Shown here: positions 1 through 64,000 of the stretch, piece after piece | Position numbering within the stretch: the stretch's first letter is position 1 | How the letters are laid out: each line of letters opens with the position of its first letter | Assembly (NCBI GenBank): GCA_965285935.1 | Contig: OZ260664.1 | Span: forward strand, 85,808,001 to 85,872,000 | From: Ophelia neglecta | Taxonomy: Eukaryota | Length of the DNA stretch: 64,000 bases | Direction of reading: 5' to 3' | Program-made: the position numbers and the translations under genes | Notes under the pieces: generated by a model | What the model was told of the DNA's origin: nothing | Database searches by the model: none | The model's input: the letters and a program-made list of their open reading frames with translations, nothing else

Positions 1-2023
1 TGAATAAAACGCATATCTTGAAAGGTGTTTTCTGAAATATATCTGAGAAAATAAAGCCAGAATTGTGGATTTACGTTGAAAGTGTAACCTAGAGTAATTC
101 ACATGGCTCCAAAATTTTCGAAACTATATTTCTGTCGCTGTCAAAGTATAAGTTGTGAACGGTTTTCTTCTGTGATGCTGATATTTTTATAGTTTGTAAA
201 ATGGGGATGAAATACCGCCAGACACTCAAAATTCAGTTATCCAAACTTGTTTTTAAAATTGGTCAAAAATTAGAGAAACCGTCACCTGCAGACCAACCAC
301 TTTTATGTGGTTTATAATTAATTCCCAGATTTGTGATATTCAATACAATTGTGACCATAAGATTAAATAAAAGTAAAGAAAAACATAAAACTGTTTATTT
401 GAATCATTAAATAAAGTTTCCCATGACTATAGTTTATTTACCAATGGGTAAGCACCTCTTAAATAACTGCATTTAAATACTACTTAAACCCTTTCAATTA
501 AAGTTGTATAATATATTAATGTTTTGGTAATATTCGGCTCTTGCTTCACTTTATCCGTAATTCCGGAATTAATTTTTTTAAAGTGCCTGAATAGTACACT
601 GGGTCAGTAATATATGTTAAGGAGCGGGAAGGTAATCAATGGCGTCACAATGCTATATGACATCAGTGGTATTTTTTAACTCTGTAAGCTGCAATAGATA
701 TTTAAAAATAAACCTATAGCAATAAACCTGCTTCAATAAAATGTTCAATAAGTAAAATTTTCCTTTTTAAATGACCACTGAAACTTTAATTCCACAAATT
801 CACAATGCACATCACCACACCGGATTCCCATCGCCGAATCCACCCTTCCTGCCTATGTACAAAATCTACCACCTTCGAATGAAATTATTCAATCTTTGCA
901 AAAATATGTTCAATTAAAAGCATTCTTACAGAAGTGGAAGTCCAATTGTTAGGTGTGAGCAATCATCAGAGGTCAGACGTACTGGAAATTAATAGGGCAG
1001 AGGCTTCTTCTGCCATGAATGAGGTGGACGGTTAGAATAACTAACTAATGAGGCCAGAGGTGTGTTTCGTACATACATTTCGGGCCCCTCTACAGTATCA
1101 CCTGGGCTAGGCTCACCGTGCACCCTCTACCCAAGATCCTTCCACGGAAGGTATTTTTGGGCCTAAAGTGTATGCTGTACGGTTAATTGCCTGTCAACTT
1201 ACAGAGCTGCTTCTATTAACCTATTTATATTCTTGTAAATCTCCTTTTTGGAGGAATAAAACACAACAAACAAACAAACAAGAAAAAATGTAAAAATTGA
1301 ATATTTTACTTTGGACCTGCCTTTTTGGCTCAAAATACAAGGGAGCCCCCAAGTTTTGCTGTGGACACCGAAAAGAGACATTTGTAGATTATGGCAATTT
1401 TGCAGCTACTACTACTTTGCCCAAATTCAATATAAATTTTATTTTACATAAACAAATATATTGTTTTGTTGCAATTTTATCGATCTGATTATTAAAGAAA
1501 ACGAGTCGTTTTGAGTCTCTGGGCCTATTTTTCCGAAATGATGCTCAATTTATCATTCTGAAATACAGCCTGATTCTAAAAGTACAGTTTAGCCATGTTT
1601 CAGGTGACCATTGGTAAAATCTTTGTTGCTGTACTATTTTCCTTTTATTGGGTGCAAAATTAATCTGGATTACAGAATTATGTGTTCAAATAGGTCCTAC
1701 TATATCTCGGGATGGAACACATGCTGAGTCTACGCTTGGAAAAAATATGGCGAAAAGTGGTTTAATTAATCAAGCAACAATAAAGCCAAGGGCAACGATT
1801 TGAACCCTCCTCCCGCCTCCCGCTCATCTCCCCCTTCCTCCCTCACTCTTTACTCGACAAATAAGTCCACGCCCTACCCCCGGATACATACCAGCATCTC
1901 ATTAAAATGACCTCGAAAAAAACAGTTATCATAGATCATTTTGAATCATTTGAACCATTTGCTGCCTATATCTCTGTTTTCATTGTGTAACTTTAATGTC
2001 GCCGATCATAATTCCGTTATAAT

Positions 2024-2116
2024 AGCCTTGAAGTAAATCCTCCTCTCCAAGGAATGCTCTTTTTGGCCACTAGCTAAAGAGAGCAACCCATGGAGAGGAG
2101 GGTTCACTTCAAGGCT
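2024..2116. repeat. 93-bp imperfect palindrome (long hairpin)
   Basis: AGCCTTGAAGTAAATCCTCCTCTCCAAGGAATGCTCTTTTTGGC pairs with GCTAAAGAGAGCAACCCATGGAGAGGAGGGTTCACTTCAAGGCT over about 44 bp, with 4 mismatches and 3 G-T wobbles. Confidence 0.85.
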
Positions 2117-2487
2117 CTCAATTTCAAACTATGATTCGTGGATTCTATTCAACTATTAGATCACATTCAGTGAAAGGGAGCAATACTACTAAGGCCAATA
2201 AATCAATCTTACTGTGTTTCGCAAAGTTTGAATCATCACATGTCAATGTAAAAACGCTATATCAGAGATTTCGTCCATGAAAACAACAGTAGAATCACTT
2301 TTCACTAGTGATCCTCATGTGTATACTGTGTACAACCCTAACTATATGAAGGGCACTACAGACTTCAGTGTGTCAACACTATGAATAGACAGTATGAGTT
2401 AGATCAATGGCTATGGCTTAATAAGGGTCTTAATAAGCCCCGTTTTAATTGACAAGGTGGCCGAGTCTTCAGCGAGGTGCGCGACAG

Positions 2488-4190
2488 TGTTATAATTGAG
2501 TAGTTTTTAGTAGTCCGCCTATTTGCCCATAATATGTAAAGCGAAATTAGCAGCTCCGTTCATCGTCATCGACCGTGGTCTGGTAGTCATCTCGTGGCAC
2601 CGTGTTCAACGATTTCAATGCGGTTTTCTTCTACAAAGTATAAATAAACATAACTCGGTGTCAGATTGTGGATAAAAACTTGTTCGAAAGAGACAGCAAA
2701 ACATGGAGATTCAAAAGGAACTGGAGCAGATGAGTTTCAAAAAGATATTTCAGAAAAATTGGAAAAAAATCAAGATATGGGATGAACAGTACCAGAGGGC
2801 ATCTGGGCTGAGAGCAAGTGTGCAAGAAATATTTTTTCTGAACGAGATAGTGGAAAATTGGACCCTTCACATTAGCAGAAGCAAGGAACAATGAAAGTAT
2901 GAGGCATATGTAAAGAAATTCACAGAATATTGTACAAGCAAAAGGAATGTAGCACTAGAACTTTTAACTTTAATAAAATAAACCAGGAAACAGATGAATA
3001 TTGTGATCATTTTGTGTCTAAAATGAATACCGAACAGCCAAATGTGAGTTTGAGAATTAAAAGATTCGATGATGCTAAAGTTTTCTAATACGAAATAGAG
3101 TAGTAGTGTCAGTCAGAGACGAGAATACCAGAAAAAAGATTGCTACGCATAGCATAGGGAAAAGACTTGACGTTGGACAATAGGCTGAAAATAACAAAAG
3201 CAGCAGAAGTAATAATATCAATTAAAGCCCCAGAAGGAGAAGAAATAAAAGGCAAAATTCCAGTACCCCTCCCGCAAGATCTCAATAGCATGTAGATAAA
3301 GGACAAGGTATTAACATGAAGTCGGGAGGTCATGAAGTATTAAAAGACACAAATGTGGCAGGTGAGGAACAGGAGACGCCTCTGGCAACTGTCCGATATA
3401 CGGGAAAAGAAGTATACACCATCCTGGTCAATGGTGTAATCATAACAATGAAACTGAACATAAGCCAACAAAATTCACAGGAAGATTTCAAATATCTGAA
3501 GAGAATCAATGAAACTCTCAGAGGATACACTGGAGATAAAATTGTACTACTAGGGAAATGTGTCTTATCACGTAGCTACGACAAAGTCACTGGTCTATGT
3601 ATGTAAAGCAGCGTCGATAAGACTACTGGGTAGGTATCCTAGTGGAAACTAGTACTGGTTTAAATGACAATTAATGTAAGCAATTAAAGCGTCAGCTGAG
3701 TAATAGAATGAAATACACATGGACTGAGAACAATTAATACAAAATATAATCATATCTTTAAAGTATAAGTTGAACTACAAGAAGAGCATCATATATATAT
3801 TGATCCAAATATAACCCCAGTAAGGCATGCATGCAGGAAAATTCCATTCCCGCAGCAGAAAAAAAAATCCACAAATGAAATAGACAGAATGGAACGGAAC
3901 ACACGGGAGTTATAGACAAAAGTAAACTGATAGCCTCAGCTTCACAGCGATTGTAGAAAAAAACTGATGAGTATGTCAAGTCCCAAGCGTCTTAAATCCT
4001 GCTATCATGACCCCTTATTTTAAGTTGCTAGTAGAGAGAAAGTCATGGCAAAATCCGCTGATGCTAAAGTTTTCACGAAGCTTGATGCCTCTTGGAATTT
4101 TGGGCAAATGAAGCTTAATGAGCAGAGCAGTTATCTAACAACATTTAACACCCCTTTTGGAAGATATCGGTTCAAACGCCTACCATGCGT
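2488..4190 (+). mobile_element. Degenerate Gypsy/Ty3 LTR retrotransposon remnant (5' LTR, PBS, gag, protease-region and RT fragments)
   Basis: Putative LTR 2488-2655 is bounded by TGTTAT...ATAAC(T) with an internal AATAAA. It is followed by CGGTGTCAGATTGTGG, resembling the TGGTGTCAGAAGTGG tRNA-Leu PBS. Gag-like ORF from 2703 (NWKKIK...YQRASGL). RT fragment 4045-4188 MAKSADAKVFTKLDASWNFGQMKLNEQSSYLTTFNTPFGRYRFKRLPC is a typical Gypsy RT motif. Many stops and frameshifts; no 3' LTR seen. Confidence 0.85.
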
Positions 4191-4841
4191 TATCTAACAG
4201 TTGTGTTCTTGTTTTTCCTATCGGTTTATAAACGGCGGACATATATGCATTCGAAATAGTAACGTCATAGCCCAGATAGGTAAACTAGGTCAACAAATGG
4301 TTTGTCGAATTATGACTTGAATATGTAACTTTTCACAATTTCGTCCCAGTCGGTCAGTAACAAATTTAGATAATCAGCTGATTTGGCTATGTCGAGATTT
4401 CAGTTGATCTGACCCGGAATCAAATCATGCCACATTTTCTGAAACAAGATGAGGAAGTAAACTTTTATTTTTAAATAATCGGTGTACTAGTATCATTTTC
4501 ATTTTGATAAGCAGAAGAAAACTATTGTATATTGTCTACATAGTTTAACAAGTTTAAAAATACAATTACATGTCATCGTTTTATGCCAGAAATGCCTATT
4601 ACCGTGTAAGCTCAAGTTTTTCAAACACACGCCACGGCAAAGCATCAACGTGGCGTGGACTATTCGACAACTATATAGCCTCTGGTACTGTTAACCAAGA
4701 ACATTGGCGATAAGGAAATTCCGCGATATACAAAAGATTAATAAATCGTTATTCTTATATGTTCCTCAAAATTTTGATTTCAACAGCAACGAAAGATTTT
4801 TAACCAGTGGATCGAATTATAAATGGCATGTTTTCTTTTAG

Positions 4842-5002
4842 CTGGGACGAGTGGGACAATACCGTTTTTGGGGTCAGCGAGGCGGAGGCCATGCTCATGG
4901 ATCCTGAACACAAGATAGCACTGGAGTGCGTCTTCAAAGCGATAGAGAACGCCGGTATATGCACTGAAGACCTCTAGGACAGCATCACCAGTGAGTGTAT
5001 GG
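4842..5002 (+). pseudogene. Isolated type I PKS/FAS ketosynthase-domain exon with in-frame stop
   Basis: Between acceptor ttttcttttag and donor gtaagt it reads WDEWDNTVFGVSEAEAMLMDPEHKIALECVFKAIENAGICTEDL*DSITSECMG. This matches the KS consensus FDAxFFGISPxEAxxMDPQQRLLLExxxEALEDAGI...TGVFxG. TAG at 4975-4977. Confidence 0.8.
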
Positions 5003-5419
5003 GTAAGTAGGCATACCGTCTGATTTTCTCTCTCATCCAGCAAACGTAACGAGCCCTATTGCGCCAGAACGTAAAGCTAGCTATAACATCTCGATGATTG
5101 ACTATATAAGCCATAATTTGCCAATCATGCAATCAAATCCAAGACGTTTTCCGTGTCGGCTTCCATGTCCCAACCGAATGAGATTTGCTGTGCTCTGGTC
5201 GTGTTGTATTTACTTCATATTCCGATCCTTTATATTGGTTGCTTAAAGAGGATTACTTTTATCTGAGTGATTTCATTTTAAAATAGGCGAACATTCAAAA
5301 AGCTTATGTCGCAACTGTTCATTATGAAAATTTATTGCGTTTGCCGCTTCTCAAAAGGAATGTCTCATTTTCCGTTTCCAGCCTCAAGGTCACAGCGCTA
5401 CCCCCTAAGTTGAAATTAT

Positions 5420-6200
5420 CATCGTTCAAGGAAAGTGTTTTGGGAGCTATTTCTAAAATTTGAAACACTATTATCTCGACCTTTTATTATATGGCCCAAT
5501 CCTTTGTGCATGTGCTGACATGTTTTTCAATAACTTGCTTACAAAAGTGCTACAATATTTATTTGCGTTGGTTGAGGTTTGCTTAATTCAGAGATGTTAT
5601 ATCGGGGGGGGGGGGGGGGGGGGGTCTTGGGAAAACGCTTGTCCGGGAGTTGGGAAGATGCACTAGAAATTGGGTCTGGGGTATGGTGGTGCTTGGGAAA
5701 AGGTTTGTCCGGGAGAGGGGAGGTCCAAAACAAGCCCCCCTCCTGGAGGACAATTTCTGTAACACAAGCAAGAAAGGTGCTCAAGCACTCAACATTGTTT
5801 ACTTTATATTATAGCATTTTGTACCCTCACATCCATTATTGTATATAAGTACGGATTTGGTGCCAACTGATTTTTAAATTTCAACTGTAGTTAGCTTGCA
5901 ACAGAGGGCGGTGAGAGCAATCATGGCAGATCCGTATATGGCCCCCACAGCTCCTTTATTTGACGAATTAGAGATGCTAAATGTTCAAAGAATTGATATG
6001 CCTTAAGTTATGACTTTCCTCTTTAAATTATTACAGTCGCAAAATTTGCATGTGCCCAGAGCGTAAATTTCTTGAAAATTCGATTAAAAATAAGTAAGCC
6101 TTATTATGGAATCATCTCTATGGAATGATTGAGCATAAGTGTTGTATTTTTTTCGTATAAAAGGAACTTAACAATGTTTTAGCTGGAAAATGATGTAGCT
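5420..6200 (+). mobile_element. Highly degenerate LINE (L2/CR1-group-like) RT and 3' fragment
   Basis: Frameshifted QGSVLG near 5427; LFTLYYSILYPHIHYCI at about 5795-5845; LQQRAVRAIMADPYMAPTAPLFDELEMLNV at about 5896-5985. These match RT C-terminal motifs LYYSLIYPYLxYC and LQKRAIRII...HTxPLFxxLxIL. Interrupted by a poly-G segment with a CTTGGGAAAA..TTGTCCGGGAG direct repeat. Confidence 0.6.
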
Positions 6201-9200
6201 AATTTATGTCTTTAAACATCTAGATCCATAAATAGAAAAGAAATACTTGTAATTATGTGTTCTTTTTTTATCTCTATTGTAGATAAGTACTTTTTGAGAA
6301 TGTTACTTTGTATAACTAATGAGAGAGCATATACGCGAGTTGGCGTCCAGCTCTCATTTTCAAATGATATTTAATTTGTACATCATGAAAATATTACAGC
6401 TTAGTTTAGAACTGGATGCGATATCGTTTTGGTGTGGAATGGTTTGTTTTTCCTGTAGGTTTTACATGGGCAATAAACTCGGTATGGTACACGATTAGTT
6501 GACTCTGACACTCTCAGGGTTAGGCGATTGGGTATGACTCTAGAACAGTTTCAGGCCATTCTCACTTTTTATTTTTTGTTTTAAAAGCAAAAATAAAGTC
6601 CCCAAAAAAGTTTTCTACATACTATTGGTAGTACATCTGGCAGAAATGATTCTTATCCCACCATGAAATAGGAGTTTGCTACGTTCCAGGTAAACCGCCA
6701 CTTAAATTTCGGTTCCTCAACATCAATGATATACTACCAACGACGCCACTGACACGGCAAACAAAATTCACATTCTTTGCGTAAATGGTTTAATTTTAAC
6801 TCGTGATTAGCATGAAGATTCTTGCCCATACACATGCATTAATAATATACATAACATGTTAGCAAACAAAATAAATTAAACACACCTGGTTCAGGTGCTT
6901 TGTGTTACCATCATCATATTTCTTGCGATACTATCAGGTCAAATGTATTTGTATTTATATCGATTGTGCATCATTTAGATAAACATGTGACTATTAGTAT
7001 ATTTTGGTGTAAATAGTAGGCTATATCACAAATATTTTGTTACAATGGGTCTCTCATTTCCTTTAATCACCATTTTTTGGACTACTATATTAATTATACT
7101 TATGATTGTCTTAACATATCACATCATATCGCTCCCTGCCTACTTGCCAGTTTCCTGTGTGTTTTGGACTTAGTGCCATAGCAGATAAATCGCACCAAAT
7201 ATCAGTTAAGTATAAGTAGGGTTACTCCCTCATCCCATGCCATCATCTCACTTTTTATCCCACGCATATTTGTAAAAATTGTCTCAATGATTTATTTGGA
7301 AATTACCTCTTTTAACCTTGGCTTCTGTAAAATCCAAATTATGTAAATAAATATGTTTAAACAAAATTCAACAAAGTAAAGATAAGTCTAGAAGCATCAC
7401 CAAATTAATAAATATCAGATGGATGCGAGTGAGCGCCTGCAAACTTATAAACAAAATCTCTCAGTAAAAACATGTTATGACTCCCCCTGTCAGGGCATCC
7501 CCAAGTTCACAGCAAAAATAAATTTGATATCAAAATATAGAAGAAATTATTTAGAATAATCTTTTGATTTTCTTATTTAGATAGGTGGAAGTGGAATTGA
7601 TTATGTAGGATAAACAGAGGACAAAATGGCTGGTACAGAAAGAGTACTTTGTCAATTTAATTTGTCAATGGCCCTAAAATACAATATATTATATGGGTTA
7701 TAATACTGAAATATATACTGTATATCAATATCGTATTCAGCATTAACTTCACTTATTTAAACACACTGTTTTCAAGCTCAGGTGATAGATTAGTGTACTA
7801 GGCTAAATGCACTCTATCAATCTTCCTTATCACAATAAAAATAGTCTTGGTGCATGTAAGCAGATATACTACTGTATGGAAGCCTTGGTAGGCCTGACCG
7901 TGACACGTAGATAAGAATACCCATATGGATATTTATATAGAGCATGATTTTGTTGCGGTACTACTTCATCTGCATCATTTAACTGCACAAACTTTTTTCA
8001 CTACACTGAGAATGTAATGAACGGTTCATGGCACAAAAGTGTCACGTGTGAGAAAAAATCTATGTTAAAGTGTACCGCGTCAGGAAGGTTTGGGTATCGT
8101 ATTCTACGCCCCTCGGCACCTTATCAGGATAAACCACTTATGTGTTGAGCAAGCAATACAGATGGGTGTTCTGTATAAAAAGTCAAGAACTTGTTTATGT
8201 AACCCAGTGTGTAAACATTGCATTAATGTCCTAGACGTAAAAGCCCGTGTACAAACACCAAGTCGTGATTCGAATTCAACCAGAACCTTTGCGGTATATG
8301 AAAAGCGAATGTGCTTCAATCGTTTTCATTCATACTTGCCATGATTTTGCATGCAAAAAAAGTAATGATTTTATTTTAGGTATGCCGCCCAAAAATTGTT
8401 AACTGTAGTTCAGTGCATACGAGCTCTCATATTTTAACTTATGATTATTATACTGCCCTATCGCCACATACGAGTTGCTTATGGCAATCTCTTAAATAAA
8501 ACATGGTTTCAAACAATTTTAAATACTCAAAATTATTACACGATCCGAAGAGCTGTACTATGATTATCCCATTGATTTTATCAGATAGGTTTGTACTGAG
8601 ACACTGAGAATAAGCAAGCTGTACACCATTCTACCTGGTTAACAGCCAACTGTCCCCAGGTGTGGCATATATGCTTCCACCGACCTATATAATATGAAAA
8701 AAGAGTATGCATGAATAGGCAATGATCAAGACTTCAATACAGAGGTAAACCTTGGGTCAAGTGCCAATAAAGAACTTATAACTTGTGTAACGGTAAATAA
8801 TGAACGTTTGTTACTTTACACCAACATCCCTTATTCTTTCACTTCACTTTTTTTAATTAATGAGGGCTTTTTATGGTGCCCATGACAGGTATTGTCTTCT
8901 TCATACAAGTAGGACATGCGTAACCCGTGTGGAATTCAATAGGCCAATGAGCATAGTACAGAATATATTAAAGTGTTAATAAATATATTTCTTCAGACCA
9001 CTTGGTTATATGCCAATGAAGCACGAGGAATGTTAAGGCTGTGTGGCTGCCTTGTAGAGCTCATCACACCGGTTAGGGGAGAGTTATTTACACGCAATTA
9101 TTTCTCTTTCGCAGCACAGCAGCATAACACAGGCATACAGTCGCGCTTACATTATAAGGCAATGCAAAGGGTCACCTGTCCTACATTTAAAAGTTACCTA

Positions 9201-10964
9201 GTCCTTAAACACACCTCACTTTATTGAATCAGATTACAAGGGCTTCTGCGTTCAATGTTGATCATAATCATGAACTGATTGACATGAACAAAATACACAT
9301 GACGATAGCTATCTGGCTTTGGCTAAAGTGTTATGCTTGATGCATACATGATGCACACAAGTCCAATAGTCCTGTTCAAACAGCCGGGTAATAAACACAC
9401 TGACTAGGGAACTTAAGAGTCTGAAATGTCAATAGTTTTCACTTGTGTAAACTCAGTTTAAGCATATTCATTAATTTACCTACTTCGTCGCAGCCTAATA
9501 CGTCTTATAAGAAATCCCAGAACAACATTAAACCGATTCAAAACTAATCACACATTATTATTATTTAGCGTTTTTAAGAATTAAATGTATAGTTAGATAG
9601 CTACATAAACTTAATGAAGATCAATTTCAAGGATGTGAGAAAACATGTATATATTCCTAAATTGGAAGTGACGTTGCATACATCAGGCGGACTAATAAAT
9701 AAAAATCTTGTAGTGTCGTTGAAATGCGATCCCCAAACCGACTACAGATAGTCAATATGGCCGACGCTCCGATTATATTTGGATGAAAAGATCAAAATAA
9801 TGCAGGGTGGGACCATCATCGGATGATAGCGTACAGAGATATTTCTGGTACATTAAAAAAGGATGAATTCCTTTTTTTGTTTTTCTTCCCAAAATTGTTT
9901 CATATACACATTTGCTTAAAACATATCACGCTACGGTCTAGTCACCGCAACCGGTATTTAATAAAAGAACCACTGCAGAGTTAAATTATGTTTTTTGCTT
10001 AATCGCCAAAGATATTGTATTTATGAATACAGTAACGTTTATATTTGCGCTGATTAATAGTATGCATCTGGCATTCGGTTATAACGAAATTTTGATACGA
10101 TATACGACCTGCTAGACACTCGTGCTCGAATCCCAGTTCGGAAAGTTTGAACTAAGTTTACACTATATGAGAATATTCATACGTTGACGTTTCAGATTCC
10201 AAGCTCGCTATTTAGGGTTCAAATGTTCAAAAAAGGTTCATGACGGTTCAAACTGGAATATCAGACCCAAGCTTTCTATGCGACTCTTTTTCTCAACCTA
10301 TCATTGTTGTCGGTGGTTAAACTTTTATCAATATTCCTTAGGAATGTTTCTATTCAAATATATACATAACATGTGTCCAAATACCGTCTCCGACTTTATT
10401 TACTACAAACAAAAAGATTGAAGTATACCATTCGCCAGGCAAGGCAAGGCAATCACATATTCCACTGTAAAAGTCTTCGTTCTATTCAAAAGCTGTGCGA
10501 TTTCAGGATGTCACTATATGTAATGTATTTTTGTGTGGAAATTAGTGATTGTGTGATTCATACTTTAAAGTATCCTTAAAATGATACTTGTTGTCGAGTT
10601 AGGGTATTTATGTTTGCCCAGCGGCGTGTAATTGCATAGAATACATTTGTTATTCAAATATGTTTATGAGAACCGTATTTGCATGTATTGTACCGTTTTA
10701 TTAGCTGTTGCGTTACATTTTAATTCGTACAATCATGTTCCCATTCATCACATTATTTAGAATAATTATTTTCAAATGTTCATAACACACTTAATTCGCC
10801 CATTCAACTGTCTATTTTCTTTCCAATCCACATATTCTTTGTTTCAATACCACATTGAGCTTTTCATCGTACTTAATGAAATCCCACTTTTCTGTATCAT
10901 ATTGCTTCTAAGTTTATGGGATGTAGTTGGTCTTTCGTGTTGCCATCCTGATTTTCCATACCAC

Positions 10965-13324
10965 CTAGTTACCGAGGAAAGCTTGTATCTTTACACTGAT
11001 GGTATTGAATGTTGGTCTCATATCAGGGTTGTAATTCCAACAGTCGCGCATAAGTAGGTACCTATATAACATTAAAAAAATCCAGGGAGGACTTGTAATT
11101 AAACCATTACAATGCAATGCTTGTGTCCAATAAGTTTGCTTGTCCTTTGGTGTACGAGTAATAACGTTGTACATAGGCTATTCAACATGGCTGTAAATTA
11201 CATACACTTCTCTCGGGTTGAGAATGCTTTTTGGTAGAATTGCGCCTCCGACAATTTCTTTAATAGCGTCGTTGCGGTGTTTATCCTTAAGAGGCTCACA
11301 TCCTACAGAAAGATATGTTTTAACTGGGAGTCCTTAACTCGGGCAGGCATAAATCGATGTTATTTTGCATAAAATATTAGTACATAATGAAGAAGCAAGG
11401 AGGGTAAAGTGATGGGTCGGTGATGAATATCCCATAAATTAACAACTTGATGTTGATACTCAAATCAAACATTGCATATGTCTAAACTTGTTCCCTGAAA
11501 TAATCAGCAAAATTTATTGAATCACATTTTATTACTTAGGAATTGCATAAAGCTTGAATTATTTATGTCCGTTTGCCCTGATCTTATAGAACTGTACGTG
11601 AGCGATCATGTTTTTCGTTTAATGATCGGGGCATGACACAAAATTAAATCTAGGCGTATTGAGCGCGTTCAAAATAATGATTATTAATATGTCTGGTATA
11701 CAATTAGTGAATAATAATTGGGGATTTACGGAACATATTGTTTGGTCGTTAAGAAATGCTTATGCTTTAGTTCCTACCATGATTGTACAACTGCCACATG
11801 ACTACTCCAAACGCCCAAACGTCGGCCGACTGCCCGTACATACCATAGCTCAAAGTCTCCGGTGGCAACAAACCAATGGGCCATGTGGTCATCTGCAAAA
11901 CGTCGTGTGAATACAAACAGCCAACATTGTGTTGATAATGTTATTTGGGGTCGCGATTGCTTTGTTATAAGAGATTATGTATTATTTGCTGGAGACAGAT
12001 AAAGTAAATCGTGCTTCCAAGGAGTAATGGCAGGTGTAGCTGGCTTTCCGCTCAACCTTTTAACCCAAATCTGATATTATCTGATAATATGAAGCAATTT
12101 GCTATTATACTGTAGCATTGAAATGTTTTTTATTAATTATTATTTTGTTACTGTAAGTTTATATTTACTATTTTTATTTCGAGTACGCATTGTAAATTTT
12201 GCATTATGTAACAGAAGCACAATTTGGCGCAGTATCGTGTCCAGTAAGAAATTGCATTTGATTTAAATATCTGTGGCATCCTATACAATGTTAAGAAAAT
12301 TGATAATATTAATATTGTTTTATATTATTGTTTGAGTATTTATTTGTATCCAGGGGAAATTTAAAGGAAAACTGAGTCATTTTCTATTTTACGTAAAGCG
12401 GCAATGGAAACAATTTATCGTGAAAATACATTGGCTCTTCCAAACGCAAATAAGTGAAATGATTTCGTGTTACATAATTGTTTTGGAACTCACATCGGAA
12501 TCAGACTTTTCACAGTAGTGTTTCTCAACATCTTCAGAATGCCAGAATCCTCTCAGTTGCACGTTCATATGATGGGTAAGTAAAACTTTCTTCAGACATA
12601 AGTTTGGATGAAGGAAGCTAGGCTAAACGTAAAGAAGGACACAATATACTTCAGTTACCGACAAAACTATATGATTAGATAGATCTGACTTATTATGTCA
12701 ACGTACCGTATGCGTGTGGAGGAAGTCCAGTGCCATTGCAATATCCAATGACCACTTCAATATGAAACTCTGGTAGCTTTCAACGCTGATGCTATTCACG
12801 ACAAAGCTTTCCAGGTCGCAGTTAGCGGCGTATTCGTAAAAATTGTAGAGATAATCTGAAATAGAGTTATAGCAGATCTAATTGGGTACAGTTATTAATA
12901 CTGAACAGATATTTGTGTACATTACATTGGTCAGCAGAAGCATTTAAATACCTGCTGTAATGGTATATCCTACAAATGGTATGATGTATGGTGAAGGTCC
13001 GCAGTGTACACATGCTTTCAACTCACTCGTGGCCAGCTTGTACTCGACAAGATTTCCAAAAAGATCGTCTGCGAATATTATAGACACATTAAGGATTAAT
13101 TTTTACAAAACGATATTCACCTTGATTAGCTAAACACGAAAATCTACCGGTACAAGTTTTTTTCGAAAAATATGAGCATACTAACTTCTTGTTCGCTTGA
13201 CAACAGCTGACGCTTGACGTGACTTTCGGTCAGCTGCTGTCCACACCACTTTGAAAACCTCATTGCTTATTTTCTCCCCAATGAGAAATGAATCAGGGGA
13301 TATAATCAGCAGGTCCGCATCCGA
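10965..13324 (-). CDS. Tyrosine-kinase-fold (pseudokinase) domain of gene A, 7 exons
   Basis: IGEKISNEVFKVVW (Gly loop missing), AVVK, SELKA, FLHPNLCLKKVLL (HRDLAARN position), VQLRGFW (KIxDFG position), WPIGLLPPET, DVWAFG, CWNYNPDMRPTF. Confidence 0.9.
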
Positions 13325-16300
13325 CTGCATATGAGGCAACAAAACATAGCTGGATCAATTTGCCGTAACATTACTACCAAAACTAATGGAACGTCAATAA
13401 AAAGTGAGCAATTCGTTTTCGGTTCACCCTGCTCTTAGTTATTCACTTCATAATTTCTTGGTCTTTGATGCACATGATAAATACACGATAAAATTGTATA
13501 AAATTTAATTACGTACCGCTTTTGTTTCAGCCAATCCAATATAAATGGCTTCGGAAATTCTCTTCTTAGAAATCTCCAGTTTTTCATAATCATTTTCGTT
13601 ATTTTGTGCATTTCCGAGCACAACCTCAATACAAGAAAAAACATGATGGATTTGGAATATAATAGAGATTAATTACATGCCTCTAAGGTTACTGAAATTA
13701 ATCGTTCCAAACTAACATCTTAATTAAACAAGGTAATATTGTGAACATACTTCAGCAGTATTTTCGTATACTCCATCCTTCTCAGGGCAAGTGGAACTCA
13801 TATCGATTATGTCAGCATAAACCGGCTCAGCGATAGCCGACACTTCATTTATCATATGAAATAAAGAGCTAGTATTTCTCTTTGCAGGCTAAGCATGGCA
13901 TTTTTGTAAAAATACACAACACGCAAACTTGCAATATGAAATATTTGCACCCAACTCACCAGGAGGCGGTGTTTTGCGTAAATGAAGAAATAGTAAGACT
14001 AAGAATATTATGATCGCAGCCAATGCCAAACTACCAAATATACCACCAAGTATCGCTCCTATTGGAGAATCTGAAAAATACAAAATTGTCAAACAATCGT
14101 TTGGTGGCATTCCTTCTTTGCTAAATACGTAAATTAAAACCCTTCTTTTTAAAAAAATGTTCTATCCTACCACTTGTATTAGAAGCTGATGGAGCAACTC
14201 TGCCATCTTGTTCATCACTGCCACCGGAAGCTAGCCCTGCGGCTTTCAGGAATGAATCCTCGTAGACGCATAACACAAATACATTGGTCTTCTGCAGATC
14301 AAAGTTTCCATGTCCAACTACATTTCTATCGGTTATATCGGAACCGCTGATATCATCGTTGATCGTCTTCCATCCACCACCACATACAGTAGACCTTTTC
14401 CTCCGAACACCCTGAGCCTGATGACGAAGCTCCAAGACATACGCCTCTCCTTGTACGTATTCCCAGGTCAGGTTTACGTAAGATGTGGTCAGCTCCATCC
14501 ATGTAATATGTACAATCGGAGTTGCTGAAGTGAAAATAGATACACTATTAGTATTGATTATTAAAGGTGCCATAACTATGTACGGATTCTTAACAGAAAA
14601 TAATGAATGTTTGAGCTTTTGACATTTTACACTGAATTGTTATGTAGACAAAATGTCGCAAATGTTAGATAGGCAATACATATATTATTTCCACAAACGG
14701 AATTTAAGCAACAGGGACGTTGATGAATGTCGGGAAGACGATTATATTTCCGCCCTGGAGTATAGCAGGTTCACATATCGATGATCGAATTACGTCGAGT
14801 GCACTTTAAGTGGTAGCCTTACTATTGATAAAGATCCATATGATAATACAATCATTTCAATAGCCAAAGTATTTCAATAGCCAAAGTATTTATTCGTCGC
14901 ACTTTAATCAAGGTTTTCAACTTAAAATGTCCACCCTTTCAACCGTTTCGTGGCAATGAGAAAGATGTGAAACTACATCTCAAGTTGTCTAGGTATCAGG
15001 GGAAAATTCCGAATTCCATGAAAGGGAATACAATTGGCCTTTACAATAAATACATACAACTCCAAGACAATTACTGGCAAAAAAACGTAGCATGTTCTAT
15101 GACAAGTCGACTTTCTCGTAGTATTGTACCTTTCTGACTCACCTCGTGTTGTTTGCTCTAAGTTGCTAGTTTCACTTCGGTCGCGCTGTTCACCATACTG
15201 ATTGTAGGCCACAACCTCGAACACATAACTAGTAGAGTTTGTAAGATCGGACACTCTGTTGGAAATCTTGTTATTGAGTAAACATTGTGTCATTATCCGC
15301 TCTTCTATAACCAACTCGCCTTCCTCAGTGCCATACAAAATAAAGAACATTTCCTCGTCTCCGCCATTGTATCCACATGTCCAACGGAGTGTAACGCTCA
15401 CAGATGTGTATTCCAGAACTTCGAGGTTTGTTGGTGGATGAGGCGGGCCCACCTCTACTAACTCGATTTTAAAATTGACATTATACTCGGCAGCCAGGAT
15501 GCTGTTCGATGCAGTACATGTGTAATTACCAAAGTGATCGTCTGTTACGTTTTGAATGGTCACTGTACTGTCCAAATAGGTCACATGTCCTGGGATTGCT
15601 TTTCCATTGAGTTGCCAGGAAAAGGATCCAGTTGGCTTCATACATACTTTACAGTCCAGAGTGGTTGAGTTACCAACAAATGCAGCATATATCTTATCAG
15701 CATTATTGCCTGCCCAAAGCGCAAAGTCTGCATAGAGGTAAATCAATTGGTTAAACTTTTGTCGGTGCTATATCTTAACATTTTAAGCGTATTCTATGAT
15801 TGAAATGATTGTTTAGGGAGTCTATAAAAACAACTACTGCACTGAACATGATATCGAAACAATGCATATAAAATATAAACGCTCAAAGCCTTCGATAAAG
15901 ATGGTGTTTAATACATTTATTTGAAAAAGTAATACTACGAGGTTTGACATTTATGGACACAACTCACAAAGCGTCTCCAGTGTAGTCGCTTTGGATGTGT
16001 CACTCCTTATTCCGTCTGTAGCTGTACATGTGTAATCCCCGTCAAACTGGGACACGTTGTTACACGTAACCCCATTCCGAGCTTGTTGAGGGCTGAGAGT
16101 GCTCGTGCAGCCGTAAGTCATCCCATAAGGAAAGGGGCCATCGGTTGTCGGGTGCCAGGCGTGTACAAACCGGAGATCATTTGTGATGTCAGATGACCCC
16201 CACTTCCATCTTACCCCGTCCAGATCGGGTTTTGCTGTCACGGTGCAACTAATGGATATTGAGGTATCATTGACAAGAAACAGTTTTGTCTGTGGAGAGG

Positions 16301-19300
16301 TCGGTCTGGTAAACTGGGGACCAACTACAATGGAAGGAATAGACGCCCATGAACGATTACTGATACATTTTAATATTCGGTCAGATGATCTGAAAGTATC
16401 ACGATACTTGTTCTAAATTATCCTACATTTGTCATTAGCATACGTATCACAGATTAGCAACCAAATCTATTAATATTTGGTGAATGACAGGCAGCATAGC
16501 TCTTTGTCATTTCAAGTACCGTCAGCGGATTTAATAGTATAGCTAATGCCCTACTAGTCTCAATGAGTATGATCTCATGTGAGAAATATATTTGCAAAGT
16601 GCAAAAGGGTTTTTCGTGCATGTGATCAGACAACATGGTTCCTGCATGACACATAGGTCCTTATCTTCTTGAATTCTATGTGCCCTGCCTTTGGGAGGGT
16701 TTATTCGTTAGGCTCACACGACGGTTGTGGGACCAGATAAAGACCAACTACCAGCCGACTTAGCTTAAAAGGTGGTTTAAATATGAGCCTTTCATATAAT
16801 TCCTGGTACTCCCCTATTTTTGACTCCTCTGAGATGCTCTTGAGTGCTGCATATCATCATTTACCGGTCAGGTTAAAACAACATGTTCGCCTTGAGCAAG
16901 CGAGATGGGTTGACAAAAATACCAATTCTTAAAGCATTTGTGATACAGAAATACCTGCTGTCTGGTATTTCGTAGCAATCTTCGGTGGACGACTCATCGG
17001 GAACAAGTCGGTTCTAACACTCAAGTGGCCAGGCGCCTCTCGACAAGTCGGCCTCGGTGAAGACCACTCTGTTCATGGAGGGTCATACCCCCCCCCCCCA
17101 TTGAAACTGGAGATTTTAAAAATTCCAAAGAAACAGTGCATATTATTAAATGTCGGATGATGTAGTATCGAATGAATACAGTAAACAGAGGAAGGTGTGA
17201 TGGTCAAAACGCACTTGTTTCATCAAATGACACGACTTTTCTGCCTAAACACATGGTTTATACGGGCCGTACGTGTTAAGACGCAACGGCTTTTCCAGAC
17301 AATACGGGCCGTACGTTGTGAAGCACCTACTGGTTGTACAAGAAGACCGTACCACCAGTGCTTACGCTCTGTTCACAACACACGGCCCGGCTGTGAGAAA
17401 TGTAATTGACAAGTGTTTTGCACGGCTTTTAAGTAGTAGCAACGTAGTAGATCGCGCATCGGTTTACCAAGACTGATCATTATAGTAAATTACACCAATA
17501 AGTAAGTCACATTACGCGCCCGTCAAACGCCACTTTTCCCTTATCATTACTTGGTTAATGTTCACAAATTTACTGTATGGGTACTTTACCGGTGTTACAG
17601 TTTTACTTAACGTGTACGGCCTGCGGTAGACCTGTGTTGAGACAGGAAAGCCATGTTATTTGTCGAAACAACTTGAATGCGTTTGGGAGGCATTACCTTA
17701 TATAGAAGCCGGCCCTCTCTTTTTAGCCACCGTGACCGGGACGTATTGGACAAATTACATAAAACATAACCAGATGGTTAAAATCAGTAGACCTACCGCC
17801 TGTTTACATTTACAGTGGCCCCTGTGCGTACATGCACACATCTATGCACGTACGGTGACGGAGGTTTTGTACAGCATAAGTGCGTGTTCATTGTTAGTTA
17901 GCCGTGTTTGTGAGGTACAAAACGCATTTGTTCACAACGCTTTGCTCTCTAAACACACGGCTTAAATAGGGGTCGCGCACTATATGAATAATATGTACTC
18001 AAATGTACACTGCAGGGGCGCTTCCTGTGCAAATGAATCATTCATTTTTTTTAGTAATTATCATAGCAGCTGGTCATTTGATTTATTATAATATCTTGTT
18101 CTGTAATTTGAGACAAAAAATAAAGTTTTTCTTCAAGAAATCAGTGAAATTGCATTTTTGTGGTAAAACTTGCTATAATAAGAAGTAGATGGAACTTACA
18201 GTGTTTAAAGGGGATAAACACTTTCAATTGCATATGCTGAAAAATTGAGCTGCTGAATGTGTGTTTAAACAATTTTATCCAATTGCTTATATAATTAGCT
18301 ACAAATTCATATTAATGAGATATCCCAACGGGTGTTTTCTTTTTTTTTCTTTTTTTTACTGTGCTATAGGCTAAAATGGACGCTTATGGCAAAATTCATG
18401 CCATGTTGTAACCAAAAGGCCTAGCGACCAACACTTTTAAGTGGGTATCTGGGGATGTGATACAAGTATTCGCCCAAAGACGGCCCTGTTGTTAAGAATT
18501 TCAAACACGGCTGGTTATTAAATCAAAATTTCCATGTCTGTATGCGTACGTATTATTATTATTTTAAGTCATAAGAAAGTTGTATAAGCTGAAGGTGTAT
18601 AGGCCTAGATTTAATGAGCAGACAGAGTAAGTGAACTGTATACAGTTTGCCAGATCGGCCGAAGTGACTGCTTGACCCTCTCGGTCTGTTCCACACTAAT
18701 AATAATAAGCAAAGCATGGGCCAACACTCAGAATGCCATCCAACAATTTGTTTGTACAAACACAATTTATCAAAGAGGGTCCAAACATATAATTCTTAAG
18801 TGTTTCTTATACTTACCGATGATGTCTAGTTGAGTATCTGCCGATACTTCTGATTTGAGCCGTCCAGTATATACCAGGTTAGAAGCCTGACAAGAGTATC
18901 CTCCGGCCTGATTAATATTTATGATGGAAATTTCAAGGGAGTTCTGATTGGTATCACCAGGGGGAGGTTGTACACCAAACCAGGTAAATACGTCTGCCTC
19001 TGGGTGACCTTTATCTGCCAGGTAACACGTCAAGGTCACATTGTCTCCAGCGTACACTTTCTGGTTTGAGAGCTGGAGGACCGGACGGGACGTCGAATCT
19101 GTGAATGGACAGAAAGGGGGTTGGTGTGAACCAGGCTTTCCTCGTGTAAATTGGCAGACGGCATATTGTACACATTTAGAGGTAATATATCTCATGAACG
19201 AACCCTATCATGAGTATTTCATAAGGTTTCCAGTGTGACATAGTTCTCTACGTCATTGTGGATTACTTGCCCGTAGAAAGGGAAAGACAATTGACTCAAC

Positions 19301-22300
19301 AATTTTAGGAAATGCAGATGGTGTGAAAACACTGTGCTAACAACCCAGAAACAAGGAGCAGTGAACATATTACTAGTTTGATTTGGTATAGATTGTCTTA
19401 GTCTTGACTTTCACTTGCTAGGAATATCCTTATCCTACCTCTATCAATATTAGATCAATATTATTTGTCGTACAAAATATGAATAATATAACAGGTATGG
19501 CATTTATTTCACGATAGTAATAAATTAATATAGCCCCGACTCATTTGTAAAAGCAGTGTGTGCCCTTCCTCTCGCCTGGAACACTTGGCCAGTGAAGGCC
19601 GGTGTTTATTAGACACATCAATAACATGAGACGCTCGGTTGTCGTAGCTAACCAGGGAGTTTGTTGTGTGATTCACGATAATAGCAAATACTTCTACTTA
19701 CATTGGACGTTAAGTTGGAGCTGTTGATTTCCTGCCGCCCCGATTCCGTTCATTCCGTTACACGTGACCGTCCCACTCGCCGATTTCCTGTCTTCTAGGT
19801 CGTTATTGGCCCATGTCAGAATAGAACCAGATACAGTTAGTAGATCACAGCTCCCTCCCTGGGTGTTGGTCATGCTATTCTGTTTAAGACCGTTGTCCTG
19901 TCCTGGAGACCAGGACCACTGGACTTCAGCAGCCGGCTTGGCGCTGTACGAACACTGGACGTCTACTGTATCATTGTTCAGGACAGTTAACTCGGCAGGT
20001 AAAGGTGTATTGACCATTAATGGTGGCACTGAAATACATCAATATCTTTGCTAAATCATGAAGTTATATGTTTGTTAAACACAATTATCGAAGCTTTTAA
20101 GAAAGAACAATTACCATTGACAATAAGCTGTACAGCCGCACTCCCGCCGACTCCCACCGTGTTATAAGGTGTACATGTGTAGGTGTCTTGCTGACATTCT
20201 GATGTCACGGTCACTGACAGTGTCCCGGCGTTGGTCTCTATAACACCACCTACTGACCTTGTCCAGTTCACACTAGATACAGGATTACCGGCGTTCCACG
20301 TGTCTCCAAGGTTACACATGAGAGATGCCACAGACTCCACTACGGCGGTCACAAGGCTGCTACCTGCCGTAGCCGACCCAGGTGGGACTGGAAACCAAAG
20401 TTATACAATTGATTTTCATCTAAAATGAAACACATATTAACAACAAAACTGGAGGCATTCCGTTGACGTTACTGCCGACGCCTGAAACGTGACTTAGCTT
20501 TGCCTTAATTAGTCTCATCTAACGTAGATATTCCTAGCCAAGTCTGTAGAGACTGTGAGAATAGCAACCCTATTTCTCGGTCCAGGGCTCGAACCTTGGT
20601 GAGGACCTATTTTTGTGTTTGTACATATAACCTTACATCGAATTACGTACAGTTTTGTGTTGATTATCTCTACTTGTCAATTGCACTATTTCTTTTAGTA
20701 AATGGAGCTTTACCAGCATTTGTCAAACTGAATGTGAAGCCTGTACGTCGCGCATAGTATGTGTTGCGGTGGTTTGGGCGGGTCGTTTCGTCATTCGTGT
20801 CATAGGTTCCCCGAACTGCGACAGCCGACGTTATTTTGATAAAAGGCGATAACATTGCATCCAGCGGGTAAAACATCAAAGACACACGAAACCGTGGACA
20901 AAACAACGTGAACGTCGAGGGGTATTCCAGTAGGTATTAGGCATGTTAGTTTTCAGGAAGCGCCTATATTTTGGGAGGATGACAATCGGGCTATTGGAAT
21001 AATAATATTATAGATTATTGGTTCTATATCAGTAAGCCCCTAATCTTTAAAATGTCTTCTGTTTTGAAACATACCGGGCAGCTTTACACACCGCGCGATA
21101 TGATTTTGATTACTCTATATACGTTCTTACCGTGTGTGATACAAACCTGAAAACAGTCCGAGCTGTAGTGAACAGGGATTATATTCCTAAAACAATGTCC
21201 CCGCGGTGACGGACGTAGCCACAAAAGTATCGCGATCTGCACTTTTCATAGAAGTTAAATGAAGACCGTACAAGTAAGGCGAAGTATGTAACAGGCGCAC
21301 GTCCTAGATTGGTGTAAACGTGTGGGTGTCCCCTGGCTTGGAAGTCCCCCTTGCTACATTTACTAATCATTACCCCCACTGGGACCTCTCGCTCTTTAAA
21401 CACTAGTATTTGAAATCTGACGGGGTATAAATCTTAGTAATCAGGGATCCGGCCTGCAAATAGTGATTTATTACGTCTCCCGGTGGCAAAACAGTTTTCT
21501 TGGGGCATTGTTATCCTATAGGTTTTGAGTTCTGGGACTGGTTAACCTTTTAAACCTAACACTCATTCACTCGATCTATTACCTTCAATTCCATTTGGGA
21601 ATGTACGTAAGATTAAAACTTCGCCACTTTGACATTAGATGGCCAGTGAAAAGCCATATGAAATATATCACTCTGTAATTAACAATATGTTATCCATCAG
21701 AAACCGTGAATTCCCGAAACGTTCATCTTAAAAACTTTATACATGCTGAAATATAGCAACAATCTTTATAAGGGTTCTTAATCAAAAAGCAGAACAGCCT
21801 GTCTAGCGGCACCTAGAGACAGTACAAAGAAGGAAAAGGGGTAATGTGAAATAAAGATTGGATTATTGTCGTATCTATAGGCATAAGAAAAGTCCCACTT
21901 ATGTCAGAGTATTTTTCAGGGCATGGCTTTACATGAAGGGCCCAAAGTTCACTTCTTGTGACATGAAAGGGTGTGTTTTTTATGGTTATTGTCTCCCCAG
22001 ATCCTTTTGTCTGTAAAAAGAGGCAGATCAATACATATTTAGAAACAGATTCATCCAGATTCAGGCATATTTTGTTTCACTATTATCGCTGTTTGTCAGG
22101 TTTCGGTGGATCTATGGATCCATTGTTGTCGCATAGTTACATGCATGGGTCTATATTTCGCACATCCCGTCACAACAGGCCCTATACGCCCCTCCCCACC
22201 ACCACAACCACTGCGACCGACCCCAACACCCACAGGGATCATCCCTCTCCCGTGTTCACCCTTCCCACTCCTTGCCCTCCTCCTTACTTCAGTACCCCCC

Positions 22301-25300
22301 CCACCCCACCCCCCGACCCCCCAACACACACTCATAGCCTCCGCTGGGCCCGTTTTCGAAAAGAAAATCACTGTGAAATAGACGTGGCATGTGGATGGAA
22401 TATATTTCAGCTTCTGACTTCACAAGAAAGAAGGCCATAGTTTGATGTGTGCAAGCGTAAACTGAATGCTACTACGGCAAAACAACTTCCGCTGTACAAA
22501 ATATATGAATATCCACATCACTAAATACTTCTGACATGTTGCGATGTTATATTCATCTGTGATGTGATTCAACAAATGTATACATACATTGCACATCTAA
22601 CATTGTTGTCGCCGATACAGTCACGTTATTAGCTCTAGCCACACACGTCACGTCTCCCAGACCATGTTTTCTCTGTTCGGCCGTCGTACCAGATTTCCAC
22701 CCCAGTGTTAAGGTAGTCCGTGTTAATATGTCACTAGGCCCCGTATTGGAAGTAGAGGTCTGGGTATCAAACAATCCCACCTGCTCAGAAGTCGTGGGTT
22801 CCCAGGACATTACAGCGGCGGGTTTAGAGTCCACAACACAATCTACGGCCAAGCTGTCGGTGTTCTTTAACGTTACTTTGTTTGTAACCGTCTGAGCAAA
22901 GGACGGAATGACTGAAAGAAAAACTAGCCGAACTAACCCGGCGAAATAATCTCCACTTACACAACAATTTGTTAGCATAATAGCACGAAAGACCACAATA
23001 TTGAATTGTAAAATGGTAATAACGTAGTGGACAGCGTACCATTAACGTTGAGTGTGACATCGCCTCCCGGACCGTCTCCAATGGCGTTTCTAATGTGACA
23101 CGTGTAGACATCTTCCTGTGTGACACTGTTCAATGTTATGGACAGGTTACCGTCATTAATAACATTGTACTGAGCGTCTTTACTCCGTGTCCACATGAAC
23201 TGCTGTCCGGCCGGGTTACCTCTGTCATACTGTCCAGTCCCAAACCCACACCTCAGTGTCACTTGGTCACCAATAACTGCTGTCACACTGGGTGTTAGTA
23301 CACGAGGTATCCCTGGTAAGTCTAGTAGCATACAGGGATTAACACATGATAAAGAAACATTTGAATTCACAGATGTATCTAAAAAGATTCAATATGTATG
23401 TTCTATTTCCAGACTATAAAACGAACACATTATATTGCAGTGAGTTGTTGCGTTTGCACTAGGCATATTATCAGTGGCGAAAAAAGACACGTTAACGAGC
23501 GGAAGAAAAGTTCATTGATAAACCAATGTAATAATGATTTTGTCTACAATGTGTTTCAAGTTTATGTATAATAAACAAACGTTAGTGTTTTGAGATGACG
23601 TTGATGAATCACAGGAAATATGACCCGCCCAGATTCTCGTTCAAACCAAACGCTTGGAAAATTATTAAACTTATATCAATACACACACTGTACATTCAAG
23701 ACAACATCATGGGTGGTCGTTCCATCCGCAGTCTCTCCTGTACAGGTGACGTCACCGGACGCTCCTTTCCTAAGGTTAAGATCAGAACCTGGCATCCAGC
23801 TCAGTGTCTGTGAGGATTGTGTCAGGAGTCCTCTGGTCCCGGTACTCGTACTGGGTAAAGACGCCGGAGAGAACACGTTTTGTTGGGCGGATGTTAAAGT
23901 CCAGGTTACCGTCGACTCAGGTCGGGCGTTGAAGGAGCACACAAACTGCCAGTTGTCGTCTGTGTTGATCACATTCGCTACACTTGGCACGGACGGATCA
24001 ATTCCTGGTTTTGCTGAATGAATAACGGAAACATTGATGTAAGCTGACCACCGTGGGGGGGGGGGGGGGGGGGTTACTCGGAAGTCACGCCAAACGAGAC
24101 GGATTCGATTCTTTTCTCATTAACACACTTAATTCACGCCAGTGCACTATATTTGTTATTATGTGGCGATATACAAGGAGTGTACCAAGGTGATCGTGGC
24201 CTATTGGTAAATATCATATAGTATGTGATGGGTACACGTACACTATGTTCCTGCTCACCTAGTGAAATAGTTTTATAATGGCGCCTACCTCTGACATCCA
24301 CCTCGATCTGAGCGCTGGGGCCCAGGCCGATGGTGTTCCCTGGTTTACAGCTGTATGTGTCTGTGTAGGTATAGTCTGTCAGTGTTAGAGACAGAGACCC
24401 ATCACTGCCGTCTCCGTCTACAGTCCCGCTTACCCGGGACCAGGTAAAGGTGGCTGGCGGGTTTCCGTCATCGTCTACTCTACACTCCAAAGTCACGACC
24501 GACCCCTCCAAGTTGGAGATCGGGGGAGTAACTGCTCTGGCTGCACCAGGGGGGTCTGGATAAAACAAAACTGTAGTGTTTAATAGGGACAGACACGTAA
24601 TAATAATATGAGGGACGTGTTGGAGTGAGGGGAGGGGGGGGGGGGGCATTGGTGTAGTAGCATCTTCTGTCAAAAGATATCAAGAAAGCAAATCCTCTCC
24701 TCCACTAATCCTCGCCTAGCTATATCCAATCCCATTTTTCATTAATTGATCACGTCCCTTATTTCGTCCCTTATTTCGGGACCACAGTTAAGACAACCTT
24801 CAGTGTTGGTTTTGTTGTTCATTGGCTCTCTAAAGAGGGTCTTAATACGATATATGGTGACAAGGTAGATTGATACATACATTGTACATTGAGAGTATAC
24901 ACATTTGAGTCTTTCTGTGCGGCCCGCGGTGCCGGTTGTTTGGCCCGACAGAACACTCCATCTCCCTGGCTGGCCCTACTCGGCCACAACTGGAGGACGG
25001 CGGTCGTTGAGTCTGATAGAGAGACGTTTTGTGTTATCTCCTGGACATTACCCTGTCCCAGGTCCCAATACCACCCCAGGGTGGCGGGGGGAGCGGATGG
25101 TGCCACCACACATGTCAGGGTAGTAGGCTGGTTCTCTCTCATGTCTATGATAGGCCCTGCGTGGTCCGTTATCACTGGCCTGCTGACCTCCACTGAAACA
25201 CAATCATGTATGATTTATCTTACGGAATGTTTGCATTAAATGTGCTTAATATAATAAAGGCGCGCTTACAGTATTTGGCTGGTTTCATTCATTCCTTACC

Positions 25301-27353
25301 GAACTGAGTTAATGTGGTAGCCTTGAAGGGATCGCCGTTATTGATTCCGTAGATACAGAACCATGTCGTCAAGTCTTTAGCCATGTCGATGTCGTTTATC
25401 TTTATCTCAAGGAAGAACTGGTCCCCTGAGGTATCACATTTTACATATTCGTATCTTCCATCCAGACAAGCTCCGTTTGTTAAGAACCCGCTGTTAAAAC
25501 TTATGTGACAATTTGCACATATATCATGTTCCTGCGACGGGTCACTTGAAAATCCAATCGTTATTTCGGGGACACTTGACAGTGGGCTGGCAACACATGT
25601 CAAGGTCACTTCATCCGTCGGCTCCACGTACTCTGGCAAACTTGTGAAGTTAATAGTTTCCGCCTCGACTCCACCTGTATAGTGAATCAAACGAATGATA
25701 GAAAATATTAATAGATCAGCTCTTAATAATAATAAGCCTTAGGGCACTCCTTTGAATCATTTGAATCAAATCGACCGATAAAAAGTAGAAGCTAAGGTTT
25801 GAATTGTGTTTTCAAATTCAACCTATATACGTTCATGTTTTAAAATGTCACAACACTTAAATTACGAATTCTTTGAGGGAAATAACTTGAGTTTAGATCT
25901 ACATTTGGATTCTAAAGGAACACACATTTTACCGAGTTTTTAAATTTCAGTCGAGACACTTGCACTTGAAAGTCTAGCCACTGGCTTTCTTAGCACAACT
26001 AGCATTTAGCTTAAGTATTGCTTTAAGGGTAGAAATATATTTATTTGGTGGAGTGAGGTTGTAAAACCCTTGTGAAGTGTCTTTGGTCAGCAAAGATGTG
26101 GCTTTTAATGGATGTGAGAGATTTGATGGTTGTGAAGTTGGAAAGGGGGTCCCGCTTATTAAATTACCATCATTGGAATTGGGAATAATGATATTCGAGC
26201 AAACGATAATAAATGCAAGAAGTCACATGATCTAGCTAACGTCATACGAGGTTCAAATGGCATAGCTATGTTGCAAACTCTGTCTGGGCATATGGGGAGA
26301 GATAAGAGACGGGGTGGAATGATTGGGTGGGATACATATGGGATGAGAGTCAGACGGTGGCAAGAAAGAGACGGGAGAGAAAGAGACGTGTTGTAAGCCA
26401 GAAAAAGCTAGGGAGAGCGAGCGAATAATCAAGTCAGAACCGAATGTCAGAGTATCGTTGGCTTACAATTTTAATCTGGAGGTCGCCTCTCTATCTCTCT
26501 CATAAATTATAACACATATTTAGAAAGCGGATCTTACACATATTTCCTGCAGTTGCGTATGTTCGTACCTGTTTGGAGAAACAGAATTAATTCGAAATCT
26601 TCGACTGCATTAACTTCCAAATTCAAACGAGCAATTTAACATATTATGATTATCCTTATCTGCTCATCGCAAAAACTTTTACAAATCCGCGGCACAGAAT
26701 ATAAAAAAAATACGGAATAGAAAATTTACAAACATTGTATCCTACTGAATCGTGGAGAAAACGTGGCAATTTTACCTGTTTTTGTTACACAGGGTAGCCA
26801 TGCCGCACCGAATAGACCATAAATAGCCAATAGCGGTGTTTGCCGCAATTCCTCAATTTCAGAACAGTACCATCACGTGTCTCAAAATTGTTTACTAATC
26901 ATAATCATGTTACCTAAATTATACTAATCATAATCAAGGCAATTCGGATATATTTCCTGCTTTGTTAGCCAATCACATGCCGGTTCGGCAAACTATATTA
27001 TTGCCCTTCGTGCTGTGGACAGATCAGGAGGTGGCACTGCATGGAATAATTACTATTTAGGTCACTGCAATATTTAAATATTGACTCCGCAGATTAAAAC
27101 TGCATTTTCCAAAATCACAGATAAGTATATTCCACCAATACTTCATCTAAGTTAAAAACACGACTTGGGGACCTATAGTGTCTCGAGAAGAGTCTATATA
27201 TTATCGAAGACTCTCTTTAATACTGCAAATATATAGTAATGGTAACTCACAATGGCTGATTCCGTGCATAAGTAAGTGGATGAAGACGTTCAGAAATATA
27301 TCAAGGAACAGCAGGTGGCCCTTTCGGACGCTAATATAATGTCCAAATGCCAT
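10965..27353 (-). CDS. Gene A: Ig/FN3 receptor tyrosine-kinase-like pseudokinase (SP, 11 Ig, 2 FN3, TM, ITAM-like motif, dead TK domain), about 1,770 aa, 23 coding exons
   Basis: Hand-spliced GT-AG exons with consistent phase: 27353-27251 (probable signal peptide, less certain), 25674-25300 (V-type Ig), 25192-24881, 24555-24289, 24013-23687, 23321-23040, 22911-22588, 20387-20115, 20028-19702, 19098-18817, 16324-15968 (Ig), 15727-15143 (Ig+FN3, WTCGYNGG...YVFEVVAYNQYG), 14524-14171 (degenerate FN3), 14070-13960 (TM IGAILGGIFGSLALAAIIIFLVLLFL), 13842-13751, 13624-13517 (juxtamembrane), 13324-13186, 13068-12952, 12855-12707, 12622-12494, 11892-11778, 11302-11206, 11061-10965 (kinase: DIAMALDFLH, PPET, ADVWAFGVVMWQL, CWNYNPDMRPTF). 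No internal stops. Confidence 0.9.
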
Positions 27354-30300
27354 ATTCGACTATAAAATCACAAAACTCCCAGGTACGGCTATGCAAGACC
27401 ACACATAATGTGCTTTAGGAATGCTCCAGTACATGTATGTCTAGATAATGAACAGCAGAGCGGTATAATGTCTTCAATCGTTATTCTGTTTACATAATAT
27501 CTATGTCAAGTCGTATCCCTAATTTGGCCGTGTATTTACCTTGTGTGTATCGATAGTCAATAAAACTACTGAAGCCAATAAACAGTGGTTTAATTTATCT
27601 GTTGTATTATAAAAGGCAACGTACAGCAATATTGATCAAACCAAGAATATAGGAATGACATCATGCAGTATTATAAATTTCCAGCGGGGATTCTATCAGT
27701 ATCAATACTGCCGTTTGGTTCAAAATCACAATATGGCAGTATTTATACATGTCTTTATGCCGGTAAATTGAAGTTCTATTCTCATCTCATATGAATTACA
27801 ACTGCCATGTAAATATATCAACGGACACCGAAATATTATGCATGCTAGAATGTTGTTGAAAAGGAAACGCTTCAAACGCTGTAATTTCAATAGTTTTCAA
27901 AATCCTCATTTGTCTATTGTCTATGATCTTAAATTACAGAAGCGAGGTATACGTTTTAAATTGCCCCCTGTGATTTAATAGTCCATTATTTAATGGCTCT
28001 AAATTTTGAATTCGAGGAAGATAAGTAATGAAAATGCAAGTTAATTCTTAAATATTAACTGGGCAGTCTTTCTCAGGGACATATTATGTATTTCGGGCCA
28101 CAAAAGGATGACGCAATTCCCTAACCGTGTCTGATCAATAATACATCGAACAAAAAAATGTAAATCCCCCTCGAAGCAGATCCCGTCTCAGTTCTCGCCT
28201 TGGAAAAGAAAACGAGAGGACAGCTTCTTTTATTTCTATTCGTATATAATGAGGTGACTTTGAGAAAGGAATTCATAGTTGTGACATGTAACTTTGAAAT
28301 ATAACATTGAAATTTAGCAAGTCCACTTTAATATCTTGAAAAGGAAACACTGAATACGAATGGGGCGGAAATTTTGCCTTACTATAAAATCTACTGCCAC
28401 TACGACGACAATTAACGGTAGAAACTGACTTGCATAGTCTACTGGATTCTCGTTCGGTTCAGTTCACTTTTTGTTCTTTGTCTATACGTACTCGTGTCAT
28501 CTATAGAGTCATCTGTCGGAGTGGCGATACAGAGTGAAGCAGAAGACATAATTTGATCACGTAGTTTTGCAATGCGTGCTCCCCTAGCAACGTGCATAAT
28601 TGTTTTTTAATGCCGGTTCGCTTCGCGTGCTCGCCTAGGAAGGTGCTTAATCATTTTTCCGTCCTTGTTCTTCTTCGATGTAACTGTATATTTCTTTTGA
28701 ACAACATATATTCTTTTAATCGAAAGAAACAAAATAAAATGAAATCCAATCCAATCCAATCAAACCCAAACCCGGCTCTTCCATACCGGGTTAAATTAAT
28801 ATTGGCCGTAAACAACCACCTTTTTTTTGTAAAGACACTATAGCTAGAATAAAAGATGTGTAAAAAGATTGGGACGATTGGTTTGTTTATTGATTGCTTT
28901 TACCCCCGGCCCCTCTCCCTCCCCGCCCCGCACGGTGGCATAATTTGCAACGTACTGCTTTTTATTAGTAGTATGCTGATACTTTTCTTCTTTTATAGGA
29001 CCAGTTAGAATTATATTTTAGCTTCATGGTTAATAAACATACATGAAGATTTTAAAATTCATTTTGGAATGAGGCACTGCGGAAGTACTAATAATAATGG
29101 CATTTATTAAACGTCTAGTTTCGCCAACCTCTAATTCACGAAAGGTTGGCGATACATAGCATATCGATATCGCCTCGATTACCTTAATACCTTGGTTATG
29201 TCCAGCCCATGCTAACTAACACTTAGCAGTATATAAAAATGTCTTTGGGGACTTGTGGATCGAAACTAAAACAATAGTTTTTATTATTTTCATTTTGACT
29301 ATCTAACGTAACTAGCTGTTTAATTACCTGGGAGCATATATATGCCCTGCAATATTATTGGCCCTCGCCTAAAGGCACGGGCCAATATATCAGAAGGAAA
29401 CCTATAATATACTGTGTTTTTAAAAGTAGCGTCTGCATATTAACCTGGAAAATATCTACATTACAACTACTAATGTGTACTATCCTTTGTTACCGTCTGG
29501 ACACGCAGATTGTTGACCAATGGAATGCCTGATATGATCATGTGATTAGGTATGATCATGTGATTAGATAACCATGCTTTGACATGATTCACGTACAATG
29601 TTTACTTGGAAGATAACTTTGTGCACAGGACAGGGGTACAGCCTGACTGACCAGCACATATACCATATACATGTATAGCCTTCGAGTATGAGCTACTGGA
29701 AGTATAATTATTGTGATTATACATATGAATTAACATCGGCATCGCCGGTAAGTGTTGTTAAACATTGAGGTATGGACTATATACGAAATTTGCAACAACG
29801 ATATCTATTTAATCAACAAATACGCCATGTGTGTTTGCGTAGTCACATAACAGTAACGTGCATGTTTGTTTACCCGCACTGCACAACTCTTTCTCTTATA
29901 GCCTATAGTCACCATGTATTTGCACGGTAGGCCTATACATATAAGCAAAATAAGACTATTCCATTGAAAGGTTACAATTTCATGTTTGAATCTATCGTAC
30001 TTAAATACTTTTAAATACAAATTGTTCTCGTACAATTATCCGAGAAAAAAATGCGTTTTACAGGAAGTTGGTTATTCAGATCCCGTGTAACGCTGTGCGT
30101 GTTTATTTTTTTTGCCCCTTTCAAATATAAGATTCGGCATTCGGTGTGGCATTCCCTGAAGCAGAAGAACAAGCAAATTATAAGCCCGTGTACCACACCG
30201 TATGCAGAGTTTATACGGGGAGGTATCGTTTTCTCAAATACGCGATAATACCAAAAGCAGCCTTAAGAAATTATAAAAACCAGGAGGACGTACGAAAACC

Positions 30301-33300
30301 ATATAGGCCTATATACTGTAGGAAGCATTGGTGCACACCAAATAAACAGGCACTAAGAGACACGCATTTCTTTTATGTATATTATGAAATATGACCAACA
30401 TATTTTCAGAAAGAGGTTTCCTCAAAGATATGACGTAATCCAGAGAACCACTAAAATGAAGCGAATATCAGTTTCCGAGAGGGAGCCGTTATTGGCCTCT
30501 ATTAATGATGACGATCACCGCCAGGCAGCGACACCAGATTACTCGACCCAGAATGAGGACAACGACCAGACCAGTTGCGCCACAAAACGGCCCCGGTGGG
30601 CCAGTACCTACTCGTACGACGACACTACTTACCAAACATTGAGACGGCGCCATTGGAAGAACCTTATTCTACTTGGAGTATCGTTCCTTGCTGTGTTCAC
30701 TTCATACCAATCTCTTCAAGTAAGGCTGCATGACAGGACCAGAGACTGCGCCATATTATTTTGCATGTCTTGGTTGGGGTCGAGATTGGGTGGGGGGGGG
30801 GGGGGGGCATAGGTTATTGTATATCATTATACATCTAATATCTTGGTAAGCAAATATTGCTAGCCATTGAGGGAGCCCTGAGAATCGGCGTATATTACCA
30901 AACAGCATGATTGCCTAAAATTATATAGATTAAGAGACCAGCTCAAAATGTGTTATAACTGTGAAACTCAAATATTGAATTTACTCTACCATATCATTAT
31001 TTAATTTTCACACTTAATCTTTATAGCAACATAAATAAGCTAAAACTTGCATTGAAAACATACGTTTTAATCTCAGTTATGTTTGGCCTGCCAGCCGGCA
31101 GGAACGTATAATTGTACTGCTGTTCAAACGTATGCTATCACGTGTTAGGCAAAATTATGACATGTGACACACACCATTTAGTAGTACCCATTTATGTTTC
31201 TGGACTAAGACGTATATCTTACCTATTGATTTCGCTGTATCCAATCCTGTTTTATTCCCCTAAAATAACCGACACAAACAAAATCATATCCTCCAACCCC
31301 TAAACCAATTCATACACTGTTTCGTGTAGCTTTGATTTCCACCGTATTTAGAACTGTCCTTACACTCTAACTGGGCTATTGTTTCTATTTATTTATGTTG
31401 TTTGATTGTCACATTTTTTGATTCTCAGAACCTAGAAAGCACGTTGAACCGCCAGGGGAGTGTAGGTCGGCTGGCTATCGGGGTATTATATGCTGGTGTG
31501 ACCGTAGGGTGCCTGGTGGCGCCAATTTTGATAGAGAAAGTCGGCCCTAAGTATGGGATACTCAGCGCCATGGTGGCTCAGGTGGCCTTTGCTGCTGCTA
31601 ACTTCTACCCCCGTCTGGCCTTGCTGATCCCAATAAGTTTGGCCCTGGGGGTCACTTCAGCCTTCATGTGGATTGGAGTGGGTGTATACATCACCCGGCT
31701 TGCCATCAGCCACGCCCGGCTACTGGAGGAGGACGACACCGCCGTCCTTACCACCTTCAATGGCATCTTCGTGGCGTTCTTCCAGGGAGCCCAGGTGGTG
31801 GGGAATCTGATCAGCTCTTTAGTGCTCCACATCGGACAACACACTTATCGTAATGGGACTGTTAACTCTACGGAGGAGAGTGTATGTGGCGCTTCTTTCT
31901 GTAACTCCGGGAACTCTTCTGGGAGACACCAGACGGAGCCACCCGAGAGTCAAGTATATATGCTGTTGGGTAGGTATGTTTAATAGCTAACTTAATTTAT
32001 ACCATATTTACTCTATTTGTGTATTTATCTATTCTGATCAGTTCTTATTCTGATACTTAATTTATGCGTATAAGTTTATACTATAAAGGTGTGTACACCG
32101 GATGTTGTGTTTTGGCGACTTTAATCACACTGTGTGGAGTTGACAGTAAAATTACATCAGAAGAGGATGGGGAAGGTCAGACAGCTGTTTCTTACATATC
32201 ACTGCACTTTTAATGCCTCCCGTGATATTGCCTTAATAATGATAATATGGAACAGTGATATTGTTCGCCATCGGTATAGACTTTTAACATACTACTCGAT
32301 ATTCCCAAATCACCAATTTTGCCTAACGTTATTATACAAATATTATTATCGTTCAATTATTGTCCCTTATTTCAATATAATTTTTGTCAAATAATGCATT
32401 TAGACGGAGCCCCTAGCAATAGTTTGTGTCGCCGCCTGTTAGCAACATAGACCAAACACACAGATCCAATGGTCACACTACTTCTGCCACTATTTCTGTA
32501 CAACGGGCTGGAGCAGAGTTTCCTCGCGGGTGATTATACTCAGGTAAATTTTATTTGAAATAACTAGTTATTAAATACTGATATTCCTCAGGCAGGGACA
32601 CGATGTGGGTGCGGAGGCTGGGCTGGTGGCAGGGGTTGGGGTTGGTGGAGGATGGATGAGACAAAGCGTATGAAGAGATCTTTCGACAAGGATTATCCAC
32701 TGTTATCCTGTGTTCACAATGTGACCGGTTAGATGTACCAATTCACAATGAACCCAGACCTCAATCTATCATGCTTAAATAGCACGTTGACCTATAACCA
32801 ATTAAAGCTGCAACACAGCATTTCAACTGATCATTTCACTGGTCAGTTAAACCCAAGAGTATTAATAGTTTATTGGCAGATCAAATTACAAAACTAGTGT
32901 GGGAGTGACCAGCGTAGATTGTGGGTAGGGTTGTCAAGTTCTGGCCGTGGTATATATTGCAGGGAATTTTTGCCTTCGAAGCACAAGAATAAGATGTCAT
33001 TTCCTCTATGAAATGTCTATTCAGACAAAATACAGTCACAATACAGCCTCAAAATGGAAATAAAGTCGTAAATTATTGAAGAAAACGGGGGATTTTAGGA
33101 TGTTGCGGGAGAGCGGAAGAAGTAAATTGCAGGGTCCCCTAGCGTAGTCGGGGCACTTGACAGGCCTTTTAGGGTGAAATATACCTACGCGGAAGTGGGC
33201 GAGTCTAAGTTGAGGATGCGGGGTGGTGGGGGTGGGGGAGATTGGGTTGGATTGTGTGTGTGTATGGGGGGGGGGGGGCGCTGCGCTTACATAGAAAGTG

Positions 33301-35289
33301 TCAAACAAACGTGAATAGATTTAAACCCCTGCTCCCTGTAGAGGTGGTAGTTTGTGCAGGGATGATATTTTGTGATAGGTCTTTTTTAGAACGTTATTTC
33401 CGTAACGCAATGACGTATCGAACATTGTACACAACATGCTGAAGTTCACTATTTCCGTCTATCGCTAATACTTTGTGGACGAAAAAATATCAATTTGGTG
33501 TTAATGCAGTTAACAGTAGACATAACTTGATGAATTTGTTAACTATTAATAAATTTGATCATTTAACATATGTGTATCTAGCAGGGCAGTTTTCATATAT
33601 ATGTGCTATTGGTAAACTTTAGATATTTTATTTTCGTTTGTCTATTAATTTAAACCAAAGGCTTTTGTTGGATGTGAGTTGGGCATCGGGTCGATCGGCT
33701 ACACTATGATGACGTATGGGGGCGCCAATGTTTTAGCATGTTTATGTCTAGGAAACCTTGAGAAGCTACTCGGCAGGGTACTGCTCTTTGGCACTGCAGC
33801 CTGTTTTAATTTAGGGGTAAGTATACTATTACACTTGAAAATATATCGATATAACATTCTCCTATGGTGCCCGTTTTAAGGACCATAGAAACATAAGCAC
33901 TGGTGGGTAGAACTTCTTATCAACGGGGGGGGGGGGGGGGGGTAAGGTGGCAATTGAAAGGATTGAAATAAAAGTTCCGTTTTAATTACATATCAAACTT
34001 GTGGTATAATCCATGATTGAGCAATGTTTATTCAATTAAGGTCAATAAATCATCAAACCCATGATTCCATCGTAATCGTATAAAGACACAAAATCCCATT
34101 TCCTTTTTTGTGTTGGCGAAGGTGCAAATCGTAACTAAAACTAACCCATTTTATCATTTCTTTAGGTGTTGATATTCCTTTTGCGCTGGAGAGTTTACGA
34201 TGGTCCGAATTCCGTATTTTATGTAATACCTGCCCTGTGGGGTGTCGGGGATGCTATTTGGCAGACATCTACTGGATGTAAGTGCTTCACTTTTGTACCT
34301 AATGTGAAAAAATATATGCATGATATCCGACATGTCTACAAAGTGCATTGTAATGTAATAAACAGTGAATATTATGTGATTGTGATCTGCAATACTAATG
34401 TAGTTATTAATTATTAGACGCATTTCCGTTTATCATCTCATTGAATCCGACGAAAACTCACTTTCAGAAATGAACAAGCCATATAAGTCATGTCATGATG
34501 ATTACGAATATAGTTATTTGCGACTTAATGTTTTTAGATATGCTTGTTTTAGTCAAGTTGTATCGTATGTCGTACTATAGATCATTTCCCCCGTCAGGTT
34601 TTGGGGTAAATATTGTCTGATTACTGTTTATATGGTCTGTTTATCTTAACTGGGACTGGAGTTGCCCACAAAGAGGACAAATATCATTAACATGTCATCA
34701 GCAGTAACAGAGAGTGCTTTGTTATATTATTAAATTAAACATACCAATCTAAATAAGCTATATTAAGATCAATCTGTTAAGATTTCCTATTGCATATTCC
34801 ATGAACTCATGACTGCCCTTTCAGCCCTCATGGGTAAATTGTTCGGGGAGAGCGGCGAGGACGCCTGGGCGGTGTATAGACTCTGGCAGTCTATGGGACT
34901 GGGGATTGGATTTGTGACTACGACGTAAGTGTAATATTGAGATGACTTATTATATTATTAGTAATGATTGGTCTGACAAGGCTGCTAGTGATGCCAGTTG
35001 CCTTTTTATATATATATTATGGCCATTCATATCGTCATAGTGATAGCCACCCTCATCTGCGCAAATTCATAGTTTAAGACTGTTAAGTGATTTGATTTGA
35101 TTCCTTTTATTCCTCCTATCTAGGAGAGCTACATGAGTATATAAGTGGCAATACAATTGTTCGAACATGATACAATTTAATAAAAGGTGCATAATTGGTG
35201 CAATACAAATTGTTGTGCGTTTAAATAGTATAATTAAGGCCCATTCAGTATAGGCTGACTTTTGGTAAATTAAGCCTCAAGGCATTTAT

Positions 35290-37428
35290 TTAGGGGGAGA
35301 ATGCCTGCAGCTGTGCACTATTTTCGGCTTGTATTTGCTCAACTTTCAGACGGCGAGTTTTATAGAGGGTGAGGGTAGCATTGGCCAGACGGGCATACGT
35401 CATGTAATCGCATTTAGCTGTCGGGTCGGTATGTCCTCCCAACATAATCGTCGTTAGTTCCTTATAGTCCATTGATGGATCGATATGTATAATACCAGTT
35501 AGGATAGTCATCAATTGCACTCGCTCGGCATTCAATGAATTGCATGATAGCAAAAAGTGTTCGGTTGTTTCTTCACACCGGGTGCAAAGTGGGCATATTT
35601 TTTCATTAGGACTAGGCTGTTTCTCGCAGTTCTTTATGAATTGCCCCCCATGACAGGCAAGGGCCGACTCACATATAATCAATTTCGTCATAAGTCTACA
35701 CGCGTTAAGACTCCACGGGAGTTTAGCTGCCACCTTCCACCAAATGTAGAGTTCTGGTTGACTTGCAATTTGACGAAGGTCGGTCATTTTTTTGTACATA
35801 AGCAAGCTTCCTCTCCACTGCTGCCTAGTAGCTTCATCCACTTCTTGTCTGATCATCCTCTTCCAGACATTTTTGCTAGAAACGTCACCAGACGACAGAC
35901 AGTGTTCTAGTTCCTCCTCCAACTTGTATTTAATGCATGTTTTGTACATGAGTGCTATCGGCCCTTTGTTTTCCCACTTCGTCTGAGTTTCCACAATTCT
36001 ATTGATGGTAGTTTCCCTCAATATTGATCCCGCTGGCTGGGCCAACAAACTACGAAGCATCAGAAGCCGGTGGTAATCTAGCTCATTTTCAATGGGTCTC
36101 CATCCCATTAGTGCGTAGGCTGCGGGGTTACACGCTTGTTCTGGAAGGCATTGTACTTTCTTTGCCATTTCCCGTTGAGCTTTCTCAAGTCTCTCTATTT
36201 GAGTGTCGCTTAGATCCAAGAGTTCCAGGCCGTAAATGAGTGATGGTAGTACTATTGCCTTGTACATCTTGTTTGCGATAGCGGGCTGCAGACCCTGTTC
36301 ACCAGTGCCTAGACCAAACATTGCGTTACATTTTCGTCTCGCCTTGCTTATCCTGTCATCTAGATTATCTGAGATGTACCGCGGTGAGTGGGATAACGGG
36401 ATTCCGAGATGGATGCACCCCGGCTTCACTGGTAATTGCTGATCGTACAACACAAGTGATTTGGCAGCACCCTTGGGAAAATGGAGGTACACAGACTTTG
36501 CGGGATTAAAACTAAATCTCCATTTCTTACTGTACTTCAAGGTTATATCCAGTGTGTCCTGAATACTCCTCCCAAATAGCGCTAGAAACGATACGTCATC
36601 TGCAAACATTGGGTTATTACACTTGGATTCATACAGATGAGCTCCATTTCCATCCTTCTCGGTCTCAGAGAGTAATCCGGCCGCGAATATCTGGTAAAGC
36701 CGCATGGACATTCGGCCTCCCTGGAACACGCCCTGAAGAATCCTGAAAGTCTCAGACACAAAACGTCCTACACGCACAGCACACGTGAGGTTCGAATACC
36801 ACACCCCTAATATTCTCCATATTTTACTGTTGATACCAATTTTGTACATCTTATATAACAGACCATTGATCCAAACCTTATCAAATGCTTTACTCGTATC
36901 TAGAAGTACGCAGTGTACTTCCGATTGTCTCTCCAGGTTAAACTCGATAGTTTCTCGGACTAACAGTGAGGTGTGCTTACTGGAGCATCCGGTGAAGGAT
37001 GCGCCTTGGAGTCTTTCTAGTCTATCGTTCTGTAAAAGCCATGGGTCTAGCCTTAGGAGCATTACTCCTTCAAATACCTTGCATAATATTGTCAGTAGAG
37101 TCACTTTTCTGTAATTATCCTGGTTTTGAGTGCACTTGTCTCCTCCTTTGAAGAGGGGTATTGCCACGCCCTTGCAGAAGTTTTGTGGAACTCGCTCCCA
37201 TTTGACAATTGAGTTTATAAGAATTGTTATTGCTCTAATGGCAGCCCTTCCTCCGAATATGACATGTTCAGGGTCTATAGAGTCATAACCTCCAGACTTC
37301 CCTTTCTTTAAGCTCGATATGGACTTCTCTACTTCAGCGTCTGTTATGCGGTCTGTTAAGAATTGGCAATTGTTAAACATCGACTTTTCTTTCATTTCAG
37401 TAACCTGCTTTTCTGAATTCGTTATCAT
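35290..37428 (-). CDS. LINE ORF2 C-terminal part (reverse transcriptase and zinc knuckle)
   Basis: KSGGYDSI, NYRKVTL, LDTSKAFDKV, GVFQGGRMS, FADDV, FNPAKS, HLGI, CPLC...HFLLSC. Confidence 0.92.
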   Translation of the reverse strand: MITNSEKQVTEMKEKSMFNNCQFLTDRITDAEVEKSISSLKKGKSGGYDSIDPEHVIFGGRAAIRAITILINSIVKWERVPQNFCKGVAIPLFKGGDKCTQNQDNYRKVTLLTILCKVFEGVMLLRLDPWLLQNDRLERLQGASFTGCSSKHTSLLVRETIEFNLERQSEVHCVLLDTSKAFDKVWINGLLYKMYKIGINSKIWRILGVWYSNLTCAVRVGRFVSETFRILQGVFQGGRMSMRLYQIFAAGLLSETEKDGNGAHLYESKCNNPMFADDVSFLALFGRSIQDTLDITLKYSKKWRFSFNPAKSVYLHFPKGAAKSLVLYDQQLPVKPGCIHLGIPLSHSPRYISDNLDDRISKARRKCNAMFGLGTGEQGLQPAIANKMYKAIVLPSLIYGLELLDLSDTQIERLEKAQREMAKKVQCLPEQACNPAAYALMGWRPIENELDYHRLLMLRSLLAQPAGSILRETTINRIVETQTKWENKGPIALMYKTCIKYKLEEELEHCLSSGDVSSKNVWKRMIRQEVDEATRQQWRGSLLMYKKMTDLRQIASQPELYIWWKVAAKLPWSLNACRLMTKLIICESALACHGGQFIKNCEKQPSPNEKICPLCTRCEETTEHFLLSCNSLNAERVQLMTILTGIIHIDPSMDYKELTTIMLGGHTDPTAKCDYMTYARLANATLTLYKTRRLKVEQIQAENSAQLQAFSP

Positions 37429-39016
37429 ACGCTGGATCTAGATCGTCCGGTGTCGCGAGTTGCTCAAAGTAGAGTTTCCACGCATTGCACAGTTCATTGG
37501 GATCACGCACTAAAGATCCTCCGATATCTTTAATAGGTACGACTTTCGGCCCCTGTGGCGACCCTCGTCGTTTATTCACCATATGCCAGTAATATCGCTG
37601 ATCGATCTCAGCTGATTTTAAGATTTTTTCCTGCTCTTTCATTTCTTCAGCGTTTTCTGCCGTCCTACGCAGCCTTCTATATTCCCTTTTGGCTTCCTTG
37701 TAAGCCAGTCTCAGTGGATTTTCAATATCCCTGGGCCGGCCTGCTTTTATCCAGTGCGATCTCGCTTCTAGATTGTGTCTTTTGGCCTGGCTTAACTTCG
37801 AACTCCAATATGGTTTGAGATATGGCCGGTACCGCGATTGTGGTATCGATGATCGGCCACACAGCCTCATTGTTTGGGTAATGTCCTCCACATATTTATC
37901 TAGAGCCGCTTCCTGCACCACCTGCACGCTATCGGAGATAGTAGTAGGTATTTGGTCTAAGTATCTAGACATGACATTCGCCAGTTTGGTTTGCAGATTA
38001 GCTGTGTATGCCCGCTGGATTTCCAGCCCATCTGGCCTGTGCCATGCTAGTTTTGCTGGATTGGACGACACTTTCGCCGTACACGGGAACAGGTTGATGT
38101 TAACGGTTATGGACAAAGGTAAATGGTCAGATGTATTTAAACAATCATCATCTATTACCTTACAGCTTAAGATATGTTCTAACAAGACATCAGATACTAA
38201 GATATGATCCACATACGAGCTTGCCATGGTTCCCGTATGGCAATAAGTGTAAGTAGGACCACTCCCTATCACCATATCAGCAATGCATAAACCATAGCTT
38301 TCACATAACATTGATACTTTCTGGGCGTTATTCGTAGTTTTACCAATCCCCCTTTGTCCAAATTCTGGACCAAAATGGCAATTAAGATCACCCAAAAGTA
38401 TCACATTATTATTTTCTGCCCTTTCTTCAATTACTTCATACAATTGATCTAACACAATATCAAAAGAATCAATCACACAAGAAGAGTGAGGTAAATATAC
38501 ACCGACAATACTGAGATTATTTACATTCAGAGATATAATACGGTCTGTATATATTTTACAATTTTCTACATTCGATATACTTTTCCTCCAAAAAATACAC
38601 AATCCTCCATGTCCCAGTATAGTACCATATTTACACGAGTTTAAGTGTCTACTTGACACTGCCATACTATGAAATTCATGGGAAATATTGGAGAGTTTAT
38701 ATAACTCGCAATCAAACAACCAATGTTCTGTTACAACCAGAATATCACTCTGGTTTAGCAGTTTCGTAATATATTCAGATTTACCGTGTACTCCATGAGC
38801 ATTCCAGCATGTTACTCTCAACAGACACAAAGACATAATTATACTTAGCGATATTACAATACACATGACAGGTATGAACCAGTACAGCACCTTCCTGTTA
38901 ATATCTGTTATTATCAAAGTCTTCATTATGGTTATTGCTATTGGTCGCCATATTCGTGCCAGTCCTGTATTTACGTCCATCTCTTGCATACTCTGACCTA
39001 CGGACGTAATCACCAT
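37397..39016 (-). CDS. LINE ORF2 N-terminal part (APE-like endonuclease), ends at a +1 frameshift
   Basis: Endonuclease/exonuclease/phosphatase motifs RVTCWNAHG, DILVVTEHWL, ILLGDLNCHFG, SYVDHILVS, SDHLP. Confidence 0.88.
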   Translation of the reverse strand: MVITSVGQSMQEMDVNTGLARIWRPIAITIMKTLIITDINRKVLYWFIPVMCIVISLSIIMSLCLLRVTCWNAHGVHGKSEYITKLLNQSDILVVTEHWLFDCELYKLSNISHEFHSMAVSSRHLNSCKYGTILGHGGLCIFWRKSISNVENCKIYTDRIISLNVNNLSIVGVYLPHSSCVIDSFDIVLDQLYEVIEERAENNNVILLGDLNCHFGPEFGQRGIGKTTNNAQKVSMLCESYGLCIADMVIGSGPTYTYCHTGTMASSYVDHILVSDVLLEHILSCKVIDDDCLNTSDHLPLSITVNINLFPCTAKVSSNPAKLAWHRPDGLEIQRAYTANLQTKLANVMSRYLDQIPTTISDSVQVVQEAALDKYVEDITQTMRLCGRSSIPQSRYRPYLKPYWSSKLSQAKRHNLEARSHWIKAGRPRDIENPLRLAYKEAKREYRRLRRTAENAEEMKEQEKILKSAEIDQRYYWHMVNKRRGSPQGPKVVPIKDIGGSLVRDPNELCNAWKLYFEQLATPDDLDPAYDNEFRKAGY

Positions 39017-42000
39017 TGTAGTGGTCGTCTATTTGAGTCTGGTCTGACCACCGCTTATTTCGCGCTTTACGGCCTCCTGGCGAGGTTGTTGACCACTCCC
39101 GACAGGAGATCCTTTCTGGCCATACCCCGTCTTCCATTGCCATCTCAACCATAGACTCTGGCACTGATATTTTACATCCAACATGGCTCTTTGAGCGATG
39201 ATTCCTTACCACATGAGCTTTTATTATGTTAATACCTTTCGAATAGGCATATTCCTTTACACAATCGGCGATTTCGGCGTCGCTCTAATCTTCTATCACA
39301 AAGTGGCGGAGGTAGAGAACTTTCATCTGTTGCACAAGGGCCCCTTTTAGGGTCATTTTTCCCTTGCTCTTCCCGGTCTTTCTCCTAGGTCTTACTTCCA
39401 TCCACCCATCGTTGTTTTCTGACGCGATCTCGTTAAATTGTTTTCGCGCTCCGTTTATCAGCAAGTGATACAAATGTACATGAGGAATATTCATAGGACA
39501 GAAAACACTTTCAAATATGTACTGCAAATATCAAAAGAAACCAATATTGAGTGTTTAAACAGATTCTACCGACAAGTTATTTGTCAGATTCTGTATTCTC
39601 ACGTTTATTGTCTTTGTTTTCAGTTTTGTGTGCGTAAACGTGAAAATCTATATGATGTTAGGGGTATTGAGTATAGGCATAGCTATGTACGGTGGACTTG
39701 AGTTTGGTGTCAAGAGGAGAAAAGGTGGAGCTTAATACGATATAGACAAACCCTATCCACCTCTTTCCAAGCTGACATGTACATAGATAGAGACTACAAA
39801 CTCTGTATATACGAGCTATACAGATATATACCAGTGTACCATATATTTCACTCCGCATAATATTACAGTAATGTCCATGACAGCCATTTTTGTCATGATA
39901 TTTGTTTTCGATATTCTGATATATATGTCATCAAACTGCAATAAAACTAAATTTTCATACATATATTTATAATTTCAAAAAAGCATTAAAATATGGGTAT
40001 GCATACCGGTCAAATACCATAAATTACCCAATTGAAAGTCGTACTTGTGTCTGAGCCCAATAGCTAGCGATCTAGGTTCACTCGTATATCTGTTGTGTTA
40101 AGGCTAATAGTAGTGTGAGTCTTCTCCCATTGGTACTTGTTTTTGTTTACATAGTAAGGTCCCTGCCTTCATGTCGAAAGTTTTTGAAACAGGCAACCAT
40201 ATGGAACTAGAAATAGTTAAAACGATTTGGTAGGTCCAAGATGTAAAGGTTCTACCTGTCAGAGCACATTCTTGCACCACAGATCTCGGCTTTGTAATAG
40301 CCTTCCTTCCGACTTGAAAATGGTGTCAATTATAGATTTTAAGTAAACCACCAAAATGTATTTGCCTGAAAATGTGTATTTCTACTTTCCATTTAAATTA
40401 TAGATGCATACCAGGAATACACTAATTTTCAATTCAAATCAATAAACTAATTCAACTCATTGTCAGTCATCATACAATCGCCGACCGAACCTATCATCAG
40501 TATAAAAAGTAGCTAGTAACAATGTGGCAACGCTTCTATTAGTGTTGAATTATCATCTAGCAAAATAGTAGTGGGATAAATCGTGCTATTTTTATGCATA
40601 TTTCAAAACAGGTGTTTGATGCAAACAGGGAAGACTCGATACGTTATTTTACACAAGAAAATTCCCTCATATAACACAGATACATCACGACACCACTCGA
40701 AACCACTTGTCGAACGAAGTAGGTTTATATTACAAAGGGAAATTTCAATCAGCATGATCAGGTGACAAGCCTGCTTAATTTTATTGCAATACACGTATAA
40801 ATTTCAATTGAGGAAATTCCCTTTCTTTCCAGGAAAGTATTGGTAACTATGTGAGGTCGCTGATGAGAATTTCCGATGATTGTTTATGTCATGTCACGTT
40901 TAATGCTGCGAAAAAAATAGTCAATTGGCAGATTAAATGCGAAGTATTGGTCCTAGGCTCGAGCATAATCACTTGTATGAATGTTAATAATAATGAAAAT
41001 GGTGACGTATTGATTATGAGTGCCCGAAAGGTACAATGATTAACCTAAGGCCAGTTTTATATTTAGGGTCTCACTTTACGAGTCTTAATTCTTTATCCAT
41101 ATTTTTGTCCAAACAAAATATTTCCAGTTCAGTTTTAGGCTAGTGTTTAAACACGGATGTGCGGAGGCTTGGCGGAGGAGGAGGTTATGGATATTGCTAG
41201 CAAAGAAGTCGCTGGCAACGCTAGGGCTAAAGCTGAGGGTTAATGTTAGGGTTAGGCAAAGGTTAAGGACAGGTGTTAATAGGTCTCGTTTTGTGTACTT
41301 ATCTCGGGATTCACCAAGGTAAAGCTTTGTGCTTTCGCTTTTAATCAGAAGCCCAGGGTTAAAACCTCACTGTATGCATATCGATTGAATGAGTTTATCA
41401 CCAATGAGCGGGCACTGATGTCGGCACGCTATTTTAGATCCTCTCTGCGCCTGAGAAAATATTTCAGAATATTAAAAAGTGTATTTTATGAAAATTTATG
41501 TGAAATTATATCTGGTACTCGTTCAAGGAGGGGGTGGGGGTAGGGATCTGGGTAGGTGGTAGTATTTGCTTATACTCCTAGGCCATTTGTGTTTCAGACA
41601 TTAACAATTTAATATCGTCTGTTATATAGGCAATATGTATAGAAAAATACAGGCAGTAATTCCAATAATACAATGGAGTCCTTGGCTCGGCATACTTTGC
41701 AGTATTACCAGTAATACAATGGGGTTCTCAGTTCGCAAAATCAAATCATTCCATGTTTTAAATCCTGTCTACACCTCTCGTCCCACAAAAATACATTATC
41801 ATTAGGTTGGTTAACACTCATGTCATAATGTTTGCAATGTAAAAGATAATTCAACATTTTGAAGCACTCGTTGACGGTTACAATAATAACGAAGCAGTCA
41901 ATACAATTCTGTACAATTATTTATTATAAATTCAATAATATTAAAAAGAATTGCTTTGTATATTTACATGCCTGACATTCTCCACTAGTTGTGTTTTAGC

Positions 42001-42395
42001 ATGGATTTTTTTTCACACTTATTAATTTATATGCATTTTTATTGTAATATTTAGCCACTGTCTCGATTATAATAAAACAGAATATATTAGAAACATAAAA
42101 CCAATACAAGCAATGGCAATTGCTTCATCCACGACAAACGAACAATGGATAACATTGATTGCACAGCTGTTTCTCACTATATTTCTGAAGCATGCACAAC
42201 TAATAAAGAAGTTTTTTACAATGAGTAATGATTTAAATTTGTATTTTAAATGAGCTTGCCAACAATTGAATTTACTAACATGAAAATTGATTTATTTATT
42301 TATAATTAAATACATTGATTCTTCGTAGGCGGTTTCTTACACTAATACCCATCCAAACTTCAGGTGATTATTTTCGACGGAGATATGCTTCCATT

Positions 42396-45300
42396 TTATT
42401 TTGTTTTCTTTTTTTTCCTGCAAGCGCAATATAATATAACACCAATAATTATTAATCCTCCGAGGATTATCAACGCACCATGCCACCAAGACAGTATTGG
42501 TTTGGTATCTGAAAGTATACAAAAATATATATAAAAGTTTACCAATGGTATGAAAAAAAGCCACACCATAGGCTGAACGTACATAGTTTCCAAAACTCAA
42601 TACGGGGAAACTTTATCAAGGCACACATACAATGCCCTTAAACAAATATTCTGCCTGTGCTTAGTACTTAGGTAGGAATGAATATCGGGAGGAAGAATAA
42701 TGTCCAAGAAGTTTGCAAGGAATGGCTTTAATTTGGATCAAAACATAATTAGTAAACACGATTGCTCAATATTAGATTTTGCCAAGTATGTTAAATGTTA
42801 TGCTGCCTACCTACCTAGTATCACAATAAACTCCTTTCGCAAGATATTTCCTCCATCAATATTTGCCGCTTCACAAGTGAACGTTTCGACTTCCTGTTCT
42901 GTTTTAGTCAACAGCAAAGAACTGGTGGTTCTGATCAACTCCGGACGTTCAGTACAATTCTCATTTCGAGTCGCGTAGTCATTCTGTTATTCAAGAAAAG
43001 TAAGATCTGAGTTATAGAGTGATATTTATCCTGTAGGAAGCTATCTTGATTCAGAGCGTCACGCGTTCCATTTCAATGTCTAATATCCCGATTATAATGA
43101 TTTTGCTGAGAACACGCTATGTTTGGTGTTTTACTTTAATCTTTATTACCTTGCAATCTTTATCTATATATATTTTTTATGGTTATTCCGTTTACCGGCT
43201 CAGTTAAGCCAATTCAATTTACAATGAACAAATATCGCAAACTATGTCTAAATATATCACGCCATCAGCATCCTGCAATGCACAAGTAAGCTCGTCAGAA
43301 TAAGTTATAATACGACCGTTGCATTATGTTATCTGAATTTTGTGTGTAGGATAGTTTATGTAATGGGTATCCCTCCCCCCCCCCCCTTCGATGCAAATTT
43401 GGAAGCATAATTTAATCGTTGTCAGTCGTCATTTGTTTCCAAACAACTAACCTCTTACCCTATTCTTAAAGAAGAGGTGATAGTTGTACATTTATATTAC
43501 CACAAACAAATCAGGATGAACACAACCAGCCATCGATACTGATAATACAACTACATGAAAATTTACAATTATTACTTCTATAGTAGTTGCTCGCCACTCC
43601 TTAGATAGCCAGAATGGTTGAAATACAGAAACAGTGATACATGTAATTGATAAGTCGCAAGTGGTTGTATGAGGACGAAAGCCTCTTGTATTGTACCTGA
43701 GGTATAGGAAATCGAGTTCCATTGCTCCACGAAATGTTTGGTGAAGGGTATCCGCAGTCCGATTGGCAAGTCAAATTGAATACTTGACCTGCCTTAACCT
43801 CCAACGGCACAGTTGTATCAGGCCAAGTGGTTATACTGCTGATTTCAACTGAATACAAAGTTTAAAGTACTGGTTAATAACGAACAACAGCTTTTGATTG
43901 ACCAGATCAAAATTCAAATTATTGAAAGTAGATGATTTATATAGATTAATTTGATGAAATTTTATTTCAAATATAATAATAATGACCTGCCACAATATTT
44001 TAGATTTTTCCCAATTTATCAAAGTTTCTTCAATTCACAATTACATAAAAAGAAATAGCAACAAATATCACGCAGCACGTACAACTCATTTGTTTGGCGA
44101 CCGATGCATTAAATGTTACACCAGGCCTCATATTGGATAAAGTTCACACACAGTCTTAATGGCAACTCAACTTATATAAAGAATAACATACTGGAAGAGT
44201 AAGTGTATACATGCTCTGTAATAAATTTGTAAAGGTTGATTTCCTTCATGCATCATGCATTTCTTCTTTAATTAAATACATTTCCATCCTCTCATTACTA
44301 ATTACATATAATTTTAGGTTTTGACATGATTTAGATTTTGTCATGTGTCCCGGAACCCTGCTTGGGACCTTGTTTGTTAATTGCTTTTCCCTGACAGCTC
44401 CCGGCTGGCGCTAGGCATTGGCCCATTGGGCTTTGACCCACTGTGGGGCCGATGCTTCTTGCTGTCAATAAGATTGTATATAATATCAACTGGTTAGCTG
44501 CTGCTTTGTTTGCCTGGTCTATATATGTACATGTGCTTTATGATTGACGAATATACTATTCCGACTGCCTTAACTGCCTTGGCTGTGCATAAAATCGACT
44601 GCCTTTACTGCTGTTTTGTTTGTATATGTATGCCTGGTCTATGTATGTGACTGTGCTACACCATTGACGGTTATACTATTTTGACTGCCGTTAACTGCTG
44701 TTTTACATGCGCTTGTATATATTATCTTGTTATGGTGCCAATTGTCTTATGTTTAAATACACCAGTCGACTTTTCCTTTCGGTGGTTCTCACGATAGCGT
44801 TCTTCTATAGAACGTAGTGGTATCTCCCAGACCAGTAAAATGTGTTACATGTTTGTTTCCTGTTTGTCTTATAAGAGTAATCTAGCTTACTATAGTAAGA
44901 ACTGTATTCACCATGTAATGTTTGTTTTGTTCTCTAGTCTAAATAAAATAACCTGAATCTGATTATTGGGAACGAGATTCTGAATTACACTGTAGCTTTA
45001 TTTGAATAATAAAACACTTATGATGAATGTAGCTGGCTGAGTGAATGTATTCATTATGCCCAAACCCTCATTTTTCGATTTCGGGGATACAACGCAGGGA
45101 TCTGCGATAGAGCTGACCGACTTAGTTTTATTTTGGTTGAATCGAACACTTACCGTACACGTCAATGTAGACCGAACTGCGCAAAGTGTCCACATCACAT
45201 TGCCATACACCGTTCCAAGTGGCATTCCGATATGCTTGTATTAGAAGTGTGCAGTTACTACTAAGCCCAGGGGCGAGCGTACAATTAGTACAACTAGCCT

Positions 45301-46795
45301 GCTTCACGACATCGGAAAGTCCATTCACATGACATCCATGCGCAACATTCCTATTGAAAACAATAACAGCGAAAGATGAATTAAACAGTGCTGTCATGAT
45401 TATTGATTACTAGAAAATGACTGCTTTGAAAACATAGTGCATTCCAAATAATAATGTTATGAAGGTATCCCATTTCAAACAAGAACTGGTCAATCTAACA
45501 CGGAGCCAGATGATAACTCGCACAGCTAGCGTTCATTAATCCACATTAGGAGAAAGATATTTCAAACCCTTACTTAGCGGAACCCAGGGGAAATCCAGGG
45601 CACACAAGTGATAACACATAATCAAACCAAAAAGTAAAGCCATCGAGGTCAGGCCAACCAAGAAAAACCTTGAAAGTGACATGGCAATTTCCATCAAAAC
45701 AAAATGAGAGAACTAGCAATCTTACTAAAACTGAAAGATAGTGTTTGTTGTAGCGCAACAGGGCCGAGGCGAGGAGGGGGGGGGGGGGAGGAGGCAATAT
45801 TAAGACCAATGATCAGAGCATAATATTTAATGGCCATTTGTCTACCACACTTGGAGTAACATTCCTGACACCGCTTTACAGTAGGGTCGAATGTCTATCA
45901 TGCACGAAAGTTGGTGTAATTAACCCGGCCATTTAATAACGTACACTTTCCATACTACTAATTAATAATAATCACTAGTAATTGTTTAGGTGATCCAAAG
46001 TTTCTGATATGCATGTTAAGTTAGCGCTGTTTACCCAGACGTCCTCATATCCAACATACTTCATACAGCTAACTATAAGTACATTTATAACCACCTTAAT
46101 TTATTTTGTCCAAAAATGCAAAATACCTATGGAAGAAGCCTCCCTACACCTTCCAATGTGTACCGTTGGGTATTCCAGAACTAGGTTTAGATCCTACGCT
46201 TGGAGGTTTAAAATAAATAGTGGAAGTCTGACAGATATTTACGCTGTGTATCAAATGTGTATATTTTTTAGATGCATTTCTTTCATAATGACCCCGTTGT
46301 CAAAGCTACGGGGACAACCCCCTGCCTAAAATAAAAGTCCCCGCCCTCCTTTTTTTACTAATGACATTACCTTCGGATACCATATTCTATCATAATAGCA
46401 ACTTCGAGTCGTCGAGCTACAAAATATGTTATCGCTTCTGCGATACAATACATATTTTAAGCATCGTTTTTATGGTAAGGTCAATGATAGTTGGAACTTA
46501 CTTGGACGAAGGTGGTTTAAACCACTGTTTATCAAAAAGAGAAGGACCAGTGCAGGTAAGAAGAACCATATCCCCCTCCATTGGTGTACTGTCGTTTGTG
46601 GTGATAACCACGGACTGGATCACTGAAATAAAGTCAAGATAGCGGACGCGACTGATCACAAACATTTAATTAATGAAAACAAATTTCATCATTCTTGAGA
46701 CGACACGCGGTGATTAAGAATGTTTTAAAGAAGGAATGATAACCTGGCAATGAGATCAAAAGGAATGATATCCGCTTTATTATTATAGCCTGCAT
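42396..46795 (-). CDS. Gene B: two-Ig-domain single-pass membrane protein with a 7-residue basic tail, 267 aa, 6 exons
   Basis: Exons 46795-46744 (signal MQAIIIKRISFLLISLP), 46622-46502 plus 45350-45154 (V-like Ig: EGDMVLLTC...QWFK...GVWQC), 43848-43697 plus 42983-42815 (C2-like Ig: FNLTCQSDCGYPSPNISW...FTCEAAN), 42508-42396 (TM ALIILGGLIIIGVILYCAC then RKKKKTK*). All junctions are GT-AG with compatible phases. Confidence 0.85.
44511..44700 (+). repeat. Diverged direct duplication (about 70 bp, 120-bp period) inside a probable TE remnant in a gene B intron
   Basis: TGCCTGGTCTATATATGTACATGTGCT...TATACTATTCCGACTGCCTTAACTGC at 44511 recurs as TGCCTGGTCTATGTATGTGACTGTGCT...TATACTATTTTGACTGCCGTTAACTGC at 44631. 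Confidence 0.65.
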
Positions 46796-47029
46796 TCTTT
46801 AATGTCCTGATGAACATACAGGTCTTGATCTACTCTTTCGCTCTATGCAGGTGTGCATAGTGCCTGAATAATGTTGAACTGTCGACTATTGCGCGTTGCG
46901 TTCTTGGGCGCGCATTTGGATAAACAGCCTGAACGTTATTTTGAAATCTCTAAACAGAAATAGTTGAGAACTAACTGTTTGTAGAAGATAATATTACTTC
47001 TCAATCTGTTCTCTCTTGACAGGATAACC
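46796..47029. promoter_or_regulatory. Candidate bidirectional promoter / 5'UTR region between head-to-head genes B and C
   Basis: Only 234 bp separate the two divergent start codons. Promoter activity is inferred from geometry, not from a recognised motif. Confidence 0.5.
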
Positions 47030-50000
47030 ATGATTAACGCGCTCGCCTGTTTGATGTGTCTATTGAGATTACTAAGTTCAGCGGGTAAGACACAACTTTC
47101 AAATTCATTATTATATATCGAGCCAAAGAAAATTCTATATGGGGCTATATGTCTCATTCGTTATTCAATTCTAGGTATTATACATTAATCAATTCTATCA
47201 TTAACTTAACTGCAGCAAGCTCGGTCGGCGTCGTATGGAGCTCAGAGTATTATGTCTTGGTGGGAGACAACATCAGCCTATCTTGCTCTATGAACATACA
47301 AGGCGCTTATCGCAAAGCCCAGTGGAATACAGACGCTGTAAATAATCAAGCCTGTTCAATGTGTCATAATCCCGATTCACAATACATCACAGCTATGGGA
47401 AATCCGTGTGATACAAGTCTTAGATACCGAGACGGGGGTTGTGATGGCAATAGAACCTGGATCACCGGGACACTGGATGTGACTATAGACCGATCAGACA
47501 TCAGGGAATGGGTGTGTGTAGGACCTTCGGTCCAAAATCAGGCATCAGAGTCGCTCACAATCCACGAATTCAGTAAGTTTATCTATTGCATGTTTTTTAT
47601 TTAGGATGCATATATAATGGTTGTATGCCATAAATTGCCCTGCCGAATAAACCGCGGTATTTGCATGACCAGCCATGGAATGTAATGTAAGTCCGATTTC
47701 TTCTCCATCTCGAATAAGAATAATACGAGACAGATGTAAAGAACAAAGGGTTGAGATTTCGTTTTGCCAATTTTGAATATATGCTAAAGGATCGTACATT
47801 GCATACAAAGGCGATCGTTTAAACACACATTCGCCTCCTTACTGGGCTCAGTGCTGTCCACTTGCAGAAGAAGTTAGTAGTTTGAAACTTAACTTGCTTT
47901 GGGCATAAATCACTGCCAGCATGTGAGCCTGCGAGCATCTAACCAGTGATATAGCCCATAGTTATAGGTAAGAGGTATGGCTCATTCAAGCAACAGTTAC
48001 ACCGTTATGCTAAAGGCTGGTTTTTAATTTCATCATTAAAATTGTTTAACTAAAATGCAAAATCGGTCAGCTGGGTTTGATTGGAATAGGTTCATGCTGT
48101 CTTAAACAATTCCTGATAACGCAATTCTCTTAAGTCAAATCATAAACGATAAGAACTTTTTTTTTCCAATTTTTTTTGGAATGTTCACCAGGTTCACCCC
48201 ACCTAAAATTCCCAAAAGTCTGTTCTTAAAGCTGTAAGTAAAATTTTGAGTGTGTATAAAGTGACCCCATTCGGTTAAAAATTTGAAAAGCCCTCTCCAC
48301 CCAATATGAGTGGTATAATCCCATATCGGGAAAAAAATATATATGCGCTTCAAATTGACAAGGGCGAAAAAGGGCGTACGCAACGATTTTAAGAAAATAT
48401 TTTAATGCTCTGGACGGTAAACTATAATAACTTAGTAATTCATTGCCGACTCACACAGAATATACAGTTCTAGGGAACTGAACTGTATCATTACCTTTTT
48501 ACATACGAATGCCCTGAGAACTAGGTGTTATTTGGAACATGCCATTCAGTTTGGCATAGAAGTTCTCTGTCAGCAATTTTGCTTAGACTGTGGTACTGTT
48601 ATTTGAAATGTATTAACTTACCAAACATATATATGTACATGGCTTCATTGTAGTGTCAACAAGGAAAGACGTGCAATTGATTTTAATTGAGCTTATATTT
48701 CCTGGCTATCAATCCTGTTTAACTTCTCTGAACCCAAATTCAAAGTATAATGATAAAGGATGTACTGGTATGATTTTAATCGGCGAGGCAGGGGAGGGTT
48801 GGAAGGAAGGGTGTAGAAAGAGCATAAAAGTTTTGGGGCCCAGATTCCTGCTCCCGAGAGATGTTTTGCACTCAATGAGTAAAGACAAAGTTATCTTTAA
48901 ATGCATTTTGCACTTAAAAGGTTACATTTCTCCACATTGAGTGATATTTATGATTTGAGACACAATTTTCTCTGAATTAATGTGACAATATCCATAATGA
49001 AACGCCATTATATTTAGTAGCTGCGTAAAGCTATTAAATATTATATGTGGAAAAACACCAATTAACTAAAACACTTCCGGGAGTACGCCAAGCAGGTTGA
49101 TTGTTGGCGGGTTATACTCAGAAATGATTTATATCATTTAAGGAAGTTATGTTGCCGCTGTTCTATGTCAAGGATCATCAAGAATGCGGAAAGTTTGCTC
49201 TCACACTATAAGTGTTTTCCTCATATAAATAAAATACCCGTCTCTGGTACACCACTGTAAGATTAAAAAAATATACGTTATGTGTACCGTGTAATCGTGG
49301 TAAGTGGCTTTTTTACTTTGCGTATCGCATCAACAGGGCAGATATGAATGGAAAATGGATCAAGACGCATGACATCTCTACCCCACCCACCAGTCTCAAC
49401 GCGTAACACGTGGCAGCGAGTTCTGAATGTACTAATTACAATGGTATGCTGCCCACTTAGACCAGTAGTAATGTAATTCGAGACAGTCCGGACTGTCGGG
49501 AAAGAAACATTACGAAATTTATACAATAAAACCTTTATTGAGTCACTGATGCGACTAATATCTTGCCTAGAAATGTCAAGGCAACGTTGTTTAAATTATG
49601 AGATAAAAGCATCATTGCTACCGAATCCTTGGTTCGACCACCCATGAGCGAAGCCACAAGATAAGAGCATTTTGTTTGAGAGAATTAAATGCCTAAGCAC
49701 AAAATGTCATGTTGCCCTGGACGTCCCAACACGCATTCACGCCTAAATCTAGCCATGATTTATTTTTATTTACAGAAGCGACGTCTACTCCATCAATTGA
49801 CAACTACACCTCCAACGCCGTGCAGGTAGTGTCTGTAAGAGAAAATCAACAAAAGTCATTCACCTGTCGTGTACAGGGTGGCGCTCCTGTGCCAGTTATC
49901 ACATGGTACCAGACCCCAAACACTAACATCACAGACAGCCCCCAGCAGGACTACGGCAATGGCGGATACTCCCTACTGTTGGATATAAACATGACCCGAC

Positions 50001-53000
50001 AAAATGACGGGGTAGTGATTTACTGTGGTGTCCACCAGCCAGGGTCATCGCATTCTCAACTTTCCCAGTCTCCAAAACTTACAGCTAACGTTCTCTGTAT
50101 GTATTCAAAACCTTCCTCATCATTAAGACAACAACTTATAAAACGAAAGACTAGTGAATACCCGACTGAAAAATAATGAATAGATGACATTGCATTAAAT
50201 GGTGCACCAAGCTTTGGGGATGGAGGGGGAGTGGGGTATGGTGGGGGTCTTATTATAATGTCTATGACGCGGAAAAGTGTACGCATTAGAGCACCGCTGC
50301 CTAAACGGGGGTATAATGTGTCAGCCACACAGTATCCATTGACTGTGTCAATGGCGAGTTATGAATCACTGAATTTCATTGATATAACCTTGCAAGTCAT
50401 ATAGGATTAATCAAATTTAGTAACTGACACGCAATGGTGATCACAATTATTCAAAAACATTTGAACGGTTTGTTAGGAGTATGGTCGATGGAGTTTGGGT
50501 ACAGTTAATACTCACTTTGTAGACCAATGCATTAGTCAAAGCATTATGGTGGACAAATCATAGGCTTTTTTATTCATCAACTATGCTCATAATCGGTGCA
50601 AACTATAATCAAAAACTGTAAATAAAGCTCTTAAGTATCATACTAATAATGAAAATTACGAAATTAAGATTAGACTTATTAACAAATATTTATATATCGA
50701 GAGTTTAGGTAAAATCTCGTGCTCTCTCTAATTGTTTTATTTAAAGTGCACCTCAAGAGGGTGAGAACGATTTTCTGTGGTCCAATACATTTCACCGTTT
50801 CATACCTGATTTTGTTTTACTGTACCACGCTGCTTGTAGACAAACCAGATCCGGCAGTGGCCACTCAGGCTAATGTCGTCGTTACACTGGGAGACACTAA
50901 TGTGTCGCTGAGTTGCCAGGCTAACAGTCAGTGGCCAGGGAACCCTCTACCGACCTTTACCTGGACCAGGACTGGGGGCGGCTGGAGCGATAACGGACAT
51001 ACTATCCACGTGTCCGTACTGAATCCGTGTATAGACACGTATTATTGTACTCCTTCTAACAGTGAAGGTTTGGGAACACCGGCTAATGTGACCCTTGAGA
51101 TTTTAGGTGAGAACAAGGAAGAATTATTGGTGTAACCGACCATACTAATATCATGGTAACAGAACTTAATATGTCGTTTTGTCTTAAAGCGCCCACCGTA
51201 ACAAGCACGACAATCCAAAGCACTGTTGTAGCTGTAAACACCGACGATAGCTGGATGGTGAGATGTGGCTTTAAGGGACTACCTGCGCCTACTGTCAGCG
51301 TTACAGGACCCGGAATTGGTAATATATATCAGGTGGTCCATGGATCTCCCAGCCTCACCGTGGATTGTTATCAGGAATCTTCCGTCATCTTGAAATGGAA
51401 GGCGGTAGACCAAAACACCAGGAAGGCCGGAAGTGCGCGAATTACATGTACAGGAAGAAATGGTGTTGGTTCAGTACCGGGTAGTCATCACTTCAACATC
51501 GACGTGCAATGTAAATACCTCTTGTTATACAAGAACTTGGCGAGAAATGTTATTTGCTCTTCTGGTTTATATCGAAACGACCCCAGTAGAGGAAAGAAAT
51601 ATACTTATTTTTTCAATGTAAAGCAATAGAATAATTGACTTATTAGATAAACCAGGAGCAGCATCCTCTGAATCGTTGTCACCTGTTAGTGTGCACCAGA
51701 CGGCGACACTGCACTGTTTTATGGCTGGAGACACTGAAGGAAACCCAATATCCAAATTCAACTGGACACGGAAAAATAATTCTACATGGCAGGTTTTAAA
51801 CAATAATGGGAGCCTGCTTCTTCCAATAACAGACATGACTTTTGAAGACGAATACTACTGTACTCCATGGAATATCCGCGGAGCAGGGCAGAAGGCGACG
51901 ATCCAACTTACATTTAAAGGTTAGAGATTGGGCTACCTGAAGAAGATTAACTATAAAAGTCCGCCAGTCTGGTGCTTTTAGATCACCAGGCATATAGTTC
52001 GAACATTCTATAGTTAATGTATTTAGCTACCCAAGGACTATACTGCAGTTGCTCTAGTAACTAAAAAACACTTGCGCCGGATAAATATTTTTAGCTATCT
52101 TAATTTATCGCTAGTTGATACATCGAATTTATGTCTATACCTCATAATGTAGAATGGGCGTTACGATATTATTATGTTCTTTTGAGAAAATCTTCCACAG
52201 GCACTCCATTGGCTGTCATAATAGGAGGAACAATCGCGGCTGTTATATTTGCAGCCACCATAGTCATCGTTTTAGTTGTGCTGCGCAAATATAGGAAAGG
52301 AAGTCAAAATGGTAAGTTATGATTTTGTATTGATCCAAACATCATTTCGATCCTACTGCCTTTCGAATCAGTCATATTTTCGTTTTCGATATGTGTATGT
52401 CCATTTCATGCGTTATTGGTCTTGGCAGATTATCTAGAACCAGTAAAAAGACCATGCGACGACATCGATGGCATTGACTCCGTCTACAGCGTCATCGATG
52501 ATATTGATGTGATCCCCACCAACCTCCATCCGGATGCCCAGGATAACGTATATTTGACCATGTCATTTTTATATCAATCCGGCATTTTTTTCTCTGTAGC
52601 GTTGAACCTGTAATGCTTAAGTGATGCTAGTGGATTTATTTTATATCATGTTAACCCAAATAAACATTGGATTGAGTGAACTGTTTTAGAGCACAGTATC
52701 CTGTCGCAAAGGGAATTTCGCTGTTTTCCCTCGCCCGAAAATAATAATTGACACCTAGATACGTGTTTTTGAAAGGTATCCAAATAATACGTCTAAAAAG
52801 GCTTAACCATTGAAAAGGAATGATGTGTGGATTCCGATAATCCAACTACCAACAGTTCTATATCTGCTCAAGTAGATATACAATGCCAATAGGCTGAAAC
52901 ATCTGTCCAGATAATCGGAAACCAGTCGGATGTCTGATTGGGCGGTCCTGTTAAATTAATTATTAACATATTCAAATAGTTCCATTTTCTACACCTTGAA

Positions 53001-56000
53001 ATTGTTTGCCATGGAGAACAAGTTCCTAGAACGGTTTTTGACTAACTTCTGTTCCTGCTAACACTGAACAAGAAGAGCCATATTCCAGGGAGAGCCACAA
53101 TAGCCATTGTCAGGGTAAAATAATGGAGCAGACTTTATGATTTTTTTTTCAGTCCGCGGGGATTGCAGTACATTGTTGTAAATAAAGTTGTTCGTCTGTC
53201 AATTTTCCAATTTTCTTCTTTTGGACACTAATCTTCTCATTGGAAAATGACGACACTCATTTTGATGACCCTCACTTTCATAATAACAAATAATATAATT
53301 GATTGAATAGCTAGCGTCTCTATATTCATCAGAATATATAAAAGAGCAAACCTATAATTAGTACCCCCAAAAAATGAAAGGATGAGGTTTTTTTTATAAT
53401 AAATGAAGATTTTGGTAGGATTGTATTTTATTGTAAAACGTATGAAGCGAATATGGACTGGCAGATGAATCTATGTATTCAAACAATTCAGTTGGCGCAA
53501 TGACCTGTTGTCATTATTTGTATAATGTGCTTCGAAAGTTAATTTTTTATTAAATATATTCTCGCTTTACAATGCCCCCCATGATAGCAAAATATATACA
53601 AAAAAGTGTCTTAATGATTCATCCTATTCATATAATAAGCAGATTGTCAAGAACACTTCAGCTGATTACGACTTATTGGACAAGGAAGCTAATAGACTGT
53701 CCAGGAATTTTTACGCCACCCTAGAGAACAAGGATAACAGTGTGGTACGCCACTTATACTATTATGTCATATATCATACTATTAACACGAATAGCACCAG
53801 TGTTTTCGAATTATCATATGTCATTCCATCAGGAATGAAATTGAATTTTCATGTCATAGGAGAATTTCAATTTTGTGTAACAGGATGCGCCTGCGGATTC
53901 TTTTATCGTCCCACCTGGCGCGTTCAGCTTGGGGAAACATTTACGTAAAGGAGCTTTCAAAGTCATTTGGTCAAGTGACAACTATAGTTCGAATGCTGCT
54001 GTTGTGAACCGAATAAATAGTGCGGTTTGATATAATTTCATCTCTAAACAATATTGGCCAGCAATGATACTGACATTTTTTAAGGCTAGCCGTACCCCAT
54101 TCACTTTCGCATTTTTCGTTACTTAATAAAACACAAGTTAAAGGGTTTAATCATTCACTTCGCCTGCGTATTCACGAAACACACAATACATTAAAATGAA
54201 TTACAAATGTGCCCAAACACACGGATGTTGTCCTCAATCATCGGAAATATAACTTTCCCAACAAGCCGACGATCCACAAAATTATAAAACCTATATGATA
54301 CGTAAATTAACTACATAATCTAATGTATTTCCCATGTTTCTTTATTCAGACAACCCGAGTGATGAGGACTACTTAATAGCATTTAATGGTTTGAAAGCAT
54401 TGTTAAAATGTGAATCCTCACTTTTTGTCAGTCGGTTAATCGGATTCACTATTACAAAGGGTATTGATAATGTTATTCATCTGCATTTTTTTCTACTTTA
54501 ATTTTGGTGGTTGAAGTTCGGTTCAAGAAAATTGTTTCCCTTTTCTTTCGTGCAGAGTTTCTATATGTTATGTCGGAATTCGCAAGCGAAGGTAGCCTTC
54601 ACAAGTTTGTCAAAACAGCACCGAATGTGTCCTCGTACGCATCCCATATACTGAAATGGTCAGGGAACATTGCTCAAGCCTTTGATTACCTTCATTCCGA
54701 ATCCGTAAGTATATTCAGGTAAATCATGTTGACTTATAATCACGGTATCTTGTGGCGCACTGGTATCTTTAATACATTTAAATTCTTAATAATATGTATT
54801 GTGTCCAAACTTTAAAAATAATAGTAATAAATGGTCATAGATAGTTTTCTTGGGCGGATGGGTACGGCTATACTATTATAAAATCTGTTTATGTAAATAC
54901 AAACTATCATCTATAAAAACATGTATTCTATTGTAGCAACCATTCCTCCATCCATGTTTATCATTATATCAAATACTGTTGGATTCTCATCTACGAGCCA
55001 AACTAAAAGGATTTTGGCTGGCTCAAGATGTGGTTGCTAAATATGCCAAGAAAGACGAGGTAAGGATCGAAATTTAGCGTCTGCATTCTTGTACCCCCCC
55101 CCCCTCAAGGTATTTCCCCTTCCCCACGTTATTTCCCTTCCCCGGCTGTGTCGAATAGCTAGACGAAAAGAGTTGAGGTAAATTGGTTACTAATCATCGG
55201 AGCCTATTTTTTTTGTATACGCTGTTTAATTTGAATATACACGCTATGTGTCAGGTTATTCCTATCATGTTTGTGTTTTTAGATCACAAAATGGCCAGTC
55301 CGTCACCTGCCCCCTGAAACTTTACTCTATGGTGTATACAACCAAGCATCCGACGTCTGGGCATACGGTATCCTGATTTGGCAAATATATAACAACGGTA
55401 AGACGGCATAATGTTTAATGCGAATTAAACAGGTCTGCGTTTGAATTTCAATAGGACGGATTAGAAAACCTACTTATATTCAAACGTAAACGGAGGAAGG
55501 TCATTCATATTAGCGCCAACTTAGAAAATATATGTGCGTGCGTGTAGTAGGCAGACCAAATGAATATGTATGCCCGTTTTAACAAATCTGCTGTATAACA
55601 ATAAGACGACATTCACAAGCGCATTTATTTACGAATATGTATTGGAATAACGGAAACTCATTCCTTTTTGGCATACTGGAAAACCTGATACGAAATTCGA
55701 AGGAAATACGAGATACACAGATACGAAAAATTAAGATTGAGTTGGATTATGACAGGGTAAGGGGTAGGGTTAAGCTAGCAACCTAACTAAACCATAACTT
55801 ACTTTATCCTTCACCCTAACCCTAACCTAGTCCATATGGCTACGTTTTAAACACCTCGTATCTCGTATCTGCGTCTCGTATCTGGTATTTCGTATCAGCT
55901 TTTCCAGTATGCCTTCCTTTTTTTATTGGTGAACTACAGTGTGATGTATTTATTTAGGGAGTATTCCTTATCATGCCACTAAAGAAAGTGAAGTTGTCAA

Positions 56001-56294
56001 GGCAATATGCGATGGTGATGTAATGGATATGGGAGAAGGGTTTCCAATGTCATTGTAAGTGTTCTACGAATTGTCAATAGTTCTGACCACATTTATGTCA
56101 CAATATGTTGTATTCAAATGTTGCTTAGATGTACGTGGGACAACGCCCTGAGAACGGGAGCTGCTATTAAATTTGGCTCTTTTTCTTATAGTGAAATGTA
56201 TATTCGAGTTTGTTGGAGATACGAGCAGGACAAAAGACCGAGTTTTTCTAAAATAACGAACAAATTGAAGTCGCTGACCTACAGAATGAAATGA
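47030..56294 (+). CDS. Gene C: Ig receptor tyrosine-kinase-like pseudokinase (SP, 5 Ig, TM, ITIM-like and ITAM-like motifs, dead TK domain), about 920 aa, 16 coding exons; paralog of gene A
   Basis: Exons 47030-47084 (signal MINALACLMCLLRLLSSA), 47216-47572 (V-type Ig), 49776-50096, 50840-51106, 51190-51510, 51647-51919 (Ig), 52201-52311 (TM LAVIIGGTIAAVIFAATIVIVLVVL), 52429-52547, 53643-53744 (juxtamembrane), 53884-54019, 54350-54460, 54556-54704, 54937-55059, 55283-55397, 55958-56054, 56192-56294 (kinase: NIAQAFDYLH, PPET, SDVWAYGILIWQI, CWRYEQDKRPSF). Cytoplasmic intron positions and phases match gene A. Confidence 0.9.
53884..56294 (+). CDS. Tyrosine-kinase-fold (pseudokinase) domain of gene C, 7 exons
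   Basis: LGKHLRKGAFKVIW (Gly loop missing), AVVN (beta3 Lys lost), NGLKA (alphaC Glu lost), FLHPCLSLYQILL, AKLKGFW, WPVRHLPPET, DVWAYG, CWRYEQDKRPSF. Confidence 0.9.
55670..55913. mobile_element. MITE (non-autonomous DNA transposon, Mutator/MULE-like) with 9-bp TSD in an intron of gene C
   Basis: TIRs GGCATACTGGAAAACCTGATACGAAAT and ATTTCGTATCAGCTTTTCCAGTATGCC (1 mismatch in 27). Perfect TTCCTTTTT duplication at 55661-55669 and 55914-55922. Internal inverted GATACGA and telomere-like TAGGGT/ACCCTA repeats. Confidence 0.88.
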
Positions 56295-57919
56295 AAACAA
56301 ATGTGAAGCTTGCAAGCACGCAATTTCAGGATCAGACTTTTTTAAAGCAATCAGCAGGATATCATATGTCCGTATTCGTGCATATAAGTGTTCCATTTAT
56401 GTATCATACATGGTAACATCGTTTTTTTTTCTATAAAACAAACACAGTGCTTTAAATTACCATGTGGCTCATACTTTATTCTCGGTGTGTGAATTATATT
56501 TTGCTGTGTTATATATCTCACAATCTTAGTACCAATTTTATATTCATACATATTCACTTCCTGGAACGTCCGGTCATTGCATATTCAGATATGCATACAT
56601 TGGAGTGACATTTAAAGTAATTATTTACCTTTTTCGAGTATGATCAGTTTTTATCTGGGCACAGTGTCAACGTTGTTTATTTAGGGTCGCATTATATGTT
56701 CATTAATTGTCGTATTTAATTATTCATTGTTTACTTCTTATCATGCTAGTGCAAATGCAGAAATAATGTTGACATTGTAATATTTCAGCATGAATATATC
56801 CATAAAGTTGGATACAAAAATTATATTCGTCTGCAAGAAAATTGTAGTATTTGACTGTGATATGAGCTGAAGGCTCTTACAGAAATATTCCTACATTAAT
56901 GCTGTACCCTTCATATATGCGTACTAATTGCTACGTCGATGAAGATGCGGAGGTCGTGCACATTTTATTCTTTACGCCAATGTATACTTCCTAAATATAC
57001 ACAACATTTATTGTATTATGTTGATGTGGTGACAAATAATAGATTGTATTTTTGCTGGTTTAATAGTAATAGTAATAGATAATAAAGTAATAGATAATAG
57101 CCTTTTACTAAGCTATTACAAAGGGTACTTTTGTCGTTTTACTTGAGCATTTAATATTTGGCTAATTAAACCAACCAATTAATTGTCAAAGTAATGGAAG
57201 GCATTAAACATGTTTGGAAAATCTCTCACCTGTACTGATACTGTACAAAATATGATTTTGCCTATACCAAATTAATTTCTCCCCAAAAATGTCTGTATTT
57301 ATTAACATGCTTCACACAATAAAATCATGCTTTCCTAATAGAGTGTATTTTAGGGGTCTAAAAATGTTATTGCAAGGCAAACTCTCCCCTTCATGGTGTT
57401 AACCAGGCTGTTTATCGAGAACTGTCTTGCCATGAGACTGTCTGAATGTATTCAATCTAACAGTGGTCTGTGTTTTGTTTATAATCCTTTAACAATGGTG
57501 TACTGTCTCAATTGGATTTAACCAGACTATCACAGTAGCAGAGTTGAATTATTTTTTGTCCCTTGAGATGGCCAAGGTTGGAGTCACTGACAACCTACCC
57601 CTGTCTCCCTGATTGCGGTTAAAGTCACTTAAAGATGGCTAGGATTATCCTGATTGGCTTGTTAGTATTTTAGCCAATTCATTCATATATACCAACGAAT
57701 ACTGAGATTCTTAATCAGTGTCCTGAAGTTTTCCCAACTACAAGATCAACATGTCTGTGTGGGCACACTTTGATGCCATTCAAAAATGTCCTGTAATAAC
57801 TTTAAATGAGACCTTTTTTTAAGTTAGACTTATTATGTGTGTCAAGAGTTTTGTATCTTTGTTCTTTGGCAAAATAAAGTTTCCAAATCTGAACAGTTAT
57901 ATGCGTAAATTTATTGTGA

Positions 57920-58036
57920 TAGTAATAGACAGGTGTGAAATAGTAATAGTAATACTAATAGAACTGAAGAGGCTGTAATAGTAATAGTAAAAGTAATAAA
58001 ATATTTCAAGGTAATAGGAATAGTAATAGTAATAGA
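57920..58036. repeat. Degenerate (AGTAAT)n microsatellite
   Basis: Repeated tagtaatagtaatag units; a shorter copy lies at about 57061-57100. Confidence 0.7.
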
Positions 58037-61000
58037 TGATGTCTAATAGATACCATGTCTGATTTGTCCTAGGGCAAACAATTATGGTAAAACATATCCG
58101 TAGGACAACCATACCTACGCCAGATCGTTTTTCTCCACGGAAATATTGTACTCCTTCAATGAGGTCATTAATACCTAATATAGATATACTGTGTAATATA
58201 GTTTCACGGACAATAATCCTGCGACTGATGTAGTTGTCACATGTCACATTATAACGAAAGTATTTAACTTGACTATTGGAAAATACAGTGGCGGTCAGCT
58301 ACTTCCCTAGTGGCCTCGAGGAAAGCGGCATCCTCAAGACCTTCATCCCAGGACTTTTAGGCTAGCGATAAGCAATACCTGCCGCTTAAAATGTTCTCAG
58401 ACTTCGTAATTCCGACGACGGCGTCCGTGCTGTGTTACTTCTATCGTTCCAGAGAAAAATCAGTGGATACAACAGTCGCGTAGTTAAGTGATGGTTAATA
58501 AGGTAAAATCTCTAGTTCACGACATTGTACAAGGAGCATTATATTCGTTTATAAACAGCTTTAACTCGGCTGTGCATACGGAACCAATGTGGCTGCTGTC
58601 AATGTTTGCCCCTGGATGCTGCCTAGCTCGAGCTCGGTAAATCTACAGCAACTAAACTAACGCCCTAATCACTGATACAACTCAATCTGACACTAAAGTG
58701 ATGCCAAATACAAATACAATATCTACAATGAGACACATTAGAGTGGATATACCTTGTCAATCATATAATACAAATGCTGACAAGTGCCAATGCTTATGTT
58801 AAGCAAACAACAACTGTTATCAAGCCATTTCTGTTTATGTATTATGTATTTAGGTATATTCAGCAAGGCGGGTTAGGGCACATGACTATCATATATTAGG
58901 TCTATTGATTAAACGCGGATGACATACGGAGGTCAAGGGCATGGTCATTCTGGGCGGCAGGATATATAATGTTCACAAACATGTTCACCAATAATATTGG
59001 GGTTAATTTTAGAGTTAGGAATACGGCTAGGGTTTAAGGTATTCCAGCCTAAATTTGTGGCCTAATACCAGGTTTAACTTCAACAAAAACTGTGCACTAC
59101 ATATCTGCTGATCTCACAGTCAGGATGTTCAGAGGTTAGAGTGTATCGACTAATGCTGTCAAAGTTACAAATTTTTATCACTTTCTTATTCCAAACAAAT
59201 ACAACACTTAATTTCCTCATGTGTATTACATAGCATAAATTTAACTTTGGGCTTTCCTGTGTGCGAACAGCTTAGTTTATTATGCATGTAACACGCTATC
59301 CACACTCGAATACAGGGATATCGCTTCAGGGATATTGGTGATTTTTAGATTCAGCCCACTTCAACGTACGGAAACACATTCTTCAATGAAATATTAGACC
59401 ATTTAATCCTCTGGATGATTTCATGAGGTAATATCAAATATGACCCCTTTTGGCGAAATGTTTATTATTTAAATTAAGTACTTTGAAAGACATACTAATT
59501 GAAAGCTAACTCAAAGACAGAAATGAAATATGTTGCAAAAGGTATTTCATTGACATGGTTATATATTTTTAATCTTAGATTGGCTATATTATTTTATATT
59601 GATGTACCAGTAGCATGCTGTGGATTGTCTCAACTAATTCAGATTGTTTGACGCCTTGATTAGGACAGCAAACGAGGTGTTTATAAACACACACAAACCA
59701 GTGTCAGGGAAGTCAATGACTGAGCCCCGTGCATCCGATGATTTCAAAAAATTAGGTCCAACCATTGCATAACCTTGCATGCAGTTTTTCCGATTGTTAT
59801 TGTAAAACAATTATGAAAATAAACACCCTTTAAATTCCAAAACATTAAAAAATATGATAGAGTGGTTACAGGGTTAGAGCTTTTGTTTTACTAACCAACT
59901 CACTCAAGCATTCCACCTTTAACCCTGATCCCATACCCCAAGCCTATAAAGTACAGGAACATTTTTACATTTTATCATGTGACTCCAGGAACAAATAACT
60001 AAAGGGGATTTTAACCGCTTCGTCATGCGTGCTTTAAGTTATACCACATGGCTCTTTCCTACTTTATACTATATAACATCAATATAATGACTGTTGACAT
60101 TTCCATGGACTTTTAATGCAGCTTGCAAGTAGGATGCACCTCTACCACACCCTTTCCTCAACGCCAGCACTTCTATATTTTATCGTCAAAAAAATATTTT
60201 GTTCATTGCGCCAAGTGAATGCGTTGGTAATTAGACAAAAGATAATTAACATGTCCATATATAAACAGTCAAGAAATCGATGCCTTTTATCATCCTGAAT
60301 TAAAATGAAAGGGGATGATTTCTGGAGCACGTTTCCTTTATAACATACTTTTTGTTTCAAATTTAAAATAGTTGATAACATAAGCTAATCTTTCAGGACT
60401 GCCTCCTTTGAGACAATAATCTCATTTAAAAGCTCCTAGGCTTGGGTGTAGGCGTGTGAAGAAGGGTGTATAAAAAAACGTTCACTACTCTCCTGTCAAA
60501 TTGGTGGTTAGGGAGTGGAGGGGAGAGGGAGGGGGGGGGCAAAAAGTATTGTTTGGGCCTCTGGGAATAGCTTGAATCTGCATTGACTTGTAAACCAGAA
60601 AATTACCATGGGGTCTGCAATCATGTTTAATAATACCTAACAGTAAGATGTTGACAAACTGAACAATTAAGAGAATATGACTGTTTGATAACCCACCTTT
60701 TGCAGATATTACATATTTACATCATGCTGAATGTAAGTTACACTATTTATCAGAAGTGTCATATCGAAGCAGTAAGAGCAGGGGAACGAAACTCTCCGCC
60801 ACATGCAACATGTTTAGGCAATCAGTAACCTGTTATAATTGCGCCTAAAAGTATAACAAAACATTAAGCAAAATATATTAAACCCAAACTCAACATCTCG
60901 AGAACGTCCCATGCAGTAAATATTCAATGGACATTTACTGCGCCTTAAGATGATAAATTATTTTAAGTACAAAGCACCTAATCAACATATTTATATAATA

Positions 61001-62130
61001 TTTTCCTTCATTAAAATGTAGTACCTGTTACTGTTCTGTCAGGTTCACATGTCCATATTATTTATATAAACAATAACCTGAGTCATTGCAAATACAATAC
61101 ACTAATTAGAATTTCCGAGAACTGGAGTTTCTATAAATTCAACCAACAGCTTCCCTTTACTAAAACAAAACCTTTTTGCCAGTTTGTTTAAGCAAAGTTG
61201 TTTTAACATGGTCATTTAGCATACCAGGTGGAAGGCAAAGAATACTGTAGCGTGTGGCAGTCATCTATGTTGTCATGGGTCAATGTTTATGATAATATTT
61301 TGAACAACACTGAATCTTTACTTTTATGATTAACCTGTCATACTGACAACGTGCAAGTACTCATTGTGCCCTAGACTATTTTTGTGGGGTTGACAGCCCT
61401 GTTTGACAATTTGGGGATAATAATGCTCTTCCAGGACAACAATAGCAGCCTAGAAGAGTTTTATTGTACACAAATGAGAATTATCTACTCAACATGCAAT
61501 GAACAGTGCTATTACTGACATCTATGCCAATATATTTAAGAACTTGTTTAATACAAATGACCATCAATGTCGGAATTCAGCAGTCTTCACAGTGGTTACA
61601 TTATTGAAATGGATACACAGCAACGAAAGGACAATGTACGTAATATAATATGTTCCAGAGTCTATCAAAAGATTATACAGTAGATCAGTGAATACTACTC
61701 AATCAGTTTTTACATAATGGTATAACAGAAGTATAGATAATAATTTCCTTTCTATGTTGAAATTCCAGAAATCCGGTAACTAAGAATGATATCTCGGGAG
61801 TTTCAGACAAAGATCAGAAACATTTGCAACCCGTATTTTGGGGACACTACGGTATTAAGTCAGGGTCTTCAATACCTTAATGTCTCTAGACCAGGTGACC
61901 TAATAAGCAACTGTCAAAGTCCCGTAGTTTAAAATTAAATGCATGATTGGCTCTGCGCTATTAGAAAAATTAAGCCGCTGTCTTGAGCTTATATTGTTGT
62001 TGCATTTGTATTTAAACGATGGATTCAAGATGGACTCAAGAAATACTCGTAGTCCTATTTAACATTTCCTTAATTCCGGATAATACTTGAACCGATGAAA
62101 CATAGTGGATCCTTTGTGCAACTTGGCAGC

Positions 62131-64000
62131 TTAGGTGGTTTTTTTGGCGAATCTGAGTTGAACGTATGAAGCCAAGAGCAGGCACATGGATATGGAGACA
62201 AGTGCCACTTCATTTTTCCATAAATCCCAACTGGATCCGTAGTCGATTTCCTGATGGCGTAAGTATTCATTTCCTGCGTGAGCATTGGGTTTGCTATAGA
62301 ACAAATTATGATCAACGTAAATAAATTACTGATAGTATATTTAACCTAATAATGAAACGTAACGTGGGTGGTGAAATCAACTTGATGCAAGTTATATCAG
62401 AGAGGATGAACCCTGAATCAAATAATGCGTGGTCAATAATCCTTCACAAAACTATAAACAGTATTTAAAACTACATGGATAATAGTATATACAACAAGTA
62501 TATCGTAATGTCAACGATTTTCCTTAGCATAAACGTTTATGTATTACAACTTATCATTTTATGCACTGGTAATTTTCATCGGAGTTGGAACCTGACTAAT
62601 CACTGTTTTCTTACCATGAACATTTGACGCTTTTAATAGAAGTTTGATTCATATTGAGAGGCTACACTTACTTGCTGAGTAAACAATCATTTGACTAAAA
62701 CCTGCCTGAAAGACCATCTATATTCAGACGGCTTGTGAATTCAACCATTAATACGAAAATTATCTTCCACCCTTTCAATGTTATATAATCTGTCGAAACA
62801 AACAACCTCCATAATCAGCAATTTGCAGTCCATCCGTTGCTTCCAAGTTTCAATTTATAATTTATAATAAGCATGTGTCCCCATGTACACTTACCAATAC
62901 GATGTTCCGTTTGTATAGTTACAAAACGCCAAGTTTTCCATTTCATTGATCAGGAGAGCCTGCAGAAAATGTGTTCATGTTATTACTTAAAAAGGTAAGG
63001 TATTCTGTATATATTCCCATAAGCTATAACTTGTTACGGAGAACAGTATCACCATCTGTACGTAAATCATGTAATTTTTTTTTACTTTTTACGGCATGAA
63101 TTGAACCCAATACACGGATGTTAGGTGGTTAAACACGGTAATTTTTAAAAAAGGGAGTAAATAGCGTACTTATTAATTTGTAATAGTTTATTCAGAAGGT
63201 CATTTAGTTCTATTTCGCAATTGTTCCCATAAGAAAACATTATGGTATACGCGATTACACATGGGAATGTGAAGATAAATATATCGGAGAAGGTTGTCCT
63301 ATTGTAGCCTTTCATATATTTTGAAACTTACGTTAATGCTGTATCTGAAAATACTGATATATGACACCCATCGAATCCACCATCCTACTGAAGACAGTTT
63401 GACGAGTGTTCCACCAAATACCTGAATGTGGACGGATATTCTATATATTTGGCTAAGGCACTCTACTGTTTATCATTACATTATGTTTTCTATTACCAAC
63501 TTATAACCTTTAACAAATCCATCGAAACTTATAAATGACTGAAAGAGGATATGGAGGTAGAATTACTCAAGGATATGATATAAATCTGCAAGCAAAGACA
63601 CATATAGAGCTTCAAGCCGCGGGTAGCGCTGTTTTAGAGCTAAATATATCCCTAATAGTAACGATATGAATGCAAACTGATTGCCACCGGGATCATATCT
63701 GTACTAATAACGTAATTCGTGTGTTCCGAAAGCCTGAACCGGATCGGGACCCAAATTAGGGTAATTATAACATTGTGGTTCTCGCGCCACAGCCGTATGC
63801 TGGTCTTTAATCAGGTTTCTCCAAACACTTTGTTTTAAAATGCATTTAAATATTAAGATAGTTAAAACCATAAAGCCAATATATAGCATATTGACATATA
63901 AAATTTGGTTTCAATACTTGGCAAACCATGGCATGACCCCGTCTTGACCATTTCATACTATGCTTGCCTCTTTTGACTCACAACGTACTCACCATCATAA
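62131..64000 (-). CDS. ABCG2: ABCG2-like ABC transporter, 3' partial (last four coding exons; gene continues beyond the window end)
   Basis: Exons 64000-63993 (..MM), 63421-63332 (VFGGTLVKLSSVGWWIRWVSYISIFRYSIN), 62959-62895 (ALLINEMENLAFCNYTNGTSYC), 62293-62131 (KPNAHAGNEYLRHQEIDYGSSWDLWKNEVALVSISMCLLLASYVQLRFAKKTT*). Matches the ABCG2 C-terminus (FSGLLVNL..WLSWLQYFSIPRY..ALQHNEF..FC..GEEYL..QGID..WGLWKNHVAL). Confidence 0.88.

Follow-up and report, generated by a model that had tools for sequence, protein, structure and literature searches.

The window analyzed here, a 64,000-nucleotide stretch of the Ophelia neglecta genome, contains a minus-strand gene (gene A) that was modeled as 23 exons running from position 27353 to position 10965 and encoding 1773 aa without an internal stop. 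The exons form a single open frame and are separated by GT-AG introns throughout; the joints between them are those predicted by the model. Introns were covered in the listed contigs from public runs (three runs, one sample), among which no joint was found at any modeled gene A intron. The predicted protein has the layout of a receptor tyrosine kinase, in which a signal peptide and an ectodomain of 11 Ig domains and FN3 domains (one clear and one probable) are followed by a single transmembrane helix, two juxtamembrane exons, and a tyrosine kinase domain of seven exons. A DNA search revealed three further copies of gene A at 92 to 97% identity (the near copies). A paralog from subfamily C of the family described below, gene B, lies on the plus strand at 47215 to 56294, with a D1 exon at 47215 to 47571 and kinase exons at 53884 to 56294. 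Between genes A and B, long minus-strand open reading frames of 715 and 543 aa (35290 to 39284) presumably encode a LINE reverse transcriptase and endonuclease, and plus-strand exons at 30357 to 31983 belong to a multi-pass membrane protein, which we take to resemble UNC93/MFS.

The predicted signal-peptide exon of gene A (27251 to 27353) has an ATG, a hydrophobic core, and a phase-1 GT donor, and it is present in two of the three near copies. It is followed by D1 (25300 to 25674), the N-terminal and most variable Ig domain, and by D2 to D10 (15968 to 25192), nine Ig domains that each occupy one phase 1-1 exon: D2 to D5 at 25192-24881, 24555-24289, 24013-23687, and 23321-23040, and D6 to D10 at 22911-22588, 20387-20115, 20028-19702, 19098-18817, and 16324-15968. 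Pfam Ig matches at E<=0.01 were obtained for eight of these nine domains. The next exon (15143 to 15727) encodes the last Ig domain together with the clear FN3 domain (Pfam Ig_3, 3e-11; fn3, 1e-8). The second FN3-like domain (14171 to 14524) is probable; a Pfam search of this exon gave no fn3 match, and its FN3 look-alikes in the atlas, all under 0.9, serve as a lead. The near copies vary in Ig number, with one lacking D3 to D6 and another lacking D7 to D9 and most of D6; in the third, D4 contains a gap of one base.

The amino acid identity of D1 among the near copies is 64 to 87%, while that of their kinase domains is about 95% or more. To model D1, 24 D1 exons (22 of an initial 23, one being left out because of a stop, and two from subfamily C) were supplied to AlphaFold2, and the resulting model had a pLDDT of 81 and a pTM of 0.77; folded without an alignment, D1 reached a pLDDT of only 43. 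The best structural match was CEACAM1 (Z 12.1; rmsd of 2.5 over 103 residues), and further matches included nanobodies, nectins, antibody V domains, DIP, and RIG-5. Residues C26 and C106, corresponding to the B-F disulfide of a V-type sandwich, are invariant in all 24 sequences. A Pfam search of D1 returned no V-set match. D1 is predicted, on the basis of the structural model and its matches, to adopt a V-set Ig fold.

On the cytoplasmic side, the transmembrane exon (13960 to 14070) encodes a hydrophobic helix and then basic residues. The first juxtamembrane exon (13751 to 13842), with the tyrosine motifs YADI and YENT, is a predicted exon whose splice sites are found in all three near copies and whose acceptor in gene A, AAG, is weak. 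The second (13517 to 13624) carries an ITAM-like motif, YEKL-x11-YIGL (13588 to 13532), with tyrosines Y1470 and Y1485.

Kinase domain of gene A

Gene A had originally been predicted, from 12494 to 13324, to encode a kinase without a Gly loop, a catalytic Asp, or a DFG Asp, with an open frame across seven exons. This range holds only four of the seven, namely, K1 (13186 to 13324), with a degenerate Gly loop and the beta3 Lys; K2 (12952 to 13068), with the alphaC helix and its Glu; K3 (12707 to 12855), extending from the hinge to alphaE; and K4 (12494 to 12622), with the catalytic loop. K5 to K7 lie at 11892 to 10965: K5 (11778 to 11892) contains PPE and the alphaF motif DVWAFG, K6 (11206 to 11302) the alphaG region, and K7 (10965 to 11061) alphaH to alphaI and the stop, with no C-terminal tail. 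The introns between K1 and K4 (13185 to 12623) are 117, 96, and 84 nt long; each length is divisible by 3, yet the introns have in-frame stops, and the divisibility is probably due to chance.

The kinase domain was aligned to an HMM built from 35 canonical tyrosine kinases modeled in the same genome (E of 4e-39). In the spliced frame, HPNLCLKK (12610 to 12587; aa 1633) takes the place of HRDLAARN and GFW (12550 to 12542) that of DFG, as had been proposed; in the HMM alignment, the catalytic Asp is replaced by N, the Asn of the catalytic loop by K, and the Asp of DFG by G. The proposed retention of the beta3 Lys (AVVK, 13198) and the alphaC Glu (SELKA, 13024) was likewise confirmed, and the domain also has its His, the Glu of APE, and the Asp of alphaF. 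The claim about the Gly loop held in part: GEKISNEVFK (13279 to 13250; aa 1509) lacks GxGxxG, but the G of GEKIS is most likely the Gly preceding beta1, with the loop shortened, the register of the Gly loop in these alignments being uncertain. A search with PF07714 matched K5 over the cut-off (E of 6.5e-8) and K7 at an E of 1.8e-4. No HRD, DFG-like, or GxGxxG motif that an alternative exon might supply was found for the kinase region in the six frames of 10000 to 27000.

The motif exon K4 is not an assembly error, because a public-run contig, possibly from the same sample, spans 12421 to 12629 and matches every letter; an assembly artifact was ruled out by this contig and by the near copies. 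A pseudokinase is defined by sequence as a kinase fold that has lost at least one of the VAIK Lys, the HRD Asp, and the DFG Asp (as given in PMC13519141), and gene A has the fold and the Lys and has lost both Asp residues. Lacking the catalytic and the Mg-binding Asp, the gene A kinase is predicted from its residues to be incapable of phosphotransfer.

Family, selection, and relatives

A genome search with exon K4 gave 31 matches among 34 candidates, comprising 29 cluster-type loci and two distant ones. The cluster-type loci are located mostly at C7 85.1 to 86.8 Mb (27 loci within 1.7 Mb), with one at 82.9 Mb and one on the small contig C33. Additional distant members were found at C7 28.7 and 13.5 Mb, and the distant members total 4. 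Each of these counts is a minimum, and any locus that lies on a small contig could be a haplotig. Four subfamilies (of 4, 14, 3, and 8 loci) make up the 29 cluster-type loci, with 36 to 51% kinase identity and equal exon phases. Across the 33 loci modeled, the His is present in every case and the HRD Asp and DFG Asp in none; all 29 cluster-type members have GFW, and the other 4 loci have GFL. Subfamily C lacks the beta3 Lys and the alphaC Glu, both of which are also gone from gene B (38% identity to the gene A kinase domain), and subfamily B lacks the alphaC Glu. From these alignments, the loss of catalytic residues is old and common to the whole family.

Seven open kinase exons were present in 20 of the 29 loci, and the other 9 are broken or incomplete, with frameshifts, stops, or exons absent from the 10 kb taken. 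The family has undergone tandem birth and death. D1-type exons were also observed without a nearby kinase exon at C7 85.25 to 86.93 Mb (L091, L092, L100, L103, L105, and L108); these may be missed members or kinase-less decoys. Upstream of the subfamily B loci L029 and L027, whose kinases are near-identical, lie two D1 types (L089 and L094, respectively) that are only 41% identical, suggesting domain swapping in subfamily B, with D1 and kinase linked by position only.

The open frame across seven exons had been read as a sign of selection, for which an open frame is by itself insufficient evidence. Among the 20 intact kinase domains, 51 columns are invariant and the C-lobe is the best-kept part, while synonymous sites are largely saturated between subfamilies. 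Omega for the kinase was 0.32 family-wide (20 sequences) and 0.47 in subfamily B (P value of 2e-10 against 1), but in subfamily A, which consists of gene A's own four copies, it was 0.76 and not significantly under 1 (P value of 0.41). The kinase exons of gene A differ from those of the three near copies at 7, 22, and 25 of 843 sites (0.8 to 3.0%), with no indels, and the introns at 59 of 1866, 143 of 1853, and 136 of 1833 sites (3.2 to 7.7%), a divergence 2.5 to 4 times lower in the exons (Fisher P values of 1e-4 to 5e-8). Across the family, these rates demonstrate that purifying selection acts on the kinase fold, and an apparently dead fold has long been maintained; for gene A itself, recent constraint is suggested by the exon-intron contrast only. 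Site tests (M2a over M1a), in our own implementation with relative branch lengths fixed, indicated positive selection on D1 in subfamily D (9 sequences; P value of 4e-6) and in B1 (5 sequences; P value of 3e-5), values that gene conversion can inflate. No significant positive selection on D1 was detected in A (4 sequences; P value of 0.32) or B2 (4 sequences; P value of 0.69), and none was detected by the same comparison in either of the two kinase sets tested.

To search for relatives, a K4 profile was run against 1.84 billion proteins, yielding 11 matches, of which 3 are fragments the size of an exon and without a name and 8 are long proteins; 6 of the long proteins are named as non-animal or fish kinases, mostly with several domains. 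Through one of the fragments (P0011), nine Ig-receptor pseudokinases with FLHPGLSTKK were reached. Of the nine, seven belong to records named as sea cucumber (for example, KAJ8041341.1, XP_071852881.1, and XP_071843116.1), which automatic annotation had called Eph-like, Cad96Ca-like, or uncharacterized. When exon K3 (2 candidates) and the K4 alignment (2051 candidates) were used to look for homologs, no match reached E<=10, which is weak evidence given the short queries. Like the gene A family, the sea cucumber proteins have an Ig ectodomain, a FLHPxLxxKKV/ILL loop, xxED[AV] after the DFG position, and FGFR as best solved relative; they are sister to the gene A family in the best trees. In contrast, identity is only 25 to 32%, they mostly retain the DFG Asp and lose the beta3 Lys and alphaC Glu, no FN3 match was found in the four examined, and all six (P0013, P0014, P0015, P0017, P0019, and P0020) carry a C-terminal YxxM. 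This takes the form YxPM at the end of each of the six, possibly a PI3K dock, and is absent from gene A.

In a 57-row tree, in which kinase names, as in all trees here, are our own assignments from motifs and tree, the sea cucumber proteins joined the family and the distant EF group in one clade (98/97). This clade lay within the RET/FGFR/VEGFR group (95/90) and apart from PTK7 and RYK. With all columns, the family grouped with the sea cucumber proteins at 93/88. The motif exon was then removed, because the sea cucumber proteins had been found through it, and near-duplicates, outgroups, and unrelated kinase families were left out of the smaller trees. Without this exon, the grouping with the sea cucumber proteins was recovered at 94/93 (44 rows) and 93/84 (31 rows, C20), and placement in the RET/FGFR group at 87/95 under C20; in the 44-row tree, with long outgroups present, the group shifted beside the outgroups and the RET/FGFR placement was gone. 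In AU tests (27 rows, without the motif exon), a grouping of the family with RYK was rejected (P value of 0.013), while a grouping with PTK7 (P value of 0.24) and exclusion of the sea cucumber proteins (P value of 0.36) were not; branches in the grouping with the sea cucumber proteins are long. Several active RET-like kinases of the same genome surround the family in the trees. The genome also encodes a separate PTK7-like gene, with HRD kept, and a RYK-like gene; in none of the best trees did PTK7 come out as sister of the family. Orthology to RYK was ruled out by the AU test and the separate RYK-like gene. Collectively, the trees tentatively place the gene A family in the RET/FGFR group, a placement that depends on columns and outgroups, and suggest a common origin with the sea cucumber HPxL pseudokinases. 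The source genome itself is that of a lophotrochozoan: its mitochondrial COX1 reads AAA as Lys, ATA as Met, and AGR as Ser, in agreement with table 5 and in conflict with the echinoderm code, and its Hox cluster contains signature peptides of Lox5, Lox2/4, and Post2. Among other kinases of the genome, four DDR-like genes were observed on C2 (L118 to L121), and a large clustered family of kinase open reading frames of about 300 aa, with HRD and DFG intact and beginning past the Gly loop, was observed at C9 15.8 to 17.5 Mb, C1 136 to 140 Mb, and C5 113 to 116 Mb (L144 to L146).

Proposed function and known systems

The ITAM-like motif of gene A recurs across the family, with YxxL-x11-YxxL found just N-terminal of the kinase in all four subfamilies and in 25 of the 26 loci with a modeled K1 (3 further loci have no K1 model). 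No double-tyrosine motif was apparent in the distant EF group, and of six sea cucumber proteins only one had such a motif, with a different spacer; none of the six has the x11 form. In a study of Draper, the ITAM is given as YxxI/L-x6-12-YxxI/L, with tyrosines Y934 and Y949, and is required for binding of the tandem SH2 domains of Shark after phosphorylation by Src42A (PMC6219719). The gene A motif lies within this x6-12 definition and beyond the vertebrate-type x6-9 given in PMC9546547. The same genome contains an SH2-ankyrin-SH2-kinase gene of the Shark type as well as Src-like and Syk-like kinases, named by us from motifs and tree.

The scaffold role first proposed for gene A overlooked the family of about 30 genes, the conserved ITAM-like motif, and the variable V-set domain. 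We consider it somewhat probable that gene A encodes a single-pass receptor of an expanded RET/FGFR-group pseudokinase family, with an inactive kinase, that likely serves in recognition and signals via the ITAM-like motif. We infer that D1 would bind a varying ligand (microbial, damaged-self, or allogeneic), that clustering would lead a Src-family kinase to phosphorylate Y1470 and Y1485, and that the tandem-SH2 kinase Shark or Syk would dock there and replace the missing catalytic activity, with the dead kinase domain acting as a docking or packing module. The invariance of kinase columns despite saturated synonymous sites was counted in favor of this explanation. Counting against recognition are the lack of significant positive selection in gene A's own D1 subgroup (P value of 0.32) and the use of V-set Ig tips, as of tandem arrays, in adhesion and in the wiring of nervous systems too. 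More tentatively, and on balance doubtfully, the family may represent an undescribed group of Ig receptors with dead kinases, one that descended from a RET/FGFR type before the protostome-deuterostome split and gave up its own catalysis for ITAM-Shark/Syk signaling. Independent expansions in lophotrochozoans and in echinoderms would then have produced clustered repertoires with variable domains, a germline-encoded immune or self-recognition system on a receptor tyrosine kinase framework.

Gene A could instead be a developmental adhesion or wiring receptor like PTK7/Off-track or Dpr/DIP, its paralog diversity being a cell-identity code with no immunity involved. The joining of a long Ig chain to a pseudokinase, the resemblance of D1 to nectins, CEACAM, DIP, and RIG-5 as much as to antibodies, and the AU result for PTK7 without the motif exon (P value of 0.24) are in line with such a receptor. 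However, the separate PTK7-like gene with HRD never grouped with the family in the best trees, and a conserved wiring code agrees less well with the frequency of pseudogenes and with the positive selection on D1; we regard this reading as unlikely. It seems rather less likely still that gene A is a co-receptor of an active kinase from the RET/FGFR group, in the way that EphB6 serves EphB4, with the partner phosphorylating its juxtamembrane tyrosines or being allosterically tuned. No active partner was seen in the cluster, because none of the 137 listed PF07714 matches (E<=1e-8; 128 of 922 candidates scored) lies in C7 82.9 to 86.9 Mb, and the fixed tandem tyrosine spacing points to a tandem-SH2 reader; this has to be set against the EphB6 precedent (PMC8454701), the position of the family among active RET-like kinases of the genome, and the C-lobe, its best-kept part.

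The kinase-like domain might also be a decaying relic, with gene A a young copy under relaxed selection, as the nonsignificant omega of 0.76 in subfamily A and the 9 broken loci of 29 would allow. We find this improbable, given that near-copy kinase exons differ by 0.8 to 3.0% against 3.2 to 7.7% for introns, without exon indels, and that the replacement motifs are unchanged across saturated subfamilies. Like WNK or POMK, the domain might retain cryptic catalysis through residues that have moved. Such cases are known (PMC13519141), and the retained beta3 Lys and alphaC Glu and an invariant Asp (D1659) four residues past GFW would lend themselves to it. We find this highly improbable, given that the ATP site is not conserved family-wide, with subfamily C lacking the Lys and Glu and subfamily B the Glu.

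For the preferred reading of gene A as a recognition receptor, a literature search of abstracts and listings found no paper on such a family; kinome supplements of sea urchin, oyster, and annelids may list the genes. The word "pseudokinase" is absent from the available part of the oyster kinome paper (PMC4883820). A single dead receptor kinase would be ordinary, but about 30 in a cluster, each combining a diversifying V-set domain with an ITAM spaced as in Draper and with a dead kinase that has been conserved, make a concrete candidate for variable recognition receptors, which are poorly known in lophotrochozoans. If correct, this reading would describe a route from growth-factor receptor to immunoreceptor, and if the echinoderm link holds, the family would be as old as Bilateria and masked by wrong automatic names.

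Other receptor tyrosine pseudokinases are known as single or low-copy genes, from which the gene A family differs in its roughly 30 tandem copies, HPxL/GFW signature, V-set tip, and ITAM-like motif. PTK7/CCK4/Off-track keeps HRD, has DFG alone altered, and has an Ig-only ectodomain, whereas gene A has HPN in the place of HRD and contains FN3. The ectodomain of Draper is of the EGF/EMI type, and Draper is not known to contain a kinase domain. The resemblance to the Drosophila Draper-Src42A-Shark system, as described in PMC6219719, lies in ITAM tyrosines 15 residues apart and a Shark-type kinase in the genome. With PTK7, RYK, ROR, EphB6, EphA10, and ERBB3, as presented in PMC13519141 and PMC8454701, gene A shares a single-pass architecture and a kinase fold without catalytic residues. 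EphB6 is a pseudokinase receptor reported to signal by phosphorylated juxtamembrane tyrosines (PMC8454701), and those of gene A are likewise likely SH2 docks. The 41 Alr genes of Hydractinia sit together in a single genomic cluster and encode V-set, I-set, and FN3-like domains, a transmembrane helix, and ITAM/ITIM tails (PMC9546547). Clustering and the combination of V-set and FN3-like domains, transmembrane helix, and ITAM are common to both, a likeness of layout that does not imply homology; unlike for gene A, no kinase domain is described for Alr in the available part of PMC9546547, and allorecognition has been shown in Alr alone. Receptor pseudokinases were already known as a class, and what is new here is the protostome case, the 30-gene census, and the selection tests.

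What the first reader, a model, noticed from the sequence alone, without database searches (positions are those of the whole stretch)
10965..56294. Candidate undescribed recognition system: two ITAM-bearing Ig receptor pseudokinases plus a linked two-Ig partner
Seen in the sequence: genes A and C are intact inverted paralogs. They share a Cys-rich V-type tip domain, variable-length Ig stalks (11 vs 5 domains), a VYxxI motif, an ITAM-like YxxL-x11-YxxL motif and a tyrosine kinase domain disabled in the same way. Their ectodomains have diverged more than the kinase C-lobes. Gene B, an almost tail-less 2-Ig protein, sits head-to-head with gene C. Established: ITAM/ITIM receptors signal through recruited Src/Syk kinases and SHP phosphatases; clustered Ig receptors with such motifs mediate allorecognition in Hydractinia (Alr family); head-to-head tgrB1/tgrC1 do so in Dictyostelium. 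Inference: RTKs that lost catalysis and switched to immunoreceptor-type signalling, possibly in self/non-self or cell-cell recognition. I do not recognise this architecture as a named family.
Basis: partly seen in the sequence, partly recalled or inferred. Interest (0 to 1): 0.9.

Follow-up and report, generated by a model that had tools for sequence, protein, structure and literature searches.

The report
Clustered Ig-receptor pseudokinase gene family
Two genes in this window belong to a tandem cluster of at least 28 animal cell-surface receptor genes, each joining a fast-evolving antibody-like tip and an Ig stalk to a dead tyrosine-kinase domain with a conserved ITAM-like motif; I found the family described nowhere, and no RNA evidence could be obtained.

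Summary
Gene A (- strand, 10965-25690) has a V-set tip, 10 more Ig domains, 2 FN3, a TM segment and a tyrosine-kinase-like domain. Gene C (+ strand, 47030-56294) has a tip, 4 Ig domains, a TM segment and the same kinase-like domain. Both kinase domains lack the HRD Asp (FLHPNL / FLHPCL) and the DFG Asp (GFW). Both carry YxxL-x11-YxxL in a small exon just before the kinase.

The new result is scale. A and C are two of at least 28 such genes, nearly all within about 1.7 Mb of one chromosome. There are four subtypes, and all show the same catalytic losses and the same ITAM-like exon.

Stalk length changes by loss of whole Ig exons. Among R-type paralogs the tip evolves at dN/dS 1.38, against 0.19 for the catalytic-loop exon. 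Mosaic identity also points to gene conversion.

Gene B is a small, tail-less membrane protein. It lies head-to-head with a C-type gene in all four copies found, but its model is weak and no B-C binding is shown.

No homologue of the pseudokinase exon was found in public proteins. Related ectodomains in another species carry short ITIM-like tails with no kinase exon found.

No RNA data could be obtained, and the organism is unknown. An immune or self/non-self role is inference only. Verdict: a new variant of known kinds.

The parts
25301..25672 (-). Gene A tip exon: V-set Ig domain with six conserved Cys (CxxC plus W-x-C)
   Evidence: Alignment of 15 paralogs. AF2 pLDDT 81 with VH/VHH-like fold. 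Phase-1 splice sites at 25674 and 25300.
14976..25193 (-). Gene A stalk: nine single-domain Ig exons (open frames 24822-25193, 24137-24673, 23679-23990, 22975-23370, 22556-22996, 20059-20352, 19697-20029, 18773-19195, 15954-16241), then one exon encoding Ig plus FN3 (14976-15746)
   Evidence: Pfam Ig_2, Ig_3, C2-set_2, I-set and fn3 hits. Exons without a Pfam hit match Ig exons of paralogs by tblastn. Phase-1 acceptor and donor pairs.
13973..14573 (-). Gene A second FN3-like exon (14124-14573) and TM segment (14062-13973, with a GGIFG small-xxx-small motif)
   Evidence: tblastn finds this exon conserved in R-type, HHK-type and another species. The hydrophobic segment was read. This exon has no Pfam hit.
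13508..13888 (-). Gene A juxtamembrane exons: VYADI (13822-13808), VYENT (13771-13757) and the ITAM-like YEKL-x11-YIGL (13588-13532)
   Evidence: The ITAM-like exon is conserved in all four subtypes.
10965..13354 (-). Gene A pseudokinase, seven exons (13184-13354, 12947-13102, 12701-12877, 12473-12622, 11770-11940, 11181-11333, 10968-11177; stop codon at 10965-10967); FLHPNL 12616-12599, GFW 12550-12542
   Evidence: PF07714 hits on K5 and K7. Best PDB matches for K5 are ROR1, BTK, MuSK and Trk. Motifs read.
42399..45694 (-). Gene B: candidate signal exon 45694-45574, domain 1 about 45391-45149, short Ig domain 2 about 43858-43630, TM plus a 7-residue tail and stop (42593-42399)
   Evidence: Copies recur next to C-type genes. 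The model is not verified by RNA. Domain 1 is not confirmed as Ig.
47030..47580 (+). Gene C candidate signal-peptide exon (47030-47084) and V-set tip exon (about 47209-47580)
49709..51924 (+). Gene C stalk: four Ig exons (open frames 49709-50173, 50719-51132, 51153-51626, 51676-51921); no FN3
   Evidence: Pfam C2-set_2, Ig_2 and Ig_3 hits. The third exon matches Ig exons of A by tblastn.
52119..53760 (+). Gene C TM segment (52209-52298) and juxtamembrane exons: ITIM-like SVYSVI (52482-52496), VYLTM (52548-52562), ITAM-like YDLL-x11-YATL (53667-53723)
53881..56294 (+). Gene C pseudokinase, seven exons (53881-54027, 54319-54498, about 54546-54719, 54937-55074, 55283-55408, 55945-56055, about 56118-56291 plus stop); FLHPCL 54943-54960, GFW 55009-55017, beta3 Lys replaced (AVVNR 53998-54012)
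   Evidence: Exon-level PDB matches are weak.

Best explanation
A and C are two members, of different subtypes, of a lineage-restricted tandem family of at least 28 single-pass IgSF receptors. Each has a membrane-distal V-set tip, an Ig stalk of variable length, two FN3 domains in most subtypes, a TM helix, tyrosine-rich juxtamembrane exons and a tyrosine-kinase-fold domain that cannot catalyse phosphotransfer in the canonical way.

Most likely mechanism:
1. The tip binds a ligand. This is inferred from its being the fastest-evolving part.
2. Engagement clusters or dimerises the receptor. This is inferred from the GxxxG-like TM motif and from how receptor pseudokinases usually act as dimerisation scaffolds.
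3. Another tyrosine kinase phosphorylates the conserved YxxL-x11-YxxL and neighbouring tyrosines. SH2 proteins then dock on them: a Syk/Shark-type tandem-SH2 kinase, SHP on the ITIM-like site in C, and Grb2 on YxN in A. This step is inferred.

The family grows by tandem and segmental duplication, by loss of Ig exons, and by gene conversion. The most likely biological role is cell-surface recognition, of either microbes or other cells.

B is a small, tail-less membrane protein transcribed divergently from C-type genes. It may be a partner or a decoy, but that is unproven.
For: Architecture and catalytic losses (shown).

Family size and clustering (shown): 28 catalytic-loop exons match. 26 lie at C7:85.09-86.76 Mb, one at 82.92 Mb and one on contig C33. 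All read [FL]LH[PHS]xL ... K[LV][KR]GFW.

ITAM-like exon in all four subtypes (shown): A has YEKL..YIGL, C has YDLL..YATL, R has YESL..YASL and HHK has YEPL..YESL. Twelve R-type copies are 81-100% identical over this exon.

Variable stalk length by exon loss (shown): the copy at 85.94 Mb lacks exons A03-A06, and the copy at 86.06 Mb lacks A07-A09.

Purifying selection:
- Stalk dN/dS is 0.26-0.42, with p from 1e-5 to 1e-18 against neutrality, in the three A-type comparisons. The C-type stalks are weaker: 0.35-0.40, p 0.014 and 0.065.
- The R-type catalytic-loop exon has dN/dS 0.19.

Fast tip evolution:
- R-type tips have pooled dN/dS 1.38 at a similar dS.
- A tips are at 0.69-0.76.
- B's domain 1 differs from its +122 kb copy by 13.5 nonsynonymous and 0.5 synonymous changes.

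The tip is a V-set fold.

The B-C head-to-head pairing is kept in four copies.

Related ectodomains on another species' contigs carry short tails with ITIM-like tyrosines.

Precedent for intrinsic ITAMs on invertebrate Ig receptors: oyster CgIgR recruits Syk (PMC6994640), and Hydractinia Alr proteins carry ITAMs and ITIMs (PMC9546547).
Against:
- The 11-residue spacing exceeds the strict ITAM definition of 6-9 (PMC9546547), though it fits the 6-12 definition used in PMC6994640.
- A's VYADI does not fit the ITIM consensus.
- Tyrosines just before a kinase N-lobe could be a structural or autoinhibitory juxtamembrane element rather than a docking site.
- Elevated tip dN/dS among paralogs comes from non-independent pairs. 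It is also confounded by mosaic gene conversion: A and its 86.73 Mb copy are 90% identical at the tip including its flank, but 98-99% identical elsewhere.
- Within A-type and C-type paralogs the kinase dN/dS is only 0.46-0.60, or not distinguishable from neutral.
- Nothing shows expression in immune cells, polymorphism or any ligand.
Confidence: 0.55

Rival explanations
1. The proteins are developmental adhesion or guidance co-receptors of the PTK7/Off-track kind: Ig-rich receptor pseudokinases that scaffold Wnt, plexin or other RTK signalling, with no role in immune or self/non-self recognition.
For: An Ig-rich ectodomain, a TM segment and a conserved dead tyrosine-kinase domain are exactly the PTK7 layout (PMC11196218). 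The pseudokinase catalytic-loop exon is under purifying selection. Ig-FN3 ectodomains are typical of neural adhesion molecules.
Against: - PTK7 is a conserved gene with seven Ig domains and no FN3 (PMC11196218).
- Here there are at least 28 rapidly duplicating genes with 5 to 11 Ig domains, tip dN/dS up to 1.38 and gain or loss of stalk exons.
- The replacement motifs (LHPxL, GFW) are specific to this family.
- PTK7 was not among the 60 best of the 645 PDB matches for the K5 exon.
Confidence: 0.2
2. The kinase domains are still active through a non-canonical mechanism, as in WNK, CASK or HER3, so these are unusual but functional receptor tyrosine kinases.
For: The His of HRD, the APE-region, the alphaF signature (DVWAFGV) and the alphaI signature (CW..P..RP.F) are kept. 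A and the R-type keep the beta3 Lys. The HHK-type keeps the catalytic-loop Asn. The replacement motifs are invariant, which suggests they have a function.
Against: All 28 copies lack the catalytic Asp and the Mg-binding Asp, and the Gly-rich loop is degenerate in the three subtypes read, A, C and R. C has also lost the beta3 Lys and the alphaC Glu.
Confidence: 0.08
3. The cluster is mostly evolutionary debris: recent segmental duplicates of one or a few genes that are decaying, so the apparent 'system' has no function of its own.
For: Several copies are very recent (94-100% identical exons). One B-like copy carries two stop codons and one tip copy carries a TAG. LINE insertions sit in introns. 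The same genome is reported to hold an Ig-exon 'graveyard' (unchecked note s1-735119).
Against: More than 20 exons per gene remain open in A, in C and in five fully inspected paralogs of the same two subtypes. Stalk dN/dS is significantly below 1. The catalytic-loop exon has dN/dS 0.19 across 12 R-type copies. Four subtypes that are only 40-50% identical keep the same motifs and exon structure.
Confidence: 0.05
4. B and C form a dedicated pair, either a cis co-receptor or a trans ligand-receptor pair, comparable to the head-to-head tgrB1/tgrC1 genes of Dictyostelium.
For: A B-like gene lies 1-2 kb upstream of, and divergent from, a C-type tip exon in all four copies found. The putative start codons in the window are about 1.3 kb apart. 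B's domain 1 is the most diverged part of B: 13.5 nonsynonymous to 0.5 synonymous changes against the +122 kb copy, binomial p = 0.05.
Against: Three of the four pairs are recent segmental duplicates (units about 122 kb apart), so the repeated linkage is largely one event. The fourth B copy carries stop codons. B's gene model is weak. B's domain 1 is not significantly similar to the A/C tip (hhalign E = 0.083). Two C-type genes, at 86.72 and 86.82 Mb, had no B-like match.
Confidence: 0.15

Closest known systems
PTK7 / CCK4 / Off-track (receptor pseudokinase with an Ig ectodomain)
   Same: A single-pass receptor with a multi-Ig ectodomain and a conserved tyrosine-kinase fold that has lost catalytic residues and acts as a scaffold (PMC11196218).
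   Different: PTK7 has seven Ig domains and no FN3, is conserved from Hydra to human, and has its own pattern of substitutions. Here there are at least 28 clustered genes with 5 to 11 Ig domains, with or without 2 FN3, a Cys-rich V-set tip, LHPxL/GFW substitutions and a conserved ITAM-like exon.
Hydractinia Alr family in the allorecognition complex (PMC9546547)
   Same: A large single-locus family of IgSF receptors with a V-set membrane-distal domain, an Ig stalk, an FN3-like membrane-proximal fold, extra conserved cysteines, and ITAMs or ITIMs in the tails of many members.
   Different: Alr proteins have no kinase-like domain, and their tails are too diverse to align. Here the cytoplasmic part is a conserved pseudokinase with one fixed ITAM-like exon. 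Sequence homology to Alr was not tested because I had no Alr sequence with a reference. Polymorphism and a role in allorecognition are unknown here.
Oyster CgIgR (five Ig, TM, intrinsic ITAM; recruits Syk) (PMC6994640)
   Same: An invertebrate Ig receptor carrying its own ITAM-type motif rather than relying on an adaptor. Gene C also has five Ig domains.
   Different: CgIgR has a short tail with YTEL-x8-YEKL and no kinase domain. Here the spacing is 11 and a pseudokinase follows. Homology was not tested.
Vertebrate multigene Ig immunoreceptor clusters (KIR/LILR-type) and Drosophila Draper (ITAM with long spacing)
   Same: Tandem expansion, variable Ig number, fast-evolving distal domains and tyrosine-motif signalling. 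From my own knowledge, Draper's ITAM also has a long spacer and binds the Syk-family kinase Shark.
   Different: None of these has a kinase-fold domain. Activating KIR/LILR members use charged TM residues and adaptors, and no charged TM residue is present in A, B or C.

Membership tests
Protein tyrosine kinase fold (Pfam PF07714) | Significant match to the PK_Tyr_Ser-Thr profile, plus the TK-type alphaF and alphaI signatures | tested here: met
   A's K5 exon scores 36.1 bits against a cut-off of 23.1, and K7 matches weakly. The signatures DVWAFGV and CW..P..RP.F were read. PDB matches for K5 are tyrosine kinases: ROR1, BTK, MuSK and Trk. This was tested exon by exon only.
Pseudokinase | Loss of the catalytic Asp (HRD) and/or the Mg-binding Asp (DFG), or of the VAIK Lys or Gly-rich loop | tested here: met
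   All 28 catalytic-loop exons read LH[PHS]x instead of HRD and GFW instead of DFG. The Gly-rich loop is degenerate in A, C and R-type. The beta3 Lys is lost in C. Biochemical inactivity cannot be tested with these tools.
PTK7/CCK4/Off-track | Ectodomain of seven Ig domains without FN3 | tested here: not met
   A has 11 Ig plus 2 FN3, and C has 5 Ig. PTK7's architecture is taken from PMC11196218.
PTK7/CCK4/Off-track | Kinase domain orthologous to PTK7 in a phylogeny | tested here: inconclusive
   Only exon-level PDB searches were possible. PTK7 was not among the 60 best matches for K5. K3 and K4 gave weak or no kinase matches. The search and tree with the joined domain were left out, as the rules require.
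ITAM-bearing immunoreceptor | Yxx[L/I]-x(6-9)-Yxx[L/I] (PMC9546547), or x(6-12) (PMC6994640) | tested here: inconclusive
   The spacing is 11 in all four subtypes. That lies outside 6-9 and inside 6-12. An acidic residue sits 1-3 positions before the first Tyr in all four.
ITAM-bearing immunoreceptor | The doubly phosphorylated motif binds a tandem-SH2 Syk/ZAP-70/Shark kinase | not testable with these tools
   This needs biochemistry. The presence of Syk or SHP genes in this genome was not checked.
ITIM-bearing receptor | [I/L/V/S]xYxx[I/V/L] in the cytoplasmic part | tested here: inconclusive
   C's SVYSVI fits. A's PVYADI does not, because Pro sits at position -2. HHK-type has NPYDNI at this position.
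IgSF V-set domain (the tip) | Nine-strand V-type Ig fold | tested here: met
   The AF2 model has pLDDT 81, pTM 0.77 and nine strands. Foldseek's best hits are antibody VH/VHH domains, with E about 1e-5 and TM 0.6-0.7. There is no Pfam V-set hit at sequence level.
Hydractinia Alr family | Sequence or structural homology to Alr ectodomains and residence in the ARC | not tested
   No Alr sequence was available by reference. The organism of the window is unknown. Alr proteins lack a kinase domain (PMC9546547).

The most novel reading that the evidence does not exclude
The cluster is a germline-encoded recognition system of a kind not yet described. It would be a large array of receptor pseudokinases whose V-set tips diversify under positive selection and by gene conversion. 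The receptors would signal through a built-in ITAM-like motif. Some members (C-type) would be paired with a co-evolving small partner (B), and the system would serve self/non-self or pathogen discrimination in this animal lineage.
Probability: 0.2. Interest if true: 0.9.

Novelty: new variant of a known kind. Interest (0 to 1): 0.66.

Why it matters
Receptor pseudokinases are known as single, conserved developmental co-receptors. Multigene Ig immunoreceptor clusters are known to signal through bare tyrosine motifs or through adaptors. This family combines the two. It is a fast-expanding cluster with diversifying tips, and every member keeps a constrained dead kinase domain and one fixed ITAM-like exon.

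If the genes are expressed and signal as proposed, the family would be an independent invention of an immune-type receptor repertoire. It would also be a natural test of what a pseudokinase adds to ITAM signalling. The four subtypes, the exon-loss variants and the B-C pairs give ready-made comparisons for experiments.

Tried and rejected
- Joined models: the rules require spliced models to be searched exon by exon. The search, fold and tree of the joined proteins, including the whole kinase domain, were therefore left out.
- Tip profile against 1.84 billion representatives: nine hits. Six are short ORF fragments from ENA/Logan assemblies and three are generic multi-Ig proteins.
- R-type catalytic-loop exon against the 5.8-billion-protein set: no candidate. 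The length and word limits of that search apply.
- PDB searches with kinase exons K3 and K4 gave weak or no kinase matches. K5 gave many tyrosine kinases without discrimination.
- Organism identification through the LINE reverse transcriptase: only hits at 25-35% identity, mostly unnamed. Earlier notes of the scan gave no taxon either.
- Complex prediction, C tip with B domain 1: verdict 'no answer', score 0.00. This is no evidence either way.
- hhalign of B domain 1 against the A/C tip profile: not significant, E = 0.083.
- AF2 model of B domain 1: pLDDT 56, unusable.
- Signal-peptide exon of A: no convincing candidate within 4.6 kb upstream.
- Kinase exons or the ITAM-like motif on the other-species contigs L015 and L062-L065: none found within the fetched flanks.
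- Literature searches for a described Ig receptor pseudokinase family with ITAM: none found.

Full report
SETTING. The window is G000:C7:85808001-85872000 in a 762-Mb animal genome of 223 contigs. The organism could not be identified. GC content is 33-45% and there are no N runs.

GENE A. On the - strand, a series of open frames with phase-1 AG/GT boundaries encodes the following, in order:
- a tip domain (25301-25672);
- nine single-domain Ig exons;
- one exon holding an Ig plus an FN3 domain (14976-15746);
- a second FN3-like exon (14124-14573);
- a TM exon;
- two juxtamembrane exons;
- seven kinase exons, ending at the stop at 10965.

Pfam finds Ig families in most stalk exons, fn3 in the Ig-FN3 exon, and PK_Tyr_Ser-Thr in kinase exon K5 (36.1 bits, cut-off 23.1) and weakly in K7. 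The stalk exons without a Pfam hit match Ig exons of paralogs. Summing the exon cores gives about 1,700 residues. I built no joined sequence for any search.

GENE C. On the + strand the order is:
- a candidate signal exon (47030-47084);
- a tip (about 47209-47580);
- four Ig exons;
- a TM segment (52209-52298);
- two juxtamembrane exons;
- seven kinase exons, ending at 56294.

Gene C has no FN3 domain and comes to about 950 residues.

THE DEAD KINASE. Where a kinase has HRDLAARN, A reads FLHPNLCLKK and C reads FLHPCLSLYQ. Where it has DFG, both read GFW. The Gly-rich loop is degenerate in both. The beta3 Lys is kept in A (AVVKR) and lost in C (AVVNR). The alphaC Glu is kept in A and lost in C. 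Fold-defining tyrosine-kinase motifs remain: the alphaE helix (DIA..M.[YF]LH), the WP[IV]R.LPPE segment, DVW[AV]FG, and CW..P..RP.F.

Exon-level PDB searches show how far the domain has drifted:
- K5 matches ROR1, BTK, MuSK and Trk at about 35-37 bits.
- C's K3 matches ZAK and Lck only weakly.
- A's K3 and C's K4 match no kinase.

As required, I searched the spliced model exon by exon and left out any search, fold or tree of the joined kinase domain. The family can therefore be placed in the tyrosine-kinase group but not in a named family.

THE TYROSINE MOTIFS. A small exon directly before the kinase holds YEKL-x11-YIGL in A (13588-13532) and YDLL-x11-YATL in C (53667-53723). The exon before it holds VYADI and VYENT in A, and SVYSVI and VYLTM in C. 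C's SVYSVI fits the ITIM consensus. A's PVYADI does not.

THE FAMILY. The catalytic-loop exon of A finds 28 matches in the genome. 26 lie at C7:85.09-86.76 Mb, one at 82.92 Mb and one on the unplaced contig C33. Translated, every one lacks the HRD Asp and the DFG Asp and keeps LH..L and GFW. They fall into four subtypes:
- A-type: HPN, 4 copies.
- C-type: HPC, 3 copies.
- R-type: HP[RS] (one HSR), 14 copies.
- HHK-type: HHK, 7 copies.

Catalysis was therefore lost before the family expanded, and the replacement motifs have been conserved since. The YxxL-x11-YxxL exon is present in a representative R-type gene (YESL..YASL) and a representative HHK-type gene (YEPL..YESL). Twelve R-type copies keep it at 81-100% identity. 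The TM helices of A, R-type and HHK-type begin with GG[IV]FG and C's with GGTIA, a GxxxG-like motif.

THE TIP. Fifteen tips from the cluster align with six conserved Cys, namely B-strand Cys, CxxC, two more, and W-x-C. With 26 sequences, AF2 gives pLDDT 81 and pTM 0.77 with nine strands. Foldseek's best PDB matches are antibody VH and VHH domains. 'V-type tip' is supported at the level of fold. Pfam does not detect it.

EVOLUTION OF THE CLUSTER. The unit A-B-C recurs about 122 kb downstream, and B-C recurs about 122 kb upstream.

The A-type paralogs differ in stalk length. The copy at 86.73 Mb has all exons, the copy at 85.94 Mb lacks A03-A06, and the copy at 86.06 Mb lacks A07-A09.

Nucleotide identity between A and the 86.73 Mb copy is mosaic. 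It is 90-91% over the tip and its upstream flank, 98-99% over Ig2-4 and the kinase, and 90-96% in between. This points to gene conversion or recombination among paralogs.

Stalk dN/dS is 0.26-0.42 and significantly below 1 in the A-type comparisons (p from 1e-5 to 1e-18). The C-type stalks give 0.35-0.40 with p 0.014 and 0.065. These are not decaying copies.

Tips are faster:
- A-type tips are at 0.69-0.76.
- Among five R-type tips, pooled dN is 0.105, dS is 0.076 and dN/dS is 1.38.
- Twelve R-type catalytic-loop exons at a similar dS (0.094) have dN/dS 0.19.

The pairs are not independent and conversion confounds the estimate, so I read this as strong contrast rather than proof of positive selection. 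Variable tip positions lie mostly in the B-C loop, in the segment around the CxxC, and at the start of the F-G loop. The enrichment in loops is modest: 33/59 against 25/65 in A-type and 21/53 against 18/63 in R-type.

GENE B. On the - strand, divergent from C, lie:
- a candidate signal exon (45694-45574);
- a domain-1 exon (about 45391-45149);
- a short Ig exon (about 43858-43630; Pfam Ig_3 E = 1e-5, below the cut-off);
- a TM exon that ends seven residues after the membrane (RKKKKTK, stop at 42399).

The putative B and C start codons are about 1.3 kb apart.

A B-like domain-1 exon sits 1-2 kb upstream of a C-type tip in four places. One of these copies carries two stop codons. Three of the four are recent duplicates, so the repeated linkage is not four independent observations. 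Two other C-type genes showed no B-like match.

Domain 1 differs from its +122 kb copy by 13.5 nonsynonymous and 0.5 synonymous changes, while the rest of B is identical (binomial p = 0.05).

Domain 1 has no Pfam hit and is not significantly similar to the A/C tip. It folds with low confidence. The complex prediction of C tip with B domain 1 returned no answer, which I do not count for or against binding.

OUTSIDE THIS GENOME. The tip profile found nine proteins among 1.84 billion representatives. Six are short single-exon ORFs from ENA or Logan assemblies, and three are generic multi-Ig proteins.

Contigs that carry these ORFs encode the same order of exons: tip, Ig, Ig-FN3 and FN3, at about 30% identity. 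On L064 a TM exon follows, then cytoplasmic exons with IQYTTV and SDYATI (ITIM-like) and YVNT. No kinase exon and no YxxL-x11-YxxL motif was found within the fetched flanks.

The R-type catalytic-loop exon had no candidate in the 5.8-billion-protein set. Records of the window's own genome are withheld from these tools, and exon-length queries see only fragments, so absence elsewhere is not shown.

The picture is an ectodomain family that in another species carries bare ITIM-like tails and in this genome is joined to a pseudokinase.

COMPARISON WITH KNOWN SYSTEMS. PTK7/Off-track shares the idea of an Ig ectodomain with a conserved dead tyrosine kinase. It fails on architecture, on copy number and on motif pattern (PMC11196218).

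Hydractinia Alr proteins share a V-set distal domain, an Ig stalk, an FN3-like proximal fold, extra cysteines, ITAMs or ITIMs, and a single large locus. They have no kinase domain (PMC9546547). Homology to Alr was not tested.

Oyster CgIgR is a five-Ig receptor with its own ITAM that recruits Syk (PMC6994640).

Four literature searches found no description of an Ig receptor pseudokinase family with an ITAM-like motif.

VERDICT. The interpretation that catalysis was lost and replaced by motif-based signalling is the best reading of the anatomy. The signalling steps, the immune or self/non-self role and the B-C interaction are all inference.

Noticed in passing
window 30375-34417 (+): An unrelated multi-exon gene lies between A and B. 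The exon at 31402-31980 matches Pfam UNC-93 (E = 6.7e-8), and further open frames at 30375-30812, 33679-33879 and 34166-34417 look like membrane-protein exons.
   Followed up: partly
window 35290-39212 (-): A LINE-type retroelement with two long open frames: 539 aa that read like an endonuclease (not scanned) and 712 aa with RVT_1 (E = 7e-18). The closest public proteins are only 25-35% identical.
   Followed up: partly
G000:C7:85726001-85746000 and 85940001-85990000 (L049, L050, L055-L058): The A-B-C unit is part of a segmental duplication with a period of about 122 kb. Identity along the copies is mosaic, from 87% to 100% within gene B alone, which suggests ongoing gene conversion.
   Followed up: partly
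window 14976-15746 (-), also L015:10575-11165 and L064:4087-4671: One exon encodes an Ig domain and an FN3 domain together. This unusual exon is conserved in the A-type, R-type and HHK-type genes and on another species' contigs. The Ig part has an extra Cys (LDCKVC) and the FN3 part has two Cys.
   Followed up: no
L064:5524-7423 (+), a contig of another species (ENA ERZ25069296): A related tip-Ig-FN3 gene continues into a TM exon and cytoplasmic exons with YVNT, IQYTTV and SDYATI, the last two ITIM-like. No kinase exon was found in the fetched flank.
   Followed up: partly
window 13588-13532 and 53667-53723; L043:1370-1477: The 11-residue spacer of the ITAM-like motif holds a conserved basic-x-Ser site (KKRIS, ANRLS, TKRLS) in A, C and R-type. 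It resembles a basophilic Ser/Thr-kinase site. It is absent in HHK-type.
   Followed up: no
G000:C7:86164001-86204000 (L042-L045), segment positions 14280-16748: The R-type gene inspected has a LINE insertion (endonuclease-like and reverse-transcriptase-like open frames, by eye only) and microsatellites in the intron between its TM and ITAM-like exons.
   Followed up: no
window 22096-22440 (both strands): A Pro/Gly-rich low-complexity stretch gives overlapping open frames on both strands inside an intron of gene A. Similar PPPPP stretches occur near 24480-24680, 45700-45810 and 50056-50330.
   Followed up: no

What the first reader, a model, noticed from the sequence alone, without database searches (positions are those of the whole stretch)
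13532..13588. ITAM-like YEKL-x11-YIGL motif just upstream of the dead kinase in gene A
Exon 13624-13517 encodes NENDYEKLEISKKRISEAIYIGL. The matching exon in gene C encodes DYDLL-x11-YATL. Both Tyr, both Leu, the preceding Asp and the spacing are conserved while most other residues differ, which points to selection. An 11-residue spacer is longer than the classical 6-8 but within the extended 6-12 definition.
Basis: partly seen in the sequence, partly recalled or inferred. Interest (0 to 1): 0.8.

Follow-up and report, generated by a model that had tools for sequence, protein, structure and literature searches.

The report
Draper-type ITAM in receptor pseudokinases
A short exon just before a dead kinase domain encodes two YxxL tyrosine motifs exactly 11 residues apart, and all 26 copies of a tandemly expanded family of Ig-domain receptors in this invertebrate genome keep this pattern, so it is very probably a selected signalling motif of the kind that recruits Syk/Shark kinases, although no expression or binding data exist yet.

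Summary
Exon 13624-13517 (minus strand; AG/GT sites; phase 0/0) encodes YEKL-x11-YIGL at 13588-13532. It lies between the transmembrane exon and a tyrosine-kinase-like domain. That domain is catalytically dead: HRD has become HPN and DFG has become GFW.

The motif is not a chance match. The gene belongs to about 28 tandem paralogs on the same chromosome, falling into four divergent subfamilies. All 26 copies that retain this exon have YxxL-x11-YxxL. In the alignment, the two Tyr and two Leu are the only invariant columns. Other positions are 0-29% identical. Indels occur only outside the motif. The invariant residues use different codons in different subfamilies, and pN/pS is about 0.3.

The 15-residue Tyr-to-Tyr distance equals that of the functional Drosophila Draper ITAM (Y934/Y949), which binds Shark. 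This genome encodes a Shark-type kinase (SH2-ankyrin-SH2-kinase).

Best reading (about 0.4): a Draper-type ITAM that lets a pseudokinase receptor pass signalling to Src and Shark kinases.

Rivals are other SH2 readers, a regulatory juxtamembrane helix, and YxxΦ sorting signals.

No RNA data and no cross-species homologues could be found, so exon inclusion and phosphorylation remain untested.

The parts
13517..13624 (-). Gene A juxtamembrane exon 'JE' (108 nt, 36 codons, phase 0/0) carrying the double-YxxL motif
   Evidence: AG acceptor and GT donor are visible; translation. Homologous exons with the same splice sites and phase occur in 25 further paralogs. pN/pS is 0.27-0.38, and the exon is less diverged than its introns.
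13532..13588 (-). The motif itself: YEKL - 11 residues - YIGL (Y13, L16, Y28, L31 of the exon)
   Evidence: These four residues are the only invariant columns in the four-subfamily alignment A1. They are encoded by different codons in different subfamilies.
13751..13842 (-). Gene A juxtamembrane exon 'JM1' with two further conserved tyrosines: YADI - x13 - YENT (a pYxN, Grb2-type consensus)
   Evidence: Splice sites and frame read. YxxI...YENT is conserved in subfamilies A, D and E, but the spacing varies (12, 13, or 18 in C).
13960..14070 (-). Gene A transmembrane exon (an uncharged hydrophobic stretch followed by R-K)
   Evidence: TM exons of the paralogs were found by tblastn.
13184..13324 (-). 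First kinase exon (degenerate Gly-loop; AVVK lysine kept). It begins about 10 residues after the motif exon ends. The 3' boundary is approximate.
   Evidence: Acceptor read; paralog alignment.
12494..12622 (-). Pseudo-catalytic exon: HRD reads HPN, the catalytic-loop Asn is Lys, DFG reads GFW
   Evidence: All four subfamilies lack the HRD Asp and have GFW.
11778..11892 (-). Kinase exon covering the P+1 loop/APE region to helix F (WPxxxLPPET...DVWAFG)
   Evidence: Pfam PF07714 E=8.8e-09. The best matches in the Protein Data Bank are tyrosine kinases (ROR1, BTK, MuSK, Trk).
10968..11177 (-). Open frame holding the last kinase exon and the stop codon
   Evidence: Pfam PF07714, C-terminal end of the profile.
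14124..25738 (-). Gene A ectodomain exons: about 10 Ig-like domains plus Ig+FN3 (14976-15767)
   Evidence: Pfam Ig_2/Ig_3/I-set/C2-set_2/fn3 matches.
53643..53744 (+). Gene C homologous exon (102 nt, phase 0/0); motif YDLL-x11-YATL at 53667-53723
   Evidence: Gene C has Ig-like ectodomain exons that are not alignable to those of gene A, and the same pseudokinase features.

Best explanation
The exon encodes a selected, phosphotyrosine-based docking module of the ITAM type. It has the Draper-like geometry (YxxL-x11-YxxL, 15 residues Tyr to Tyr) and sits in the cytoplasmic juxtamembrane segment of a lineage-specific family of Ig-superfamily receptor pseudokinases. Proposed mechanism (inferred, not shown): ligand-driven clustering lets a Src-family or partner kinase phosphorylate both tyrosines. 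The receptor's own kinase domain cannot do this, because it lacks the HRD Asp and the DFG Asp. A tandem-SH2 protein then binds both phosphotyrosines together. The most likely reader is the Shark-type Syk-family kinase (SH2-ankyrin-SH2-kinase) encoded on contig C8, which would supply the missing catalytic output. The neighbouring exon adds YxxI and YENT (Grb2-type) sites, so the whole juxtamembrane region would act as a four-tyrosine scaffold. Shown here: the motif, its position, its conservation and purifying selection, the dead kinase, and the presence of a Shark-type reader. Inferred: phosphorylation, which protein reads the motif, and the activating output.
For: (1) All 26 copies of the exon in four subfamilies (A 4, C 3, D 12, E 7) keep Y-x-x-L-x11-Y-x-x-L. 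(2) In alignment A1 the only invariant columns are Y13, L16, Y28 and L31, and subfamilies are 22-25% identical overall. Non-motif identity between subfamilies is 0-29%. (3) Exon length varies (102-117 nt) through indels in the flanks, never between the tyrosines. By contrast, the tyrosine pair in the neighbouring exon has variable spacing of 12, 13 or 18. (4) The invariant residues show synonymous turnover: TAT/TAC for Tyr, CTG/TTG/TTA/CTC/CTT/CTA for Leu. pN/pS is 0.27-0.38, and the exon is less diverged than its introns. (5) Tyr is never replaced by Phe, and Leu is never replaced by Ile, Met or Val, although each is one nucleotide away. (6) Subfamily E has prolines at Y+2 and twice in the spacer, and its peptide is not predicted as one helix. 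The common denominator is therefore the linear motif and not a fold. (7) An acidic residue lies within 3 residues upstream of the first Tyr in all subfamilies. (8) The Draper ITAM tyrosines Y934/Y949 have the same 11-residue spacer and bind the Shark tandem SH2 directly; the paper defines the ITAM as YxxI/L-x6-12-YxxI/L (bioRxiv 10.1101/198986). (9) The genome encodes SH2-Ank-SH2-TK with FLxR arginines in both SH2 domains; its best named relatives are HTK16/Shark. (10) Every family member is a pseudokinase, so the tyrosines need an external kinase.
Against: No transcript evidence exists for the exon: the only runs holding the locus behave as DNA. There is no phosphorylation or binding evidence. 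The spacer lies outside the canonical 6-8 of vertebrate ITAMs. The second YxxL ends only about 10 residues before the kinase N-lobe begins, which is where many receptor tyrosine kinases carry regulatory juxtamembrane segments. The A-type peptide is predicted as one confident helix when folded alone, and subfamilies A, C and D also share R-[IL]-S and a hydrophobic periodicity in the spacer. Only four deep lineages give independent support, because copies within a subfamily are recent duplicates. No homologue was found outside this genome.
Confidence: 0.4

Rival explanations
1. The tyrosines are phosphotyrosine docking sites read by something other than a Syk/Shark kinase. One option is the tandem SH2 domains of an SHP-2/Corkscrew-type phosphatase, giving an inhibitory or bistable output. 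Another is two independent single-SH2 adaptors, such as a Src-family SH2 on the pY-E-x-L site.
For: The first site is always Y-[ED]-x-L, which suits Src-family and many other SH2 domains. Subfamily D has S at -2 of both tyrosines and subfamily E at -2 of the first, which is ITIM-like. The genome has at least 86 SH2-encoding matches, including large tandem SH2 clusters. The neighbouring exon already carries single-SH2-type sites (YENT).
Against: The ITIM -2 position is not conserved across subfamilies (A, N, S). Independent single sites would not need an invariant 11-residue spacing, and the neighbouring tyrosine pair shows that spacing does drift when it is unconstrained.
Confidence: 0.2
2. 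The segment is a structural or regulatory juxtamembrane helix that packs on the pseudokinase N-lobe, like the juxtamembrane helix of MET/TAM-type kinases or the Eph/KIT juxtamembrane latch. The Tyr and Leu residues would be buried contacts or regulatory switches, not docking sites for a tandem-SH2 protein.
For: AlphaFold2 folds the A-type exon alone as a helix over residues 6-35, with pLDDT 90-95 in the core. Hydrophobic positions 0, 3, 10, 14, 15 and 18 recur in subfamilies A, C and D. The motif ends about 10 residues before kinase strand beta-1. Conserved juxtamembrane helices are documented for receptor tyrosine kinases (PMC11398868, listed; title and abstract only were read).
Against: Subfamily E has three prolines in the region, and its peptide is predicted as coil between the tyrosines with low confidence, yet it keeps both YxxL and the spacing. 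A buried aromatic or aliphatic contact would usually tolerate F, I, M or V, and none occurs in 26 copies. The neighbouring position -1 of the second Tyr does vary (I, F, L, V), as a purely structural position would.
Confidence: 0.2
3. The two YxxL are tyrosine-based sorting signals (YxxΦ) recognised unphosphorylated by clathrin adaptor mu subunits. They would control endocytosis or lysosomal targeting of the receptor.
For: YxxL fits YxxΦ. The motifs lie in a membrane-proximal cytoplasmic segment of a single-pass receptor.
Against: One signal is enough for sorting, and nothing in that mechanism requires a fixed 11-residue distance between two signals. Φ normally tolerates I, M, F and V, but only Leu occurs here.
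Confidence: 0.1
4. The pattern is chance or shared ancestry without function: it simply has not yet decayed.
For: Copies within a subfamily are recent duplicates (3-7% exon divergence), so 26 copies are not 26 independent observations.
Against: Between subfamilies the rest of the exon has diverged to 0-29% identity, while the four motif residues and the spacing are untouched. Codons differ between subfamilies. pN/pS is well below 1. The prior for the exact pattern in a 36-mer is about 1e-4.
Confidence: 0.03

Closest known systems
Draper (Drosophila CED-1/MEGF10 family) ITAM, read by Shark after Src42A phosphorylation
   Same: Both have two YxxI/L motifs with an 11-residue spacer (Draper Y934 and Y949). 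Both lie in the cytoplasmic part of a single-pass invertebrate receptor without kinase activity of its own. A Shark-type SH2-ankyrin-SH2 kinase is present in the same genome. Both have further non-ITAM tyrosines nearby.
   Different: The ectodomain is Ig/FN3, not EMI/EGF. The motif sits directly in front of a pseudokinase domain and not in a free tail. No NPxY motif was seen. There is no sequence homology to Draper, so the resemblance is most simply convergent. Binding is untested here.
Canonical vertebrate ITAMs (CD3, Ig-alpha/beta, FcR-gamma, DAP12)
   Same: Shared features are the D/E-x0-2-YxxL...YxxL logic, a cytoplasmic location, and the expected Src-then-Syk relay.
   Different: The spacer is 11 and not 6-8. 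The motif is carried by the ligand-binding chain itself and not by a small adaptor paired through a charged transmembrane residue; the TM here is uncharged. It is encoded in one exon.
Receptor pseudokinases that signal as scaffolds (PTK7/Off-track, ErbB3, ROR/RYK, EphB6/EphA10)
   Same: Both are single-pass receptors with Ig-type ectodomains and a tyrosine-kinase fold that has lost catalytic residues. Output must come from partner kinases and docking tyrosines. ROR1 is the best match in the Protein Data Bank for one kinase exon.
   Different: The degenerate motifs differ: HP[NRSC]/HHK and GFW are shared by all members. The family is a tandem array of about 28 members with unrelated ectodomains in different subfamilies. 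No orthology to any named pseudokinase was established.
Juxtamembrane double-tyrosine switches of active receptor tyrosine kinases (Eph, KIT/PDGFR)
   Same: Both have two conserved tyrosines a few residues upstream of the kinase N-lobe, able to act as both latch and SH2 docking site.
   Different: Those are autophosphorylated by their own active kinase and are not YxxL-x11-YxxL. Here the kinase is dead.
Expanded invertebrate IgSF receptor families with ITAM/ITIM tails (Hydractinia Alr family, oyster CgIgR, Botryllus receptors)
   Same: Both involve tandemly duplicated Ig-domain receptors with tyrosine motifs in the cytoplasmic part (papers listed; abstracts only were read).
   Different: None of those abstracts mentions a kinase or pseudokinase domain. 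No sequence relationship was tested.

Membership tests
ITAM (extended definition YxxI/L-x6-12-YxxI/L) | Two YxxL/I motifs | tested here: met
   YEKL and YIGL in gene A. Both are YxxL in all 26 copies.
ITAM (extended definition YxxI/L-x6-12-YxxI/L) | Spacer of 6-12 residues | tested here: met
   The spacer is 11 in every copy. The definition is quoted from bioRxiv 10.1101/198986.
ITAM (canonical vertebrate definition) | Spacer of 6-8 residues | tested here: not met
   The spacer is 11.
ITAM (any definition) | Cytoplasmic location in a membrane receptor or adaptor | tested here: met
   The exon follows, in frame, the TM exon (hydrophobic stretch then R-K) and precedes the kinase-like domain. Topology is inferred from sequence.
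ITAM (any definition) | Acidic residue(s) shortly upstream of the first tyrosine | tested here: met
   E at -3 and D at -1 in gene A; D at -1 in C; E at -1 in D; D at -3 in E. Three A-type paralogs have N at -1 but keep E at -3.
ITAM (any definition) | Both tyrosines phosphorylated by a Src-family kinase | not testable with these tools
   No phosphoproteomic or biochemical data are available.
ITAM (any definition) | Bidentate binding by the tandem SH2 of a Syk-family kinase | not testable with these tools
   A Shark-type kinase exists in the genome. The one complex prediction gave no verdict and is not evidence either way.
Draper/MEGF10/CED-1 receptor family | EMI plus EGF/Nimrod-repeat ectodomain and an NPxY motif | tested here: not met
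   The ectodomain is Ig and FN3. No NPxY occurs in the juxtamembrane exons. Only the motif geometry is shared.
Receptor tyrosine pseudokinase | Tyrosine-kinase fold after a TM segment, with loss of catalytic residues | tested here: met
   PF07714 matches. The HRD Asp and the DFG Asp are absent in all subfamilies; the VAIK Lys is kept in A and D and is Asn in C.
PTK7/CCK-4/Off-track | Orthology: seven Ig domains and family-specific kinase-domain signature | tested here: inconclusive
   The Ig count differs (about 10 plus FN3 in A, about 5 in C). The kinase exons hit generic tyrosine kinases, with ROR1 best. No orthology analysis was possible without a joined protein.
ITIM ([SILV]-x-Y-x-x-[ILV]) | S/I/L/V at position -2 of the tyrosine | tested here: not met
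   The -2 residue is N or A in gene A, A or N in C, and S only in D (both sites) and E (first site). It is not a family-wide feature.
YxxΦ sorting signal | Y-x-x-bulky hydrophobic residue in a cytoplasmic, accessible segment | tested here: met
   The pattern fits trivially. It does not explain the fixed spacing or the exclusive use of Leu.

The most novel reading that the evidence does not exclude
These genes define an undescribed class of invertebrate recognition receptors. In this class, variable Ig ectodomains are wired to a dead receptor-tyrosine-kinase domain that serves only as a scaffold, and signalling is handed to Src and Shark through a built-in Draper-type ITAM plus Grb2-type sites. 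Because the motif exon is phase 0/0 and a multiple of three in every subfamily, it could also be a cassette exon that switches each receptor between signalling and non-signalling isoforms, as Draper-I/II does.
Probability: 0.25. Interest if true: 0.8.

Novelty: new variant of a known kind. Interest (0 to 1): 0.6.

Why it matters
ITAM signalling (Src, then ITAM, then Syk) is the core relay of vertebrate antigen and Fc receptors. Outside vertebrates it is established for very few receptors, with Draper as the paradigm.

A roughly 26-gene, tandemly expanded family of Ig-domain receptors that combines a dead kinase with a Draper-geometry ITAM would be a new architecture. It would bear on how immune-type receptors and receptor tyrosine kinases exchange parts, and on what receptor pseudokinases are for.

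It would also supply a natural series of four divergent spacer sequences with identical geometry. That series is a ready-made test of whether the ankyrin-spaced tandem SH2 of Shark measures a 15-residue Tyr-to-Tyr distance.

Tried and rejected
1. RNA evidence. The look-up of sequencing runs found only three runs of one sample, none on record as RNA. Laid on 10900-16000, they cover exons and introns evenly with no joints, so they behave as DNA. Exon inclusion is untested.

2. Complex prediction of the Shark N-terminal half (SH2-Ank-SH2) with the motif exon gave 'no answer' (score 0.00). It is not evidence either way.

3. Cross-species search.
- A profile of the best-conserved kinase exon was run against 1.84 billion representatives. 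The top 150 hits contained only generic tyrosine kinases. None had the family's WPxxxLPPET or GFW signatures in the right context, and none matched the motif-exon profile.
- A word search with the D-type exon inside its long open frame found no candidate.
- The species' own Shark ORF (from its first ATG) is not in the collection by exact look-up, and its nearest relative there is only 65% identical. Absence of homologues therefore says little.

4. Pfam gave nothing for the motif exon, JM1 or the TM exon. A sequence search of the Protein Data Bank with the pseudo-catalytic exon gave only noise.

5. Candidate second tandem-SH2 locus. The locus at C8:14.985 Mb turned out to be a CSK-like kinase with a duplicated SH2 exon, not a tandem-SH2 reader. 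The 540-aa tandem-SH2 ORF on C5 is PI3K p85.

6. Draper orthologue. One EMI match was found (C12:19124482). I did not follow it to its tail, so whether this species' own Draper uses x11 is unknown.

7. Joined protein. A joined (spliced) protein was not built for any search or fold. No model of the whole cytoplasmic domain exists, so the helix-packing rival could not be tested properly.

8. Copies at 86.378 and 86.645 Mb (L056, L057) are 5'-truncated and lack the TM, JM and motif exons. They were left out of the count.

Full report
**What is there**

The window is part of a 110-Mb chromosome-scale contig (C7:85808001-85872000) of a 762-Mb animal genome. Gene A runs on the minus strand from about 25738 to 10968.
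- Its ectodomain exons give about ten Ig-like matches plus one Ig+FN3 exon.
- The transmembrane exon (14070-13960) encodes an uncharged hydrophobic stretch followed by R-K.
- Two small juxtamembrane exons follow: JM1 (13842-13751) and the exon of the finding (13624-13517).
- Seven exons of a tyrosine-kinase-like domain come next (Pfam PF07714; the best Protein Data Bank matches are ROR1, BTK, MuSK and Trk).

I read the junctions TM to JM1, JM1 to motif exon, and motif exon to first kinase exon directly. All are canonical AG/GT and in frame. Y13-E-K-L, an 11-residue spacer and Y28-I-G-L map exactly to 13588-13532. Gene C (plus strand) has the corresponding exon at 53643-53744, with YDLL-x11-YATL.

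**The kinase is dead, in the whole family**

In gene A the catalytic loop reads H-P-N where active kinases have H-R-D. The last catalytic-loop Asn is Lys, and D-F-G reads G-F-W. tblastn against all paralogs shows that the HRD Asp is missing everywhere (HP[N/R/S/C] or HHK) and that GFW is universal. The VAIK Lys is kept in subfamilies A and D and is Asn in C. The loss of catalysis therefore predates the split of the subfamilies.

**The family**

Six-frame searches of the genome found the following.
- With the motif exon of gene A: three near-identical copies.
- With the motif exon of gene C: two near-identical copies and eleven weak matches.
- With a kinase exon: about 28 loci. Nearly all lie on C7 at 82.9 and 85.09-86.77 Mb, with one on the small contig C33.

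I fetched the more distant members and mapped their exons. Four subfamilies emerge.
- A: 4 copies, N[D/N]-YEKL...YIGL.
- C: 3 copies, D-YDLL...YATL.
- D: 12 copies, E-YESL...YASL.
- E: 7 copies at 85.09-85.61 Mb, Q-YEPL...YESL.

One E copy (L050) has an in-frame stop inside the spacer. Two further loci (L056, L057) are 5'-truncated and lack the region. Every exon has a canonical acceptor and donor at the same relative position, is phase 0/0, and is 102-117 nt long.

**Is the pattern more than ancestry?**

Yes, on five grounds.
- In the 15-sequence alignment A1 the subfamilies are 22-25% identical, and the only invariant columns are the two Tyr and the two Leu.
- Outside those four residues, pairwise identity between subfamilies is 0-29%.
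- Length differences between subfamilies all lie in the exon flanks, and the distance between the tyrosines is 11 in 26 of 26 copies. The other conserved tyrosine pair, in the neighbouring exon (YxxI...YENT), has spacers of 12, 13 and 18. Spacing therefore drifts in this very region when it is not constrained.
- The invariant residues use TAT or TAC for Tyr and five or six different Leu codons across subfamilies.
- Within subfamilies pN/pS of the exon is 0.27-0.38 in A, D and E. The exon is less diverged than 300 nt of flanking intron on each side; in D the figures are 0.053 against 0.181.

A random 36-mer has the exact pattern with probability about 1e-4. The exon is therefore coding and under purifying selection, and the selection is focused on YxxL-x11-YxxL.

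**What kind of motif?**

The pattern fits the extended ITAM definition, YxxI/L-x6-12-YxxI/L, but not the canonical spacer of 6-8. The closest functional precedent has the same geometry. Draper's ITAM tyrosines are Y934 and Y949, which gives an 11-residue spacer. That ITAM is necessary and sufficient for direct binding of the Shark tandem SH2 after Src42A phosphorylation (bioRxiv 10.1101/198986; PMC4503800; PMC8092387).

This genome encodes a Shark-type kinase. An SH2 scan led to a 685-codon ORF on C8 with the order SH2, ankyrin repeats, SH2, tyrosine kinase.
- Its closest solved relatives are ZAP-70 and Syk.
- Its closest named relatives are HTK16/Shark proteins of annelids, brachiopods, amphioxus, insects and molluscs.
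- Both SH2 domains keep the FLxR arginine. The first residues of the N-terminal SH2 must lie in an upstream exon.

Because the receptors cannot phosphorylate anything themselves, a relay through an external Src-type kinase and a tandem-SH2 kinase is a coherent mechanism. It is inferred and has not been shown.

**The main rival: a structural or regulatory juxtamembrane helix**

The motif ends about 10 residues before the kinase N-lobe. Subfamilies A, C and D share R-[IL]-S and a hydrophobic periodicity in the spacer. AlphaFold2 folds the A-type exon alone as one confident helix.

Three points argue against this being the shared function.
- Subfamily E has Pro at +2 of the first Tyr and two more prolines in the spacer. 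It lacks R-[IL]-S, and its peptide is predicted as coil between the tyrosines at low confidence. Yet it keeps both YxxL and the spacing.
- Neither Tyr is ever Phe, and neither Leu is ever Ile, Met or Val.
- The clearly 'structural' hydrophobic position before the second Tyr varies freely (I, F, L, V).

Isolated-peptide folds are weak evidence. The proper test is a model of the spliced cytoplasmic domain. I left that out because joined models were not to be sent to the tools.

**Other rivals**

These are listed with odds in the report sections.
- A different SH2 reader, such as an SHP-2/Corkscrew-type tandem SH2 or single-SH2 adaptors.
- YxxΦ sorting signals.
- Neutral retention.

**Limits**

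- There is no RNA run for this organism in the index. The three runs that hold the locus are one sample and behave as DNA.
- The second criterion, motif not conserved in other family members, was tested and is clearly not met.
- No homologue of the family was found outside this genome. However, the collection lacks this species' Shark ORF by exact look-up, and its nearest Shark relative there is only 65% identical. The absence is therefore uninformative.
- The complex prediction gave no verdict.

**Verdict**

I file it as working like a Draper-type ITAM and not as a member of the Draper family. I rate it as a new variant of a known kind: an ITAM-like module built into an expanded family of Ig-domain receptor pseudokinases.

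Noticed in passing
window 13751-13842 (-); paralogs listed: The juxtamembrane exon upstream of the finding carries a second conserved tyrosine pair: Y[AD][DN]I - x12/13 - YENT (a pYxN, Grb2-type consensus). It occurs in subfamilies A, D and E. Subfamily C has YSVI-x18-YLT[MT], and YLTM fits the p85 YxxM consensus.
   Followed up: partly
G000:C7 82.9 and 85.09-86.77 Mb (loci L001-L058): About 28 paralogs of the receptor pseudokinase lie in a 1.7-Mb tandem array. A-type and C-type genes recur as neighbouring units (85.74, 85.82/85.86, 85.94/85.99, 86.06, 86.73 Mb), which suggests segmental duplication. The ectodomains of A and C are not alignable although the cytoplasmic parts are homologous.
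   Followed up: partly
L050:4316-4432 (-) (G000:C7 about 85.4878 Mb): One E-type copy has an in-frame stop in the spacer of the motif (YEPL-stop-ML...) and a stop in its kinase exon. It is probably a pseudogene.
   Followed up: no
L056, L057 (G000:C7 86.368-86.378 and 86.635-86.645 Mb, + strand): These D-like copies are 5'-truncated. They retain only kinase exons and lack the TM, JM and motif exons.
   Followed up: partly
L059:942-2996 (-) = G000:C8:29348741-29350795: A Shark/HTK16-type kinase (SH2-ankyrin-SH2-TK) is encoded almost entirely in one 685-codon open frame. The start of the first SH2 must lie in an upstream exon.
   Followed up: partly
L061 (G000:C8:14976600-14986599, - strand): A CSK-like tyrosine kinase gene has two nearly identical SH2 exons about 1 kb apart. 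This may be a tandem exon duplication or mutually exclusive exons.
   Followed up: no
G000:C2:96.40-96.66 Mb; C12:55.50-55.53 Mb; C5:3.28-3.61 Mb: Dense clusters of SH2-domain matches (dozens of exons or ORFs) suggest lineage-specific expansions of SH2 genes.
   Followed up: no
window 30357-34000 (+): An UNC-93-like gene lies between genes A and C (Pfam PF05978 on 31336-31980).
   Followed up: partly
window 35293-39284 (-): A non-LTR retrotransposon has long open frames: an AP-endonuclease domain (37400-39028) and a reverse transcriptase (35293-37437).
   Followed up: partly
window 13565, 13568, 13574, 13591: Contigs of the DNA runs show alternative letters inside the motif exon. At least the one at 13591 matches the A-type paralogs (D to N before the first Tyr). 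They may be paralog cross-mapping or alleles. None touches the four invariant residues.
   Followed up: no

What the first reader, a model, noticed from the sequence alone, without database searches (positions are those of the whole stretch)
46502..47084. Very tight head-to-head pairing of gene B and gene C (ATGs 235 bp apart)
The two signal-peptide exons diverge from a 234-bp gap. A good acceptor (ctctcttgacag, ending 47022) sits 7 bp before the gene C ATG. This implies an upstream non-coding exon within the gap (possible donor near 46851) or overlapping gene B antisense (CAG/GTAAG near 46556). The layout implies co-regulation and almost no recombination between the two tip domains, as expected for co-evolving ligand-receptor pairs such as tgrB1/tgrC1. 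I found no equivalent partner in front of gene A.
Basis: partly seen in the sequence, partly recalled or inferred. Interest (0 to 1): 0.78.

Follow-up and report, generated by a model that had tools for sequence, protein, structure and literature searches.

The report
Divergent Ig-receptor gene pair, four copies
Two cell-surface immunoglobulin-domain genes of a worm-like invertebrate sit head-to-head with only 234 bases between their start codons; this layout is real and kept in all four copies in the genome, but the tests possible here do not show that the two proteins co-evolve as a matched ligand-receptor pair.

Summary
Gene B (minus strand, ATG 46795) and gene C (plus strand, ATG 47030) diverge from a 234-bp gap.

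- **B:** a six-exon gene for a small membrane protein: signal peptide, V-like tip, C2 Ig, TM and a 7-residue tail.
- **C:** a multi-Ig receptor with a kinase-like tail.
- **Recurrence:** B-type tip exons occur exactly four times in the 762-Mb genome, each head-to-head with a C-type receptor. Three copies lie in 122-kb tandem repeats. One is an old copy (dS about 1) with 217 bp between the ATGs.
- **Shared element:** a rare GCGCGC core sits mid-gap in all four pairs, which fits a shared bidirectional promoter.
- **Against the tgrB1/tgrC1 reading:**
  - An exchange breakpoint lies inside the gap (46966-47065).
  - Two copies have C tips that are 117/118 identical beside B tips that differ at 12 residues.
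  - Two C-type receptors have no B.
  - B and C tips show no detectable sequence kinship.
- **Upstream exon:** the AG before C's ATG is kept in two of four lineages, and both proposed donors are unconserved.
- **Limits:** no RNA data could be obtained.

The parts
46744..46795 (-). Gene B exon 1: ATG at 46795, signal peptide of 17 codons + 1 nt, phase-1 donor CAG|GTTATC
   Evidence: ATG, peptide and donor GT conserved in P1 and P3 and in P4 (donor CAG|GTAAT).
46502..46622 (-). Gene B exon 2: first half of the V-like tip domain (A-C strands, with the B-strand Cys and C-strand Trp). It ends in phase 2 at AA|GTAAGT.
   Evidence: 62% identical to P4; dN/dS 0.18.
45154..45350 (-). Gene B exon 3: second half of the tip domain (Cys-rich insert, E-G strands, F-strand W-x-C)
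   Evidence: Four copies in the genome. Pairwise dN/dS among recent copies ranges from 0.85 to 7.9 (about 1.2 when I pool the three pairs). It is 0.51 against P4.
43697..43848 (-). Gene B exon 4: first half of the second (C2-type) Ig domain
   Evidence: Pfam Ig_3 E=1.2e-5 and C2-set hits on the enclosing ORF. 98-100% identical in P1/P3.
42815..42983 (-). Gene B exon 5: second half of the C2 Ig domain
42396..42508 (-). Gene B exon 6: transmembrane helix without a charged residue, a 7-residue basic tail, and stop TAA at 42398-42396
46796..47029 (.). Intergenic gap between the two ATGs (234 bp): the presumed shared bidirectional promoter
   Evidence: 93-97% identical among recent copies. The P4 gap is 216 bp (ATGs 217 bp apart) and unalignable except for a central GC core. 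No Rfam match.
46889..46915 (.). GC-rich core holding the palindromic hexamer GCGCGC (46908-46913), 113 and 122 bp from the two ATGs
   Evidence: GCGCGC occurs only twice in the 64-kb window. It is the mid-gap element in W, P1, P3 and P4 (L003:4984) and is absent near the ATG of the unpaired S4 and S5 genes.
47011..47022 (+). Pyrimidine run plus CAG, 7 nt before C's ATG. It is acceptor-like; its function is unresolved.
   Evidence: Identical in W, P1 and P3. A similar motif with AG occurs in S5. P4 and S4 have the pyrimidine run but no AG.
47030..47084 (+). Gene C exon 1: ATG, signal peptide (18 codons + 1 nt), donor G|GTAAGA
47216..47572 (+). Gene C exon 2: the complete tip domain, a V-set Ig fold with a four-Cys insert
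   Evidence: - No Pfam hit.
- AF2 model has pLDDT 77; best PDB matches are CD96 D1, nectin-1 D1, TIGIT and NITR.
- Six copies in the genome.
- One weak hit among 1.84 billion representative proteins.
49776..52311 (+). Gene C exons 3-7, with approximate bounds: 49776-50096, 50840-51106, 51190-51510, 51647-51919 (four Ig exons, all phase 1) and 52201-52311 (TM)
   Evidence: Pfam C2-set_2 at 1.4e-10, plus Ig_2 and Ig_3. Splice sites read. Conserved in P1, P3, P4, S4 and S5.
54504..56294 (+). Gene C kinase-like region (not the subject of this finding)
   Evidence: Pfam PK_Tyr_Ser-Thr E=7.5e-5, below the cut-off. Weak PDB sequence matches to TK/TKL kinases.

Best explanation
B and C are two real, selected genes for type-I membrane proteins of the immunoglobulin superfamily. 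They are transcribed away from each other from a compact shared intergenic region of about 220-235 bp.

The module 'B - gap - C' arose once. It is older than a synonymous divergence of about 1 and has since been copied as a block into four pairs on one chromosome.

The most likely mechanism is inferred, not shown. A bidirectional promoter centred on a GC-rich GCGCGC element drives both genes in the same cells. A non-signalling V+C2 surface protein (B, 7-residue tail) would then be displayed together with a signalling receptor (C: V tip, four more Ig domains, tyrosine motifs, dead kinase).

B would then act as a surface partner of C-type receptors, binding V domain to V domain in cis or in trans, as nectin/PVR-type V domains do. 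The pair is not a tightly locked, co-evolving unit. Gene C has been exchanged between copies without B, and some C-type receptors work without any B.
For: **Gene models**
-. ORFs and all GT/AG sites of B are kept in three recent copies.
- Against the old copy, dN/dS is 0.18 and 0.51 for the B tip exons and 0.43 for the C tip. dS is about 1 for all three, so the two genes have the same age and both are under selection.

**Recurrence**
- B-type tips occur four times and are always paired.
- ATG spacing is 235 bp against 217 bp. Meanwhile B intron 2 changed from 1151 to about 150 nt, and C intron 2 from 2.2 to 6.1 kb.

**Promoter element**
- GCGCGC lies mid-gap in all four pairs. From the counts I estimate a background of about 1 per 24 kb, giving about a 1% chance of one falling in the P4 gap.
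- It is absent upstream of the unpaired S4 and S5 genes.

**Fold and architecture**
- The C tip is a V-set fold nearest to CD96, nectin, TIGIT and NITR.
- B architecture is read.
Against: - TSSs, co-expression and even expression of B are inferred.
- An AG acceptor-like site sits 7 nt before C's ATG, and another sits 11 nt before B's ATG. Either could mean that the real TSSs lie elsewhere and the gap is not the promoter.
- Block duplication alone preserves the layout, and only two independent lineages exist.
- Short introns near the gap also kept their size (121 vs 87 nt, 131 vs 111 nt), so conserved spacing is only moderate evidence.
- No binding data exist.
- B's tip could not be folded, because it is split over two exons and joined models were not submitted.
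Confidence: 0.6

Rival explanations
1. This is the first reader's reading: a tgrB1/tgrC1-like self-recognition pair. B is a polymorphic ligand and C its matched receptor. Tight linkage keeps matching tip alleles together, and the two tips co-evolve.
For: [quoted passage not shown]
- Tips are the fastest-evolving parts. C tips are 54-58% identical among genes whose stalks plus introns are 89-93% identical at nucleotide level.
- B exon 3 has pairwise dN/dS from 0.85 to 7.9 in recent copies, with changes clustered in the BC and FG loops.
- B never occurs without C.
- The V-set fold is of the nectin/TIGIT type, which binds V to V.
Against: - The exchange breakpoint lies inside the gap, so B and C of one pair have different histories.
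- P1 and P3 have C tips that are 117/118 identical, beside B tips differing at 12 residues, with no matched change.
- S4 and S5 lack B.
- B exon 3 dN/dS is not significantly above 1 (about 19 non-synonymous against 5 synonymous changes when I pool the counts).
- No polymorphism or binding data exist.
- The domains are Ig, not the IPT/TIG domains of Tgr proteins.
Confidence: 0.15
2. The two genes are neighbours by descent only. They are functionally unrelated IgSF genes of a duplicating cluster, and the layout persists because duplications copy blocks. C, and perhaps B, starts from a distant non-coding exon or is trans-spliced at the AG just before its ATG, so the gap is not a shared promoter.
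For: - Acceptor-like pyrimidine run plus AG sits 7 nt before C's ATG (W, P1, P3, S5) and 11 nt before B's ATG (W, P1, P3).
- Three of the four pairs are recent repeats.
- B and C tips share no detectable similarity (hhalign probability 0.4% and 2.2%).
- C-type genes function without B (S4, S5).
Against: - The AG is missing in P4 and S4, and both candidate donors are unconserved.
- The rare GC core is retained mid-gap across dS of about 1 and is absent in the unpaired genes.
- No insertion has entered the gap in any copy, while neighbouring long introns changed several-fold.
- B has never been separated from C.
- As far as I know, spliced-leader trans-splicing is not established for annelids (own knowledge, not tested).
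Confidence: 0.2
3. A paired-receptor or decoy model. B is a tail-less relative of C that shares C's ligand and either competes with it or signals through an adaptor, as in vertebrate paired activating/inhibitory receptors.
For: - A short-tailed and a long-tailed IgSF gene lie side by side in an expanded receptor cluster.
Against: - B and C tips are not similar, and paired receptors have near-identical ectodomains.
- B's TM helix has no charged residue for adaptor pairing.
- B's tip is split by a phase-2 intron while C's is one exon.
Confidence: 0.05

Closest known systems
tgrB1/tgrC1 allorecognition pair of Dictyostelium
   Same: - Two single-pass membrane proteins with Ig-like-fold ectodomains.
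- They are encoded by diverging genes that share one short promoter.
- The pairs are duplicated within the locus, and copies recombine (10.1101/2025.08.01.668227).
   Different: - There is no homology: these are Ig domains, not IPT/TIG.
- Matched co-variation of partners is not seen among the copies here.
- Polymorphism, binding and function are unknown.
- One partner here carries a dead kinase and tyrosine motifs.
Nectin / PVR with TIGIT / CD96 V-domain partners (vertebrates)
   Same: - C's tip model is a V-set fold whose best PDB matches are CD96 D1, nectin-1 D1, nectin-2 D1 and TIGIT.
- B has the V + C2 + TM + short-tail build that I recall for small IgSF ligands such as CD80/CD86 or the CD2 family (own knowledge).
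   Different: - Sequence identity is only 9-19%.
- There is no Pfam V-set hit.
- The tip has an extra four-Cys insert.
- No evidence of binding exists.
- To my knowledge the vertebrate genes are not arranged head-to-head.
Hydractinia Alr allorecognition gene complex (own knowledge, not tested here)
   Same: A large cluster of lineage-specific IgSF single-pass receptors. They have a divergent V-like tip that carries specificity, and ITAM/ITIM-like tails.
   Different: - Alr proteins bind homophilically and are not described as divergent ligand-receptor pairs.
- They have no kinase-like domain.
- No sequence relation was found.
Ordinary bidirectional gene pairs with a shared GC-rich promoter
   Same: Head-to-head orientation, well under 1 kb between the starts, and a central GC-rich palindromic element.
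   Different: In my recollection such pairs usually join unrelated housekeeping genes. Here both partners are fast-evolving surface IgSF genes, and the pair is amplified as a unit.
Other head-to-head Ig receptor cassette in this genome (scan note s1-730835)
   Same: A duplicated head-to-head pair of orphan IgSF surface genes. There, too, nothing shows the neighbours act as a pair.
   Different: The gene types differ (type II Ig receptor plus Ig-ankyrin receptor) and it lies on another piece of the genome. I did not examine it.

Membership tests
Bidirectional (divergent) gene pair with shared promoter | Two genes on opposite strands, 5' ends facing, less than about 1 kb apart | tested here: met
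   ATGs at 46795 (-) and 47030 (+), 235 bp apart; 217 bp in the old copy.
Bidirectional (divergent) gene pair with shared promoter | Both transcription starts lie inside the intergenic region | not testable with these tools
AG sites just before both ATGs leave upstream exons possible.
Bidirectional (divergent) gene pair with shared promoter | Correlated expression of the two genes | not testable with these tools
   No RNA data.
Bidirectional (divergent) gene pair with shared promoter | Conserved regulatory element between the two starts | tested here: met
   GCGCGC core mid-gap in all four pairs. It occurs only twice in the 64-kb window and is absent upstream of the unpaired S4 and S5 genes.
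tgrB1/tgrC1-type co-evolving recognition pair | Paired diverging genes for two membrane proteins sharing one promoter | tested here: met
   Layout and TM segments; definition taken.
tgrB1/tgrC1-type co-evolving recognition pair | Matched change of the two partners (co-phylogeny) | tested here: not met
   - P1 and P3 have C tips 117/118 identical, while their B tips differ at 12 residues.
- Tree topology switches inside the gap.
- Only paralogues were compared, not alleles.
tgrB1/tgrC1-type co-evolving recognition pair | High allelic polymorphism of both genes | not testable with these tools
   No population data or reads.
tgrB1/tgrC1-type co-evolving recognition pair | Allele-specific heterophilic binding of the two products | not testable with these tools
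   Needs an experiment. Only single-chain prediction was available.
tgrB1/tgrC1-type co-evolving recognition pair | Sequence homology to Tgr proteins (IPT/TIG domains) | tested here: not met
   Pfam gives only Ig-clan families: C2-set_2, Ig_2, Ig_3, I-set.
V-set immunoglobulin domain (C tip) | V-type Ig fold | tested here: met
   AF2 model with pLDDT 77, pTM 0.71 and nine strands. There are 39 PDB matches at E<=1e-3, all V domains. The ESM Atlas neighbours are V-set clusters and unnamed mollusc clusters.
V-set immunoglobulin domain (C tip) | Match to the Pfam V-set profile | tested here: not met
   No Ig family at E<=0.1 for window:47218-47571.
Paired activating/inhibitory receptors | Near-identical ectodomains on a long-tailed and a short-tailed gene | tested here: not met
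   hhalign of B tip exons against the C tip profile gives probability 0.4% and 2.2%.
Paired activating/inhibitory receptors | Charged residue in the TM helix of the short-tailed partner | tested here: not met
   B's TM segment has no K, R, D or E.

The most novel reading that the evidence does not exclude
The four B-C modules are an animal analogue of the Dictyostelium tgrB/C system. This would be a self or partner-recognition locus in a lophotrochozoan. A displayed V-domain protein and a V-domain receptor with a dead-kinase/ITAM tail would be fired from one promoter. New specificities would be made by swapping whole tip or gene modules between tandem copies, and the breakpoint in the gap would be one such event.
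Probability: 0.12. Interest if true: 0.8.

Novelty: new variant of a known kind. Interest (0 to 1): 0.45.

Why it matters
Lophotrochozoan surface-recognition systems are, to my knowledge, almost unknown at the molecular level. My two literature searches for a comparable system gave 0 and 7 papers; none of those titles or abstracts describes one, and I did not open them.

This locus offers a compact, testable unit:
- a 234-bp region that probably drives two surface Ig genes;
- a tail-less V+C2 protein that never occurs without a signalling receptor;
- tip domains that are orphans by sequence, with one weak hit in 1.84 billion proteins.

If B binds C, the four pairs, together with the two natural 'C without B' genes, would form a ready-made series for studying how specificity evolves in a duplicating receptor cluster. 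If it does not, the locus is simply a well-documented bidirectional pair inside an expanding IgSF family.

Tried and rejected
2. **Word-indexed protein search** with the C tip exon found nothing in the allowed length range.
3. **Big HMM search** with the six-tip profile gave one weak hit (P0001, E=3e-4).
   - Its contig (L010, an ENA metagenome assembly) carries a distant tip relative.
   - No recognisable B partner lies on it.
   - Cross-species conservation of the pair could therefore not be tested.
4. **B as an inverted partial copy of C.** Rejected for lack of evidence.
   - hhalign finds no similarity.
   - The exon structures differ.
   - The shared Cys-rich insert with a CxxC-like motif remains only a lead.
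5. **Positive selection on the B tip.**
   - Pairwise dN/dS in exon 3 reaches 7.9 for W-P3 (12.5 non-synonymous against 0.5 synonymous).
   - Pooled over the three copies it is about 1.2, which is not significant.
   - I therefore call it 'neutral-like or diversifying' only.
6. **Partners of another type next to more distant tip relatives.** None was found next to L015, L016 or gene A.
7. **Other scans.** An Rfam scan of the gap gave nothing. A loose pyrimidine-TTG-ATG pattern was not enriched.
8. **Joined spliced models.** Everything was done exon by exon, so B's tip has no structure model.
Full report
**1. What is there**

The window is part of an intron-rich, roughly 38% GC animal genome. 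It is G000 contig C7, 85,808,001-85,872,000, in an assembly of 762 Mb. Earlier notes of this scan call the organism a worm-like lophotrochozoan or annelid.

*Gene B (minus strand).* I read a six-exon gene:
- exon 1, 46795-46744: ATG and a 17-residue signal peptide, phase 1;
- exon 2, 46622-46502;
- exon 3, 45350-45154;
- exon 4, 43848-43697;
- exon 5, 42983-42815;
- exon 6, 42508-42399, followed by TAA.

Exons 2 and 3 together encode a V-like tip domain. It has a B-strand Cys, a C-strand Trp, a Cys-rich insert and an F-strand W-x-C. Exons 4 and 5 encode a C2-type Ig domain (Pfam Ig_3 at 1.2e-5, plus C2-set). Exon 6 encodes an uncharged TM helix and a 7-residue basic tail. The product is about 270 residues.

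*Gene C (plus strand).* It starts at ATG 47030.
- Exon 1 (47030-47084) is the signal peptide.
- Exon 2 (47216-47572) is a complete tip domain.
- Four phase-1 Ig exons, a TM exon and a kinase-like region follow.

The gap between the ATGs is 46796-47029, 234 bp. The finding's coordinates and its motif positions are exact.

**2. Are the genes real, and does the pairing recur?**

Whole-genome six-frame searches, with single exons and then with profiles, find B-type tip exons exactly four times. C-type tips occur six times.

Every B lies head-to-head with a C:
- P1 at C7:85.731/85.733 Mb;
- the window copy (W);
- P3 at 85.975/85.977 Mb;
- P4 at 86.585/86.586 Mb.

P1, W and P3 are spaced 122,050 and 122,044 bp apart. 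They are 88-99% identical at nucleotide level, introns included. They are therefore recent tandem repeats.

P4 is old. Its tips are 51-62% identical to W's, and dS is 0.94-1.29 for B exons 2 and 3 and for C exon 2. The two genes therefore diverged at the same time, as one block. dN/dS against P4 is 0.18, 0.51 and 0.43, so both are maintained by selection.

In P4 the B ATG (L003:4883, minus) and the C ATG (L003:5100) are 217 bp apart. All of B's splice sites and reading frames are intact in P1 and P3. P4's B has exons 1-5, but its TM exon was not resolved.

The two remaining C-type genes have no B-like exon and no Ig-like ORF within about 6 kb upstream. These are S4 (C7:86,822,118, minus) and S5 (C7:86,726,484, minus). 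The same is true of two more distant tip relatives and of gene A.

**3. The gap**

Among the recent copies the gap is 93-97% identical. Against P4 it is unalignable except for a central GC-rich core.

The palindromic hexamer GCGCGC occurs only twice in the 64-kb window. From the counts I estimate a background of about 1 per 24 kb in the roughly 194 kb examined. Yet it sits mid-gap in all four pairs. In W it is at 46908, which is 113 and 122 bp from the two ATGs. In P4 it is 101 and 116 bp from them. It is absent near the ATGs of S4 and S5. That is what a shared core element of a bidirectional promoter would look like.

The spacing is kept while long introns changed several-fold. Short introns also kept their size, so this argument is only moderate.

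*The acceptor-like site.* CTCTCTTGACAG lies 7 nt before C's ATG. It is identical in W, P1 and P3, and S5 has a similar site with AG. P4 and S4 have only the pyrimidine run, without AG.
- The proposed donor at 46851 is CT in P1.
- The proposed donor near 46556 is the antisense of B's L-L-T-C codons and is absent in P4.
- I also noticed a similar pyrimidine-AG site 11 nt before B's ATG in W, P1 and P3, but not in P4.

Without transcripts, the question of upstream non-coding exons stays open.

**4. Test of 'no recombination, co-evolving tips'**

I aligned 16 kb of W, P1 and P3 and scored which copy is the odd one at each variable site.

| Region | W odd | P1 odd | P3 odd | Closest pair |
|---|---|---|---|---|
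| 45500-46999 (B 5' half and gap) | 24 | 110 | 37 | W-P3, 95-96% identical |
| 47000-56999 (all of gene C) | 478 | 45 | 45 | P1-P3, 98-99.6% identical |

The switch lies between 46966 and 47065, that is, in the last 64 bp of the gap or in C exon 1. Beyond about 57000 the pattern changes again. B's 3' half (42000-44000) is 98-100% identical in all three copies.

So the array is a mosaic made by non-allelic exchange, and one exchange tract covers gene C without B. As a result, P1 and P3 have C tips differing at 1 of 118 residues next to B tips differing at 12 of about 105.

If some of these 'copies' were in fact uncollapsed haplotypes, the same data would mean allelic recombination between B and C. 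Either way, the claim of negligible recombination between the tips is not supported.

In fairness, tgrB/C pairs of Dictyostelium also duplicate and recombine. The result therefore argues against strict co-inheritance, not against every recognition model.

**5. Tip dynamics**

Tips are the most divergent parts. P4, S4 and S5 share stalk exons and introns at 89-93% nucleotide identity, yet their tips are only 54-58% identical at protein level. Tip modules are therefore decoupled from a concertedly evolving stalk.

In the recent copies, B exon 3 changes at a neutral-like rate.
- Pairwise dN/dS is 0.85, 0.93 and 7.9; pooled by hand it is about 1.2, which is not significant.
- The replacements cluster in the BC and FG loops and around a CxxC-like motif, which also carries an in-frame 3-nt indel.
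- For comparison, C exon 2 and B exon 2 show 0.28-0.41.

**6. What the domains are**

- C's tip has no Pfam hit.
- A six-sequence profile finds one weak relative among 1.84 billion representative proteins.
- An AF2 model (pLDDT 77) is a V-set fold. Its closest matches are CD96 D1, nectin D1, TIGIT, NITR and PD-1.
- ESM Atlas neighbours are unnamed mollusc clusters and V-set clusters.
- B's tip exons show no significant profile similarity to C's tip. I therefore do not claim that B derives from C.

**7. Verdict**

A shared bidirectional promoter is the best-supported mechanism, at about 0.6. The ligand-receptor co-evolution reading is possible but weakened, at about 0.15. A purely historical neighbourhood, with transcription starts elsewhere, remains a serious rival at about 0.2.

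**8. Limits**

- There are no RNA or population data.
- No orthologous loci from other species were available.
- The literature searches gave 0 and 7 papers. None of those titles or abstracts describes this family or pair, and I did not open them.

Noticed in passing
G000:C7:85.73-85.98 Mb (window plus L001/L006 and L002/L007): There are three tandem repeats of about 122 kb (offsets 122,050 and 122,044 bp). Their identity is a mosaic of 75-100% that changes in blocks, pointing to repeated non-allelic exchange. Some copies could also be uncollapsed haplotypes placed in tandem by the assembly.
   Followed up: partly
L009+L003+L008 (P4), L013+L011+L004 (S4), L014+L012+L005 (S5): The three C-type genes share stalk Ig exons and the introns between them at 89-93% nucleotide identity. 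Their tip exons are only 54-58% identical at protein level, and the upstream DNA is unalignable. This suggests a concertedly evolving stalk with swapped or ancient tip modules. S4 and S5 also carry two extra Ig exons.
   Followed up: partly
window 45284-45292 (B exon 3) and the matching sites in L001, L002: An in-frame 3-nt indel lies inside B's Cys motif: C-T-N-C in W against C-T-A-N-C in P1 and P3. P4 has a different Cys spacing there.
   Followed up: no
window 46807-46820 (minus strand): A second acceptor-like site (pyrimidine run plus CAG) lies 11 nt before B's ATG, mirroring the one before C's ATG. It is kept in P1 and P3 and absent in P4. Sites so close to both ATGs resemble trans-splice acceptors, but nothing here shows that the organism trans-splices.
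   Followed up: partly
window 35290-39016 (minus strand): Two long ORFs (712 and 539 aa) look like the reverse-transcriptase and endonuclease parts of a LINE-type retrotransposon. They lie between gene A and gene B.
   Followed up: no
window 30375-33879 (plus strand): Several ORFs with multi-pass membrane character lie head-to-head with gene A at several kb. By eye they might be a transporter of the unc-93/MFS kind; they were not scanned. This is gene A's actual upstream neighbour, and it is not an Ig gene.
   Followed up: no
L010:9693-10198 (ENA metagenome assembly ERZ25069296, contig of 124 kb): This was the only hit of the C-tip profile outside this genome: a 27-31% identical half-domain on a eukaryote-like contig. 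A methyltransferase-like ORF and an RVT_1 ORF lie nearby, and there is no B-like partner.
   Followed up: partly
L015:7148-7624 (+) and L016:2568-2939 (-): Two distant tip relatives (E=1.6e-5 and 1.6e-3 to the profile) have the signal peptide and tip in one exon and no divergent Ig neighbour.
   Followed up: partly

Follow-up and report, generated by a model that had tools for sequence, protein, structure and literature searches.

Gene C of the annelid Ophelia neglecta raises the question of how a predicted receptor with several cytoplasmic tyrosine motifs may signal, and whether it could form a functional pair with the neighboring gene A. The window is a 64,000-nucleotide stretch of contig OZ260664.1 (positions 85,808,001 to 85,872,000), and positions given without a contig name are those of the window. 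The initial annotation had described the tail of gene C as combining a canonical ITIM with an ITAM-like motif, and had proposed that A and C might act as differently tuned paired receptors. The features concerned are as follows.

47030–56294, plus strand: gene C, a predicted Ig-domain receptor tyrosine pseudokinase with 16 exons (GT-AG model)
47030–47084, plus strand: first exon of gene C, signal-peptide-like (role inferred from the hydrophobic sequence)
47216–47572, 49776–50096, 50840–51106, 51190–51510, and 51647–51919, plus strand: five Ig-like exons of gene C, all phase 1-1
52201–52311, plus strand: transmembrane (TM) exon of gene C; the helix has no charged residue
52429–52547, plus strand: juxtamembrane exon JM1 of gene C with YLEP and SVYSVI (donor 52547 inferred from phase)
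52573–53256, unstranded: 684-bp intron insertion in gene C, not in paralog L001
53643–53744, plus strand: juxtamembrane exon JM2 of gene C with the ITAM-like motif (53667–53723)
53884–56294, plus strand: tyrosine pseudokinase domain of gene C, seven exons (PF07714; best PDB matches are tyrosine kinases)
10965–25738 (ends approximate), minus strand: gene A, a paralog with 11 Ig-like and two FN3-like exons, TM, JM1, JM2, and pseudokinase
13532–13588, minus strand: ITAM-like motif YEKL-x11-YIGL of gene A, in exon 13517–13624, which is homologous to JM2 of gene C
42397–45645 (ends approximate), minus strand: gene B, a small Ig-like membrane protein with a short basic tail

The exon model of gene C is based on splice signals and agreement with the paralogs. 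The spliced model predicts an intact-looking protein of 919 aa (all introns are GT-AG, the phases agree, and there is one terminal stop), in the order of signal peptide, five Ig-like domains, membrane helix, 74-residue juxtamembrane segment, and tyrosine-kinase domain. Ig domains 2, 3, and 5 have Pfam Ig matches; domain 4 lacks one and is 32% identical to domain A4 of gene A, and domain 1 resembles V-set clusters in Atlas (a lead only). Gene B lies head-to-head with gene C and is co-duplicated with it; its short basic tail contains no tyrosine motif. DNA contigs from sequencing runs X1 and X3 agree with the window across 52380–52512 (0 differences), and runs X1–X3 look like DNA from one sample. 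The joint at the 684-bp insertion was considered as a second allele and rejected, since it matches paralog L001 and thus carries no allele information. A phase-2 junction between JM1 and JM2 (52561 to 53588) was also rejected because its acceptor is missing from L001 and the other subfamilies join these exons in phase 0.

The three tyrosine motifs reported for gene C are all present and in frame in the 16-exon model, namely DYLEP (52428–52442), SVYSVI (52479–52496), and the ITAM-like motif YDLL-x11-YATL (53667–53723, YDLLDKEANRLSRNFYATL; Y617 and Y632). However, they do not lie in a receptor tail; seven kinase-domain exons follow downstream, so the motifs are juxtamembrane. This domain belongs to the tyrosine-kinase group, with EGFR, BTK, MuSK, and FLT3 as top PDB matches. 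A tree places the kinase domain of the gene C family together with active kinases of the Ig type from this genome, based on about 95 columns stacked by motif anchors and with long-branch attraction possible. In gene C, VAIK is replaced by VVNR, HRD by HPC, and DFG by GFW, such that the Lys and both Asp residues are missing. The HRD and DFG Asp are also missing from all 27 K4 exons of the family, and members of the C subfamily have Asn in place of the beta-3 Lys. A pseudokinase, as defined in PMC13519141, has lost one or more of the VAIK Lys, HRD Asp, and DFG Asp. Gene C combines this predicted catalytic loss with a receptor layout (predicted signal peptide, ectodomain, one TM helix, and kinase domain in one frame), and by sequence criteria it is classified as a receptor tyrosine pseudokinase. 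In searches for similar domains, 15 K4 exons were combined into a profile, which among 1.84 billion representatives had eight matches (seven ordinary kinases and one repetitive non-kinase), none across the whole profile, and a word-indexed search with a K4 query gave no match; both are weak tests with a query of 41 positions.

Gene C belongs to a family of at least 27 related copies in the genome, which falls into four subfamilies and has 25 of the 27 copies within a 1.7-Mb cluster. The part from TM to K5 is intact in 21 copies and broken or truncated in the other six; two further fragments are present, and Ig counts are shuffled among copies. A survey of motifs across paralogs had been proposed as a check. 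In it, the YxxL-x11-YxxL motif is open in 25 of the 27 copies, gene A included, which given the common ancestry of the paralogs amount to about four independent lineages; the exceptions are L019, which lacks the exon, and L024, whose spacer contains a stop. Y, L, Y, and L are the only four invariant columns of 41 among 25 aligned JM2 exons, and in representatives of the four subfamilies these positions are 100% identical, compared with 15% at the other 29. The motif is the one fixed feature of the JM2 exon in all four subfamilies. Pooled dN/dS values are 0.33–0.52 over K1–K5 in the four subfamilies and 0.28–0.42 for JM2 (broken copies L018 and L024 left out; sequence pairs not independent), and 0.29–0.47 for the ectodomains, which at the sequence level shows purifying selection on the family. 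Positive selection is not seen in the pooled ectodomain values, so nothing here points to immune-type ligand diversity. Among sister pseudokinases, L113 has YASL-x13-YAGL, and the ITAM pattern was not found in the stretches read of c28, L118, and L120.

The ITIM consensus, in comparison, occurs in only three of 26 JM1 exons (C, L009, and L012). SVYSVI fits the pattern [ILVS]xYxx[IVL] given in the Alr paper (10.1101/2022.03.04.482883), but among 50,000 shuffles of the 74-residue juxtamembrane segment of gene C this consensus appears in 25.4%, so SVYSVI alone is at chance level. YxxL/I-x6-12-YxxL/I appears in 2.3% of the shuffles and both patterns together in 1.3%. The sequence D-YDLL-x11-YATL is cytoplasmic, its first Tyr is preceded by an acidic residue, and it agrees with the ITAM consensus with an x6-12 spacer as written in PMC6994640; its x11 spacer is longer than the narrower x6-9 form in the Alr paper. 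Support for the ITAM-like motif comes mainly from its conservation across paralogs. The reported combination stands in gene C as two patterns, of which the ITAM-like one is conserved and the ITIM is weak.

Taken together, these patterns suggest, with moderate confidence, that gene C encodes a tandem-family Ig receptor with a catalytically dead predicted kinase and a fixed YxxL-x11-YxxL motif, and likely borrows kinase activity via Syk or Shark. Because almost every copy retains a paired-tyrosine activation motif, the receptors likely signal by recruiting Syk-type kinases. The genome has a Syk gene (N-SH2 best match SYK, E 1e-19, with a second SH2 and intact kinase exons), a Shark gene (SH2-ankyrin-SH2-kinase; a further search at longer lengths returned ankyrin proteins only and was uninformative), and Src and SHP2-like genes. 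Ligand-driven clustering would allow a Src-family kinase to phosphorylate Y617 and Y632, Syk or Shark would bind the phosphorylated residues through their tandem SH2 domains, and the pseudokinase domain may have a scaffolding or allosteric role. In the weakest step of this scheme, JM1 would tune the output, through YxN sites in most subfamilies and, in the C subfamily, through S/T-x-YSVI, which may be a site for SHP2. The architecture, the missing catalytic residues, the conserved motif, and the candidate partner genes are read from the genome; expression, phosphorylation, and binding, as well as any immune or recognition role of the family, are inferred.

A pair of conserved YxxL sites is equally compatible with binding by the SHP2 tandem SH2 domains and with endocytic sorting. 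Under the first possibility, SHP2-like phosphatases would dock on the tandem YxxL in a bidentate manner, and the receptors would not activate Syk but would be inhibitory or serve as Ras-ERK adaptors. We regard this as unlikely, although it is the strongest of the alternatives. About eight tandem-SH2 loci are clustered at C2:96.40–96.66 Mb, and the two examined are SHP2-like phosphatases. YSVI of gene C would add to phosphatase binding, and most members carry JM1 YxN sites (22 of 23 second sites outside the C subfamily), YxN being a Grb2-type pattern. At −2 relative to the second JM2 Tyr, N, A, S, or a similar residue takes the place of the classical hydrophobic one. However, the −2 positions that define an ITIM vary among copies, and the fixed distance of 15 residues with Leu at both +3 positions matches the Draper ITAM.

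Endocytic sorting belongs to another, rather improbable explanation, in which the family members would be co-receptors for adhesion, guidance, or development that work through the pseudokinase (like PTK7/Off-track and HER3) and the YxxL pairs would have a sorting or structural role. The Ig and FN3 ectodomains are under purifying selection, the pseudokinase is conserved, and YxxL matches the endocytic consensus YxxPhi. Nevertheless, sorting signals do not need a fixed spacing, and a birth-and-death cluster in which copies are broken or fragmentary and Ig counts are shuffled does not resemble single-copy developmental receptors.

Paired activating and inhibitory receptors have near-identical ectodomains and opposite signalling tails, whereas A and C differ in domain counts (11 Ig plus two FN3 versus five Ig), have best full-length Ig matches of 27–40% identity and first domains that do not align, and both carry an ITAM-like motif (in gene A overlooked by the initial annotation) and a pseudokinase, which together with the chance-level ITIM refutes the classical form and makes it very improbable that C, with a short tail combining ITIM and ITAM, pairs with a differently tuned A. 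A weaker "differently tuned" form survives through JM1, which differs by subfamily: SVYSVI or TIYSVI is found only in the C subfamily (the two paralogs closest to C read TIYSVI), YLEP is confined to it (three of 26 JM1 exons), and CDDI/YSVI replace the YDNI/YENT sites of the family. PVYADI of gene A had been placed at the position of SVYSVI, but a MAFFT alignment of nine JM1 exons pairs it with RPCDDI of gene C (Tyr to Cys) and pairs SVYSVI with the YENT site, an alignment made ambiguous by a 24-nt tandem repeat in gene C (17 of 24 identical).

For recruitment of Syk-type kinases, the favored reading, the family may be a route by which a receptor kinase hands signalling to Src and Syk. To our knowledge, no ITAM receptor described so far carries its own enzyme domain, and most known receptor tyrosine pseudokinases are encoded by single-copy genes and act as co-receptors in development. 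No description of this family was found in the titles and abstract openings of openly accessible papers; kinome surveys in subscription journals or in supplements may list its genes. The 27-member cluster joining an ITAM and a receptor pseudokinase is a concrete candidate for variable recognition receptors in annelids. It is conceivable, though doubtful, that it represents an undescribed class of invertebrate immune receptors, in which Ig/FN3 receptor tyrosine kinases gave up catalysis for ITAM signalling via Syk or Shark, in a birth-and-death cluster with shuffled Ig domains beside SHP2-like and Src-family genes that are also expanded. If such receptors were shared with sea urchins, they would link receptor kinases to ITAM immunoreceptors across bilaterians.

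Among known receptor tyrosine pseudokinases, PTK7 also has an Ig ectodomain. This group, as presented in PMC13519141, includes PTK7, HER3, RYK, ROR1/2, EphB6, and STYK1, and shares with gene C a single-pass layout and a kinase fold without VAIK, HRD, or DFG residues. The gene C family differs from it in the cluster of 27, variable Ig counts, the conserved juxtamembrane ITAM-like motif, and the HP(x)/GFW signature. In descriptions of Draper/MEGF10 (10.1101/198986; PMC8092387), the ITAM tyrosines are 15 residues apart, the same as in the gene C family, and genes for a Src writer, a Syk/Shark reader, and an SHP2-type eraser are all present in O. neglecta. Draper differs in its EMI/EGF domains and NPxY motif, whereas gene C adds a pseudokinase, and NPxY was not found in its list of cytoplasmic tyrosines. 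The oyster CgIgR, a five-Ig ITAM receptor that recruits Syk (PMC6994640), is by description similar to gene C in being lophotrochozoan and having five Ig domains, a TM helix, and an ITAM, but unlike gene C it is described there without a kinase domain. Finally, the Hydractinia Alr proteins (10.1101/2022.03.04.482883) are clustered Ig and FN3-like receptors with ITAM and ITIM motifs, as in the gene C family; their tails are diverse and described without a kinase domain, whereas the gene C family keeps one motif position fixed ahead of a pseudokinase.

The predicted model of gene C (47030-56294, plus strand) has 16 exons with GT-AG introns and consistent phases, and encodes 919 residues with one terminal stop. 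The protein is predicted to begin with a signal peptide, followed by five Ig-like domains and a membrane helix free of charged residues; two juxtamembrane exons (JM1 and JM2) and a kinase domain come next. Translation confirmed three tyrosine motifs at the positions claimed in the initial annotation, which had assigned them to a receptor tail. However, reading frames 3' of the motif region match PF07714 (tyrosine-kinase family), and because the predicted model has the kinase domain downstream, the motifs are placed in the juxtamembrane region instead. The best solved-structure matches of the exon at 55283-55396 are also tyrosine kinases. In gene C, the VAIK lysine is replaced by Asn, HRD by HPC, and DFG by GFW; by the sequence definition in PMC13519141, this predicted domain is a pseudokinase. 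The region with the SVYSVI and YLEP sites (52380-52512) shows zero differences from the DNA-run contigs (runs of one sample). A short repeat of very high copy number (55670-55915; depth >50,000) lies in the intron that separates kinase exon K5 from K6.

Features of the window
30357-34414, plus strand: gene for an UNC-93-like membrane protein (PF05978), located between genes A and B
35293-39700, minus strand: LINE-type retrotransposon-like frames (read by eye)
35293-37437, minus strand: reverse-transcriptase-like frame of the LINE-type element (read by eye)
37400-39028, minus strand: endonuclease-like frame of the LINE-type element (read by eye)
42397-45645, minus strand: gene B, head-to-head with gene C and about 1.4 kb away; its product is a small Ig-like membrane protein whose tail is short and basic
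52429-52547, plus strand: JM1 exon with SVYSVI and YLEP (translation)
53643-53744, plus strand: JM2 exon with YDLL-x11-YATL (translation)

One kinase exon used as the query matched 27 genomic places: 25 lie within C7:85.09-86.77 Mb, and the other two are at 82.9 Mb and on C33. This single-exon count is a lower bound, and a second exon query found two more decayed fragments within the C7 cluster. The 27 copies form four subfamilies (3, 4, 12, and 8 members). All copies lack both catalytic aspartates; in the stretches read, the region from the membrane-helix exon to K5 is intact in 21 and broken or truncated in six. Within the ~20 kb examined per gene, the C subfamily has five Ig domains, gene A has 11 Ig and two FN3 domains, and the others fall between. 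Pooled dN/dS values of 0.33-0.52 for kinase exons indicate that the dead kinase is maintained; ectodomain values are 0.29-0.47, and no positive selection was seen in either by this measure. In subfamilies A, S2, and S4 of the C7 cluster, the synonymous divergence of ectodomain exons is 2 to 5 times higher than that of kinase exons, a pattern that would fit either shuffling of domains or conversion affecting the cytoplasmic part.

In a tree of 25 kinases of this genome (~95 motif-anchored columns), the family groups together (ultrafast bootstrap 99) and is joined by a second set of pseudokinases with an HP/GF signature on C7 and C70 (96), with both nested among four active kinases (95). This nesting suggests that catalysis was lost once in an ancestor, followed by repeated expansion, although data are few and long-branch attraction is possible. 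Three of the active kinases (L116, L119, and L121) have Ig-like or membrane exons upstream. The second set (L111-L113, L118, L120, and L124) forms further clusters at C7:13.5, 19.2-19.4, 24.1-24.2, and 28.7-28.9 Mb and on C70, and two of its genes, c28 and L120, have Ig and FN3 exons. Among these sister genes, L113 has YASL-x13-YAGL after the membrane helix, and in three others the portions read contain nothing beyond single tyrosine sites.

Taken by themselves, the motifs in gene C are weak evidence. The ITAM pattern occurs in 2.3% and the ITIM consensus in 25.4% of 50,000 shuffles of the 74-residue segment. In the survey across paralogs, 25 of the 27 copies keep an open ITAM-like motif; the exceptions are L024, whose spacer is interrupted by a stop, and L019, from which the exon is missing. 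A tandem-repeat block (L019:3340-5700) occupies the expected ITAM-exon position. Y, L, Y, and L are the sole invariant columns across the 25 aligned JM2 exons, and in four subfamily representatives they are identical while the other 29 positions average 15%. The gene A counterpart is YEKL-x11-YIGL.

SVYSVI does fit the ITIM consensus, but among the 26 JM1 exons located (27 loci) this consensus is found only in gene C, L009, and L012, and it is not a family feature. The two closest paralogs of gene C have TIYSVI at this position, the two larger subfamilies mostly have NTYDNI or NPYDNI, and the second JM1 tyrosine is YxN in 22 of 23 exons outside the C subfamily. The proposed alignment of SVYSVI with PVYADI of gene A was not recovered: MAFFT pairs YSVI with the second tyrosine site and CDDI with the first, an assignment made ambiguous by a short tandem repeat in gene C JM1.

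A genome scan for SH2 domains gave 108 matches and led to a Shark gene and to a Syk gene that carries two SH2 domains and whose kinase motifs are intact. About five loci at C5:3.28-3.61 Mb (L028 and L029) have a duplicated first SH2 exon; the single locus read encodes a kinase of the Src family in which HRN replaces HRD in the segment picked. A single-exon PI3K p85 gene of the genome has its best named match in Capitella teleta (64%), which points to an annelid as the likely source. We favor, with somewhat better than even confidence, a reading in which a ligand would cluster the receptor, a Src-family kinase would phosphorylate both JM2 tyrosines, Syk or Shark would dock on the phosphorylated JM2, and the pseudokinase would scaffold or gate the resulting complex; we infer expression and an immune role as well. 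What the sequence shows directly is the architecture, the conservation, and the presence of the partner genes. Docking of SHP2 at the JM2 motif is an unlikely alternative, for which candidate partners occur in a cluster of about eight tandem-SH2 loci at C2:96.40-96.66 Mb (L026, L027, L034, and L035), the two read being SHP2-like phosphatases. In one of these (L026), the catalytic loop is VHCSDGIGRTG, with Asp replacing Ala. Even less probable is a role as an adhesion or developmental co-receptor.

The suggestion that A and C are differently tuned paired receptors has a very low probability and fails in its classical form: an ITAM-like motif and a pseudokinase are present in both genes, and their Ig domains share 27-40% identity at best. 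The remodelled JM1 of the C subfamily may nevertheless tune output. The genomic partner of gene C is gene B, which adjoins all three C-subfamily copies (as L094 and L095 upstream of L001 and L002) and was duplicated together with gene C. Gene B is a possible co-receptor or decoy.

Two protein-database searches with a short query returned no full-length relatives, and no description of an ITAM joined to a pseudokinase in an expanded cluster was found in the open literature. The ITAM spacer is x6-9 in the Alr consensus (10.1101/2022.03.04.482883) and x6-12 in PMC6994640; the x11 spacer of gene C lies outside the former and inside the latter. The ITAM of Draper is similar in this respect: Y934 and Y949, described in 10.1101/198986 as necessary and sufficient for Shark recruitment, are 15 residues apart, as are Y617 and Y632 of gene C. 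Ig-ITAM receptors and pseudokinase modules are each known already, and the apparently new element is their union in an expanded cluster.

What the first reader, a model, noticed from the sequence alone, without database searches (positions are those of the whole stretch)
53884..55059. Gene C pseudokinase has lost all canonical catalytic residues yet shares the FLHP-x-L and GFW replacements with gene A
Besides HRD to HPC, DFG to GFW and the missing Gly loop, both partners of the beta3-alphaC salt bridge are gone (AVVK to AVVN; SELKA to NGLKA). The replacement motifs are conserved between two old paralogs. Inactivation therefore predates the duplication and the new residues appear to be under selection. 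GFW is a usable family signature.
Basis: partly seen in the sequence, partly recalled or inferred. Interest (0 to 1): 0.75.

Follow-up and report, generated by a model that had tools for sequence, protein, structure and literature searches.

The report
Expanded family of dead-kinase Ig receptors
Gene C is one of at least 29 clustered genes in this invertebrate genome for cell-surface immunoglobulin-type receptors whose inner kinase domain has lost its catalytic residues but is still kept by selection, probably as a signalling scaffold rather than an enzyme.

Summary
Gene C (+ strand, seven kinase-like exons, 53884-56291) and gene A (- strand, 13321-10968) share all six intron phases. Both carry LHPxL in place of HRDL and GFW in place of DFG. 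Gene C has also lost the beta3 Lys (AVVN) and the alphaC Glu (NGLKA), and keeps one of three Gly-loop glycines.

The signature reaches far beyond two genes. 29 exon-4 copies in this genome carry LH[P/H/S]xL...GFW, and 27 of them lie within 1.7 Mb. They form four subtypes (C 3, R 14, H 8, A 4). G, F and W are invariant despite synonymous codon changes. The former catalytic-Asp position varies (C/R/S/K/N). Nineteen more exons elsewhere carry LHPxL...GF[M/L], giving a 48-member superfamily.

Inactivation is therefore old. The loss of Lys and Glu is specific to the three C-type copies. Within-subtype dN/dS is about 0.3, and synonymous sites between A and C are saturated.

A profile search of 1.84 billion protein representatives found no GFW relative, and four literature searches found no description.

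The exons were never joined, so no structure was modelled. No RNA run exists.

My reading: a lineage-specific family of Ig/FN3 receptor pseudokinases descended from tyrosine kinases.

The parts
53667..53723 (+). Gene C juxtamembrane exon with YDLL-x11-YATL (ITAM-like), just upstream of the kinase-like domain
   Evidence: the same motif lies in front of E1 in C-type 3/3, A-type 4/4, H-type 6/8 and the one R-type locus read
53884..54020 (+). Gene C E1: beta1-beta3 equivalent, degraded Gly loop (R-K-G-A-F-K), AVVN in place of the beta3 Lys motif; phase-1 donor
   Evidence: no kinase hit on its own
54350..54460 (+). Gene C E2: alphaC-beta4/5 equivalent, NGLKA (Glu replaced by Gly)
54556..54704 (+). 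Gene C E3: hinge to alphaE
   Evidence: PF07714 positions 76-121, 19.8 bits, below cut-off
54937..55059 (+). Gene C E4: catalytic-loop and DFG equivalents, FLHPCLSLYQ ... GFW
55283..55397 (+). Gene C E5: P+1 loop to alphaF (PVRHLPPE ... SDVW)
   Evidence: (PF07714 164-199, 38.1 bits)
55958..56054 (+). Gene C E6: alphaF-alphaH equivalent
   Evidence: no Pfam hit on its own
56192..56294 (+). Gene C E7: alphaH-alphaI (CW...RPSF) and stop codon
   Evidence: PF07714 236-258, 16.3 bits
49697..52320 (+). Gene C ectodomain Ig exons and transmembrane exon
   Evidence: open frames, hydrophobic stretch then RKYRK; C2-set_2, Ig_2, Ig_3, I-set hits
10968..13321 (-). Gene A kinase-like exons E1-E7 (E4 at 12622-12494: FLHPNLCLKK ... 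GFW; beta3 Lys and alphaC Glu kept)
13532..13588 (-). Gene A ITAM-like YEKL-x11-YIGL
14124..20038 (-). Gene A membrane-proximal ectodomain exons (Ig, Ig+FN3) and transmembrane exon
   Evidence: (Ig_3, I-set, fn3 35.7 bits)

Best explanation
Gene C and gene A belong to a tandemly expanded, apparently lineage-specific family of single-pass receptors. Each has immunoglobulin (and, in gene A and the R-type locus read, fibronectin-III) domains outside the cell. Inside it has a short juxtamembrane exon with two YxxL tyrosine motifs 11 residues apart, followed by a kinase-fold domain descended from a tyrosine kinase. That domain cannot catalyse phosphotransfer. The catalytic Asp and the Mg-binding Asp are gone in every member, the Gly-rich loop is degraded, and gene C's subtype has also lost the Lys-Glu pair. 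The following is shown: the anatomy, the size of the family, the age of the inactivation, and purifying selection on the dead domain with invariant G-F-W. The rest is inferred. The domain persists as a folded scaffold. The His of HRD and the Phe of DFG, which are the regulatory-spine residues, are invariant, and the Gly of DFG is always replaced by a bulky hydrophobic residue (W, M or L). This would hold the start of the activation segment in one conformation. Signalling would run through phosphorylation of the YxxL pair by a separate Src-type kinase, followed by recruitment of a tandem-SH2 (Syk/Shark-type) kinase. The pseudokinase would serve as a dimerisation or docking module, or as a cage for the juxtamembrane tyrosines.
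For: Architecture. Kinase fold in colinear exons. Motif mapping. Family size: 29 GFW exons among 32 matches, and 48 exons of at least 59 bits with nothing weaker down to E=0.01. Tyrosine-kinase ancestry: the E5 signature P[VI]R[WH]L[PA]PE gives only tyrosine kinases among the best 60 PDB sequences. The distant GFM type keeps LAA in the catalytic loop and the activation-loop Trp. PMC8662651 (passage read) names the AAR motif and that Trp as tyrosine-kinase-specific. Selection: dN/dS is 0.33 (A), 0.32 (C), 0.29 (H), 0.28 (R) and 0.23 for C versus R. Invariant residues show synonymous codon variation. Exon divergence is 4.7-4.9% against 7.1-7.3% in introns between C-type copies, Fisher p 0.017 and 0.043. 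The former catalytic-Asp position varies (C, R, S, K, N; also H and Y in the sister groups), so no new catalytic base is conserved. The YxxL-x11-YxxL motif is conserved in front of E1 in all four subtypes.
Against: No RNA run holds the locus, so expression and splicing are unproven. No structure could be modelled because the exons were not joined. The roles assigned to W, H and F come from general kinase knowledge, not from data on these proteins. At least 3 of 29 copies are broken: L028 has stops, L018 has a frameshift in E5, and L016 has a disrupted E5. Part of the family is therefore decaying. The dN/dS pairs are not independent, and gene conversion between cassettes (97% against 90-91% identity blocks) can mimic constraint. 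E1 and E2 are not recognisable as kinase on their own. E4's best solved match is RIPK2, a TKL kinase and not a tyrosine kinase.
Confidence: 0.7

Rival explanations
1. The copies are decaying relics of once-active receptor kinases and have no present function. The shared motifs simply reflect descent from one already dead ancestor.
For: Several copies carry stops or frameshifts. No RNA evidence exists. Recent segmental duplication (90-97% nucleotide identity including introns) means that many copies are young.
Against: A and C are saturated at synonymous sites (pS 0.85), yet they keep open exons, all six intron phases and 9 invariant E4 residues. dN/dS is about 0.3 in every subtype. G, F and W are invariant across 29 copies with synonymous variation. 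Exons diverge less than introns.
Confidence: 0.1
2. The domain is an atypical but active kinase that uses relocated catalytic residues, as WNK-type kinases do.
For: The A, H and R types keep the beta3 Lys. A and H keep the alphaC Glu. H keeps the catalytic-loop Asn.
Against: The catalytic-base position is not conserved (C/R/S/K/N). The DFG Asp is Gly in 48 of 48 exons. The Gly loop keeps at most 1 of 3 glycines. Gene C lacks all six canonical residues.
Confidence: 0.05
3. It is a divergent member of an already described receptor pseudokinase family (PTK7/CCK4, RYK, ROR, EphA10/EphB6).
For: PTK7 is an Ig-only receptor with a pseudokinase (recalled, and named as a pseudokinase family in PMC8662651). 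EphA10 also has Gly at the DFG Asp position (GFG) and His at the catalytic-loop Asn (Table 1 of PMC7586955), as the GFM type does here.
Against: No PTK7, RYK or Eph chain is among the best 60 PDB sequences for E4 or E5. ROR1 appears only as one generic hit at 36 bits. EphA10 and EphB6 keep HR and an intact Gly loop, while this family has HP/HH and a degraded loop. The exons tested contain no ephrin-binding, Frizzled or WIF domain. Those families are single-copy and conserved, whereas this one has 48 clustered copies. The profile search of 1.84 billion representatives found no relative.
Confidence: 0.1
4. The domain descends from a TKL (RIPK-like) Ser/Thr kinase and not from a tyrosine kinase.
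For: The E4 profile's best solved matches are RIPK2, RIPK3 and RIPK4 (20-22 bits). The H-type PPLLHHKL resembles the RIPK2 PPLLHHDL. All 9 library hits are TKL or TK kinases.
Against: E5 gives only tyrosine kinases among its best 60 matches. The distant GFM type keeps LAA and PVRW, which are tyrosine-kinase-specific constraints, and its only solved matches are MET (not significant). The architecture is that of a receptor.
Confidence: 0.15

Closest known systems
PTK7 / CCK4 / Off-track receptor pseudokinases
   Same: Single-pass receptor with an Ig-domain ectodomain and an intracellular tyrosine-kinase-derived pseudokinase that signals without catalysis. PMC8662651 names CCK4 as a pseudokinase family. 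The domain architecture is recalled.
   Different: PTK7 is a conserved, essentially single-copy gene, and its changed motifs differ (recalled: DFG changed to ALG, HRD-type loop largely kept). Here the motifs are HP/HH-x and GFW, some members have FN3 domains, there is an ITAM-like juxtamembrane exon, and 29-48 copies are clustered. No PTK7 chain is among the best 60 solved matches.
EphA10 and EphB6 (vertebrate Eph pseudokinases)
   Same: These are receptor tyrosine pseudokinases lacking the beta3 Lys, HRD Asp and DFG Asp. EphA10 has Gly at the DFG Asp position (GFG) and His at the catalytic Asn, as in the GFM type here. Juxtamembrane tyrosines serve as SH2 docking sites in EphB6 (PMC7586955, passages and Table 1).
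   Different: The Eph pseudokinases keep an intact Gly loop and HR, and EphB6 binds nucleotide. They have an ephrin-binding ectodomain and a SAM tail, and each is a single gene. Here the Gly loop is degraded, Pro or His replaces Arg, and Trp replaces the DFG Gly. The resemblance is best read as convergence.
ITAM-bearing receptors of the Draper/CED-1 type and vertebrate immunoreceptor gene clusters (KIR/LILR/FcR)
   Same: A YxxL-x11-YxxL spacing in the cytoplasmic part (the Draper comparison comes from earlier scan note s1-739886 and from recall). Multigene tandem clusters of IgSF receptors.
   Different: Those receptors have no kinase-fold domain. Here the tyrosine motif sits directly in front of a conserved dead kinase domain.
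RIPK2 catalytic loop
   Same: It is the best solved-structure match of the E4 profile (PPLLHHDLKTQNILLD...ADFG).
   Different: RIPK2 is an active cytoplasmic TKL kinase. The match is 27 residues at 22 bits, and the other exons point to tyrosine kinases.

Membership tests
Protein kinase fold, Pfam PF07714 (PK_Tyr_Ser-Thr) | Significant match to the profile | tested here: met
   E5 of gene C scores 38.1 bits and E5 of gene A 32.6 bits against a cut-off of 23.1. E3 and E7 match colinear parts below the cut-off. Exons were scored singly and never joined.
Pseudokinase (operational definition) | Loss of at least one of the beta3 Lys, HRD Asp and DFG Asp | tested here: met
   The HRD Asp and DFG Asp are absent in 29 of 29 GFW exons and 19 of 19 sister exons. 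Gene C also lacks the Lys (by positional assignment).
Tyrosine kinase group | Catalytic-loop AAR motif and activation-loop Trp (PMC8662651) | tested here: inconclusive
   Gene C has LSL and PVRH, so neither feature is met. The H type has PIRW. The distant GFM type has LAA and PVRW. E5's best 60 solved matches are all tyrosine kinases, but E4's best match is RIPK2.
PTK7/CCK4 | Ig-only ectodomain and closest kinase-domain similarity to PTK7 | tested here: not met
   FN3 is present in gene A and in the R type. PTK7 is absent from the best 60 matches of E4 and E5. No full-length phylogeny was possible.
EphA10/EphB6 | Ephrin-binding ectodomain, intact Gly loop, HR-x catalytic loop | tested here: not met
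   The ectodomain exons tested give only Ig and fn3 hits. The Gly loop is degraded, and the loop reads HP or HH instead of HR (compared with Table 1).
ITAM-type signalling motif (Draper-like spacing) | Two YxxL/I motifs 11 residues apart in the cytoplasmic part, conserved across members | tested here: met
   Found in front of E1 in C 3/3, A 4/4, H 6/8 and R 1/1 loci read. Background is 7 stop-free six-frame hits in the whole 64-kb window, 2 of which are these motifs. Phosphorylation and SH2 binding are not testable here.

The most novel reading that the evidence does not exclude
The 48 genes form an invertebrate immunoreceptor system of a kind not yet described. They would be rapidly duplicating IgSF receptors in which a built-in, conformationally locked pseudokinase (GF-W/M/L) works together with a Draper-type ITAM to recruit and gate Src/Syk-type kinases. 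Functionally this parallels the vertebrate KIR/LILR clusters but is built on a dead receptor tyrosine kinase. The divergently paired neighbour genes could be matched partners.
Probability: 0.25. Interest if true: 0.75.

Novelty: new variant of a known kind. Interest (0 to 1): 0.5.

Why it matters
Receptor pseudokinases are known as a handful of conserved single genes (PTK7, RYK, ROR, EphA10/B6, ErbB3). This is a large, clustered, fast-duplicating family in which the dead domain has been kept for a very long time, with its own invariant replacement motif, directly behind a conserved ITAM-like motif. If expressed, it offers three things: a natural series of pseudokinases at different stages of degradation (H, then A, then R, then C); a test of what a Trp at the DFG-Gly position does to the fold; and a candidate recognition-receptor family in a poorly studied phylum.

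Tried and rejected
(1) I searched a profile of E4 (A1, 14 of the 29 copies, chosen to cover all four subtypes) against 1.84 billion representatives. It gave 9 hits at E<=0.001. None has GFW or HPxL, and all but one (P0006, a repeat protein) are ordinary TK or TKL kinases. The library evidently lacks this genome's own copies too, so the blank says little about close relatives that have not been sequenced. The wider GF[M/L] superfamily was not searched there because the cap is one job.

(2) Profiles of E1 and E2 against the PDB, and E1 against P0002 by hhalign, gave no kinase match. The N-lobe assignments could not be confirmed by sequence search.

(3) I tried to classify the domain by solved structures, but the results conflict. 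E5 is generically tyrosine kinase, E4 points to RIPK2 and MET, and no subfamily can be named.

(4) The ESM Atlas with E4 returned only short kinase-fragment clusters (score 0.94, recognition below the stated threshold). It is a lead only.

(5) The look-up of sequencing runs listed three runs of one study, none on record as RNA. I therefore did not use read laying, because contigs of DNA runs cannot show expression or splicing.

(6) Literature. Searches were searches whose listings I read. No listed paper combines GFW with pseudokinase (0 occurrences of GFW in the 15 listed). I read passages of PMC8662651 and of PMC7586955, including its Table 1. PMC6997932, the pseudokinase survey by Kwon et al., is not held, so its family list is known to me only from recall. 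Supplementary files were not opened and could list lineage-specific families.

(7) The search for homologous proteins was not used. Its length window excludes full-length receptors for exon-sized queries, and it draws on the same collection already searched exhaustively in (1).

(8) I considered and dropped a comparison of selection on the ectodomain versus the kinase domain between C-type copies. The block at 49683-52084 is 97% identical including its introns, against 90-91% in the flanks. This points to gene conversion, which would confound the comparison.
Full report
OBSERVATION. The interval 53884-55059 is the first four of seven short, GT-AG-bounded exons of a kinase-like domain on the + strand. 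The exons are E1 53884-54020, E2 54350-54460, E3 54556-54704, E4 54937-55059, E5 55283-55397, E6 55958-56054 and E7 56192-56291, followed by a stop codon. Upstream lie Ig-domain exons (49.7-51.9 kb; Pfam C2-set_2, Ig_2, Ig_3 and I-set), a transmembrane exon near 52.2 kb and a small exon encoding YDLL-x11-YATL (53667-53723). Gene A on the minus strand has the same seven exons (13321-10968) behind Ig and Ig+FN3 exons. All six intron phases (1,1,0,0,1,2) agree between the two genes.

Gene C has FLHPCL...GFW, AVVN and NGLKA. Gene A has FLHPNL...GFW, AVVK and SELKA.

MAPPING TO KINASE MOTIFS. Exons were analysed singly.

- Pfam PF07714 matches E3 (profile positions 76-121, 19.8 bits), E5 (164-199, 38.1 bits against a cut-off of 23.1) and E7 (236-258, 16.3 bits) of gene C. 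The corresponding exons of gene A match likewise, and in colinear order. This leaves E4 on the stretch that holds HRD and DFG.
- A profile of E4 from 14 paralogs aligns to RIPK2 (22 bits) with the x of HPxL on the HRD Asp and GFW on DFG. A distant member aligns the same way to MET, but without significance.
- A weak hhalign (E=0.036) places the G of NGLKA on the alphaC Glu of a tyrosine kinase.
- E1 and E2 alone find no kinase. The Gly-loop and beta3-Lys assignments therefore rest on position, on the pattern F-x-[LIV]-G...[FY]-x-V-x-W...V-[VM]-K, and on comparison among paralogs.
- In gene C the GxGxxG equivalent reads R-K-G-A-F-K, so one of the three glycines survives.

THE FAMILY. Gene C's E4 finds 32 exons in the 762-Mb assembly. 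Of these, 29 carry LH[P/H/S]xL...GFW. Twenty-seven lie at contig C7 85.09-86.76 Mb, one at 82.9 Mb and one on contig C33. The four subtypes are:

| Type | Copies | Catalytic loop | beta3 | alphaC | Notes |
|---|---|---|---|---|---|
| C (gene C) | 3 | HPCLSL[Y/N]Q | Lys to Asn (3 of 3) | Glu to Gly (3 of 3) | |
| R | 14 | HP[R/S]LCLSQ (one copy HS) | Lys kept (one locus read, L059) | Glu to Asp (5 of 5 loci where E2 was found) | |
| H | 8 | HHKLCLSN | Lys kept | Glu kept | catalytic-loop Asn and PIRW kept |
| A (gene A) | 4 | HPNLCLKK | Lys kept | Glu kept | |

The Gly loop keeps at most one glycine in every type.

Inactivation by loss of both Asp residues is therefore ancestral. Gene C's loss of the salt-bridge pair is a late, subtype-specific step.

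In the 14-sequence E4 alignment the invariant residues are L4, H5, L8, L15, G25, F26, W27, D31 and V32. The former catalytic-Asp position is the most variable of the motif.

At least 3 of 29 copies are broken. L028 has stops in E1 and E2, L018 has E5 running into stops, and L016 has a disrupted start of E5. In L007, L013 and L021, E5 was not found within the 1.5-kb flank.

SELECTION. I used Nei-Gojobori counts on E3, E4 and E5, summed exon by exon.

- Within-type dN/dS is 0.33 (A, 18 exon pairs), 0.32 (C, 9), 0.29 (H, 71) and 0.28 (R, 156).
- C versus R gives 0.23, with dS near 1.
- A against every other type is saturated at synonymous sites (pS 0.83-0.85) with pN 0.33-0.37. The A/C split is therefore old.
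- The invariant G is encoded by GGA (21) or GGG (8) and F by TTC (26) or TTT (3). The invariant Leu positions use three or four codons.
- Between the three C-type copies, kinase-domain exons differ at 4.7-4.9% of sites and the intervening introns at 7.1-7.3% (Fisher p 0.017 and 0.043).

Two caveats apply. The pairs are not phylogenetically independent. The cassettes also show mosaic identity (97% across 49683-52084 against 90-91% elsewhere), which suggests gene conversion.

WIDER SUPERFAMILY. A distant trio at C7 24.1 Mb has LHPCLAAHH...GFM. Searching with it, and then with a mixed profile, gives 48 exons of at least 59 bits and nothing weaker down to E=0.01. These are the 29 GFW exons plus 19 with LHPxL...GF[M/L], located at C7 13.5, 19.2-19.4, 24.1, 28.7-28.9 and 70.5 Mb, on C12 and on C70.

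Across 11 representatives L, H, L, G and F are invariant and P is nearly so. The third DFG position is always a large hydrophobic residue (W, M or L).

The GFM gene that I read is again an Ig receptor, with a transmembrane segment, two YxxL motifs (13 residues apart), a beta3 Lys (IVMK), PVRWLAPE and CW...RPTF. Its LAA and its activation-loop Trp are the constraints that PMC8662651 (passage read) gives as specific to tyrosine kinases. Together with the all-tyrosine-kinase top list for E5, this favours a tyrosine-kinase origin. The RIPK2 match of E4 keeps a TKL origin open.

OUTSIDE THIS GENOME.
- The E4 profile against 1.84 billion cluster representatives gave 9 hits at E<=0.001, none with the signature. 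That library does not contain this genome's own copies, so lineages without deposited proteins are invisible to it.
- The ESM Atlas sees E4 only as a kinase fragment.
- Four literature searches listed nothing on a GFW or HPxL pseudokinase, or on an Ig-ITAM-pseudokinase receptor family.
- The main pseudokinase survey (PMC6997932) is not held, and supplements were closed. A listing there cannot be excluded.
- No RNA run holds the locus.

HOW IT LIKELY WORKS. Shown here: a receptor architecture; a kinase fold whose C-lobe signatures (SDVW, CW...RP[ST]F) and regulatory-spine residues (His of HRD, Phe of DFG) are conserved; the absence of every residue needed to bind Mg-ATP and transfer phosphate; and a conserved YxxL-x11-YxxL exon directly in front of the domain in all four subtypes. 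The last point agrees with the earlier scan note s1-739886.

Inferred: the domain is a non-catalytic scaffold. A bulky residue where DFG needs a flexible Gly, and Pro or His where RD kinases read activation-loop phosphate, would fix the activation segment. The receptor would signal when another kinase phosphorylates the YxxL pair, and perhaps also the nearly invariant activation-loop Tyr (Y36). Tandem-SH2 kinases would then bind. The pseudokinase would dimerise, dock partners, or cage the juxtamembrane tyrosines, as juxtamembrane regions do in Eph-type receptors (general knowledge; PMC7586955 passages).

COMPARISON AND NOVELTY. The family works like the known receptor pseudokinases but fails the membership tests for PTK7 and EphA10/B6, and no subfamily can be assigned. 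The resemblance of the GFM type to EphA10 (Gly at the DFG Asp, His at the catalytic Asn; Table 1) is best read as convergence. The new elements are the motif set, the ITAM-pseudokinase pairing and the scale of the expansion. I rate it a new variant of a known kind, of moderate interest. The score is limited by the lack of expression data, of a structure and of cross-species evidence.

Noticed in passing
window 46500-56400 versus L064/L065/L002/L003: The three C-type cassette copies are 90-91% identical over most of the gene but 97% identical across 49683-52084, which covers the Ig exons with their introns. This mosaic suggests gene conversion between cassettes.
   Followed up: partly
G000 C7 85.74-86.06 Mb (L001-L003, L019, L023, L029): A-type and C-type genes alternate with a period of about 122-124 kb (C at 85.743, A at 85.820, C at 85.863, A at 85.945, C at 85.987, A at 86.063 Mb). 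The whole window-sized cassette has been segmentally duplicated.
   Followed up: partly
L062:1585-2777 (G000 C7 about 24163584-24164776): Long open frames just downstream of a GFM-type receptor gene look like a reverse-transcriptase/LINE-type element. I did not run them against Pfam.
   Followed up: no
L063:20-199 (G000 C7 24152019-24152198): An open frame between two GFM-type genes reads like an intact kinase Gly loop (G-A-G-D-F-G-E-V). It may be an exon of an active kinase gene lying among the pseudokinase genes.
   Followed up: no
L053 (G000 C1 110891329-110891445, minus strand): A single 110-residue open frame holds HRDLAARN, DFG and PVRWMAPE together. This is an apparently active receptor-type tyrosine kinase with a different exon structure from the family.
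   Followed up: no
L018, L020-L022, L025-L028 (H type): The H-type catalytic loop PPLLHHKL is nearly identical to the RIPK2 PPLLHHDL, although the rest of the domain looks tyrosine-kinase-like. Whether this is convergence or a clue to origin is unresolved.
   Followed up: partly
I saw it but did not examine it.
   Followed up: no
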